A stretch of DNA of 38,049 bases from a virus, in the IMG/VR virus record IMGVR_UViG_3300020201_000010; one strand, written 5' to 3'. Positions 1-38,049 of this stretch are shown here, in pieces. Position 1 is the first letter of the stretch, and every line of letters begins with the position of its first letter. The position numbers and the translations under genes were made by a program. The notes beneath the pieces were generated by a model, which was given only the letters and a program-made list of their open reading frames with translations, ran no database searches and was not told the origin of the DNA.

Positions 1-2
1 TA

Positions 3-1088
3 AGAAATCCTAGTGAAACTTATATAAAATATAAAAACTATTGCATTAATTGTGATTGGATTGATGATTACTATAAGCAAAAACTATCTAATTGGTTCAA
101 ATGTAATAAAATGGATATAAATAATTATAACCATATGCGCGGAGGATATAAATATTGTAAAGATATAGATTGTATTAGAGGATTATTAGAAAAGAATGAC
201 CAAAATTTTGACTCAAGGATTAGAAATGATAATGAATTGTTTGAAAGCTTGTGCAGAGGATGTTATGTAATTTATAGTAATGATTATGTGCAAAAGAATA
301 TAGAAAGAATTAGAAAAAAAAATAAAAAAAATTTAATATTAAAACAACAAGAGTTTCATAATAGTCCTGGCTATATAGAACGTAAAAAAAATAAAGATTT
401 AAAAAAAATAAAACAAGAATGGAATATTAAATATTGTGAAGGTTGTGATAAGGATCATTTTGATTTAAAAATGTTTGGTATTGCTCATATTAATGATAAT
501 AAAAATATTACATATCATAAATACTGTAATCTATATAAAAACATTACTAATTCTAAAATATTTAAATTCTTTCTTTCTGAATATCCGTTATTAGTTAATC
601 AAAAGTTTATAATTCAATATCAAAAATTCCTAGAATATAAAGAAACATTAAGCATTCTCAGGCAAAAGAAAAATAAAATAAAATCTATGATTAAAAGCCA
701 AATAAGAAATCATTTGCTTAATAAAGATATTAAAAAGAATGGTAAAACAATGGACGTTCTTGGATATACTTCACAGCAAGCTGCTGATCACTTTGAGAGT
801 TTGTTTGAACCGTGGATGAATTGGAAAAATAATAAAATTTATATTGCTAAAGAATGGGATAATCATAATAAAGCTACTTGGGGATGGCACGTAGATCATT
901 TAATTCCACACTCTATGTTTAACTATACTTCGGTTAAAGATGATGAGTTTAAGGCCTGTTGGGCCCTGGAAAACTTAAGGCCATATAGTGGAAAGAAAAA
1001 TGTTGAAGAAGGAGTTTATAGGGCTAGGCATAACAAAGAAGAATATGAAAATTATATGAAACAATGGAGATTAAAAAATAAAAAATGA
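3..1088 (+). CDS. HNH(N)-family homing-type endonuclease, paralog 1 (5'-truncated by window edge)
   Basis: The frame of ORF 111..1088 is open back to position 3 (RNPSETYIKYKNYCINCDW...), so the true start is probably upstream of the window. C-terminal motif HFESLFEPWMNW...WHVDHLIP...CWALENLRP...N; CxxC pairs in the N-terminal half. Confidence 0.8.
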   Translation, partial: RNPSETYIKYKNYCINCDWIDDYYKQKLSNWFKCNKMDINNYNHMRGGYKYCKDIDCIRGLLEKNDQNFDSRIRNDNELFESLCRGCYVIYSNDYVQKNIERIRKKNKKNLILKQQEFHNSPGYIERKKNKDLKKIKQEWNIKYCEGCDKDHFDLKMFGIAHINDNKNITYHKYCNLYKNITNSKIFKFFLSEYPLLVNQKFIIQYQKFLEYKETLSILRQKKNKIKSMIKSQIRNHLLNKDIKKNGKTMDVLGYTSQQAADHFESLFEPWMNWKNNKIYIAKEWDNHNKATWGWHVDHLIPHSMFNYTSVKDDEFKACWALENLRPYSGKKNVEEGVYRARHNKEEYENYMKQWRLKNKK

Positions 1089-1160
1089 TCTTGTTGTAAA
1101 AAGCAAGCATATTAATACTAATATTTAAGCAATTAATTGATAAGAGAACCATGAATATTT

Positions 1161-1174
1161 TAATATTATGGTAT
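1161..1174 (+). promoter_or_regulatory. Candidate phage late-promoter motif TAATATTATGGTAT upstream of sheath
   Basis: 13/14 identical to TAATATTATTGTAT at 8174-8187 upstream of the tube gene; related TAATATT cores at 1119 and 6504. Confidence 0.3.
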
Positions 1175-1218
1175 GACTTCAAAGTTTAATTTTAATTGCT
1201 CAATAAAAGGATCATTTT

Positions 1219-3672
1219 ATGCCTAATATCCCCGGTAATCCTATTCTACCTGGTACGTACAGTGAAATCCAAACACTTACTTCCGGAGTTTCACTTCCCG
1301 GTAGTACTCGTTTGGCAGTTCTGCTCGGCGAAGGAGCCCGAGTCGAAACGCTTATTGCTTCCGCCAATGGCTTCGGTAATGACGGTTTAAATTCCACATT
1401 TACATCTAATAATGGAGCAGATGGTCGCCATTTTAGACTTTCAAATGCACCAATTATTTCAAATAGAACAACTCTATTTCGTAATGGTATACCCCTTGTT
1501 GGTACACAAGGCACTAATAACAGTACAGCTTTCGCTACCAACTTTGATTACCGTCTACAAATTTCCAACGGGTCAATTGAACTTCAGGCAGCTTCTCTCG
1601 TTGATCAGGGAGGATCTTACTACCTTACCGGTGCATTAAACTCAGGTAACGGAGTTATTAATGATCTTACTTTAACCGATGCAAATGCTCCAACTGAAAC
1701 TTGGACTCTGCGCTGTGTCTCAGCCCGTAGAGATGGTTATGGTAATGCAATAGATGGTTATTCAAAATTTACAGCCCAAGGATCCGTTTCGGGTAATGTT
1801 CTTGATGGTTATGGCAACGTTATTATTTGGCAATCAAATGAAATTGTTAGAACAAACGGCATTTTATCATTTTCAATTGAAGATGGCTCAACGGTGTTTG
1901 TTGAGGGTGACCGATTTACTGTGCTGGTTGCAGGTGGTGCACTAACAACAGGAGAATCATTAGTTGCCACTTATATAGCTGTTACCGATATTAATTCACC
2001 AACACTTTTTACAAACATTAATGACCTTGTATCAAAACATGGATCACCAAGCTTATCAAATACATTATCATTGGGCGCACAGCTCGCGTTTGCAAATCAA
2101 CCTCCTGGTATTTATGCTCAGCAATGTGCACCTCCATTACCACGTAGACTTTCCTATGTGCTAGATGAATCATCAACCGGTGAAACTAATCTTGAAGATT
2201 TAGAATTTACACTGCCTCTAAATGTAACACCTGATTTTGATAGTCAAATTAATTTCTTTGTAACAGATCCTATTACAGGAGTTGAAACACAACTTTTACC
2301 AAATAAAGTTGCGTTTTATGACCCAACCATAACAGCTAATCCAAACTCATTCGTATTTGGATCCGGTTATACATATTCCTATACAGTAATTCTAACTGAT
2401 TCAATTCAAAAAGAAGGAACTGATGGTGTATTAACAATTGTTAACGGAACTCATGCTAAATTAAGTTCAGCATCTGTAACGTTTGACATTTCTGATTTAA
2501 GCGCAACAAGAAGTATTAAAATATTTGATGCCAACAACGCTCAAAATAATGGTACATTTTTAATCACAGCAGTTGCAGATGGCATCGTGACCATTACAAG
2601 AGCTGGAGGTTTCGTAGCTGAGACTAGCTTGAGTTTCCAGGATATTGATTCGTCAACAGAAAGCTCAATAGTGTTATTTACTGATGATTTAGCTCTAGCA
2701 GCTGGTCAATCATTACGATGCACACTTGTTGATGTAAAAGATGCTGATTTCTTTGACCCAGGTTGGATTGCAGCCTATGAAGAACTTGAAAAAATTAATA
2801 TTGACATTGTTGTTCCGCTGCCTAATCAGTTAATGTCTCAAGTCTTTGCAAATGGTAAACAACATGTATTAGCAATGAGTAATATTAAGAACCGTAAAGA
2901 GAGGGTATTATTTATTGGTGCAATTCAAGGATTAACGCCTGCAAATGTTATTGGAACTCAACTCGCTGCAGTAGAAGATATTGGCGTATTAGAAGGCATT
3001 CAAGGAGATGATACTGACGAAGTGTTAGCAGGGTCAATTGAAGATTTAACTGACTATGGCGTTCAAAATTCTTATGGTGACACATTTAGAGTTGTTTATT
3101 TCTACCCTGATGAGATTGTAGTAAATATCGGAGCTGACAGAACATTAGTAAGTGGTTATTACATTTCCGCTGCTGCTGCTGGTTTTCTTTCTGGGATTCC
3201 AAATGTTGCCGTTCCTTTGACTAACAAAACATTATCTGGTTTTGCTATTCTTCGAGATAAGCTTTACCGTCCAATAACACTAGAACAACTAGTTAGTGCA
3301 GGAATAACAGTATTACAGCCAGCTGTTGGTGGCGGACGAATTATTAAAGGACAGACTACAACCAACAGTGGATTTGTTGAGGAACAAGAGATTTCAATAA
3401 TATTTATTCGAGATCGTGTTGCAAAAGCAATGAGGGCAGGATTTCAAGGTTTTATTGGTCAAGCTGATGCCAAGACGGTTCAGGGAGCTATGGTGTCAAG
3501 AGCTGTTGGCTTACTAAATGGCTTTATTGGTCAAGGTTTAATTTCAGCATATAAGGGTTTGAAAGTTTTCAGAGACACTGTTGATCCAACGCAATGGAAT
3601 ATCAGTGTAAGTGTACAGCCTATATATCCAATAAACTATGTGTTCGTTAAAGTATCAATTGGATTGATTTAA
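1219..3672 (+). CDS. Contractile tail sheath protein (817 aa) with inserted outer beta-domains
   Basis: AAGGA RBS; N-terminal PGTYSE motif; C-terminal sheath signature (AAAAG...PLTNK...LVSAGITVL...GQTT...EISIIFIRD...FIG...V.VQPIYPINYV.V). Confidence 0.92.
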   Translation: MPNIPGNPILPGTYSEIQTLTSGVSLPGSTRLAVLLGEGARVETLIASANGFGNDGLNSTFTSNNGADGRHFRLSNAPIISNRTTLFRNGIPLVGTQGTNNSTAFATNFDYRLQISNGSIELQAASLVDQGGSYYLTGALNSGNGVINDLTLTDANAPTETWTLRCVSARRDGYGNAIDGYSKFTAQGSVSGNVLDGYGNVIIWQSNEIVRTNGILSFSIEDGSTVFVEGDRFTVLVAGGALTTGESLVATYIAVTDINSPTLFTNINDLVSKHGSPSLSNTLSLGAQLAFANQPPGIYAQQCAPPLPRRLSYVLDESSTGETNLEDLEFTLPLNVTPDFDSQINFFVTDPITGVETQLLPNKVAFYDPTITANPNSFVFGSGYTYSYTVILTDSIQKEGTDGVLTIVNGTHAKLSSASVTFDISDLSATRSIKIFDANNAQNNGTFLITAVADGIVTITRAGGFVAETSLSFQDIDSSTESSIVLFTDDLALAAGQSLRCTLVDVKDADFFDPGWIAAYEELEKINIDIVVPLPNQLMSQVFANGKQHVLAMSNIKNRKERVLFIGAIQGLTPANVIGTQLAAVEDIGVLEGIQGDDTDEVLAGSIEDLTDYGVQNSYGDTFRVVYFYPDEIVVNIGADRTLVSGYYISAAAAGFLSGIPNVAVPLTNKTLSGFAILRDKLYRPITLEQLVSAGITVLQPAVGGGRIIKGQTTTNSGFVEEQEISIIFIRDRVAKAMRAGFQGFIGQADAKTVQGAMVSRAVGLLNGFIGQGLISAYKGLKVFRDTVDPTQWNISVSVQPIYPINYVFVKVSIGLI

Positions 3673-3713
3673 TAATTAGTTTAGATATACTTATATAAAT
3701 ATTAGTAAAGATT

Positions 3714-3747
3714 AAACCGATCATTTTCTTTTGAACTTGATCGGTTT
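3714..3747 (+). terminator. Inverted repeat / putative intrinsic terminator after sheath gene
   Basis: AAACCGATCA (3714-3723) and TGATCGGTTT (3738-3747) form a perfect 10-bp stem with a 14-nt loop, followed by TGTGTT. Confidence 0.5.
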
Positions 3748-3760
3748 TGTGTTATATAGT
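3731..3760 (+). promoter_or_regulatory. Possible sigma70-like promoter for HNH paralog 2 (leaderless)
   Basis: TTGAAC-N16-TATATA (or N18-TATAGT) with TGn extension, just before ATG 3765; same TGTTATA-N8-ATG spacing as the promoter at 6453-6480. Confidence 0.35.
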
Positions 3761-3764
3761 ATAT

Positions 3765-4910
3765 ATGCCTGCTAAAATTATAATACCTGAAGAAATATTA
3801 GAACAAGCATTTAAATTATATAAAAATAATATTAGTTGTAAGAACGTAGCCAAACAACTTAAGATATCAAGTACAGCTTTAGCCAGGGTTTTACGAGATA
3901 ATAATTTATTATCTATTAGACCAAAAAATGGCCCGAACGCTCCAAGATTAACAGATAAAAATTATGAAGATATAAGAAAACTGCATAGAGATGGTTTAGG
4001 CATTAAGAAAATAGCAAAAAAATTAAAATTTAATTATGGTCAGATTAAAAAAGCATATTTAGATATGGGTTTGCTTAAACAAATTTACACATATCCGGAA
4101 AAAGAAAGAAATAAAAATAAAAAATGTAAAATTTGTTTTTTTACAAAAGATATTGAAAGTTTTTGTGCTGGTATTCGTGAAGGGAAAACTAGGCAGGTTA
4201 AAGCTTACTATAATACTTGTCAGGAGTGTTTGATAATATTTGGTAAGTTATTTTCTCGTGCATGTTATTATGATAATGCCACGTTAAAATTAATATATTA
4301 TAAAAAAGATTTATATGGAGCTTACTTATATTATCAAGATTATAAATTATTTTTAGATTATATAAAAATAGCTTATAATGATTTTAACGATCCTTATAAA
4401 ACATCTGCTAGATTAGTTATTAAAAGTAAAAATACAAATGTTCAACAGCGTAAAAGGCGCGGAGAAAATGATAGAGATTATATTAGAGCAAAAACAATGA
4501 GATATTTAAAAGAATGTATATTTAAAGATTCTCCTAGAAAAAAAGTTGATAATTTTTTAAAGGATCATCTTGGTTATAGCTCAAAAGAATTTAAAAAACA
4601 TATATTTTCATTAAAAGAAGATTGGATGATAATCGAAAAGTCTGGATATGGAGCATATAGATTATCATCATGGGATGATAATGATTCATCAACATGGGTA
4701 TGGCAAATAGATCATATTAACCCTGTTGCTAATTATAAATATAATTCTGTAGAGGATCTGCAATACAAAGAGTGTTGGAGTTTGGAAAATTTACGCCCAT
4801 TAAATGCAAAGATAAATTGCCTAGATGGAACAAGAGGCATAAGGCATAATAACAGAATCATTCGTGGTCAAGAAGCGAAAAACTTAAAAAATATTATCAC
4901 TTCACAATAA
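3765..4910 (+). CDS. HNH(N)-family endonuclease, paralog 2, with N-terminal HTH repeats and CxxC zinc ribbon
   Basis: Likely start ATG 3765 (MPAKIII) rather than TTG 3747; two HTH-like segments (CKNVAKQLKISSTALARVL; IKKIAKKLKFNYGQIKK); CKIC...CQEC; WQIDHINP...CWSLENLRP...N. Confidence 0.8.
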   Translation: MPAKIIIPEEILEQAFKLYKNNISCKNVAKQLKISSTALARVLRDNNLLSIRPKNGPNAPRLTDKNYEDIRKLHRDGLGIKKIAKKLKFNYGQIKKAYLDMGLLKQIYTYPEKERNKNKKCKICFFTKDIESFCAGIREGKTRQVKAYYNTCQECLIIFGKLFSRACYYDNATLKLIYYKKDLYGAYLYYQDYKLFLDYIKIAYNDFNDPYKTSARLVIKSKNTNVQQRKRRGENDRDYIRAKTMRYLKECIFKDSPRKKVDNFLKDHLGYSSKEFKKHIFSLKEDWMIIEKSGYGAYRLSSWDDNDSSTWVWQIDHINPVANYKYNSVEDLQYKECWSLENLRPLNAKINCLDGTRGIRHNNRIIRGQEAKNLKNIITSQ

Positions 4911-4954
4911 CTTTAATTATTTTCACTAAAATATAATTTGATACTGAGTATTAT

Positions 4955-5377
4955 TTAATCTATAATATCTTCTATCATTAAATCCATCAAAGCTTTATTC
5001 ATACCTGGAATTAATTTACATACTTCCAATATTTTTGTGTTTTTCTCCTGAGTAAGGCTAAAACTTTGATGGTTTTTCATATTTGTTAGCACGAAATTAA
5101 TTAAATATTGTTTATCTAGTTTATAGATGCGTTTAATTATTTTTTCGGTATCTGATTTAAAAAAACTTAAGCAAAGAAACATGTCACAAACATTCTTGGA
5201 TTTTAACAGTTGATTTTCAAGTTCTTCGGAATAACCAAAATGTAAAGCTTGAGAGTAATAACTTTTTGAGTCTAGTTTTTTAAGTATAGATAAAATAATA
5301 GGTTTTTCTTTTTCTGAAATAAATAAAGAATTATTTAATTTTGAAAGAAAAAATTTTTTGAGATTAATAATATTCAT
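4955..5377 (-). CDS. Small hypothetical protein (140 aa) ending in shared C-terminal motif ...LMIEDIID
   Basis: Last gene of a tightly packed five-gene antisense cassette; no family recognised. Confidence 0.75.
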   Translation of the reverse strand: MNIINLKKFFLSKLNNSLFISEKEKPIILSILKKLDSKSYYSQALHFGYSEELENQLLKSKNVCDMFLCLSFFKSDTEKIIKRIYKLDKQYLINFVLTNMKNHQSFSLTQEKNTKILEVCKLIPGMNKALMDLMIEDIID

Positions 5378-5386
5378 ATAACTAAT

Positions 5387-5638
5387 TTATTCTATAATTT
5401 TTTTAATTAAGTGATTATTGATTTTCTGTTGAATGAGTGGAAGAGAAAAATAATTCGTAGTGGGGCAAGCTCTATTTTCTTTATTATGAACAGGTTTTAA
5501 ATACCCTTTAGATATAAGATTTATACAAGTAACACTATGCTGATCTTTAATATGAGGATAGTAAGTTATCCATCTATGTTTATTATTAATATCAAAAAGA
5601 TAATTTAAGATAAAAAGTTCTTGTTCTGTAAAGTTCAT
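5387..5638 (-). CDS. Small hypothetical protein (83 aa), possible winged-helix; ends ...HLIKKIIE
   Basis: N-terminus MNFTEQELFIL and internal NLISKGYLK resemble the neighbours at 5893 and 6141. Confidence 0.75.
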   Translation of the reverse strand: MNFTEQELFILNYLFDINNKHRWITYYPHIKDQHSVTCINLISKGYLKPVHNKENRACPTTNYFSLPLIQQKINNHLIKKIIE

Positions 5639-5680
5639 TCTATCATATCATTTGTGTAGATGCAAGTTAAATATAACTTT

Positions 5681-5896
5681 TTACTTTATAATGTTTGCTA
5701 TTAAAATTTCATCATGACTAAAAACTTTTGAAACATTATATTCATGATCTCCAATTTTTAAATATAAATATTCTTCAGCTTTTTTTCTAGATGTAAAACT
5801 AATACCATCTGATATATTTACACTATCTGCTAAATGACGTTCTTTAGGCCAAAATCTTATCATATCCTTGGAGTAAGAGCCAATATAATATTTCAT
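5681..5896 (-). CDS. Small hypothetical protein (71 aa); ends ...ILIANIIK
   Basis: ATGA overlap with the upstream gene; contains F.SRKKAEEYL, a motif type common in small phage proteins. Confidence 0.75.
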   Translation of the reverse strand: MKYYIGSYSKDMIRFWPKERHLADSVNISDGISFTSRKKAEEYLYLKIGDHEYNVSKVFSHDEILIANIIK

Positions 5897-6141
5897 TCTA
5901 TAATATCCTTAATTAATTTTTCATTTTTCCACTTCTCAATTAATAGTTCGGGAGGATTTTTCATTAAAGATACTTTGTAGCACTTATTTGCATATATTTT
6001 TTGATCAATTTTAACATATTTTAATTTTTCAAGATCGATATATGTTTTTATTAAATATTTATCGTGTTTTTCAATATAAAGCCATTTATTTATACAATAC
6101 CAAATAGCTTGTAATGCATGTTCTTGATTATAAGTAAACAT
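5893..6141 (-). CDS. Small hypothetical protein (82 aa), possible winged-helix; ends ...KLIKDIIE
   Basis: TAATG overlap with the upstream gene; MFTYNQEHALQ...DLEKLKYVKI. Confidence 0.75.
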   Translation of the reverse strand: MFTYNQEHALQAIWYCINKWLYIEKHDKYLIKTYIDLEKLKYVKIDQKIYANKCYKVSLMKNPPELLIEKWKNEKLIKDIIE

Positions 6142-6446
6142 TATTGAATTATATTCATAATTAATATTTCAGAATCAAATTTATTTTTTAATTCTTCAGA
6201 TAAAGTTAACTCAAACAATATATCATACATTTTTATACTTGATATTTTAATTAAACCAAGATTTTCAAAATCTGTAAATATAGCTAAATCTGTATACTTA
6301 GAACATAATAAATTGCCATCATTATAATACTCTACTGTTTTAAAATCAGTGTCATAATTTTGATAAGGAGATGTTTCAGCAACTGCATTTACAGTACAAA
6401 GTTCATACCATGTTCTTAATTGTTCTTCTTGGTCAGGAGTTAACAT
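6141..6446 (-). CDS. Small hypothetical protein (101 aa), possible winged-helix; ends ...ILIMNIIQ
   Basis: First gene of the antisense cassette; MLTPDQEEQLR...DFENLGLIKI. Confidence 0.78.
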   Translation of the reverse strand: MLTPDQEEQLRTWYELCTVNAVAETSPYQNYDTDFKTVEYYNDGNLLCSKYTDLAIFTDFENLGLIKISSIKMYDILFELTLSEELKNKFDSEILIMNIIQ

Positions 6447-6452
6447 ATTTTC

Positions 6453-6480
6453 ATTATAACATATAGTGGCGTAATTGCAA
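6453..6480 (-). promoter_or_regulatory. sigma70-type promoter with extended -10 driving the antisense cassette (predicted leaderless mRNA)
   Basis: Minus strand reads TTGCAA-N16-TATAAT with TG one base before the -10; ATG at 6446 lies 6 nt after the -10; no SD. Confidence 0.7.
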
Positions 6481-6629
6481 TGGTAAAAACGTGACTATGA
6501 TACTAATATTTTATTTTATATATTCTTGCAGAACCAGATTTCGATAAAGTTTGAATTTATTATGTTTAATATTATTTAAATTTACAACTTCAAATAATTT
6601 TAAACAGGCTCATAATAGAAAGGTTTAGT

Positions 6630-8195
6630 ATGAAGTTCAAAGAATTAAACAATGAACAAAAAGATGAAATTAAAAGATTACATTCTGAAAATTTAACAGC
6701 TAATGAAATAGGAAAGCGTTTAGGCGTCACTTGCACCAGTATGATCGGTTTTATTAATAAGCTTAATTTAATTCCTAATCGAATAAAAAAAGCATATCCG
6801 GATCAGGAATTTAAAAATTTAATTATTAAAGAGTATAATAAAGGTAAGTTTGAGAGGAGAATAAGTACAGAGAATAATATAAATATTTCATTAGTAAGAA
6901 ATACAATTGATTACTATATTAAGCATCACGGTTTAATTAGAAATAAATTTGAGCCGCGACCACAAAATTTAACTCAAAGTGTAGTAAAAATGTATAAAGG
7001 TTCAGACCGCCCATCTATTGGCAGTATAGCAAAGTTCTTTAATCGTGATAAGAAAACTATAAGAAAATGTTTACAAGAAGCCGGATTAAAAATTACATGT
7101 ATCAGAAAAAATAAAAAAAACGACTTTTTATATGATATTGGTTTAAGAAAGTGTAAAACTTGTTCATCCATCAAGAAAACAAACTGTTTCCCAGGCCGAA
7201 AGATAGAGTGTTTAAAGTGCGTTAGCCTTTGGGGTCGTTTATATAATATATATAAAAGCACAAATTATCTTAAAGTTTTTGATCTAATTATGAATAAGGA
7301 TTTGAAAAACGGTATAGAATATTATAAAAAATATGAGCTTGATATTAGTGAAAAAAAGAAAATAGAAAAAAAATTATATGAATCAACTTTAAAATATAAA
7401 TGTGCAAAATTTTATCCAATTATTAATGAAAAAAGAGAATGTGCCACATGTCATTTTGTTAAAGATAAGATATGTTTTATATCAGGGCCTAATAAATCTA
7501 CAGATAGAATATGTACTATGTGTCAAGATCTTTTTGCAAAAATAAAAAATTATTCAAATAACAAACTTGATCTTAGTAAAAATAATACTGAATTATTATT
7601 GGATATTTATAATAATAAAAAATGGCATGATGCTAAAAAATATTGTGAATGGAGGTCTGGTTATAAAAAAGAAATTACTCTGTCTAAAGAACCATCAAGA
7701 ATTATTAGAAAATCGGTTTCTTGTGCAATAGAACAATATTTTTCTAATAAGAATTTAAGCAAAGGGTCATCTTGCTTTGAAAAACTGCCATTTACAGTAA
7801 AAGAGTTGAGAGATCATTTCGAATCTCTCTTTGAACCGTGGATGAATTGGAACAATCACGGTTCTTATAGTAAAGCAACCTGGGATGATAACGATAAATC
7901 AACCTGGTTATGGCAAACTGATCATTTTACCTGCCACTCCATGTACGAATACTCAACTATGAATGATGAACATTTTAAAGCATGCTGGGCTCTTAGTAAT
8001 CTTCGACCTTATTCTGCGAAACAAAATGTTATCGATGGTTACAGTCGAATCAGGCAAAATCATATTTTGTTCAATACATATATTAATGAATGGAGTAAAA
8101 ATAAAAATATAATATTAAAACAAGAATTAAATATAAATTACAATTTTGAAAATAGAAATCCGGTTATAATAGGTAATATTATTGTATCTCTTTAG
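6630..8195 (+). CDS. HNH(N)-family endonuclease, paralog 3 (521 aa), with HTH repeats and two zinc-ribbon-like CxxC..CxxC units
   Basis: TANEIGKRLGV and IGSIAKFFNRDKKTIRKCL HTH-like segments; CKTC..CLKC and CATC..CTMC; HFESLFEPWMNWNN...WQTDH...CWALSNLRP...N. Confidence 0.82.
   Translation: MKFKELNNEQKDEIKRLHSENLTANEIGKRLGVTCTSMIGFINKLNLIPNRIKKAYPDQEFKNLIIKEYNKGKFERRISTENNINISLVRNTIDYYIKHHGLIRNKFEPRPQNLTQSVVKMYKGSDRPSIGSIAKFFNRDKKTIRKCLQEAGLKITCIRKNKKNDFLYDIGLRKCKTCSSIKKTNCFPGRKIECLKCVSLWGRLYNIYKSTNYLKVFDLIMNKDLKNGIEYYKKYELDISEKKKIEKKLYESTLKYKCAKFYPIINEKRECATCHFVKDKICFISGPNKSTDRICTMCQDLFAKIKNYSNNKLDLSKNNTELLLDIYNNKKWHDAKKYCEWRSGYKKEITLSKEPSRIIRKSVSCAIEQYFSNKNLSKGSSCFEKLPFTVKELRDHFESLFEPWMNWNNHGSYSKATWDDNDKSTWLWQTDHFTCHSMYEYSTMNDEHFKACWALSNLRPYSAKQNVIDGYSRIRQNHILFNTYINEWSKNKNIILKQELNINYNFENRNPVIIGNIIVSL
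8174..8187 (+). promoter_or_regulatory. Candidate phage late-promoter motif TAATATTATTGTAT upstream of tube
   Basis: Near-identical to the motif at 1161-1174 upstream of sheath; lies inside the last codons of the HNH gene. Confidence 0.3.
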
Positions 8196-8211
8196 AAAGA
8201 ACTATATTTTA

Positions 8212-8239
8212 ATTATGTTTTTGATTATGTTTTTGATTA
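8212..8239 (+). repeat. 12-bp tandem direct repeat (ATTATGTTTTTG)x2 + ATTA
   Basis: Read directly, immediately upstream of the tube RBS (AAAGGA). Confidence 0.85.
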
Positions 8240-8251
8240 AAAAGGATAAAT

Positions 8252-8908
8252 ATGCCAGTTAGGCTTAATAACATTGGTGATACACCCATTAATAACTTTT
8301 CTAATGCCAGTGGTGGCGAGGGTAAGTCAGGGACTGCAACACATCTATCTACAAATATCGCGATTCTTATTGAGGGTGTAGCCGTTGGAGCTGTCCAGAA
8401 ACTTTCAATTAATGAATCACGTTCAATTAAGATGGTTAATGAGGTTGGAACAGATGGTAGTATTGACTCAGCACCAACAGCATCTACTGAAATTAGTGGT
8501 GATTGTTCCAGAATACGTTTTAATAGACAAAGAATTGCCGAAGCGTTTCTTAGAGGGTATGTTCACGTAAGCGCTCAAAGAGTTCCGTTTGATATAGTAA
8601 TTATGGATAATTTTCAAGGGTCAGATGATAGTAATATTGTTATTACAACACTTCGAAATGTTTGGATTAAATCAATTAGCTATTCTTACGAATCTGAGTC
8701 ATTTATAATTTCAGAAAATATGTCATTTGTTTGTGAATCAATTGAATCTTATCGTGGCGATGGTGAATCGAGCGTTGTAGGTAATCCAAATAATCGTGGT
8801 ATTCCAATTGCTGTCAATCCTTTTGAGCAACAGGCTGATAGAGGGACTTATCGCGGAGCCCTTGACGCAGCAGGCCTCATAAATGCATTTGACGGCAATA
8901 CATTATAA
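8252..8908 (+). CDS. Tail tube protein (218 aa)
   Basis: AAGGA RBS; tube-like pattern I.I.G..VG.VQ.LSI.E.R....V.E.G...PFDI.I.D...TTL.NVWI.S.S.SY.....II.E...F..E; position between sheath and chaperone/TMP. Confidence 0.85.
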   Translation: MPVRLNNIGDTPINNFSNASGGEGKSGTATHLSTNIAILIEGVAVGAVQKLSINESRSIKMVNEVGTDGSIDSAPTASTEISGDCSRIRFNRQRIAEAFLRGYVHVSAQRVPFDIVIMDNFQGSDDSNIVITTLRNVWIKSISYSYESESFIISENMSFVCESIESYRGDGESSVVGNPNNRGIPIAVNPFEQQADRGTYRGALDAAGLINAFDGNTL

Positions 8909-8930
8909 TTAATGTATTAAACAATGACCG

Positions 8931-8956
8931 TAGGTGGTACCAATAGGTGCCGCCTA
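8931..8956 (+). terminator. GC-rich hairpin after tube gene (terminator or mRNA 3' stabiliser)
   Basis: UAGGUGGUACC-AAUA-GGUGCCGCCUA: 11-bp stem with two G-U pairs that form only on the + strand RNA; weak U tail (TCCTTGT). Confidence 0.65.
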
Positions 8957-9075
8957 TCCTTGTAAATAGATTTTATATTATAATCAGCTTTAAAAATAGC
9001 TGATATATATCATTATGAACAATTATATTGGTTAAATTACTTTTAACTAAAATCTATTCTATTCACAGGAGCATT

Positions 9076-9747
9076 ATGTCTCAAGACCCTCAATTTGGCA
9101 GTAAACAAGGAACAATGACATCATCATTGGGTCGCACATCATTTGGTAATCATCAACGCACACTTACGGTTGAAGATACCACGGCTGATGTAAGCGACGA
9201 CTTTCCTGAAGAGTTTCAGCAAGCCTACAAGGCAGAAAAAGCAGCCGAGCAAACTAATGGTTTTATCAAAAGTCAAAGACCGAAACAAGATGCTGATATA
9301 CTTGGTTATAAAGATATAGAAAAGTTGCGTAAAAAAGATGATATTCCAGAATATGCCAGGTCATCTTTAGAAATACTTACTGGTATTGGTCGAGCTAATT
9401 TAGAAGAAACGATTGATGGTCATGTATTTTCATTAAGATCTTTGAAGTCCAGAGAACAAAAAGAATTATTTACAAACGGCAGCAAGATAAAAGACACATT
9501 AGAGCAATCTTACTATATAAAGTATGCAACATTAGCTTGGTCTTTATATAAAATTGATGGAAAAGATTTAGAGGATGTAATTCAATCGAATCAATTTGAA
9601 GACAAGATGGCTTTAATGGCTGAATTTGCTGAAGAGGTAATTGATCATTTATATAATAAATACAGTCAGATTACTAAATCAAATATGGATCGATTGGGTT
9701 TAATTGGTAAAAATGATAAGGAGATTTCCGATAACGTAAAAAAATAA
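9076..9747 (+). CDS. Tail assembly chaperone, short form (gpG-like, 223 aa)
   Basis: AGGAG RBS before ATG 9076; I.G..FSLRSL...E...L.WSL..IDG...L...Y pattern; position tube-[chaperone]-TMP; ends on a slippery site. Confidence 0.8.
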   Translation: MSQDPQFGSKQGTMTSSLGRTSFGNHQRTLTVEDTTADVSDDFPEEFQQAYKAEKAAEQTNGFIKSQRPKQDADILGYKDIEKLRKKDDIPEYARSSLEILTGIGRANLEETIDGHVFSLRSLKSREQKELFTNGSKIKDTLEQSYYIKYATLAWSLYKIDGKDLEDVIQSNQFEDKMALMAEFAEEVIDHLYNKYSQITKSNMDRLGLIGKNDKEISDNVKK

Positions 9748-9779
9748 TAGCTGAACCAGATCATAGATTCATCTGGTTC
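9718..9779 (+). promoter_or_regulatory. -1 programmed ribosomal frameshift signal
   Basis: Internal SD AAGGAG (9718-9723), in-frame heptamer A_AAA_AAA (9738-9744) directly before the TAA, 8-nt spacer, then perfect 9-bp hairpin GAACCAGAT/ATCTGGTTC (9753-9779). Confidence 0.85.
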
Positions 9780-10100
9780 TTATGCAAAACTTATCAAATC
9801 TTACCTGATGATAATTTTTTTGAAGATATAGATTCAATAACATGGTTATGGATGTATACTAGTTGGATAAAAGATCAGGAAGATGATTATAATAAATGGA
9901 AAGATTTTAGTATTTTTCTTGGTTCATTTACTAACCCTGAAGCGGCTAAAAAAATGTTAAATACAAACAGTATAGATATTAGTGATGAACAATTTAATGA
10001 AAATACTAAAAAGCTATTTGAACAAGAAAACACAAGCGAGAATAATAGCTTATCTTTGCATAGAAGAGTGAGAAGAAAAAGAAAATTAATTACTAATTAA
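9744..10100 (+). CDS. Frameshift extension of tail assembly chaperone (gpT-like); fused product join(9076..9744,9744..10100), about 341 aa
   Basis: The -1 frame is open from 9735 (IIAEPDHRFIWFLCKTYQILPDDNFFEDIDSITWLWMYTSW...) to 10100 with no ATG until 9852; it ends 7 nt before the TMP start. Confidence 0.8.
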   Translation: MIAEPDHRFIWFLCKTYQILPDDNFFEDIDSITWLWMYTSWIKDQEDDYNKWKDFSIFLGSFTNPEAAKKMLNTNSIDISDEQFNENTKKLFEQENTSENNSLSLHRRVRRKRKLITN

Positions 10101-10107
10101 AGGATAA

Positions 10108-12042
10108 ATGGCTGATCTGAATGATGTTGGTGAAAAAGTTGATGGTCTTGAAAGCCAGATAAACGCTACTAACGAAGCGTTGTTAAAAACGCCTGGGTTA
10201 ATGGGTAAAATTGAAGAGGCACAACGGAAAGCAACAGAACAGTCAAAAAAATATAAAGATCAAACTGAAAATATGGTTGAGAGCTTTAAATCTAAGCTTT
10301 CATCTGGCAAATTAATTGATTTTAACGCAATGATTAAACCAATTGATCAAGATATGTTTTCTAAAATCGGTTCTGGTTTTACAGAGAATATGAAACAGCT
10401 TGCAGCTAATGGTGGTGATGGTTGGAAGACTGTAGCTGGTGTTGTTGCAAGCAGTCAGGTGGAGATAAGCGCATCTGTAACAGAGATGGCTAATAAATCT
10501 CAAATGGGAGGAAAAATATTAAGCGATGTATATGCTAATCAGTTAAAAAGTGTAGCACCTGTAGTTGCTAAAGTTTTAGCGCACGCCGAGGCTAATAATA
10601 AATTGGAAGGCGGTTTAATTAGTATTTTTGGTGCAGCTGGTAATTTAAGCGAAGCTTTTAAAATTATGGGAGACAATACAGGAAGAAATGTTGATATTTT
10701 ACACAACCTTGATTCTTTAACGTTTGATTATAATAAAAGAATGGCAGAAACGGCTACAGCAACAGGTTTATTGCCAGAAGAGGTTGCAAAATATACTCAA
10801 AGTTTAATGACAATTCCTGGGGCTTATAGTTCAATAGCCAGTATTGGAGGATCGACGATGACACAGTTGGAGGCTGCGATTAAAGTCTCTAGAGGCACCA
10901 CTCAAAACTTTGGAGAAGTTGTTAAATTTTTAGACGATCAATATTTACAATTTAATCAAACTCAAGGAGAAAGTTTGAATACATTTTCTGAAATGTATCA
11001 AGCATCAAACGATTTAGGTTTTAGATTTTCAGTTTTAAAAGGCATAGTTGGTGGTGTGCGTGATAGTTTTGCGATGATGGGAGATCAAAGTGCATCGGCA
11101 CTAAACATACTTGAATCATTTGCTCCGGCATTAAAAGAATCTGGTTTAGGCCCTGAAGGCATAGCAAAGATGGTACAAAATTTAACAGGAGCTGTTGGTT
11201 CGTTAGATACTGCTCAAAAATCATTTTTATCTTCACAGGCTGGTGGGACAGGTGGATTACAAGGAGCATTTCAAGTTGATTTAAAACTTAAAGAAGGAAA
11301 GTTAGACGAAGTTGTTGGAATGATGCAAGACGTTTTATCTAAACAATTCGGCGGAAAGGTGGTTGGGCTAGAACAGGCGGCAGCATCAGGAGCCGATGCT
11401 GCACAAATGCAAAAGCAAGTAGCTCTATTAAAGGGTGGAGCTTTCGGCTCTGTAGTTAAGAGTGATGCTGAAGCTTATAAGTTTATTGAGTTGATGCAAA
11501 AGGGTGTTAGACCAACAGATGCTGCAGTATTTAAGGAGAAAACAGCCGATTCAATGGACGCAACCATGAATCAAAGTAATATTATACAAGAAAGACAAGA
11601 ATCTAGCATGATGATTGCTAATAATGAGCTAGTTAAGCAGACTGGATTATTAAGTACAATTGCCGGTGGTTTTATGAGAAGCTTTACTGGCAATGAAAGT
11701 AGCGCTATGTCAGGGATGGAGACTCTTAAAAAGGAATCTAGTAAAGGCTTAACCGCTACACCAAATGTTGTTGATAAAACAGCGTTAGCCAGCGAAATGT
11801 TTTCTGGTTTAGGAGAATCTGTTAGAAAATTAGGTATGCTTATAGATTCAGTGGTTGAAAATAAATCAAGATCGATAGATAGGGAACAATCTGGTCCAAA
11901 AGAAATTAACTTAACAGTTCAGATGTATAGAAAAGATGGTGGTCTTGATTCGGAAGAGACAAGAAAAATTTTAATTCAAGCATCTGATGCTGCAGAAGAT
12001 CGTGTAAACACAAAAGCCGTATTAGGCTCGGCAAATTTCTAA
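10108..12042 (+). CDS. Tape measure protein (644 aa)
   Basis: Follows the frameshifted chaperone; Ala/Gly/Met/Gln-rich helical composition; AAGGA RBS. Confidence 0.75.
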   Translation: MADLNDVGEKVDGLESQINATNEALLKTPGLMGKIEEAQRKATEQSKKYKDQTENMVESFKSKLSSGKLIDFNAMIKPIDQDMFSKIGSGFTENMKQLAANGGDGWKTVAGVVASSQVEISASVTEMANKSQMGGKILSDVYANQLKSVAPVVAKVLAHAEANNKLEGGLISIFGAAGNLSEAFKIMGDNTGRNVDILHNLDSLTFDYNKRMAETATATGLLPEEVAKYTQSLMTIPGAYSSIASIGGSTMTQLEAAIKVSRGTTQNFGEVVKFLDDQYLQFNQTQGESLNTFSEMYQASNDLGFRFSVLKGIVGGVRDSFAMMGDQSASALNILESFAPALKESGLGPEGIAKMVQNLTGAVGSLDTAQKSFLSSQAGGTGGLQGAFQVDLKLKEGKLDEVVGMMQDVLSKQFGGKVVGLEQAAASGADAAQMQKQVALLKGGAFGSVVKSDAEAYKFIELMQKGVRPTDAAVFKEKTADSMDATMNQSNIIQERQESSMMIANNELVKQTGLLSTIAGGFMRSFTGNESSAMSGMETLKKESSKGLTATPNVVDKTALASEMFSGLGESVRKLGMLIDSVVENKSRSIDREQSGPKEINLTVQMYRKDGGLDSEETRKILIQASDAAEDRVNTKAVLGSANF

Positions 12043-12050
12043 GGTAAAAT

Positions 12051-13133
12051 ATGGCAAATCCTAGACAACCACAAGATCCGTTTGAAGCAGCTGGTAGAAT
12101 TTTAACAGCTAATGGCGGATTAATTGGAGATCGCTTTAATTCTGGTTTAGCAAATGGTTATTCCGTTAATGGACAGCCGACAGTATCAGGATTAGGCACA
12201 CGACAAAGCAGGGTTCCAAATTACCGTACAGCTGTTACAAAAAGAAGTGTAGTTAAGTGGTTGGTTCCAGAGCAACCAATGATAGAGATGTATGTTAATC
12301 CTGAAAATATTACTTATAGTTATAAAAAAGAAATCAATAAACAGAGAACGAAGGGTGGTTTTGCATTACAATATTGGGGAGAAGATTTGGCTACGCTTAG
12401 AATATCGGGAACTACTGGAACTTCTGGTATTGAAGGTATAAATATTTTATATGATATTTACCGTAATGAACAGTTAATGTTTGACCCTTACGCTTTAGCA
12501 TTAGCAGCTGAAAGCGATCGTTTACGACAACAAGAATTGTCCGAAGATATATTTGGATTAGGTGGTTTAAATGGCAACGCAGCAAACTTAGGAACATCAA
12601 TTATTAGTGGTGTTTTATTAGGCGCAGCAGGTAACGTAGCCAACTCTGTTGGTAACTCGTTAGGTAGAGCTTTAGGGTCGGTTGAAAGCTCTGTTGTCGG
12701 CGGTAACCCAACAGCAACTCGCAACAAGCCTACTCCGGCAAGTCTAGCTTTTACGGTTGAGATGTATTGGAGTGGGGAAGTTTACAGAGGTTATTTTACT
12801 GACTTTGTTGTGGATGAACGTTCAGAAGTTTTAGGTATGTTTACTTACACAATGAACTTTGTAGTCACTCAAAAAAGAGGTTATCGCCAAAATTATCTAG
12901 GCTGGCACAGAAGTCCAAGTACTGGCCAAAGTAATTCTAACCCCAATTATGGTACAGCATACAGTTATGGTGGTCTTGTAACAGATGGTGGTATCGTACC
13001 AACACCAAACAGAGTAGATCAGCCAAATTTAAATTCACCGTTTGTTGATCCTGGTCAAAACGGCTTAAATTTAATTCCAGGTGTAACCAATGAATTTTTG
13101 AATTCAATTTTAGACCCATTTGATGTAGGATAA
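12051..13133 (+). CDS. Tube initiator / baseplate-tube connector (gpU or gp48/gp54-like), 360 aa
   Basis: MYVNPENITYSY.K......T.GG....WG.....L.ISGTTG and Y.GYFT.F...E.......Y...F tube-fold motifs; position after TMP. Confidence 0.7.
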   Translation: MANPRQPQDPFEAAGRILTANGGLIGDRFNSGLANGYSVNGQPTVSGLGTRQSRVPNYRTAVTKRSVVKWLVPEQPMIEMYVNPENITYSYKKEINKQRTKGGFALQYWGEDLATLRISGTTGTSGIEGINILYDIYRNEQLMFDPYALALAAESDRLRQQELSEDIFGLGGLNGNAANLGTSIISGVLLGAAGNVANSVGNSLGRALGSVESSVVGGNPTATRNKPTPASLAFTVEMYWSGEVYRGYFTDFVVDERSEVLGMFTYTMNFVVTQKRGYRQNYLGWHRSPSTGQSNSNPNYGTAYSYGGLVTDGGIVPTPNRVDQPNLNSPFVDPGQNGLNLIPGVTNEFLNSILDPFDVG

Positions 13134-13137
13134 GTAT

Positions 13138-16100
13138 ATGGCATTCTTAGAAGATTTAGCACAAGCAGGTATATCAGCAATTAATGAACAATATGCTCCA
13201 GGCAATTTAACGCCAACAAGCTTAGACACAATAGATCCTAACGACCCAGATCGTGTAATTAATTTTGGTAAATTAGGAGACTTTGCTAAAAAAATTGATA
13301 ACACTGCTCAACGAACTTATGTTGAAAATGGTTTTATTAGAAATGTTAGACCAAGGGCAATGGAAATCTTAATGCAAGAGCCTGACTTAACTGTTATTGT
13401 TAAAAAAAGAGCATTTGCTTCTTTGGTTGATAATTATAGATTAGATAAAATGGATTCTGGAGATAAATTATTTTATAGGGCTACTAAAAATCTTTTCCAA
13501 AACAAATGTCGAGCCATTTCTGTATATGAAAAGCTATCTAAAATAGAAAAAATTGTTAAAAACAAGGGCGTGCTAGATGATTATATGGTTCCGTTAATTA
13601 CTGATGGGATTGAAGCGTTAGAAGCTTTTTCTGGTAAGCAGATTGTTGACGCTAATACGAAGGCCACGTTTATTACTTTAAGAAAATTACAAAACTTATC
13701 TGATCCAGCAACCACAACAACATGGAATGTAATAAGCAATTCACCATTCTATTCTGATTTAGGAGAGGGTACAGGAACTTTTGATCTTACAATGGTTGCA
13801 AGCATTGATACAACAGTTTCTACAGAGTTTGGTCAAGGAAGCGCTTCATTAAATATAGAGGATCCTTATAATTTAATGTATGTTAATCGTGATGATATTG
13901 AAAAGGCAATAAGTGATGCTTCTAGTTTTTTTAATTCACAAAATTTTTCAAGAGTTTCAGAAAGACAATTAAGAGATATTATAGATCAGGACAAACAGAG
14001 ATTAAATTCTATTAGGTTTAGTCGTGGTGCTCCAGGTATTAGGTTTTCATTAAATGAAGCATCGATTATCAATCAAAAAATACGAGCATTTATTGATGAA
14101 GTTGGTCGAGAGATTTTGTTTACTTACGATCCTGGCATTTTAGGAATAGGTGCAACGGCAGATATTGATGCTAGCGCTTTTATGGGTATTGGTGGTTTAA
14201 ATGTTGAAGAGACTGATATATTTAAAACAATCATTGTTAATATGTTACAGGTAATAAATCAAGCAGAAGATATTAATCAAAATATATTAAGAAATAATAC
14301 AACATCTGATATTCGTTATGTTAGAGAAAAAATGATTTTAAATTATTCTGGTAAATCAATTATCCAACCAATGGATGTTATAAACGTATTTATAAGTACA
14401 AAAACAAGCCCTGATAATAAAATTGTGGGTTTTGATCAATCATCAGCTACAGCTTCTACATTTTTCAATAAAATAAATAATTTAACAGAAAATATGGTTA
14501 ACACTTTTAATAGTGCGGCTACATTTTTTGGCGGAAGAGCAAATAGCTCTGTTGATGATGAAAAAAAATCTATAGTTGGATCTGATTTTCCTACATGGTT
14601 GTGGGTTTTATTAAGAAACGACTTTACACGACAGGCCGCAGGCACACAAGTGTTTCAAGGAGTGGTTACGGGAGTAAGCAGTAATTATTCTGCAAGTTCT
14701 GGTAAATACACATTATCTGTACAAGCTAAGGACAATGCTTATTATTTTAATTTAGGTCAAGTAAATTTAAAACCATCACTTGCCGTTGGTACTAATGAAC
14801 TATATAATCCAATTACTCCATTTGAGTTAGATTTCGATCCATCTAATGGTTTGCTTACAGGGGAAAATTTAACACCAAATTTTCTTGAAGAAAATAACAA
14901 ATTAGCTTTATCTGGAGCAATTAAATTTAAGTCAGGACGTTATAGAGGATTCCCTGCTTATCCAAATATGTATTTAAGCAAAGATGGGGAAAGAGTTTCA
15001 GCTCAAGCACCATTTGATTTTAGATACGTATTAAATGACCCTGATGGTTTTGTTTATCGCTGGAAATCAGGTATCGGTTCATATACATATTCTGATGAAG
15101 CTAATAATGCTAAAGTACTAAATTCTGACAGAAGTCCTCTTCTTACTAAAGATCCTTTTGCTGGTCAAGATGTAATGAATGTTCTTTCTTTGTTGGTTAC
15201 TGGTCAGCCATATAACTATAATAATTTTGTTAAGGCTGGTTTAAATATTGGGAATCTAACAAGAGATGATATTTTAGGAGAATCTGGTTCAACATCTTAT
15301 TTTCGAGGGTTAAGTTCAGACCTTAATAGAAACAATGCTGTCTGGGGAAACTTTATTCCATTTAAAGAACAAGTTTTAAATGAAAAAGCACTAGCGTTTA
15401 CTTTAATGGGCCAATATGATGTGAGTAAATTAAATTCAGAAATTAATAAATTGCTAGATGAAAGAGCTGCTTTTTTTGACAGCATAATCACTTCTCCTCA
15501 AGGCTCCCAGTTTGCTAAAAATCCTAATCCTTATAATGTTGATATCCAAGGTGACGGTTCAACACCAAGTGGACCATTATCTCCTGATATTGCAGCTGCT
15601 GTTTTAAATATTAGGCAGATTGATGTTAAAGTAGATCAATTAATTAATGATTCTTTTAATAAAGTTAAGAACTCTAATCTTTCTGATGGATCTTTTAGAA
15701 TTTTTGGTGATGATGCATTATTTGACTCATCTGCATCTAATCTTGGAGGTGATATTACAGGTCAAGAACAAAGAGAAGCTTTAAAAAATCTTAGGTCTAA
15801 AATTAACTATTTAACTCAAAGAAGGCTATGGAAAGTTAAATCAAATGACGATCAAAATCTTTTTATAGTTGATGATCAGTATGATAAAAATTATGATATC
15901 CAAAATTTCGAATCTTCTTTTTCAAAAGATGCAATGAGTTTATTAAATTCTGAATATACAGACCCATTTGATAAGATCATTACCGTTGCTCGGCCATTAG
16001 GTTTAGAGGTCTTTGCCGATTCACAGGGCCATATCAGAGCTAGGCCGCCAGCTTATAATAAAGTACCAAGCTCAGTCTTTAGAGACCTTGTAAAGGAATC

Positions 16101-18186
16101 TCAGCGCACAGGAAAGCGTATTTTTCCAAGAGCATTAGAAAGATTATTTATTAACAATGCAGATGGCCTAGTAGATAAGTTAGAAACAACAGAAGATCAA
16201 ATTCGTTTAAGAGTTATTGCTATTGGCTATACTGACGATCTTGAGATTGAGGATTTTTTAACTAAAGGTGATTCTGGAATGAATTCTGGAGGCACTTACA
16301 CTTTTAAATTCATATCGGATGGCGAAACAGGTCAAATTGGATCAACAGATTTTAGAAATGTTGTTGAGCAAGCGTTTCCAGAAATTCGCGAAGGTTTGGA
16401 ATTTAAGCCATTAGTATCTAATGATATTCAGACGAGAGATCCTAATGCAACAGCAACAATAAGTCGATTAACTAATCGTGTCAATAATCAAACCAGATTA
16501 ACAGGCCTGTTTACAATTAAAAATAAATTTACAGCTCTAAAAAACCCAATAGCCTATCAAGATATTGATTCATTTAATACATCTCCAGCAGGTATAGAAA
16601 ATACATCTTCAAGCAGCTCAGTTACCAAATCTTACCAAACGGTTAGAAACCGTTTGCAAAGAAGAAAAGGAACAAAAGAACCGGAATTAAATCAACTATT
16701 TCCTAACCGCTCTATTGGAACAAGACAAACAGAGTATTTAAAAGTTTTAAATGATCTATCTCGTCTTTTGTCTGAGCGACAAGGTTTAGTTAAAACTCTT
16801 TCTAATTCATTAAAGAATTTAAATGAAGCCTTAGCCATTAATGGAGACCCGAAAACTAAACGAAAATCTCTTTTAACAACAGAAGAGTTACCAGAAGTAA
16901 TTGCACATATGATTGAAGATGAAAGCTTTGATGATTTTGGGCAGGGGTCAGGAGGAAGATATATTATTAAAGATAATCAAATTTTATCTTTATCTATTGA
17001 TGAAACACCACCTGAATTCACTTCAGTTCAAGTAAGAGGTTTATTTAACGAATTTATTCCCAACATTGCTGCAAATGGTTTGGAGTTAAGAGATGGCGGT
17101 AACGGTATTAATACGGCTTATGCTGTTGATTATGATATGTGGCGCATGTATGGATTTAAACAATCTCAGCCAGTTGTTATTAATGCGCTTTCAAATCCAC
17201 AAACACAACTGGCTCCGTTTGCCGTTTATCTTTTAAATAGAGCTAGGAGAAATATATTTAAAGGATCGGTTATAATTACTGGAAACGAATTCATGCAAGC
17301 CGGAGAGGTGATATATATAGAAAGCAAGGACTTACTTTTTTATGTTGAAGAAGTTCGACATAGTTTTTCTTATTCAGGTAATTATACAACAACACTAAAA
17401 CTTACATATGGTCATAATCCTGGAGAATATATACCAACTCATCTAGATATCATTGGTAAAACTCTTTATTCTAAGAGTTATAGTGCCAATCTGTTGCGGC
17501 ATGTTAGATCTGACCCTGCAAATGGTGATAGAGATATTACTGTTCTTGTTATCGATAATAATTCTAATCCTGATAATGTATCAAAAGATACTATGTCAGC
17601 AATTAGTGGTTCGTCTTTATCTCAATTGATTAACGGATCTTATGGTGAACAAAATCGTAAAAACCTTGTTAAAGTTATTATGACTCTCGCTGGAGGATTC
17701 TCTCCTAATTCAAACAAAATACCAAAAATTCAATTAAGAATTTATTATAATTCAAACGCCGGTATTGATCCTTCCTCCAACCTTTTTGCAGTTGCAGGTG
17801 AAGTAAAAGCTTGGATGGCTAATCCACAAAAATCAATAGGCAAAGGAGACCAGCTAATTACTGCAGAAGAATTACCACCTACTTTTAATGTTGGGCAATC
17901 TCAAATAGAAGTATTAGCAGTAGATCGTTCAGATCCCCAATCACCTTCCTCTGGTGCATGGTCAATTGCTAGAAGCTTAGTTAAAAATGGCTCCATTAAC
18001 TCTGGCGGTATTGGAAATGATTGTGTTTTAGATGAAGAGCTTAAATTATTTAATAATATCATTGATATTTGGGTAACTTACGAAGATATTGAGTCTCAAT
18101 TATCCACATCAGCAACTAATAACCCAATTACATCGCAACAAGCTTATGACAATGCTCGTAATCTTTCATCAACATTAAAGGCATAA
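13138..18186 (+). CDS. Baseplate hub protein (gpD/gp27/gp44-like), enlarged, 1682 aa
   Basis: G.ASL.IEDP; IQPMD.I.VF; VFQGVVT.VS..Y......L.V.AKD; E.FAD..G.I..RPP.Y; C-terminal GSV.I.GNE....GE.IYI....LFYVE.V.HSFS....YTT.L.L..G. Confidence 0.75.
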   Translation: MAFLEDLAQAGISAINEQYAPGNLTPTSLDTIDPNDPDRVINFGKLGDFAKKIDNTAQRTYVENGFIRNVRPRAMEILMQEPDLTVIVKKRAFASLVDNYRLDKMDSGDKLFYRATKNLFQNKCRAISVYEKLSKIEKIVKNKGVLDDYMVPLITDGIEALEAFSGKQIVDANTKATFITLRKLQNLSDPATTTTWNVISNSPFYSDLGEGTGTFDLTMVASIDTTVSTEFGQGSASLNIEDPYNLMYVNRDDIEKAISDASSFFNSQNFSRVSERQLRDIIDQDKQRLNSIRFSRGAPGIRFSLNEASIINQKIRAFIDEVGREILFTYDPGILGIGATADIDASAFMGIGGLNVEETDIFKTIIVNMLQVINQAEDINQNILRNNTTSDIRYVREKMILNYSGKSIIQPMDVINVFISTKTSPDNKIVGFDQSSATASTFFNKINNLTENMVNTFNSAATFFGGRANSSVDDEKKSIVGSDFPTWLWVLLRNDFTRQAAGTQVFQGVVTGVSSNYSASSGKYTLSVQAKDNAYYFNLGQVNLKPSLAVGTNELYNPITPFELDFDPSNGLLTGENLTPNFLEENNKLALSGAIKFKSGRYRGFPAYPNMYLSKDGERVSAQAPFDFRYVLNDPDGFVYRWKSGIGSYTYSDEANNAKVLNSDRSPLLTKDPFAGQDVMNVLSLLVTGQPYNYNNFVKAGLNIGNLTRDDILGESGSTSYFRGLSSDLNRNNAVWGNFIPFKEQVLNEKALAFTLMGQYDVSKLNSEINKLLDERAAFFDSIITSPQGSQFAKNPNPYNVDIQGDGSTPSGPLSPDIAAAVLNIRQIDVKVDQLINDSFNKVKNSNLSDGSFRIFGDDALFDSSASNLGGDITGQEQREALKNLRSKINYLTQRRLWKVKSNDDQNLFIVDDQYDKNYDIQNFESSFSKDAMSLLNSEYTDPFDKIITVARPLGLEVFADSQGHIRARPPAYNKVPSSVFRDLVKESQRTGKRIFPRALERLFINNADGLVDKLETTEDQIRLRVIAIGYTDDLEIEDFLTKGDSGMNSGGTYTFKFISDGETGQIGSTDFRNVVEQAFPEIREGLEFKPLVSNDIQTRDPNATATISRLTNRVNNQTRLTGLFTIKNKFTALKNPIAYQDIDSFNTSPAGIENTSSSSSVTKSYQTVRNRLQRRKGTKEPELNQLFPNRSIGTRQTEYLKVLNDLSRLLSERQGLVKTLSNSLKNLNEALAINGDPKTKRKSLLTTEELPEVIAHMIEDESFDDFGQGSGGRYIIKDNQILSLSIDETPPEFTSVQVRGLFNEFIPNIAANGLELRDGGNGINTAYAVDYDMWRMYGFKQSQPVVINALSNPQTQLAPFAVYLLNRARRNIFKGSVIITGNEFMQAGEVIYIESKDLLFYVEEVRHSFSYSGNYTTTLKLTYGHNPGEYIPTHLDIIGKTLYSKSYSANLLRHVRSDPANGDRDITVLVIDNNSNPDNVSKDTMSAISGSSLSQLINGSYGEQNRKNLVKVIMTLAGGFSPNSNKIPKIQLRIYYNSNAGIDPSSNLFAVAGEVKAWMANPQKSIGKGDQLITAEELPPTFNVGQSQIEVLAVDRSDPQSPSSGAWSIARSLVKNGSINSGGIGNDCVLDEELKLFNNIIDIWVTYEDIESQLSTSATNNPITSQQAYDNARNLSSTLKA

Positions 18187-20282
18187 TGAGTTCAACAGGC
18201 GGAGTAACCGGATTATTATTAAGAGGAACCATCACAGGGTATAATGGTGACGGTACAGTTTCTTTTTCTCTTGAAGATGGTAAAGAGTTTAATAATATAA
18301 AATCGGCGCCATTACCAATATCTTATGGTGATTCTGGTGGAGGATTCGTAGGGTCTATACCACCAAGAGGCACTCCTATACTTGTTTCTCAAGGTCAAGG
18401 TGAATGGTTTATATCTGCCTACCTTCCATCTAACAATGTTTTTAAACGTCAAGGGAACATTTTAGGTAGCGGAGGTCTTTTAGGGTCTCTTATGGCAGAT
18501 CTTAAAGATGGAAACATTCTTTTGCAAACAAGACCAAGCGCAAATGGTTATGTTAATAGAATAGTGATAGATCCAAATGATGGTATTAAAGTAGGTTCTG
18601 CAACTCAACATTCTAAATTTTATCCGGAAGCCAATACGGTTCTTACTAAATTTTCTCAGAATCTTAATTTTACGTCAGCTCATAGAGAAATTACCGGAAC
18701 AATACAAAGAGATTTAAAACAAAACTCTTTAAGATCAATTACATTTTCTACACTTACTGATATTGATTATGACAAATCTCTTACAAAAATAGCAATGGAT
18801 CCGTCAACATCTGTCGGTATTAAATCAACATCTACTACAATTCGAAATTTACCCTTAGTAGAATCGAAAACAATTTATTATGAATTCGATTACCTAAATA
18901 AAGAAACAAATTTTACTACCGATGACGACGAAGCTAATCGTTACAGTTCCAAAGATGAAATTCTTTCCGTAAGTGAACTTCAACGAACCGAAATGAGAAC
19001 GGAAGCCTTTGGGTTATCATTAAATTACCCAAATCATTTGATTGAAAACATCATCGGAACAGGTGTTGATATCTATGGTAATGTTCTTGACCTTAATAGA
19101 AACACTCTACCTATTGGTAAGGTACGAGATACTAGTTTTATTACCAACTCTAATTCTAAAGAAGCTTTTATTAAAATTCGCGCCATGTCTAGAAAAGGTT
19201 TGGCTTATCACTGGGAACTTAATGCAAGAAAAGCCAATTTTGATTCTGTAACAGGTATTGAGGCAGCTAGTCAAGTGCCAGATCCTTTTAATATAACAGA
19301 TTTTGCTAGAAGTAAAAGTAAATTATTTTTGGATATTGATAAAGAAGGTCAGTTTAAATTAAATGTCCCAATGTCTAGCGAAACAGGGAATATAGCTCTA
19401 AATTCACGCTATGAAAACTCATCTTCTATCATGTTTGCTCAAGATATTGTTGATGAACCTAATTTGTTTAAAAGGGCACGGAAAAATCGAGATGTTAGAC
19501 TTGCTAACTATGCTTTAAGCCCAGGTATTAAATTAAGCGCTGGATATGAAGGATTACATGGTTATGCTAGCCCAATAGATTATATCACAAATAAGGTTAT
19601 TGGTTTTGGAACGGCCTATCATGATATCGTTAATGGAAGTCTATCAGTATTTAGAGATATGGGTAGAAAAAACCTTATTAATTATTTTGGTGAGAATCAA
19701 ACCTGGTTGAATAGAAGAAATCCCATTACCGGTCATCAACCATATGTTAAGTATATTGAGTCAGTTGTAAGTGACAATATTATAGTTAGCGGTATAGGAT
19801 CTAATGCCGGTGGAAGATCAGCTACAATAAGTCTTGATGGAAGTTTAGTTATGAATGTTGGAGCTAATACTGTGGATAGGCAAAGTATCTGGCTTGATAC
19901 AGCTGGAGGTAACGTTGTCAATTTAGGTAGGGATAGAAATGGGAACAGCTTAGCTCTTACAGCAGATGGTAACTTATTGGTGCAACTAGGTAATGTTGGC
20001 CTGCCAGCAAATTCAGATAGTAGGTTTAAAGATGAACCAGCTGGTTATCAAACAGCTACATTGGATATTAGAGTTCTAAGAAATGATGGGCAGTTGGCTA
20101 TTATAAGGTTTGATGGTAACGGAGCTTATATTTACACACCTGGTAGGATGGAGTTTGGTTCTGAGCAAGATATGATATTTAGAAGTAATGGAAATGTGTA
20201 TTTTGAAGCTAAGAGTGTTGGTTTTTACCCTGATAATGGACAGCTGCGTAAGATTTTGCGCAGTGGGATAGCAGGAATATAA
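18186..20282 (+). CDS. Central spike protein (gpV/gp5-like OB-fold plus beta-helix), 698 aa
   Basis: N-terminal RG.I..Y...G.V...P....GGF...PP.G..ILV OB-fold pattern; C-terminal alternating beta-strand repeats; TAATG coupling to the hub gene. Confidence 0.65.
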   Translation: MSSTGGVTGLLLRGTITGYNGDGTVSFSLEDGKEFNNIKSAPLPISYGDSGGGFVGSIPPRGTPILVSQGQGEWFISAYLPSNNVFKRQGNILGSGGLLGSLMADLKDGNILLQTRPSANGYVNRIVIDPNDGIKVGSATQHSKFYPEANTVLTKFSQNLNFTSAHREITGTIQRDLKQNSLRSITFSTLTDIDYDKSLTKIAMDPSTSVGIKSTSTTIRNLPLVESKTIYYEFDYLNKETNFTTDDDEANRYSSKDEILSVSELQRTEMRTEAFGLSLNYPNHLIENIIGTGVDIYGNVLDLNRNTLPIGKVRDTSFITNSNSKEAFIKIRAMSRKGLAYHWELNARKANFDSVTGIEAASQVPDPFNITDFARSKSKLFLDIDKEGQFKLNVPMSSETGNIALNSRYENSSSIMFAQDIVDEPNLFKRARKNRDVRLANYALSPGIKLSAGYEGLHGYASPIDYITNKVIGFGTAYHDIVNGSLSVFRDMGRKNLINYFGENQTWLNRRNPITGHQPYVKYIESVVSDNIIVSGIGSNAGGRSATISLDGSLVMNVGANTVDRQSIWLDTAGGNVVNLGRDRNGNSLALTADGNLLVQLGNVGLPANSDSRFKDEPAGYQTATLDIRVLRNDGQLAIIRFDGNGAYIYTPGRMEFGSEQDMIFRSNGNVYFEAKSVGFYPDNGQLRKILRSGIAGI

Positions 20283-20284
20283 TT

Positions 20285-21121
20285 ATGTGGAATCATGTAA
20301 ATAAATTAACAGAAAAATGCTGTGAAGTTTGTGGTTCTTTATATGATGGAACTATAAATAGTAAACGCTGTTCAGAATTTTGTAAAAAACAATGGTTGCA
20401 AGATTATTATAAAAATAAAAAACCAAATAATTTAAATAATTTTTCTATACCAAGAGTTTGCATCATTTGTAATAAACAATATTTAATAAATGGCAATAAA
20501 CAAAAAACATGTTCAAATAATTGTTATAACCAAAACGTCAGGGCTGAAGAAAGAAAAAAATATCATAAAAATAGAGAATCTATCACTTCTAAAAAAAGAG
20601 AACAGGAAAAATTAAGAAATATTAAAAAATATCCAAATTTTATTTCACAAATAAGATTACCTTTATTAAAAGATGAAGATAAAGAGTTTTTTAAACCGCT
20701 TGATTTAATATTAACGGATGAATTAAAAACAAAAGAAAAAAACAAACGTAGAAAACACAGAAGAGACAATGATCTTTCTTATAAGTTAAAAAATAATATT
20801 TCAAGATCTATGAGATCTTATTTAATTAATAATAGTAATGGATCGAAATTACATTTTCTAACTTATACAATTAATGATTTAAAAAATCATTTAGAATATC
20901 AATTTGAATCTTGGATGACATGGGATAATTGGGGCATCTATAAAAACGATGGCATACGTAAGTGGCATGTAGATCATATTATACCACAAAGTATTTTTAA
21001 TTTTATTAACGATGATAACTCAATGAATTTAAGAGAAATTGAAGCATGCTGGGCATTAAATAATTTAAGACCATTATGTGCGCTTGAAAATATTAAAAAA
21101 GGTAATAAAAATGCCATGTAA
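20285..21121 (+). CDS. HNH(N)-family endonuclease, paralog 4 (278 aa), with two CxxC...CSxxC zinc-finger repeats
   Basis: CEVC...CSEFC and CIIC...CSNNC; HLEYQFESWMTWDNWG...WHVDHIIP...CWALNNLRPL...EN.KKGN. Confidence 0.85.
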   Translation: MWNHVNKLTEKCCEVCGSLYDGTINSKRCSEFCKKQWLQDYYKNKKPNNLNNFSIPRVCIICNKQYLINGNKQKTCSNNCYNQNVRAEERKKYHKNRESITSKKREQEKLRNIKKYPNFISQIRLPLLKDEDKEFFKPLDLILTDELKTKEKNKRRKHRRDNDLSYKLKNNISRSMRSYLINNSNGSKLHFLTYTINDLKNHLEYQFESWMTWDNWGIYKNDGIRKWHVDHIIPQSIFNFINDDNSMNLREIEACWALNNLRPLCALENIKKGNKNAM

Positions 21122-23165
21122 TGTAAACTCACTTAATATAACAATAGTTTCACCACCTAGTATAATTCTACCAGGATTTTCTCTACCTAGTCTATCACCT
21201 ATACAGCCAAATCTCAACATTGATTTTCCTGAGATTCCACTAGATGTACTAAGTTTAATCCAAACTCTTATTCAAAAACTTCCATTTGGGATGAAACTTA
21301 ATCCAATTGTGCCAACAGAACTCATGAATGATATCATGAATTTTATATCAAGTGTTCTAAGTCAGCTTAGCCCATTCCTTTCTCTTTATTCATTTATTCA
21401 GGCATTGTTAAATCTAGTGATGTGTATTATTGACATAATTTGCGCACTTTTTTCCCCATGGGATCTTATTCCTGCCGTCATAAAATTATTCACACAATGT
21501 CTGCCGCCATTTCTTGATCTTTTCCCATGGATCGCATTATTAGTTATGATTGTAACATTTTTATTATTAATAATTGCTTTAATTATTTATATTATCACGG
21601 CTATAATTAAAATTATAGAAGATCTTATTGCAAATATAGTATCTTTAGTTAATGGTCTTCAATTGCAAGATGAGGATGCAATTATTGCAACGATTACAAA
21701 AATTGCAGCTCTTTTATGTAATCTTGAAAACATATTAGGAATTTTAGTAGCAATTGCATCAGTGATAGCAATTATTGAAGCTTTAGCTAAGCTGGCAGGT
21801 CGACTAATCTGTAGTGGTGGAGATTCTGACTCATGTCCTCCATTTGTCGTTGCTTCTCCAGATGGTATAATAACAACTTCCGGAACACTTCTTTATTACA
21901 AACAAATTAATTATGATTTAAGAAATTTTTCCGGTTTTCCAGCGGCCTCTCTTCCAGCACAGAGAGTGGAGTCATGGCAGATTTTTGATGAGGCTGTTAA
22001 TCCTATTTCAAGCATAGATGAAATTATAGCACCAAACAGCCGAGGAACAAACTTTTGGCCAATTGAAGCTACCTATGACGGATATTCCAATCCACAAATG
22101 GTACCTTACACGGTCGAATTGACATTAGAAAATTTTGATCCCGAACCATTTCATTCAGGAGATCTTGGTGGGGCTAGAAAATTCATAATTAAAGAAGCTG
22201 TAATTCGTCAGGAGCCAACACCATATCCAATAGGCTTTAATAATCAGCCAAATCCATCTTTAAATGTACAGGGGACGGCATCATTAATTGGTGGTTTAGT
22301 ATATGAAGCAAATGGAATAACACCTTATAAAGTTAATGGTGTAAATGCAACATTAGGTACGTTTATACATTATGATGCTAGCATATTTTTTCCAGCTTTC
22401 GATGATGGTTATATTATACCAAATATTGGATTTACTTTATCATATACATATCCTGTTTTATTACAAAATAATTTGATAACTGTTGGTTGTATCCCTGAAA
22501 TTAGCGCAGAGATAGCGGCACAAAATGCAAGATTAAATACTGAAGGTATACAATCTGTTTTTGATAAGATGGGCCCGTTACCAAACCCAACAGCGGCATA
22601 TGAATGTTCTATACAAGCTTTACAAAGGTTACGTTCTGATTTAAATGGAGATACCGCGTTAATATTTCAAGATGAGATAACATTATGTTTATTAAACTTT
22701 AAGAAAGAAGTTTTAGGGTCTTATTTAAATGCGTTAGTTGCAGCTGCGAGCGTGTTTAAATCAACAGTAACTATTGATCCTGATGTTCAGTTTATAACCA
22801 GACCAATAAAAACAACTGTAATATTAAAAGACCCAACAGGCTCAATCTTATCAACAAGCATTCCTGAAGAAGTCAGTGGTGTGATGGACGGATATTTATC
22901 TGGAAATGTAACGCTAGGTAACATTACTGGTTTTGTGTATGATGGATATGAAAGTTTCTTAGCTGATATAACTTCTGATGTAGCTGGAGATGGATATTTA
23001 AGTGTTCAGTATAACGGGCAATATTTTCAAGATATTATAATTGCTGAAGGTCAAACGACTAAATTTGCGATAAGACAAATACCATATACATTTGTTGATG
23101 CAATTAGTTCTGAGACATTACCAAGAAGAGATGCTGGTGACGTAAGTAGAAATGGTGGTAATTAA
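21111..23165 (+). CDS. Spike-adjacent virion protein with long hydrophobic/amphipathic helices (684 aa)
   Basis: Likely start ATG 21111 (MPCNVN); 27-residue uncharged stretch WIALLVMIVTFLLLIIALIIYIITAII plus flanking amphipathic helices; beta-rich C-terminus; five DGY motifs. Confidence 0.7.
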   Translation: MPCNVNSLNITIVSPPSIILPGFSLPSLSPIQPNLNIDFPEIPLDVLSLIQTLIQKLPFGMKLNPIVPTELMNDIMNFISSVLSQLSPFLSLYSFIQALLNLVMCIIDIICALFSPWDLIPAVIKLFTQCLPPFLDLFPWIALLVMIVTFLLLIIALIIYIITAIIKIIEDLIANIVSLVNGLQLQDEDAIIATITKIAALLCNLENILGILVAIASVIAIIEALAKLAGRLICSGGDSDSCPPFVVASPDGIITTSGTLLYYKQINYDLRNFSGFPAASLPAQRVESWQIFDEAVNPISSIDEIIAPNSRGTNFWPIEATYDGYSNPQMVPYTVELTLENFDPEPFHSGDLGGARKFIIKEAVIRQEPTPYPIGFNNQPNPSLNVQGTASLIGGLVYEANGITPYKVNGVNATLGTFIHYDASIFFPAFDDGYIIPNIGFTLSYTYPVLLQNNLITVGCIPEISAEIAAQNARLNTEGIQSVFDKMGPLPNPTAAYECSIQALQRLRSDLNGDTALIFQDEITLCLLNFKKEVLGSYLNALVAAASVFKSTVTIDPDVQFITRPIKTTVILKDPTGSILSTSIPEEVSGVMDGYLSGNVTLGNITGFVYDGYESFLADITSDVAGDGYLSVQYNGQYFQDIIIAEGQTTKFAIRQIPYTFVDAISSETLPRRDAGDVSRNGGN

Positions 23166-24850
23166 TGAGTGAAGAGGTAAGATTTGTAGAAGAAACAGGA
23201 ACCGAAGATATTGGTTCTATAAGAAGCGTGCGAGATTTGATGCGAGAATACGTATATCCTATTGATAGTTTTAGAAGTTTAATGAAACCATCATCAATTG
23301 AGCAATTTTCAAAAGTGCAGACTGACAATTGTGGTGCAAATATGGTATTAGTAAGCTCAGTAAACGATATTAATAATGCTGAGTTTAATACCTCACGTCC
23401 ACTAGAGAGCAGAGCTAGTGCTTTTTATAGAATGCTTGGTTTACCAGTAGTTAGCCCTAAAGGTTCTATTTATAGTCCTGGATTCGATCCTAATGCACCA
23501 TCATATAATTCCCCATCTGTTGATAGAAGGAATAATATTGTTAAAGAGATATTTGAGGATCAAAAAATAGCTGACCTAATAAAAAATAGGGATCAAGATG
23601 TGGAAGATAGACGATCAATTTTTGCCAATCAAGATTCAAACTCTTCATATTATGCATTGGCGATTAGGTTTTTTAAGAGCTTTAATTTATTAACTAGTGA
23701 TGATCCTTTTAATGCAGACACTCAAATAAGTCCTGTAATTAATGATAGAAATATTATATTGCAAAAATATACTGGAAATAAAAGTAGGTTGCAAGCCCCG
23801 CGTCACATTTTAAAACCATTTATTACAAATCCAAAAATGGAATCTGTTGTGAATCCACAGGAGAGGGTGATTTGCGCACCCTTTTTGAAAAGCAAAGAGG
23901 ATACTTTATTATCTGTTAATAATTCAATTAAAAGACCAGGTATAGAGTTTATAATTAGAATAAGATTAGCACAAAATGATACGGATAAAGTATTTTTAGA
24001 TGAGTCAACAAGGTTGTTGACTGGTAAGATGCCAAATAATGAATTAAGTTCGAATGAGACGCAAAATGTTTTAATAGCATTGAGTGGTAATTTATCAGCC
24101 ATTAATAAAAACAAAGATATTCTTAATTCTATTAAGGATTTTAGTAAGACGGAAACCAACACTTTAGTTATGTTAAATAAAAGTATAAGGAGTGCGCTAG
24201 AGGAAATGTACAAGCAGATACAACAATATGATGCAATTGTTAAAGATGTTAATTTTACACCAGTGCCAGAAGCAGACGGGCCAGAGTTTGGTGGCAAGGT
24301 AACAACGCTAGGATCTGATACAACTGCCTCAAGTTTTGAACAAAGAATAGCTGCATTAAAAATAAAAGACTTAAACGCTCAACGTCAAGAAAGAGCTTTA
24401 TCCGAAAGAATAGGTGGGAAAGATGTATACGCATCTACACCGATGGCCAATTTACAGGTTAATTTTCAATCACAGATATCAAAAATTGAAAAAGAAAGAG
24501 ATGAAATAGCTGAAACTATTTTAAATAGTCTTGCTATTATAGAAATGGTTGTTGGTGAGGTTAGCGGTTTGGGTTTAGTTGATGTTTTAGTAATATACAC
24601 GGCATTATGGAGCATAAGTAAAGAGGCATTAATTGGTTTATTGGATGATGAATCATATAATAGATTAATTAATTATAATCCTGAAATATCAGAAGAGGCT
24701 AAACAGTTTAGATCAGCAAGTGATTCAAGAGCACTGGATTCATTAAAAGAATTTGAATTAAAAGTATCAAATGTACTTTCATTTGCTGATTACTATTTAA
24801 ATGAATTAAGAAAATCTCCAATTAGCAATCAATCCGGTAATTTCAAATAA
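23165..24850 (+). CDS. Hypothetical helical/coiled-coil protein of the baseplate region (561 aa)
   Basis: TAATG-coupled ORF between the hydrophobic protein and the gp25-like gene; no family recognised. Confidence 0.6.
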   Translation: MSEEVRFVEETGTEDIGSIRSVRDLMREYVYPIDSFRSLMKPSSIEQFSKVQTDNCGANMVLVSSVNDINNAEFNTSRPLESRASAFYRMLGLPVVSPKGSIYSPGFDPNAPSYNSPSVDRRNNIVKEIFEDQKIADLIKNRDQDVEDRRSIFANQDSNSSYYALAIRFFKSFNLLTSDDPFNADTQISPVINDRNIILQKYTGNKSRLQAPRHILKPFITNPKMESVVNPQERVICAPFLKSKEDTLLSVNNSIKRPGIEFIIRIRLAQNDTDKVFLDESTRLLTGKMPNNELSSNETQNVLIALSGNLSAINKNKDILNSIKDFSKTETNTLVMLNKSIRSALEEMYKQIQQYDAIVKDVNFTPVPEADGPEFGGKVTTLGSDTTASSFEQRIAALKIKDLNAQRQERALSERIGGKDVYASTPMANLQVNFQSQISKIEKERDEIAETILNSLAIIEMVVGEVSGLGLVDVLVIYTALWSISKEALIGLLDDESYNRLINYNPEISEEAKQFRSASDSRALDSLKEFELKVSNVLSFADYYLNELRKSPISNQSGNFK

Positions 24851-24856
24851 GGAGTT

Positions 24857-25285
24857 ATGTCATTTGATTTAAAAATACAAAATGGAGACTTAGTATTAAG
24901 CTCTTCTGGTGATTTAGCTATAGTGGAAAATACTGATAAGCTAGTACAGGATGTATTAAAAATTTTAATGACAAAGATTGGTGCTAATACATTTTTTCCT
25001 TGGTATGGCTCACCATTTTCCTCATCATCTATTGGTAACCCAGCTGATGCAAAGTTTTTACAATCAATATCTGATAGTCAAATTCGCTCAGCGTTAGAAA
25101 CATTGCAAAGTTTACAGAGAGAACAATCGTTAAGTCAAGATTTAACTGCTTCAGAGACTTTAGCTGCTGTAAGATCTGTAGCAGTGGTAAGAAACCAGAT
25201 GGATCCAACCAGTTACGTTGTCAAAATATCAATATTAACTAAATCATTAAAAACTATTGACACTTCTTTCAGTGTAGATTTATAA
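24857..25285 (+). CDS. Baseplate gp25/gpW-like sheath initiator (142 aa)
   Basis: AAGGAG RBS; DL.I..GDL......L.Q.V.K.L.T..G...F.P.YGS signature. Confidence 0.85.
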   Translation: MSFDLKIQNGDLVLSSSGDLAIVENTDKLVQDVLKILMTKIGANTFFPWYGSPFSSSSIGNPADAKFLQSISDSQIRSALETLQSLQREQSLSQDLTASETLAAVRSVAVVRNQMDPTSYVVKISILTKSLKTIDTSFSVDL

Positions 25286-25346
25286 AGTACTGAATTTTAA
25301 GATATATATTAAGGAAAGAAAGATATTAAAATTATAAGGGTTAATA

Positions 25347-28300
25347 ATGGCCAGAATTCGCACAGCAAATGAAATAATATTATCTCTATTAGATTATTTC
25401 AGAGTTTCTCAACCTAATCTAGATACTAAGCCAGGATCAGTGGCTCGTGATTTGTTTGTAGATGGATCTTCCACTCAGATGGGAAGATTATATGAGGAAT
25501 TGGCAAGAATTTCTTCGTTACAGTCATTAAGACTTTCAATAGGGTCTGATTTAGATAAATTGGGTGCTAACTTTGGTGCTACGCGCAGACGCGGTTCAAA
25601 ATCATCTGGCCCAGCACTACTCACTTTTACCAATATTGCTGGTGACATAGCTATATCTGCTGGAGATATTGTTACGGCTAAAAATGGTGCAACATTTATT
25701 GTAACAAATGGTATTATAGTAAGTGCTACTTATGTAAATGCTTATAGAGCAATTGCATCACAATATCGTGCCGATTTAGACTTTGTAGGCATTACAGATC
25801 AGTATGCAATTACAGTTCAAACAGAAGCTACAGCATCGGGTTTGCAAGGCAATATTTCAAAATATACATTAAGCTCAACTTCAATTTCAGGCGTTAGTAA
25901 TATAACAAATGCTGTTGCTTTTGGCGGCGGTCAGTTACCAGAAGATGATACTACGTTTCGAAGCAGGGTTTTAGCAGTGTTTTCCGGAGCCAACACCGGA
26001 ACAGCGCTTGGTTATAGAAACGCCGTGTTAGAAGACCCTGCATCCATTGACTCCGTGGTGGTTGAGCCTGGTGATACTTTAATGACCAGAGATGGTACAC
26101 AGGTTTATACAGCTCCAAATGGAGATAAGACTATAGTATCACCTGGAACTGGTGGCAAGGTTGATATTTATGTTTACGGGTCAAGATTACAGCAAGTAAT
26201 TGATAGTTTTATATATATTGATAAAAGCAATACCGGTGATCCAACTAATTCGAAAAACGATTTCGTTTTAGGTCAAATTATAGGTGAAGAATCTTTAACA
26301 TTCGCCCAAAGACGTTTAAAAGACTTAGCAGCTGCAACTTTACCGCAACAACCAATAAATAATATTATTGATGTATCAGGAACATTAAGTGGCGCAAATT
26401 TTGTTCAAAAAAATACAGATAGTTTGGGGAGAATTACTGGAAATTATGAATTGTTAAAAGATACAGGTGAATACGCAGGTTCACCTTGGGGATTTGACAG
26501 ACTTCATTGGATATCAAATAAAATATCAGCGTTTCAAGAAGAAAAAACAAAGGGAACATTTAATGGTCAAGATTCGTTATCCTTTACTGATATTTCAATT
26601 ATTACTGCTATTGAACAAAGAATCTCAGTTACGAATGAAAACAGTAAAGCAAATTCGTTAGACCGATCTATACTACAATTATCTCATTATCCAATAACTG
26701 ATGTAACAAAAGTGTTTAATGTTACTTCTGGTGAAAGATATGTAATTGTGAGTCAAAATGTTGATGGTGGCACAATAAACACAACTGGAAGAATTAAAAT
26801 TTCCGGAGGTAGTTTGCCAGCCAAATCTGATACCTTACAGGTTGATTATACCTGGTTGTTTAAATATGATCCGTATTTTGATTATGATAATTTAAGTAAT
26901 AGTGATAATGAAAGGCCAGCTATTGATAGCGTTGATTGGGGATATTCTAATTTAGTTAAACGCGAACCGGCAACTTTAATAGCAACAGGCTCAACTTTAA
27001 CAGTAACAACTGTTCATGCTATTAGTACGGTAATTAGTGTAAACAAAGTATCTACACATTCAACATCAGTCACATTAACATCTGGCAGATTATCTGTAGT
27101 TCTACCCGTTTTGGTTACAGGAATAATATCTGTTATTAGAACAGCTGATGACGCTGAGTTGTGGAACACATCTAAAAATGATGGAACATTTAGTAATATG
27201 GTTGCATTTTTACCAAGCGATACATTAGCAGAATTTGGTAATGCTGTAATCGTTACATATAATGCAATTGATTTATATAACGCAACTAATGCTCAGGGCA
27301 GTTTTAATGCGGATAAAATTACTATTGTTCCAAGCTCACAAGCCGTTGCAGGAGATATTGTTGAAGCAAATTATATTGCTAATGTTAGCATAATTCTTCC
27401 AATTACTTTGTTACCAGAACTTCCTGCAGTTCGATCTTCTAACAGTTTTGACACAAATACTCAAAACGGTATTGGTACACAACCAAATACGTTTACTTTT
27501 TCTGGATTAAATATTATTGACCAGAATTTAAGACAAGCGCCAACAAGAGCTGGTTTGACTATATCAGGAGCAATTTCTCCAGGTATAATCAACGTTTCTG
27601 GAACAACTATGGTTGGTGTTTTTAATATTGTTTATACTGTCGGTACATCCGGTTTAAAACAAAATCTTACATCGGCAATTAGAAGATCGATGGGACTAAA
27701 TTCATCCGGAATAATACCTGCTAATTTAAAAATAGCACGTCTTGATACGGTGGAAAAAGTAGAAACAAGTTCTAATCTTGATGTTTTAAGCGTTACGCAT
27801 GTTTACGATATTCGTGGTTATCAATTAAATAATAATATTTTTGTAAGAAACGAATCAATAATTAATCCCGAATTATTGGTTACCGAGGTTCAATTACCAG
27901 CAACATCTGATAATGAAAACAACGCTCCTGCAGTTGGTGATAGAATAAGAATTTCTTTTCACTATTCATTAACGAATGACACTGAAAGCGTTTCTTTTAG
28001 CCAAAGCGGAACGTTATATACAAATAAAATATTTGCTTTAATAGATTCTATTGGTATTTCTAGTGGTTTTACATCTGGCTCATCAGCTAGCTCGACGCTA
28101 ACAGTTTTTAATCAAAACCAACCATCAATAGCTTCACGTTATAAAACTATTTATGATTATACTGCTCCAAAATCAAATGAAAGAATTGCTATAAGATATA
28201 ATCAAAACGGATTGATAACAGCATCAACATTATCTGTTGAAACTGTTAGACCAATTAATGCTGATGTTTTAATTAAAGATTCAACAAGAATCGGAGTAGA

Positions 28301-28589
28301 TGTACAACTATATATTGTTGTAACTAATGCTTTTATTAATAATACAGCTACAGTAATTCAAAATGTGAGAGATGTAATTACATCTGCTTTAAATGCAAAT
28401 TCATTAGGTACAGTTATTGATCAATCAGACTTAATCGATGTTGCTTATACTATTGATGGTGTGGATAGAATTAGAATAACTTATTTTAATAAACAAGATG
28501 TAGGTAAAGGGTCAGTTTTAAGTATTCAAGCTCAAAAAAATGAATATCTTTCAGCTAACGAAGTGCTTGTTAACGTAGAGACTAGATAA
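25347..28589 (+). CDS. Baseplate wedge protein gpJ/gp6-like (1080 aa)
   Basis: D..PGSV.RDL; LD.LG.NFG..R; A...G..GN; GG...E.D..FR.R; GT..GY; G.VDIYV; C-terminal G..I..SDLI......GVD. Confidence 0.88.
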   Translation: MARIRTANEIILSLLDYFRVSQPNLDTKPGSVARDLFVDGSSTQMGRLYEELARISSLQSLRLSIGSDLDKLGANFGATRRRGSKSSGPALLTFTNIAGDIAISAGDIVTAKNGATFIVTNGIIVSATYVNAYRAIASQYRADLDFVGITDQYAITVQTEATASGLQGNISKYTLSSTSISGVSNITNAVAFGGGQLPEDDTTFRSRVLAVFSGANTGTALGYRNAVLEDPASIDSVVVEPGDTLMTRDGTQVYTAPNGDKTIVSPGTGGKVDIYVYGSRLQQVIDSFIYIDKSNTGDPTNSKNDFVLGQIIGEESLTFAQRRLKDLAAATLPQQPINNIIDVSGTLSGANFVQKNTDSLGRITGNYELLKDTGEYAGSPWGFDRLHWISNKISAFQEEKTKGTFNGQDSLSFTDISIITAIEQRISVTNENSKANSLDRSILQLSHYPITDVTKVFNVTSGERYVIVSQNVDGGTINTTGRIKISGGSLPAKSDTLQVDYTWLFKYDPYFDYDNLSNSDNERPAIDSVDWGYSNLVKREPATLIATGSTLTVTTVHAISTVISVNKVSTHSTSVTLTSGRLSVVLPVLVTGIISVIRTADDAELWNTSKNDGTFSNMVAFLPSDTLAEFGNAVIVTYNAIDLYNATNAQGSFNADKITIVPSSQAVAGDIVEANYIANVSIILPITLLPELPAVRSSNSFDTNTQNGIGTQPNTFTFSGLNIIDQNLRQAPTRAGLTISGAISPGIINVSGTTMVGVFNIVYTVGTSGLKQNLTSAIRRSMGLNSSGIIPANLKIARLDTVEKVETSSNLDVLSVTHVYDIRGYQLNNNIFVRNESIINPELLVTEVQLPATSDNENNAPAVGDRIRISFHYSLTNDTESVSFSQSGTLYTNKIFALIDSIGISSGFTSGSSASSTLTVFNQNQPSIASRYKTIYDYTAPKSNERIAIRYNQNGLITASTLSVETVRPINADVLIKDSTRIGVDVQLYIVVTNAFINNTATVIQNVRDVITSALNANSLGTVIDQSDLIDVAYTIDGVDRIRITYFNKQDVGKGSVLSIQAQKNEYLSANEVLVNVETR

Positions 28590-28591
28590 AT

Positions 28592-31500
28592 ATGGCAAAC
28601 TTAAGAGTTACACGTTTTAGAGTTGTAGATAGTAGAAATTTAAGAGCTGAGTTTACTGAGCCTCTAAGCGGTCTAATTGGCACTCAGAATATTACTGTCA
28701 TATCTCAAATTAACGGAGTTCCTGATGCAAAAGTGCTTGATGTAACCGTTTCAAATAATTTATTATATATTGTAACAAGACCGTTAGTTCCCCATGCATC
28801 ATATCTTGTTACATTTAAATCTACAAATGCAATTAGATTTAAATCTAAAAACGGAACAGCATTTTTATTTGAAGATGGTAAAACAAATGTTTTATTAGCT
28901 CTTGGTCCAGAATCAGCTACCAATGAAGTTAAACCATTGTTATATAAATATATTTCTGAAAATATTTATGATGTTAACGAAGGTAGTTTAGTTGATGATG
29001 CTTTAAATGTTCAAGCAAATGTAATTGCTCAAGGATTACATGATATTGGTCAAGCTAAAAATGATAATTATTTAGAAATTACTGTAACTGATGAAAGAAA
29101 AATTCGTGGAAGCGGCCCATTTGATCGTTTAAATGAAGAGGGGGCATTTGAAGTTTTACGTGTTGGAAAAAAAGCAACAGGCTCAACAACATCATTATCA
29201 TTTTCTTACGAATCTTTTCCAGCAGATTTGGTCAGCGTATTAAGCACTAATATTGCTAATGAGAGTCTTGTTATTGGTACTGGCGCTGGAACATTTAATA
29301 ATTTAGTTTTAACTGTTAATAATTATCCTGCGACATTATTAAGTTCAGTTGTTTTTCAATATCAGGATGGTTCTTCATATGAATATGATATTGCACGATT
29401 TGGATATCAAATAAATGACCCAAAGTATGATCGTTCACATGCATCAACATATGTTTTATTAAATGATAATCAATTTAAATTAAATGATATTATTTTAAGT
29501 GAAATAGGTTTTCAGCCTCCAGGATCCGGAGATATAGTTGTTGTTTCTTATCAATACAAAGATCTTGGAAGATTTGTAACTGAAAGCTCTATAACATTGT
29601 CTGAAGTTCTCAACATTACTCGTGAAGTTGTTCCAGCATTATTAACATCATTTAATTTACAACATGCCCCAGTTGTTACTATAAATGATAATATACCAAC
29701 ATCTAATGGAGTAACTTTTCTTGACCCATATTCTTATCCACCATGTTCGGCGCCTCACCGTGCTTTTATAAAAGAAATACCTTATCGTTTAGAAAGCTTA
29801 CCAAAAGGTGTTGGTGAATATACTGTTAATTATAATACTGGGCAAGTTTTTGTTTATGGCGCAGAAAAAGCTGATGGGACTGGTAACTTTCCACCAACAG
29901 CTTCTTACAATTACAGAAAAACATATGTTGAAGGGTTAGATTATAATTATGATTTTGAAACAAACGATTTAGTTGCTAACCCTTTAAGAGAGTTGATCGG
30001 ACAAAGTATAGTTTTGAAATTCGCTATGGAACTAGTTTTAAATCCTAATACGGATTATATAGCAAATACACATATTGAAAATTTGGAAGAACGTATTGAT
30101 AATCGTTTACTAAGTTTAAACAGTTTACAAGTTTTGAATACACCAATTACCAATGTTTTTAGACTGTACAATGAGACAACTGGAGAAATTTATACGATAA
30201 ATCGTTTCACAAGTAATAGTGTTATTTTTTCTTCTAGAATTCCTCCAAGAATACCTGGTGTAATCGGAGAAATTGCTACATTTGAAAATGTATTATCTGA
30301 AACATTAATTGTAAATAGCGAATTTGATAATACATCTTCCGTTAGAATTTTTGAAATATTATTAAACAATAATAATATTATATCAGCAACTGATAATTCT
30401 ATCGGTTCGTCTTTTAATTCATCTGTAACATTTAGTAGGACAGATATTTTTCAAAAAGAAGTCTATCTTGATACTCAAACTCCTGATAATCTTGATAATT
30501 ATAACAGGTTGAGTGTTGGACAGTACCAGGTTAATTATAGTAACGGAATTGTTTATATAGCAGTTTCGTCGATCCAGGATTTAGATATTGGTTCGGTTAA
30601 TTATAAACGACCAAAAATTAAAACAGCAAATGATCATATTTTATCTGTATCAGATCTTTATTTTAGCATATCTCCAATTAAAGGTGTAAATAAAAGAATT
30701 GATTATATAAATTTTGATGATACTGGTTTATATCCAACAACATTTGAAAGAAGCGATGAAAGATTCTTGAGTAATGATGAAACTCTTCCTTACTTAGTAG
30801 AGTCTGGAACAATATTGGTCACAAATGATATTAAAAATGTTAATCATATCTTTGACCTTTATGATTTAAGCAATAATATTAATAATACTGACTTTTCTTT
30901 TGGCAGCACATTTACAAACAATATTATTACGCTTAATTTATATGGTATACAGAAAAAAGAAGTTAAAACTATCGAACCAGGACTGATAGTTAATGCTTCA
31001 TTTATATCTCCAGGCGCAGAGATTATAAGGGTAAGTTCAGTTATCAGAATTGCTGATGGTATAGAGCTATGGAATAGCTCAGGTGTTTTTCTAGATTACG
31101 CAATCACTTTACCAGGGATAGGTTCTCCAGTCGCAGGAGAAGATGTTTTAATTATTTATAACGTACAACTAAATGTTGGGTCGACACCTATAGTTGATTA
31201 TAATTTAGGCGAATTACTAGTTGATTATAACTATCTTGCTGATGAAATTATTGTTAGTTATGAGTATGGTGATAACGTAATTAATTTTACAGAATCAGAT
31301 TCTATTAATGAAGGTGAAGAATATTATGTTACTTATAAGGCAGGAGCTTTAAGAGACTCCCTATTAAGTAATTTTGGAACATTAGTTGATTTACCAATAA
31401 TGAATACATTTGACGTTTCTTTAAATAGAGAGATATACCGCGACGCATTACAAGGGGCATTACAATCATTTACAAAAGGCCCAACTATACCTGCAATGAA

Positions 31501-34500
31501 ATTATTAGTATCCTCTATAACAAAAATTGACCCAGAACTCATTGAAGGCGTTTTTATATTTTGGTCTTTAGGTATTTCAATTTTAAATCCAAATCAACCT
31601 AAAGTTTATGGTGATTTACAACAATTACCTGGTAAGTTTGATAGCGGAATATTGTTTAAAAATTCAGATGATGTGGTTACCATACCGGTGTCATCTAATT
31701 TAAGATTGGAAGATGGATCATTAGCTTTCTGGATTATCCCTGAATGGGATGGTTTAGATAATGATGCAACTTTAGAGTTTTCATCTGTAATAAAAGATGG
31801 TTATGTTCTTTCTGCAAATAATATTTACATTGGTGCCAGTAGTTATAATCCAACGTTTGATATATATGGTAATTTCTCTGTTCACAGAGATGATGCCAAT
31901 AGCCCATTGGGTTTACCATCAGCTGTCTTTACCCAGACTGGTTTATTTATTTATTACGATGATATTGAAAAGAAATGGAATGTTCTAGCAAAAGATGTGT
32001 CTGATAGTGTTGTTAAAAAATATTCAGGTAAAATTGTTTCATCTGGTGAGGTTTATAATGTCAAATTTATTCCTGGCCTTGGTGATATTTCTGATGTTTT
32101 AAGATCAATTACTAACGAAATTGAATTTACTTTTAATATTGATTCAAATGATTTATCATCACCTGATGGATATAATTCTAGTGACGGGTATGTGCCAGGA
32201 TATTCTTTTGATGGCATAACATTCATGGCTGATAATAATCATTACTTTTTAGACTTCGGAGTTAATGAATCAAAAAGTAGATTTTCTATGTACAAAGATG
32301 GGAGTGGTTATTTAAACTTTCAGGTTTGGGATAAAGGTACAAATATTGGTAAAGGAACTTATAAAGTAAGCGCTGATATTTCATCTTGGAAATCCGGTGA
32401 AAAACATTTTATAGGAGCATCATGGAGATTATCTTCACATGACCAAAAAGATGAGATGCATTTATTTATTGATGGTTTTGAGGTGGCAAATATTCTTAAA
32501 TATGGTGGTCGTCCAATAGCTACCAACACTGACAGGTTCAGAACAGTTAAGCCAGAATTAGTTGCAGGAACTATAAGTAAAAAAATTATAAATGGTCAAA
32601 CACTGTTTACCCAGATTGGATCTGATTTGGTTTATTCTGAAGATGTTGATTTTCAAGCAGAAGGTATTGTTCCAGGTGATACAATTGATATTTTAGAAAC
32701 CGGATTTGGTAGTTTTAATATCTTATCTGTTAGCGGAGGCTATCTAACATTAGATGATACTATGTCGGCAACATATCCAAATGCAACATTTTCAGTTAAT
32801 AAATTTTCAGCCGTCGTTGAAACGCAAATTGATTTATACAGCAATATAGCAGTTTATGTTTTGCATACTGATGGTACCGAAACGGAGCTAGCAGGATTAC
32901 GAGCAGAGCTTCCTGATTATCAAATAGATAAAAACTTATTTAACCAAAATGTATTAACAATTTTGGGCGACGCTGATGTCGGTGATAAAATATTAATAAG
33001 AACACTTGGTTTAAACTTTAGAAGAGCTAAAGATACATTTTATATATGGAGCCCAACAAGTTTGATGAAAACTCAAATGCCACCACCAATTAACTTAAAT
33101 GAAGTAAGCATAAAGCCAATCATGTCTGTACTTACTTCTATTGGTCCAGATAATTCTACATTATCTTTGGGTGTATTTTATTCCGATCCTATTTTACCAT
33201 CAGGCCAACCATCAAATGCTACAGAAGGCAGAACATTATCAATACGAATAACAGGAGATAATACTAATTTTACAACACCTGTTAATGTTATTGTTAATGG
33301 AACAGCTTTTTCCGGAGCAACAACAGAAATTATAAGCTTTACATCAGCAACTACAATGCTGACAACAGAAAAATGGGAAACAATATCTGATTTTGAGGTC
33401 GAGGTAAAACCTTATGATACAGCTCAACCAGCAACAGCCTTTGAGGTTAAAGAGGCTTATTCAGTTACTGAAGCAAATGGTAATAATATTTTTGCAATAC
33501 TAAGATTTAGCATACCTGTGCAACAAGGCATAACACTCACAGGTGGTAATAATCAAACGAGCATATTTAATTCTGCCGGCGGAGGTTTCCCCTATAGTAC
33601 AGATTTAATTAATAAAAAATTAATTATATCATCTCCGTTAGCATCTAAAGGAGTTTACTCAATTCTTGGTGCGTCAAGTACAGAGTTAATTGTCGACCCA
33701 CCTGTCCCAGGATCAGCATTCACTTCCGGTATTTTTGGTATCTATGATACTCCAATTGGCCGTTCAGGATTTTCAAATGGTTTCTTTTATCTAGAAACTG
33801 TTGGATTAGAAGGTGTGCCATATGAATTAAATAAAGGTTATTATGATATTGACTACTCTACCGATTTAGTCGTTAAATTTGACCATCTTGATAATATCAA
33901 TCTGTATATCGGTTCAGATTTAAATGGAACACATCAGGCTAATGCTATTTTAGACGAATTAAGAATTAGTTCTCAAGGTGAAACTGATACCCGTGTTGGC
34001 GAAGTGATAAGTGTGAAAGAAACTTCGTTTACTAAAGAGTATTTTGCATTAAGATCTTTTGTTCCAACAAGATCAACATTATTATATTTAAATTTTGAAA
34101 AACCAATAAAAAACTTAGCTTCTACATATCTTTCTTTCTCAAAAGATTTTATTCAATCTTCACAAAGTGTTAATGGTGAGTTTAACCAATCAACAGTCAT
34201 TACTAAAAAACCGTTTACGTTTGATAATGCTGGTTTATTTAATACAAAAGCTCAGGGCACCATCGAGTTCTGGATAAGTCCACGTTTTGATACCTTTAAT
34301 GACCCAAATGAAAGATACTATTTTGATGCCTCATCATATGTAATAGAAAATATTACGAGTATAACAAATAGTGTTATTAAATTAAACCAATCAACTAAAA
34401 CTATTTATAGTATTCGTTTAGCATCTGATACTGATGAAAAAGGAATCAATTATTTTATCGGCGGGTCAATAGCACCAGATTTTAAAACAGTTAATTTAGG

Positions 34501-35266
34501 AACATCATTACCATCTCAAAAAACAAAAGTTATTGTTTCATATGTACCAACTAGTCTATCAGGTAATAGAATATCTATCTATAAAAGTAGAGGAGGATAT
34601 TTGGTATTTAAAGTAACCGCTGATGATGGTCAAGAATATGAGGTCGCTCAACCAATCTTTTGGCAAAGAGATACTTGGCACAAAATTAGAGCTTGTTATA
34701 AATTTAACTCTACTAACAATAATGATGAATTAAAATTATTTATTGATGGAAAATTAACCACTGTCATCCTGTTTGGTCAAGGATTGTTGTTTGGGTCCGG
34801 CTTTACATTTGGTCAAACATCATTAAATAATATCACTGGTTATTTAAAAGCTGATATTAATTTTACAGATCCAATAAATCAATTCTTTGTTGGATCTAAT
34901 TATCTTAGTGCAAAATCTGCTCAAGCAAGAATAGATAATTTAAAGTTAAGTAATATTATACAACCAATCGTAACTATTGGCGGAAAAGATATTGACCCAA
35001 GTTATATTGCTAACCTAGAACAGGTTTGCCCAGCTGTCCCAGATGCATTTACTACTTTTTTAATGGATTTTGATACTTTAGTTAAAAAAGCAGATTCGTA
35101 CGCTATATTAGTAGATGAGAAATATGGTATTTTTAATTTTACTTTAAATATCATTGATTCTTTTCGCATAATATTGAACGATCAAAAAGCTAAGCAGATT
35201 TTAGAAGAATTAATTAAGGCACTCAAACCTGCCCAAAGTAGAGTTAAATTAAATTATATTTATTAA
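28592..35266 (+). CDS. Giant baseplate wedge/outer protein (gpI/gp7-like) with two LamG/ConA-like domains (2224 aa)
   Basis: YR..L.......KGPT...M..L (gpI-like) and terminal LI..LKPAQS; LamG motifs GSLAFWI.P / W..GEKHFI..SW / LFIDG / LDELRIS and GTIEFWISP / WHKI / LFIDG / IDNLKLSN. Confidence 0.7.
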   Translation: MANLRVTRFRVVDSRNLRAEFTEPLSGLIGTQNITVISQINGVPDAKVLDVTVSNNLLYIVTRPLVPHASYLVTFKSTNAIRFKSKNGTAFLFEDGKTNVLLALGPESATNEVKPLLYKYISENIYDVNEGSLVDDALNVQANVIAQGLHDIGQAKNDNYLEITVTDERKIRGSGPFDRLNEEGAFEVLRVGKKATGSTTSLSFSYESFPADLVSVLSTNIANESLVIGTGAGTFNNLVLTVNNYPATLLSSVVFQYQDGSSYEYDIARFGYQINDPKYDRSHASTYVLLNDNQFKLNDIILSEIGFQPPGSGDIVVVSYQYKDLGRFVTESSITLSEVLNITREVVPALLTSFNLQHAPVVTINDNIPTSNGVTFLDPYSYPPCSAPHRAFIKEIPYRLESLPKGVGEYTVNYNTGQVFVYGAEKADGTGNFPPTASYNYRKTYVEGLDYNYDFETNDLVANPLRELIGQSIVLKFAMELVLNPNTDYIANTHIENLEERIDNRLLSLNSLQVLNTPITNVFRLYNETTGEIYTINRFTSNSVIFSSRIPPRIPGVIGEIATFENVLSETLIVNSEFDNTSSVRIFEILLNNNNIISATDNSIGSSFNSSVTFSRTDIFQKEVYLDTQTPDNLDNYNRLSVGQYQVNYSNGIVYIAVSSIQDLDIGSVNYKRPKIKTANDHILSVSDLYFSISPIKGVNKRIDYINFDDTGLYPTTFERSDERFLSNDETLPYLVESGTILVTNDIKNVNHIFDLYDLSNNINNTDFSFGSTFTNNIITLNLYGIQKKEVKTIEPGLIVNASFISPGAEIIRVSSVIRIADGIELWNSSGVFLDYAITLPGIGSPVAGEDVLIIYNVQLNVGSTPIVDYNLGELLVDYNYLADEIIVSYEYGDNVINFTESDSINEGEEYYVTYKAGALRDSLLSNFGTLVDLPIMNTFDVSLNREIYRDALQGALQSFTKGPTIPAMKLLVSSITKIDPELIEGVFIFWSLGISILNPNQPKVYGDLQQLPGKFDSGILFKNSDDVVTIPVSSNLRLEDGSLAFWIIPEWDGLDNDATLEFSSVIKDGYVLSANNIYIGASSYNPTFDIYGNFSVHRDDANSPLGLPSAVFTQTGLFIYYDDIEKKWNVLAKDVSDSVVKKYSGKIVSSGEVYNVKFIPGLGDISDVLRSITNEIEFTFNIDSNDLSSPDGYNSSDGYVPGYSFDGITFMADNNHYFLDFGVNESKSRFSMYKDGSGYLNFQVWDKGTNIGKGTYKVSADISSWKSGEKHFIGASWRLSSHDQKDEMHLFIDGFEVANILKYGGRPIATNTDRFRTVKPELVAGTISKKIINGQTLFTQIGSDLVYSEDVDFQAEGIVPGDTIDILETGFGSFNILSVSGGYLTLDDTMSATYPNATFSVNKFSAVVETQIDLYSNIAVYVLHTDGTETELAGLRAELPDYQIDKNLFNQNVLTILGDADVGDKILIRTLGLNFRRAKDTFYIWSPTSLMKTQMPPPINLNEVSIKPIMSVLTSIGPDNSTLSLGVFYSDPILPSGQPSNATEGRTLSIRITGDNTNFTTPVNVIVNGTAFSGATTEIISFTSATTMLTTEKWETISDFEVEVKPYDTAQPATAFEVKEAYSVTEANGNNIFAILRFSIPVQQGITLTGGNNQTSIFNSAGGGFPYSTDLINKKLIISSPLASKGVYSILGASSTELIVDPPVPGSAFTSGIFGIYDTPIGRSGFSNGFFYLETVGLEGVPYELNKGYYDIDYSTDLVVKFDHLDNINLYIGSDLNGTHQANAILDELRISSQGETDTRVGEVISVKETSFTKEYFALRSFVPTRSTLLYLNFEKPIKNLASTYLSFSKDFIQSSQSVNGEFNQSTVITKKPFTFDNAGLFNTKAQGTIEFWISPRFDTFNDPNERYYFDASSYVIENITSITNSVIKLNQSTKTIYSIRLASDTDEKGINYFIGGSIAPDFKTVNLGTSLPSQKTKVIVSYVPTSLSGNRISIYKSRGGYLVFKVTADDGQEYEVAQPIFWQRDTWHKIRACYKFNSTNNNDELKLFIDGKLTTVILFGQGLLFGSGFTFGQTSLNNITGYLKADINFTDPINQFFVGSNYLSAKSAQARIDNLKLSNIIQPIVTIGGKDIDPSYIANLEQVCPAVPDAFTTFLMDFDTLVKKADSYAILVDEKYGIFNFTLNIIDSFRIILNDQKAKQILEELIKALKPAQSRVKLNYIY

Positions 35267-35277
35267 AAGAGAGAATA

Positions 35278-38049
35278 ATGACTACACCCAAATTACCTGT
35301 ATCAACTTTACAAAACTTGTTTCATGATTCTCAAAATATTGATAAATCAGATATGGATCTTGAACAAGCTCATAATATACAAACTTCTGCGGCTATTGTT
35401 GGTAACTTCTTTGGCTCAGGCGTATTGGCAGATAGCTTAATTCCTAATATAATTTTTAATTCTGATGAGCTTACACCTGTCCAAGCAGGCCTTGTTTCTG
35501 CAAATAATTTTGACGGAACAGGTCTCTCCGTAGCTAAACAACCCACTGATATTAATCTTGGTAATCAGCTGGAAGTAATATTGACAGGATCAGAAGTGTT
35601 CGGTAGATTAAGTACTAAGGTTTGTATTATTGGATTGTCTTTTAATGATGATCTCATTATGGATAGAATGTATTTTTATCGTAATGGAACCAAAACTACA
35701 TCTCAGCATTATAAAAGAGTACTGACAATTCTTTTTAATGATTTTAAAGGTAATAATTACTGCTCAGCTAATCATGGCGGAACAATAATTATTCAAGAAG
35801 CAAAACCATTTCAACTTTCTAAACGCCCAATAACTTCCAGTCAAGATGAACAACCAAATATATTCTTTCGTGATTTTAAAGTGGCAGACCCTTCTAAAGC
35901 ACTATATGTTACGATTCAGGATGGTATAGGTCCTCAATATAATGCTGATAGTTTAAAGATTAATATTACTGGTCAACCATCCAGAACATTAGAGTCAGGC
36001 GATACCTTATCAAGATTAGGTGAAAAGTTTTTATCACACTCAGATAATATTCAAAAAGTAACTATACTCTTAGGTGTACAACCTAATGATAGTGCAAGTT
36101 TAACTGACCGCTTTAACTGGTCAGGTGATATAATTTTTAGCATTCATAAATTACAAACAACAGTCAATTGTGTGAATGATATCATTCCAGGTCTAGCAAT
36201 TGAATTTGAACCTAACCCAATTGCACTTGTTGAGTTAAGTTTCAGCCAAGCTGAATTATTATCAGCTGGTTATCTATTAACCGATGTAGCTCAACCTGTT
36301 GATTTTGTTGTCAACGGATCTAGCGTCTCAGTGCCAGGAGGTATTAATAAAGACCAGTATTATGCATTTACTATTCGCAGATCCGGATCTGCTGGTAATG
36401 GAACTATTTTTGCTGAAGTTGGAACGGACAGAACTGAGGATGCAAGATTAACTTTATTTAGTAGTGGGACATGGGCAGATGTAGTTGAGGAGGACCTATG
36501 GTACCAAATTTGGTCAGATTCCGTTCAAATTGCTTCTGGTCAAGGCTATGATGCCGGTAACGGGATAGCTTTTACTAAAACAAAAACAGATCCTATAACT
36601 GGTTCCGAAATTGATAACCAAGAAAAATATTTTCCATTTGTTACAACGGGCTATAGCAGTTTGAATACAGGCGTCTTAAAAGCTGTTAAGTTTGCAAGTA
36701 TTGAGGAGCAAGATCAGAAAACTGGCAACCAAGTATATTCACGTCAACAATTTGTTCCAGAATTCAGCTTTGTTGGTGCCGCAGATCTTTCAACTCTGAA
36801 AGAAACATCTGACCCTTTAATTGTTGGTTGTATAGAAGATAATAATCCTAAAGATAATAGCACAATTATTGCGACACAAAATTTCCCTGGCTCAGCTAAA
36901 GGTGATAAGTTTACTATAATAGATCCTAGCCCTGACTTATTATCACAACAATTGCTTGGAAGTAAGTTGTTGCCGGATTATAATTTTTCAAACGTTGGTT
37001 ATTTGGTTGCTAAAGTTGATGTATGCATTGATGGATACGGAGATGTTAATGGCGATGGTCTTATAACAAATGAAGATTTACTATTGCTTTCAGATTTAAT
37101 TGGAGAATCAATTCATTATCCATCCACACAACAAAAGCTGGTTGATGGGTATTTCACATTGTTAAATCTTTTAAGAGCCGATGTTAATGGTGATGGTTAT
37201 GTATCTGCGCAAGATTACGATCTTCTACAACAATTTTTAAATAAAGAAATTAATGCATTTCCAGTTGGCACAAGTTTTACTCATATAGATTTAACTGTTC
37301 AGAATATGGTTGGGCGATATGACGGTTACTATAGTTGTGATGGATATATTGATCTTGACGGTTATGTTTTAAATCCAGAGGAAATAGATCCTACTGATGC
37401 TTTATATTACGGAAATTATTTACCTTCAATAATTGACTCTGATGCTTACTATAGAGCCGTACCATTTGTCGCGTTAGAATATCGAGTAGTTCCTCAGGAT
37501 TTCTGGCAGGAGTATTTATTATCTGGCAGCTCTAATGCTAGAACTGTTCCATCTTCTTATGTTAAAGATACGACTGGTTTGCTTAGCTGTTCTGTGGCAA
37601 GTCCATTTACATGTGAAGACTCATTAGAGAGAGATCCTGTAGCTTGTGATCCTGGCCAGAACATATTTTTCTTTCCATCTGATATCGTAATTGCTCCTGG
37701 TGGACAGATTAAAACGCCTACTGGAGATTTTTACAAGAATGATTTAGAGATAGCTACATTTATTTTACAAATGCCTGAGACACCATTGAGTGAAGTGTCA
37801 TTAAATATATTTGACAAGCTCTTACGTGACCAGGGTAACGGACTAACCAGTGCTGGTTTTGCCTGCGCTCGATATGCCGATTGTTCTACTGTGCAAGCTG
37901 AGGATTTGGCATTAAATAGAATACGTTTTGATGTAGCAATTCAGTCCTTTAATAAAAACTTAGATGGGTATGATGAAATCGAAGGCTATGGAATAGTTGT
38001 AGATGATACGATTGGCGTTTATTTAGATCATGGTACTGGCATACTTAAA
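35278..38049 (+). CDS. Baseplate-attached fibre / receptor-binding-like protein with dockerin-like domain (3'-truncated, at least 924 aa; absent from the ORF track)
   Basis: ATG 35278, open to window end (MTTPKLPVSTLQNLFHDSQNIDKSDMDLEQ...FFGSGV). The N-terminus resembles the F..GQ.L...D...EQ...G.GV baseplate-attachment motif. Contains GDVNGDGLITNEDL...ADVNGDGYVSAQDY. Confidence 0.75.
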   Translation, partial: MTTPKLPVSTLQNLFHDSQNIDKSDMDLEQAHNIQTSAAIVGNFFGSGVLADSLIPNIIFNSDELTPVQAGLVSANNFDGTGLSVAKQPTDINLGNQLEVILTGSEVFGRLSTKVCIIGLSFNDDLIMDRMYFYRNGTKTTSQHYKRVLTILFNDFKGNNYCSANHGGTIIIQEAKPFQLSKRPITSSQDEQPNIFFRDFKVADPSKALYVTIQDGIGPQYNADSLKINITGQPSRTLESGDTLSRLGEKFLSHSDNIQKVTILLGVQPNDSASLTDRFNWSGDIIFSIHKLQTTVNCVNDIIPGLAIEFEPNPIALVELSFSQAELLSAGYLLTDVAQPVDFVVNGSSVSVPGGINKDQYYAFTIRRSGSAGNGTIFAEVGTDRTEDARLTLFSSGTWADVVEEDLWYQIWSDSVQIASGQGYDAGNGIAFTKTKTDPITGSEIDNQEKYFPFVTTGYSSLNTGVLKAVKFASIEEQDQKTGNQVYSRQQFVPEFSFVGAADLSTLKETSDPLIVGCIEDNNPKDNSTIIATQNFPGSAKGDKFTIIDPSPDLLSQQLLGSKLLPDYNFSNVGYLVAKVDVCIDGYGDVNGDGLITNEDLLLLSDLIGESIHYPSTQQKLVDGYFTLLNLLRADVNGDGYVSAQDYDLLQQFLNKEINAFPVGTSFTHIDLTVQNMVGRYDGYYSCDGYIDLDGYVLNPEEIDPTDALYYGNYLPSIIDSDAYYRAVPFVALEYRVVPQDFWQEYLLSGSSNARTVPSSYVKDTTGLLSCSVASPFTCEDSLERDPVACDPGQNIFFFPSDIVIAPGGQIKTPTGDFYKNDLEIATFILQMPETPLSEVSLNIFDKLLRDQGNGLTSAGFACARYADCSTVQAEDLALNRIRFDVAIQSFNKNLDGYDEIEGYGIVVDDTIGVYLDHGTGILK

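Follow-up and report, generated by a model that had tools for sequence, protein, structure and literature searches.

In mycobacteriophages, glycosyltransferase genes have reportedly been linked to glycosylated, surface-exposed virion proteins (Freeman et al. 2023, cited in PMC11256854). The glycans of these phages decorate capsid and tail-tube subunits at C-terminal extensions rich in Ser and Thr. Glycosyltransferase islands of phages can instead target DNA or host envelope polymers. A short acceptor motif has been described in staphylococcal adhesins, whose tandem SD repeats are glycosylated by the GT-B enzyme SdgB, with DSD as the minimal motif (PMC8561734). This SdgB/SdgA system combines a cytoplasmic GT-B enzyme, a three-residue acidic/hydroxyl motif, tandem arrays and an enzyme encoded near its substrates (PMC8561734). 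Tyrosine serves as the acceptor in Gram-positive S-layer proteins, which are O-glycosylated through beta-Glc-Tyr and beta-Gal-Tyr linkages (PMC2943079); there the glycan is lipid-linked and handled by a membrane oligosaccharyltransferase during secretion, and the review reports no sequon (PMC2943079).

The tripeptide Asp-Gly-Tyr (DGY) described here is concentrated on outer virion proteins in a turn or loop context, as a short acceptor motif would be. It resembles the SdgB system in that a candidate GT-B (GT4-like) gene lies beside DGY-rich proteins, some of which contain (DGYx)n arrays. It differs in its candidate Tyr acceptor, in having single sites at beta-turns of folded domains besides the arrays, in its location on a phage virion, and in that enzymatic activity is predicted. 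In contrast to S-layer proteins, the virion proteins of phages fold in the cytoplasm. Relative to mycobacteriophage virion glycosylation, DGY is missing from capsid and tube, a Tyr within a defined tripeptide would be the acceptor, and the hosts and lineage are unrelated. The Ser/Thr acceptor pattern of the SdgB and mycobacteriophage type was not found: in related loci the observed/expected ratio falls from 5.8 for DGY to 2.2 for DGT and 1.45 for DGS, the latter two being just mildly enriched. A full-text search of about 8.4 million papers and preprints for a DGY motif, also in the context of phage tail fibres, returned nothing.

The DNA analysed here is a 38,049-nt stretch from a virus (the window). 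A preliminary description had listed 18 DGY tripeptides in it, and all of them are present: three in the tail sheath, five in the protein starting at position 21111, three in the wedge protein and seven in the last ORF. The list was one short, as a lone DGY lies at residue 469 (8034–8042, plus strand) of a 521-aa ORF (6630–8195) with no assigned function and a weak, sub-threshold match to HTH_38, which brings the total to 19. The expectation of about two copies was accurate, with 2.06 predicted from per-protein composition; 2000 within-protein shuffles averaged 2.09 and never exceeded 8, and a dipeptide (Markov) model predicted 4.98 in the window ORFs. Among all 8000 tripeptides DGY ranks first under both the composition model (Poisson p = 1e-12) and the Markov model (p = 1e-6), naive Poisson values that overstate independence because the 19 sites form about 10 local clusters. 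The significance of the excess is settled by relatives. DGY is indeed absent from the tube, initiator, gp25 and gpJ-like proteins and from the 644-aa, 1682-aa, 698-aa, 278-aa and 561-aa proteins. The codons of the motif vary, and every one of the 19 GAYGGNTAY matches in the window DNA reads in frame 0 of the coding strand, while the remaining frames and the opposite strand contain no match; selection therefore acts at the protein level, as had been proposed. The same restriction to frame 0 of the coding strand rules out a DNA-level signal such as a methylation or restriction site or a Chi-like motif.

Relatives in IMG/VR were found with alignment queries, single window proteins having given no match. 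A megablast search of 10.8 kb of the window against a phage collection likewise gave no match. Most structural genes of the clade match no known family.

Across the approximately 80–82 related baseplate loci, 493 DGY were counted against 81 expected, a roughly 6-fold excess carried by the same orthologues, and DGY was the only tripeptide enriched at multiple sites. In a complete 435-kb relative, DGY occurs 105 times against 21 expected and ranks first among proteome tripeptides (p = 4e-39). The virion genes of this relative account for 81 copies against 5.4 expected, compared with 23 against 14.1 (1.6-fold) outside the virion genes; the enzyme island contains 1 where 1.7 are expected, and the major capsid protein has no copy. 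Its fibres reach the highest densities: a T7-type fibre of 1208 aa has 19 copies and a neighbouring protein of 943 aa has 7. All 27 large clade contigs are DGY-rich, and in the loci inspected the same orthologues bear the motif while inner tail proteins lack it, with one exception. The motif had been called virion-wide; this holds for outer tail, baseplate and fibre proteins but not for the major capsid protein, the tube or inner baseplate proteins. Its carriers have unrelated folds (sheath insertion, LamG-like jelly roll, dockerin flanks and T7-type fibre). DGY is a real protein-level surface tag on outward-facing tail proteins of a large clade of uncultured huge phages, where it is found at about ten times the chance frequency. 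In the proteome of the complete relative no other short-sequence signal is as strong, and the motif marks the proteins that face outside. A general trait of contractile-tailed phages was rejected as an explanation: T4, phage G, phiKZ, Tunturi_5 and LE2-3 have 0.11–0.19 pattern matches per kb, and no multi-site DGY clusters were seen among the matches listed for them.

The related loci also define the specificity of the motif. Permutations of DGY have observed/expected ratios of 0.8–2.0, and the variants NGY, EGY, DGW and DGF have ratios of 0.38, 0.60, 0.26 and 1.3, respectively. No flanking position carries more than 0.4 bit, which rules out DGY as a piece of a larger repeated domain; at position -1, Tyr and aliphatic residues are enriched. 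In 16 alignment columns with a DGY majority, T, V, I, S, L and N stand in for Tyr, and Phe makes up 9 of 164 replacements (5%); its share in the remaining conserved Tyr columns of these alignments is 508 of 917 (55%). The D and G mostly persist after loss of the Tyr. New DGY positions arise repeatedly in separate lineages. Within tandem (DGYx)n arrays, neighbouring units differ in their synonymous codons, ruling out recent replication slippage as the source of the arrays. In the structural models, most DGY sites lie at D-G turns or in loops.

Two of the carriers have sites that vary among relatives. The tail sheath gene (1219–3672, plus strand; 817 aa) matches phrog_2839 (tail sheath) over residues 642–815 and is 26–29% identical to its best matches among phage records. 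Its DGY residues 172, 179 and 196 (1732–1740, 1753–1761 and 1804–1812, plus strand) lie in the non-conserved N-terminal/insertion part. Among five relatives of at least 55% identity, three retain all three sites and each of the others has DSF at one of them; at 47–51% identity the sites read NGL, GGT, QDT, DAN or DSN. The second carrier is a 684-aa baseplate-region protein (P0001; 21111–23165, plus strand), in which DGY makes up five of the six DG dipeptides, at residues 323, 432, 593, 611 and 627 (nt 22077, 22404, 22887, 22941 and 22989, plus strand). Comparison with its 32 homologues finds DGY at site 432 in 16, at site 611 in 14 and at site 323 in 3, while those at 593 and 627 are unique to this phage.

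The wedge protein (28592–35266, plus strand; 2224 aa) carries DGY at residues 1069, 1192 and 1198 (nt 31796, 32165 and 32183). All three sites fall within a region, residues ~1010–1320 (31619–32551, plus strand), that is predicted to form a LamG/ConA-like jelly roll (AF2 model mdc609114c195, pLDDT 77). VIA-align superposes this region on AbnA domain 4 with Z = 10.4 (rmsd 3.1, 147 residues), on clostridial Hc-N lectin-like domains with Z of 9–10, and on agrin, neurexin and laminin LG domains with Z of 8–9.8; with a best background Z of 7–8 the match is moderate, and Foldseek gave a weak match (E = 3e-3). In the model the region adopts a two-sheet jelly-roll fold, moderately superposable on LG, LNS or lectin domains. 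Site 1069 forms a D-G turn that follows a modelled strand (pLDDT 96), and sites 1192 and 1198 lie inside a long loop (pLDDT 64; residues 1184–1203) that is variable. Among relatives, DGY is found at 1069 in 25 of 44, at 1192 in all 25 occupied columns and at 1198 in 24 of 39. Loop length and DGY copy number differ among the relatives, in some of which the loop at residues 1184–1200 has grown into (DGYx)n arrays. DGY gain in lineages of the wedge ranks 8 of 4023 tripeptides.

The last ORF encodes a dockerin-bearing baseplate protein (P0033; 35278–38049, plus strand), 972 aa at full length, of which the window end removes the last 48 aa. Its AF2 model (ma3b2c236f8ec, pLDDT 81.6) has baseplate chains of phi812 as top Foldseek matches. 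Residues 587–655 (37036–37242, plus strand) form a type I dockerin domain (PF00404, 39.9 bits against a cut-off of 22.9) in which a helix (residues 598–606 and 644–654 in the AF2 model) follows each of the two DxNxDGxI...D calcium loops. PDB profile searches match cellulosomal dockerins, and Foldseek aligns the domain to 4uyq_B with a target-normalised TM of 0.71. The protein has 264 homologues, nearly all of which contain PF00404 among the matches listed. No cohesin family matched any of the 15 window proteins scanned (E <= 0.01 or 0.001).

P0033 contains DGY at residues 585, 623, 639, 682, 688, 694 and 896 (nt 37030, 37144, 37192, 37321, 37339, 37357 and 37963, plus strand). Of 50 aligned sequences, DGY is present in 50 at 585 and at 896, 49 at 682, 47 at 639, 45 at 688, 42 at 694 and 38 at 623; the sites are near-invariant across relatives that are about 50% identical and come from varied habitats. 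Conservation in homologues, a check proposed in the preliminary description, holds across the clade. In the AF2 model, site 694 is a D-G turn whose Tyr begins the next strand, site 623 lies at a helix end, and 682–688 and 896 lie in low-confidence loops (pLDDT 43–55). The earlier suggestion of a metal-binding turn applies to a minority of the sites: DGY 639 occupies positions 5–7 of the second dockerin calcium loop (DVNGDGY), 593 in relatives likewise sits at positions 5–7 of a dockerin calcium loop, and the Pfam dockerin match opens with the Tyr of DGY 585. As a general explanation, the DxDxDG calcium loop was rejected, because at least 16 other DGY sites, in unrelated folds, lack Asp/Asn at loop positions 1 and 3 as well as the acidic residue at position 12.

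A search for a phage-encoded glycosyltransferase, suggested in the preliminary description, was successful in the relatives. In each of the 26 informative clade records the dockerin gene is immediately followed by a GT4-like gene, the equivalent position in this phage lying past the window end at 38049, and a GT2 block occupies the same position in 24 of the 26. The GT4-like genes are 51–68% identical in their N-terminal half. Every clade member examined combines DGY richness with a GT4-like gene (27 DGY-rich records, 26 of them informative). In one GT4-like protein (G001), the second Glu of the EX7E motif is Gln, which counts against a glycosylation reading. Another copy (G012) was considered as a natural knock-out and set aside, as it carries a single frameshift in its EGFF codons that is possibly an assembly error.

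Our preferred reading, held tentatively and at somewhat less than even probability, is that DGY is a tyrosine O-glycosylation sequon whose most plausible reader is the phage GT4-like enzyme. Of the functions proposed earlier, a modification sequon fits the restriction to outer virion proteins, the rarity of Phe, the loop arrays and the adjacent GT4-like gene; this support is circumstantial. The Asp-Gly pair would provide a generic beta-turn or loop scaffold, and the clade-specific element would be the Tyr immediately after it, at hairpin tips or in flexible loops and sometimes in (DGYx)n. The Tyr hydroxyl would then act as the acceptor for a phage-encoded glycosyltransferase, for which the GT4-like (GT-B) gene directly behind the dockerin baseplate gene is the prime candidate, and the GT2 and NDP-sugar genes behind it may extend the glycan. 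Both the attachment to the DGY Tyr and the enzyme responsible are inferred. A glycan coat on the tail periphery could serve in shielding, stability or contact with the host surface. More tentative still is the fuller proposal in which DGY at beta-turn tips is read by the GT4-like enzyme that this widespread clade conserves in its tail gene module, and the sheath surface, wedge and fibres become glycan-coated through the GT2/NDP-sugar island.

Several observations count against a sequon. Some invariant sites look structural, namely the hairpin IDL-DG-YVL and the dockerin calcium loop, and the Thr, Val and Ile replacements would also suit an ordinary exposed strand position without hydroxyl chemistry. 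A promiscuous cytoplasmic enzyme might select against DGY elsewhere in the proteome; the non-virion proteins of the 435-kb relative show no such avoidance, which counts against the reading as well. If the sequon is genuine, it would show tail decoration by uncultured huge phages, with a bearing on adsorption, stability, immune or defence evasion and virion annotation, and would offer a compact, transferable tag and enzyme pair for site-specific Tyr glycosylation. The fuller proposal, if correct, would describe the first viral Tyr-linked protein glycosylation system, with the first sequon to be defined for the glycosylation of phage virions.

We consider it unlikely that the DGY loops are themselves unmodified, minimalist binding sites, antibody- or lectin-like, with weak multivalent affinity for host polysaccharides. 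The peak density in the fibres, the placement of the wedge sites in jelly-roll loops of LamG/ConA-like type, the fold being a frequent glycan binder, the variable loop length and copy number reminiscent of hypervariable binding loops, and the restriction to outward-facing proteins would all suit such a role. Stickiness or CH-pi stacking should nevertheless accept Trp, Phe or any residue order, and the depletion of DGW, the low ratio of DGF, the unenriched permutations and the near-absence of Phe as a substitute for Tyr all speak against this. The dockerin-protein sites are near-invariant across varied habitats, unlike residues that track a receptor, and the sheath bears the tag too.

An unlikely account to a similar degree is a purely structural one, in which DGY is a D-G beta-turn with an aromatic strand start (a hairpin nucleator), together with a few calcium loops, inherited by descent and without any reader. 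The turns at wedge 1069 and dockerin-protein 694, in which Tyr opens the next strand, agree with it, as do the Tyr and aliphatic residues at position -1, expected of cross-strand pairs, the survival of D and G after Tyr loss, and the calcium loop at site 639. Yet DGY is missing from the tube, hub, gpJ-like and capsid proteins, which are rich in beta structure, the enrichment being limited to outer virion proteins, and Phe, an equally good aromatic for a strand start, is excluded. The account is further weakened by the maintenance of (DGYx)n arrays despite diverged codons, by the lack of clustering among the matches listed for T4, phiKZ, phage G and two other phages, and by invariant sites that lie in low-confidence loops or at a helix end and not in hairpins.

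Less probable again is a role in docking, in which a protein and not an enzyme would recognise the motif, be it a cement or decoration protein, a chaperone of fibre assembly or a neighbouring baseplate subunit. No candidate reader protein was found, DGY is very short for specific protein–protein recognition, and lineage-specific gains and variable array lengths poorly suit a stoichiometric structural partner, even though the tag occurs on many unrelated virion proteins and the invariant DGY pairs 682–694 and 896–902 of the dockerin protein have the low confidence (pLDDT 43–55) typical of partner-folded segments. Should binding or docking prove correct instead of the sequon, DGY would still be a simple marker of outward-facing virion proteins and receptor-binding loops in the clade.

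That the excess is an artefact of composition, local duplication or a DNA-level signal is practically negligible as an explanation: the clustering of the window sites does inflate the naive Poisson values, but the shuffles, the Markov model, the frame and strand specificity and the mixed codons contradict it, the negative-control phages are clean among the matches listed, and the signal is replicated in the related loci and in the large contigs.

The window carries the contractile-tail module of an uncultured phage, with family matches identifying a sheath (phrog_2839), a tube-like protein (phrog_985), a tube initiator, a gp25-like sheath initiator and a gp6/gpJ-like wedge subunit (phrog_6). 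No close cultured relative of this phage was found. Translation of the 22 ORFs (12,319 residues) yielded 19 copies of the tripeptide Asp-Gly-Tyr (DGY), which are not independent events because they are grouped in about ten local clusters. All 18 sites counted by hand in the preliminary description are present, and one more lies at residue 469 of a 521-aa ORF (6630–8195). As had also been claimed, DGY is missing from the tube, initiator, gp25 and gpJ-like proteins; the 644-, 1682-, 698-, 278- and 561-aa proteins likewise contain none. A per-protein composition model predicts 2.06 copies, in agreement with the earlier rough estimate of about 2, while within-protein shuffling gave a mean of 2.09 and a maximum of 8 in 2000 trials, and a dipeptide model predicts 4.98. 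Under composition and dipeptide models alike, DGY ranks first of 8000 tripeptides. All 19 matches to the corresponding DNA pattern, GAYGGNTAY, lie in frame on the coding strand, none was found in the other frames or on the opposite strand of the window, and nine codon combinations are used, in keeping with the free codon variation described previously; the signal therefore resides in the protein. Chance, composition and DNA-level causes of the excess were excluded.

Using an alignment of 32 homologues of the 684-aa protein (21111–23165, plus strand), we retrieved 80 IMG/VR loci on contigs of up to 481 kb. These loci contain 493 DGY against 81 expected, or 5–6 per locus, whereas other strongly enriched tripeptides occur about once per locus, at one conserved site each. 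The enrichment is specific for order, with permutations reaching only 0.8–2.0 times expectation, and for residue (NGY 0.38, EGY 0.60, DGW 0.26 and DGF 1.3 times). Among hydroxyl residues, DGY (5.8 times) is followed by DGT (2.2) and DGS (1.45). The flanks contribute at most 0.4 bit per position. In the 19 loci inspected, DGY falls in the 684-aa orthologue and the big wedge, and in some loci also in the gpJ-like protein; the inner-tail orthologues lack it with one exception. All 24 further large clade contigs have the excess on the tail-gene coding strand; no DGY clustering was seen among the matches listed for T4, phage G, phiKZ, Tunturi_5 and LE2-3. The N-terminal half of the 684-aa protein itself (~250 residues) is conserved and combines hydrophobic segments resembling helices (LLLLILALIEYII...) with Cys/Pro residues that do not vary (C105, C130, C203, C234 and C242-P243), a sequence pattern that suggests a membrane-active or disulfide/metal-bound part and is unusual for a protein of a baseplate module.

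The proteome-wide comparison was made in G001, a complete 435-kb relative (IMGVR_UViG_3300027740_000003) examined as a whole. DGY is its top tripeptide, with 105 copies against 21 expected (p = 4e-39); DII, KDI, IKD, IKN and IIE are the next most over-represented. Fifteen ORFs, all but one at 195–300 kb, hold 74 of the 105. Virion genes contain 81 DGY against 5.4 expected and the remaining genome 23 against 14.1; the enzyme island between the baseplate and fibre genes has 1 (1.7 expected) and the major capsid protein (phrog_2522) none. The most DGY-rich proteins are a T7-type tail fibre of 1208 aa (203762–207388, equivalent to L083:13762-17388, minus strand), with 19 DGY, and its neighbours. 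A 95-residue module, repeated ~2.5 times in this fibre, carries part of the 19, each copy reading ...DAATRNYVDGY...HPVNDGYVAI...GGATDGYVLTWD....

The last ORF of the window (35278–38049, plus strand; 972 aa at full length, its C-terminal end cut off by the window) contains an embedded type I dockerin (residues 587–655), and phage phi812 baseplate chains are the best match of its AlphaFold2 (AF2) model (pLDDT 81.6). Across 50 sequences with ~50% identity, its DGY sites rank among the residues of highest conservation, being kept at 585 and 896 in 50/50, 682 in 49/50, 639 in 47/50, 688 in 45/50, 694 in 42/50 and 623 in 38/50; relatives have two extra near-fixed sites, 711 and 902. In the model, site 585 is a strand end leading into the first dockerin loop, 623 lies at the end of a helix, 639 occupies the second calcium loop, and the two residues D694-G695 make up the turn of a hairpin (IDL-DG-YVL). 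The metal-binding turn proposed earlier holds only for the dockerin loops. Residues 681–700 and 891–909 (consensus GRYDGYFDCDGYVRLDGY and NLDGYxxxDGYG) are nearly invariant yet reach a pLDDT of only 43–55 in the monomer; their folding may require contact with a partner, a metal or an adjacent subunit.

Elsewhere conservation is more variable. In the sheath, all three sites are kept in 3 of 5 relatives at least 55% identical, a single site reads DSF in each of the other two, and relatives at 47–51% have all three replaced. Of the five sites in the 684-aa protein, two are conserved in about half of the homologues, and the remaining three are private or almost private to this phage. In the 2224-aa wedge (28592–35266, plus strand), conserved sites flank a loop that relatives expand into arrays, for example PDGYADGYADGYVDGYGYVDGYTDGYV, whose units use differing synonymous codons. 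Lineage-specific DGY columns are far commoner than those of analogous tripeptides (rank 8 of 4023 in the wedge). Wedge residues 980–1330 were modeled (AF2, pLDDT 77) as a LamG/ConA-like jelly roll (VIA Z up to 10.4), with DGY 1069 at a D-G turn between strands (pLDDT 96) and DGY 1192 and 1198 in the long, lower-confidence loop that bears the arrays in relatives. A weak second Laminin_G_3 match near the C-terminus (1977–2061; 23.3 bits, below cut-off) means that the wedge may hold at least two ConA-like domains.

We compared tyrosine replacement at 16 alignment columns with DGY as majority against the remaining conserved Tyr columns in those alignments. Where the Tyr is lost, Thr, Val, Ile, Ser, Leu or Asn takes its place; Phe makes up 9 of 164 replacements versus 508 of 917 at the other columns, a very large contrast, with counts being sequences rather than independent events. 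D and G are mostly retained (DG[TSVILE]). Judged from these alignments, the D-G turn looks like a scaffold, and the Tyr behaves like an exposed add-on residue with an indispensable hydroxyl. A purely structural turn would explain D-G, but not why Phe is excluded, why the motif is restricted to outer proteins, why arrays occur or why only this clade shows the pattern. Generic adhesive or lectin-like loops agree with the fibres and LamG loops and are at odds with the order specificity, the scarcity of Trp and Phe and the invariance in the conserved baseplate protein.

Most observations agree with a tag that is recognised by the hydroxyl of its Tyr. Since a conserved GT-B enzyme adjoins, putative Tyr O-glycosylation is the most plausible chemistry for this tag, although we rate it tentatively, at somewhat below an even chance. 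Two precedents are SdgB, which acts on a minimal DSD motif within tandem repeats (PMC8561734), and the Tyr-linked glycans of S-layer proteins (PMC2943079). Phage glycosyltransferases can target DNA or envelope polymers as well. A full-text literature search found no mention of the DGY motif; the present analysis contributed the Phe-exclusion test, the whole-proteome ranking, the LamG-loop mapping and the 26/26 synteny of the glycosyltransferase.

This GT4-like GT-B enzyme (401 aa; Pfam PF13439, with a PDB GT1-family match) is encoded in G001 at 238028–239233 (L084:12028-13233, minus strand), directly after the dockerin gene and ahead of seven GT2 and three NDP-sugar epimerase/dehydratase genes. 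The search for phage glycosyltransferases suggested earlier found it after the dockerin gene in 26/26 informative clade records, two of which lack the GT2 block and still have it in the same position. Its N-terminal half is 51–68% identical among clade records, above several structural proteins. The second Glu of its EX7E motif is Gln in G001 and Glu in another clade record, G012, whose copy (G012:C1:165178-166292, L123) is split by one frameshift within EGFF codons; this may reflect misassembly and not a genuine pseudogene. By synteny, the gene is expected just beyond position 38196 in the window's phage. Near the G001 tail module, with the sugar island on one side and replication genes (DnaB-like helicase, UvsW-like helicase and sigma factor) on the other, lies a TubZ/tubulin-like gene (PF00091 and PF22453; 218299–219666, L097:8299-9666, minus strand).

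Follow-up and report, generated by a model that had tools for sequence, protein, structure and literature searches.

A constant C-terminal helix on five small proteins of a phage island cassette and on a large class of proteins in related huge myoviruses: a possible docking label

The window, by which we mean the whole stretch of 38,049 nucleotides of viral DNA analysed here, carries five consecutive small ORFs (genes 1 to 5, 71-140 aa) in a low-GC island between a sheath gene and a tube-like gene (Table 1). Genomic comparison found that the sheath and tube genes are adjacent in the relatives G7, G6 and G1, and are separated by one HNH-like ORF in G8 and G3. Gene 2 is joined to its neighbours by overlapping codons, TAATG where it starts at the upstream stop and ATGA where it stops at the start of gene 3. 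The cassette is flanked by two paralogous plus-strand ORFs, of which the 387-aa one is a putative free-standing homing endonuclease, its HNH part being read from the motif without Pfam confirmation. The sigma-70-like promoter candidate before gene 1 is a consensus match only (10/12), and such sites are no commoner in the region than in shuffles. The island DNA gave no match to cultured phages.

Table 1. Tagged cassette and neighbouring features, in positions of the window
Feature	Coordinates	Strand	Length (aa)	Remarks
Sheath gene	1219-3672			
Low-GC island	3700..8200			GC 24-28% versus 33-39% in flanks
Flanking ORF	3747..4910	+	387	N-terminal HTH domains (Pfam HTH_7, E = 1.5e-7); HNH-like C-terminal motif W-Q-I-D-H...N-L-R-P...N
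Gene 5	4955..5377	-	140	C-terminus ...ALMDLMIEDIID (last residues LMIEDIID), codons 4958-4978
Gene 4	5387..5638	-	83	C-terminus ...NNHLIKKIIE, codons 5390-5410
Gene 3	5681..5896	-	71	C-terminus ...SHDEILIANIIK (last residues ILIANIIK), codons 5684-5704
Gene 2	5893..6141	-	82	C-terminus ...NEKLIKDIIE, codons 5896-5916
Gene 1	6141..6446	-	101	C-terminus ...SEILIMNIIQ, last seven codons 6144-6164
Sigma-70-like promoter candidate	6453..6480	-		TTGCAA-16-TATAAT, TG before -10 hexamer; ends 6 nt before gene 1 ATG
Flanking ORF	6630..8195	+	521	Paralogue of 3747-4910 (E = 2e-26)
Tube-like gene	8252-8908			

All five ORFs end in [LM]-I-x-x-I-I-x-stop with exactly one residue after II, and the ORF calls thus agree with the original prediction, which had placed a common motif at the same distance from the stop in five minus-strand ORFs. 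A strict regular expression run on the six-frame translation of the window gave six matches. Five of them precede a stop and are the five ORFs; the sixth (8220-8240, minus strand) lies between genes and is not followed by a stop. With a looser expression, the motif was found at the C-terminus of 5 of the 24 called genes versus 0.084 expected from its internal frequency (P about 3e-8, Poisson, our own arithmetic). No further window gene ends in the motif and, as had been claimed, none of the structural proteins does. The 'NII' endings of both flanking HNH-like ORFs were considered as tags and rejected in favour of paralogy, since that of ORF 6630-8195 aligns with an internal stretch of ORF 3747-4910.

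The first relatives found through the sheath, G1 and G3, lack the II tag, and tag-bearing relatives were found by a back-translated DNA pattern. In the complete relative G7 the motif ends 89 of 810 genes (1.8 expected), and in the complete relative G6 it ends 94 of 756 (about 2 expected); G8 has 20 C-terminal motifs versus 0.2 expected and G9 has 51 versus 0.6, the expectations again being derived from the internal frequency. About one gene in eight carries the tag in the related 435-459 kb phages. Complete relatives, with roughly 750-810 proteins each, include IMGVR_UViG_3300027740_000003 and 3300028920_000022. The check that the original prediction had asked for, motif frequency against expectation in the window and its relatives, therefore came out far above chance, and AT, Ile and Lys bias is insufficient to explain it. 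An extended form of the motif occurs at the C-terminus versus internally 68 versus 0 times in G6 and 55 versus 1 in G7. Tagged genes are clustered: in G6 a tagged neighbour lies beside 75 of the 94, versus 22 expected. The large central region of the complete relatives, which holds the tail genes, is free of them. A search for mini-ORFs consisting of the tag only returned nothing but decayed fragments. The more distant G1 has a C-terminal motif of its own, K-[LI]-K-x-L-L-x-F-x, on about 26 small proteins whose bodies form 24 BLASTP clusters (12 seen versus 0.1 expected).

The bodies of the five window proteins show no significant mutual similarity, and all five are BLASTP singletons. The best pair, the 82-aa and 101-aa proteins, reached E = 0.008 over 49 residues with the tag inside the alignment. 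HMMs of families built from the relatives matched none of the five, and they are not detectable as full-length paralogues, an outcome that would have counted against the original prediction. Searches against Pfam and PHROGs gave nothing above cut-off, a Rad10 match of 18 bits lying under its own. The five belong to the orphan-body groups of the tagged class. Homologue searches with the 140-aa and 101-aa proteins returned near-identical copies only: the sole database relative of gene 1 is a 99% identical copy, and gene 5 has a homologue, 87% identical, that ends in ...LMIEDIIE. The ESM Atlas model of gene 5 is helical with low confidence, with DUF4116 and TPR proteins among the structures nearest to it (TM 0.43-0.50); the body is probably an all-helical repeat. 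Gene 3 contains the S-x-D-E helix-capping box known from the relatives.

A variant locus (L223) with about 95-97% identical DNA was compared with the window cassette. About 200 nt (window 5409-5612) are missing from its alignment and the gene 4 frame stops after 12 codons, which makes gene 4 dispensable. The dN/dS values range from about 1 to more than 2, gene 3 having 8 amino-acid changes and 0 synonymous changes. None of the 37 amino-acid changes between window and variant falls at tag positions -9, -7, -6, -3 or -2. The cassette proteins thus change fast (dN/dS about 1 or more) around a helix core that is fixed.

The motif is part of a 12-13-residue C-terminal helix, [ST]-x-x-E-h-h-I-[KR]-x-I-I-x, with an N-cap Ser/Thr at -12, Glu at -9, hydrophobic residues at -8, -7 and -6, Lys/Arg at -5 and Ile-Ile at -3 and -2, followed by one free residue and the carboxyl end. 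Nearly all carriers end in E, K, Q, D, T or N. Identity over the variable positions of the tag was 0.41 between tags of the same genome on different bodies versus 0.26 between tags of different genomes on the same body, and the flavour of the tag thus tracks the genome and not the body. The flavours across lineages are KD, RE, KN and FQ. Part of this flavour could be GC bias, with N/K at 28% GC and R/E at 39.5% GC.

The codon and stop usage claimed for the window was reproduced in our count: position -3 is ATT in four tags and ATA in one, position -2 is ATA in four and ATT in one, and the stops are TAA four times and TGA once. The five tag-coding stretches are alike in DNA, the residues of the tag have AT-rich codons, many stops run into the start that follows (ATGA), and the final codon mostly ends in A. 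All of this would suit a nucleic-acid signal, in which the 3' end serves for recombination or cassette exchange, or as an AU-rich element that starts translation of the next, overlapping gene. In the relatives, the conserved Ile is coded by ATT, ATC and ATA, Cys by TGT and TGC, and the basic position -5 by six Lys/Arg codons (AAA, AAG, CGG, AGG, CGA and AGA). No synonymous codon is avoided where residues are conserved; therefore the DNA-level cassette-exchange site, which the original prediction had held in reserve, fails. In G7 such codon freedom, both synonymous and between Lys and Arg, extends to every conserved position and includes ATC, CGG, GAG and TGC. At the RNA level there is no reason for the Trp/Phe, Cys and Thr positions to be conserved, and the tag is kept in the last genes of arrays and in genes before gaps, as are three of the five window genes. 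Codon usage thus largely refutes the nucleic-acid reading, which we consider extremely improbable. Evidently, selection acts at the peptide level.

After removal of the tag, the 258 tagged proteins fell into 102 BLASTP clusters. One zinc superfamily accounts for 140 of the proteins, and about 70 groups are orphans. The zinc mini-proteins have an invariant H, CxxC and C (H/CxxC/C) and an AF2 pLDDT of 88. They form 871 clusters at 50% identity in public data and have no Pfam model; the family is unnamed and uncatalogued. Nothing clearly similar came out of fold searches, the best scores being E = 0.59 with Foldseek and Z = 3.2 with VIA. DUF4116 (PF13475) was found above cut-off in nine of the ten largest tagged G6 proteins (E 1.5e-28 to 4.9e-7), and DUF6794 is another tagged body type. 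A tagged repeat family of G9 was modelled by AF2 entirely as beta-hairpins (pLDDT 94.8). The ten best PDB matches by Foldseek are without exception MORN proteins (probability 0.84-1.00, at least 0.98 for nine of the ten; E 2.5e-3 to 1.5e-2), and model and search together give this body the elongated beta-hairpin sheet of MORN; Pfam gave no match for the family. Pfam matches of tagged proteins were confined to the bodies. The helix therefore sits on unrelated folds, namely a zinc mini-domain, an alpha-solenoid, beta-hairpin repeats and orphans, which upholds the claim of a protein-level, portable C-terminal element on interchangeable small proteins.

The main rival to a docking function is that the helix is structural and acts in cis, as a self-capped amphipathic cap that packs on and stabilises its own small domain and is shared by descent or by swaps of 3' ends in tandem arrays, with no common reader. 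A cis-packing role is supported by AF2, which places the helix confidently and without a floppy or disordered linker in two families of different fold (block pLDDT 80 and 91-96). In the zinc family the tag Cys at -11, which resembles a zinc ligand, is probably the fourth metal ligand, and the helix would therefore be rigidly joined to the body and may pack in cis. The predominance of the zinc superfamily among the tagged proteins fits this explanation, as does the fact that true carriers are all small, or are repeat proteins able to use a capping helix; solved MORN proteins (MORN4/Myo3a and junctophilin entries) bind helices along the sheet. Against it, one and the same stretch of 12-13 residues is shared by an alpha-solenoid, a beta-hairpin repeat, a zinc mini-domain and some 70 orphan groups, and the genome rather than the body sets the variable tag positions. 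Moreover, the motif is never internal and the stop always follows one residue past II, neither of which a purely structural helix needs. On balance we hold the cis explanation to be fairly unlikely. The confident helix without a linker, the zinc-ligand Cys, the MORN helix binding and the GC bias of tag flavour nonetheless count against docking.

The original prediction had proposed an addressing signal to a shared hub, packaging route or AAA+ protease. A real portable C-terminal element is there, but no reader for it was found. In five relatives, PDZ (PF13180) and S41 (PF03572) domains as phage-encoded readers, the encapsulin Linocin_M18 (PF04454) and the BMC shell (PF00936) were all absent, and so was proteasome/HslV (PF00227), for which the control matched 10 of 14 genomes. 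Peptidase_S77 (PF03420) had no match in five relatives, but the control genomes were matchless too. No beta-clamp domain was detected in the relatives, in a search confined to that clamp type. The 73 genes listed as common to G6 and G7 and absent from G1 and G3, and hence specific to the tag lineage, include ordinary accessory enzymes and no obvious hub; PNK, radical SAM, Ku, RNA ligase, histidine phosphatase, amidase, CoaBC and Macro are among the ten best conserved. That these searches for candidate readers turned up none weighs against docking.

Every relative examined (G7, G6, G9, G3 and G1) encodes a full-length ClpP (204 bits) away from the structural module, with two tandem copies in G1. 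The tail might then be a class-wide degron or timer, marking proteins for Clp-type turnover by phage ClpP with host ClpX, ClpC or ClpA and giving them a short programmed lifetime. Its strictly C-terminal position and the host-type promoter candidate on the cassette would agree with such a role. Known ClpX and ClpA C-terminal degrons have non-polar last residues, whereas E, K, Q or D closes the tag; no ClpX-type or Clp ATPase (AAA_2 unfoldase) was found in the relatives, and their conserved AAA+ genes are MoxR-like in appearance and have no pore-loop motifs. We regard a general degron as quite unlikely. The charged last residue, unlike that of known ClpX degrons, also speaks against docking by way of Clp.

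A further explanation is virion loading, in which the helix binds the procapsid interior or scaffold, so that the small proteins enter the head and are injected together with the DNA; the tag would then do at the C-terminus what the T4 capsid targeting sequence or encapsulin cargo peptides do. The general logic fits, in that a short terminal peptide marks unrelated cargo, the capsid is of HK97 type and the head is very large, and the window cassette lies among tail genes. It does so, however, on the opposite strand, in a mobile low-GC island and with a host-type promoter candidate, and the structural region of the complete relatives has no tagged genes. A cargo of about 100 different proteins per phage would have no precedent, and no consistent protease-site motif precedes the helix, position -11 varying in G6. 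Such a loading role appears very unlikely.

The five ORFs are best explained as members of a very numerous class of accessory proteins, small and quickly evolving, in one clade of uncultured huge myoviruses. We put forward, as a possibility that falls somewhat short of probable, that the constant helix serves for docking and is recognised in trans by a single partner common to the class. Each protein of the class consists of a variable body joined directly to the helix, whose Ile face and nearby free C-terminus would plug into a hydrophobic groove of that partner. Varied binder modules (zinc mini-domains, MORN-like and DUF4116 repeats, orphans) could thereby be brought to the same machine. The window cassette would then be a copy of the class carried into the tail-gene module within a homing-endonuclease island, probably under its own host-type promoter, and may be expressed early. 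As the partner, Clp-type proteolysis by phage ClpP and a host unfoldase is the leading but weak candidate, and an unlikely one. More speculatively, and with a slim chance of being right, about 100 small binders per phage, each with its own recognition module and the universal helix, would plug a bound host target into one phage-controlled machine, for instance proteolysis via phage ClpP, and the helix of each sister lineage would differ, fitting a reader of its own. Such a library would be the counterpart, in a bacterial virus, of the F-box or PRANC adaptor families, or a natural collection for 'targeted degradation'.

Should reading in trans prove right, a single short peptide would define the largest functional gene class of this huge-phage clade, about 12-22% of genes, nearly all of the tagged ones being now 'hypothetical'. 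The tag could in that case serve as bait for the hub and each body as bait for its host target, and it is a possible portable label for engineering. With packing in cis, what is left is a large unnamed mini-protein family with a conserved capping helix, which would be far less surprising.

A search of the literature in full text returned no account of such a tag, which looks like an undescribed docking label. Several known terminal signals resemble it in part. A ssrA/ClpX degron has a non-polar end such as LAA-COOH and a Clp unfoldase; here ClpP is present and no AAA_2 unfoldase was found in the relatives. The HbYX tails of proteasome activators and the HslU tail likewise carry hydrophobic-hydrophobic-X-COOH at a fixed distance from the carboxyl end and insert into a pocket of a protease ring, but the pattern here is I-I-X, with Tyr never dominant at -2, and the carriers are about 100 different small proteins and not one ATPase ring. 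The PIP-box or clamp tail (Q-x-x-[LIM]-x-x-[FY]-[FY] or QL[SD]LF) has a spacing similar to E-x-x-I-x-x-I-I, from which the aromatic pair is missing. Encapsulin cargo-loading and microcompartment encapsulation peptides are also short, terminal (often C-terminal) and amphipathic, on unrelated cargo with one shell reader, and the h-h-[KR]-x-h-h spacing may resemble that of some encapsulation peptides; theirs sit on flexible linkers, whereas the helix here abuts the body, and the relatives' genomes yielded no shell gene.

Among phages, Bacillus phage G, a huge myovirus distantly related by its sheath, has a likewise lineage-specific expansion of small zinc-binding proteins, with about 35 copies of a zinc ribbon (Iyer et al. 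2021, PMC7824862). No shared helix at the C-terminus is mentioned there (0 occurrences of 'C-terminal helix'), and a tagged zinc protein run by tblastn had no match among cultured phages, phage G included. The T4 capsid targeting sequence (IPI-III, Alt) is likewise a short portable peptide on unrelated small phage proteins and marks a hypervariable class whose presumed target is the host. It is N-terminal and removed by the prohead protease, whereas the tag described here lies at the extreme C-terminus and no cleavage motif was found. In its logic the proposed class would match viral adaptor families with a variable repeat domain and a constant C-terminal box. The poxvirus ankyrin-repeat PRANC/F-box-like proteins, with the cellular F-box and SOCS-box adaptors, are likewise large, fast-evolving and clustered families in which a variable protein-binding repeat body is followed by a constant extreme C-terminal element that docks all members on one machine. 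Here the constant part is a single 12-13-residue helix rather than a Skp1-binding, F-box-like domain of about 40-50 residues, and it belongs to a bacterial virus, with no ubiquitin system.

The five consecutive minus-strand ORFs of the cassette, of 140, 83, 71, 82 and 101 aa, end in LMIEDIID, HLIKKIIE, ILIANIIK, KLIKDIIE and ILIMNIIQ, respectively. The strict pattern was matched six times in the six-frame translation of the window, and the five matches followed by a stop codon are exactly these ORFs; a looser pattern ends 5 of the 24 called genes, against 0.084 expected from its internal frequency. ORF calls and six-frame count thus bear out the original prediction that five ORFs share a tag at a fixed distance from the stop, and its counts of Ile-Ile codons and stops were correct. 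It had also seen no other similarity between at least two of the bodies (the proteins minus the tag), and in BLASTP all five bodies were singletons, and the closest pair gave E = 0.008 over 49 residues with the tag included in the alignment. None of the family HMMs from relatives matches any cassette protein, and a search of 5.8 billion sequences with the 140-aa and 101-aa proteins found near-identical copies only. The sixth strict match (LIKNIIK...), the sole one outside the cassette, is followed by no stop and falls in the 56 nt that separate the second HNH-like ORF from the tube-like gene; it may be what is left of a tagged gene, or due to chance.

A back-translated DNA pattern retrieved four IMG/VR contigs with several matches each, three of which have a sheath 62-66% identical to that of the window. 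These were taken whole and genes were called mechanically. The tag ends 94 of 756 genes in G6 (435 kb) and 89 of 810 in G7 (459 kb), both complete genomes, and 20 of 85 and 51 of 234 in the further contigs G8 and G9; the internal rate predicts 1.8 for G7, 0.2 for G8 and 0.6 for G9, so that the C-terminal count, proposed as a check, is far above expectation. Counted back from the last residue (-1), the full element spans 12-13 residues: hydrophobic at -13, Ser/Thr at -12, Glu at -9, hydrophobic at -8 to -6, Lys/Arg at -5, Asp/Glu/Asn at -4, Ile-Ile at -3/-2 and one last residue. At the N-terminus of a helix, S/T-x-x-E with flanking hydrophobics classically forms a capping box and a hydrophobic staple, and AF2 modelled the stretch as a helix. 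G6 has 68 C-terminal copies of the extended motif and no internal one; G7 has 55 and a single internal one. The five window tags match this profile: all have L/M-I at -7/-6 and I-I at -3/-2, and four have Glu/Asp at -9.

The alternative that a DNA-level cassette-exchange site is conserved was not borne out. At the conserved Ile positions in G7, ATT, ATC and ATA occur in comparable numbers; Cys is encoded by TGT and TGC, Glu by GAA and GAG, and the basic position by six Lys/Arg codons. Given this freedom, what is conserved is not a recombination or exchange site, and any nucleic-acid signal at the tag-coding 3′ end is nearly excluded. The last codon mostly ends in A before TGA, giving an ATGA overlap with the next start, which partly accounts for the E/K preference at -1 and does not explain the helix. 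We conclude that the element is real, selected as peptide, obligatorily C-terminal and portable.

Tagged genes occur in clusters: 75 of 94 lie next to another tagged gene, where 22 would be expected. Their GC content is 3-10 points below that of other genes in the same genome; in the complete relatives, none lies in the large central region holding the tail genes. Short frames with a perfect tag and no usable start occur in G6 and G9. They probably derive from copies of tagged genes by decay, which would imply that genes often arise and are lost in the arrays.

Features of the window and its relatives (L-numbers are loci)
Sequence	Feature	Coordinates	Strand	Remarks
Window	Tagged cassette	4955-6446	-	five ORFs
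Window	Tail sheath gene	1219-3672		one side of island; PHROG tail sheath
Window	Tube-like gene	8252-8908		other side of island
Window	Four paralogous low-GC ORFs	111-1088, 3747-4910, 6630-8195, 20285-21121	+	HTH domains; HNH-like motif W-Q-x-D-H...N-L-R-P...N
Window	Sigma-70-like promoter candidate	6453-6480	-	TTGCAA-16-TATAAT, TG before -10 hexamer; consensus match only
Window	Sixth strict match	8220-8240	-
G9	Start-less tagged frames	85579-85632, 55326-55382, 131408-131449
G6	Start-less tagged frames	116228-116386, 150169-150366
G7	ClpP	L174:353-1009
G6	ClpP	410663-411280
G9	ClpP	73688-74242
G1	ClpP	217515-218653		two tandem copies
G7	Divergent AAA+ ATPases	L172:10696-12036, L173:6780-8084		370-470 aa; homologues in G6, G9, G3, G1
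G1	Tailed-protein examples	L031:8269-8838, L030:15311-15757

The window cassette lies in a low-GC island (about 3700-8200; 24-28% GC versus 33-39% in the surroundings) edged by two of four paralogous ORFs that carry HTH domains and, at the C-terminus, an HNH-like motif, all interspersed among structural genes. From their motifs they are probably homing endonucleases of the free-standing type, at a site where insertion recurs. The cassette would have come with or inside such an insertion, since the sheath and tube genes are directly adjacent in G7, G6 and the sheath relative G1, and split by a single HNH-like ORF in G8 and G3 (another sheath relative). The promoter candidate ends 6 nt upstream of the first cassette ATG (6446), and a transcript from it would be leaderless or nearly so.

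A variant copy from another sample (L223; Logan SRR15443080 contig, 2090 nt) was compared with window positions 3949-6240 and is 95-97% identical in the cassette DNA. In this copy the 83-aa gene lacks a central stretch of about 200 nt and its frame stops after 12 codons; its tag-coding 3′ end is retained. Differences in the other cassette genes are mostly non-synonymous, with dN/dS of about 1.0, 1.06 and 2.2 and a fourth value undefined (8 non-synonymous, 0 synonymous); in the last 13 residues, changes are confined to -11, -8, -5, -4 and -1. The tag marks a huge class of small proteins that is clustered in the genome and evolves fast.

The true carriers comprise small proteins (44-166 aa in G7-G9) and repeat proteins of up to 439 aa (G6), and 258 tagged proteins formed 102 BLASTP clusters. 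About 140 belong to a zinc superfamily with invariant His, CxxC and Cys, the lone Cys sitting at -11, within the tag, where it probably supplies the fourth zinc ligand. The family model (AF2, pLDDT 88) matched no solved fold. Its profile found 871 clusters at 50% identity among 1.84 billion representatives, with the tag in the same register in 130 of the best 144 small matches; the ten matches looked up all originate in metagenomic or sequencing-run assemblies, labelled at most 'hypothetical protein'. The remaining 118 proteins (70 clusters) include DUF4116 helical repeats, one DUF6794 protein, a beta-hairpin repeat family matched best by MORN proteins in the PDB, and many orphans, the window's five among them. 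The main rival to a tag read in trans, that it is a capping helix packed in cis on its own body, draws on the tag Cys as zinc ligand, on the confident AF2 placement with no linker, and on the helices that solved MORN proteins hold along their sheet; we consider it unlikely.

At the variable positions (-8, -5, -4 and -1), tag identity is 41% between different bodies of the same genome, 26% within a body family across genomes and 23% at baseline. This pattern fits a genome-specific shared reader, and GC bias may contribute to it. We favour, tentatively and at somewhat under even chances, a docking handle read in trans. No reader was found in the relatives' gene content: their genes include no ClpX-type unfoldase, PDZ, S41, proteasome/HslV, beta-clamp, BMC shell or encapsulin. 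Full-length ClpP (up to 204 bits) is present in every relative examined, among non-structural genes and away from capsid genes (in G7 beside NADAR, DUF192, an FtsK-like ATPase and a radical SAM enzyme), and no Clp ATPase was found in the relatives. Two conserved, very divergent AAA+ ATPases share an S/T-P-R-x-W motif and look MoxR-like in sequence. Among 73 genes confined to the lineage that bears the tag, the ten best conserved were scanned against Pfam and are ordinary accessory enzymes. Two special cases of trans reading have specific evidence against them: a degron is improbable, and a signal for loading into the virion slightly more so.

The II tag is absent from the more distant G1 (IMGVR_UViG_3300035661_000001; 452 kb, loci L011-L033; sheath 44-52% identical). 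Some 26 small proteins of G1 terminate in K-[LI]-K-x-L-L-x-F-x or L-x-L-K-x-F-[WL] (a strict regex finds 12, with 0.1 expected) and form 24 BLASTP clusters once the tail is removed, a pattern suggestive of a second C-terminal tag specific to this lineage. The G1 tail is basic, not acidic, and resembles membrane-targeting helices.

Full-text literature searches found no description of such a tag. New here are the probable zinc-ligand role of the tag Cys, the size of the unnamed zinc family, the genome-versus-body test, the different tag of the G1 lineage, and the homing-endonuclease context and fast evolution of the window cassette. Of published observations, the expansion of zinc ribbons in phage G (PMC7824862) comes nearest. 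The proposed architecture of constant handle and variable binder parallels viral adaptor families.
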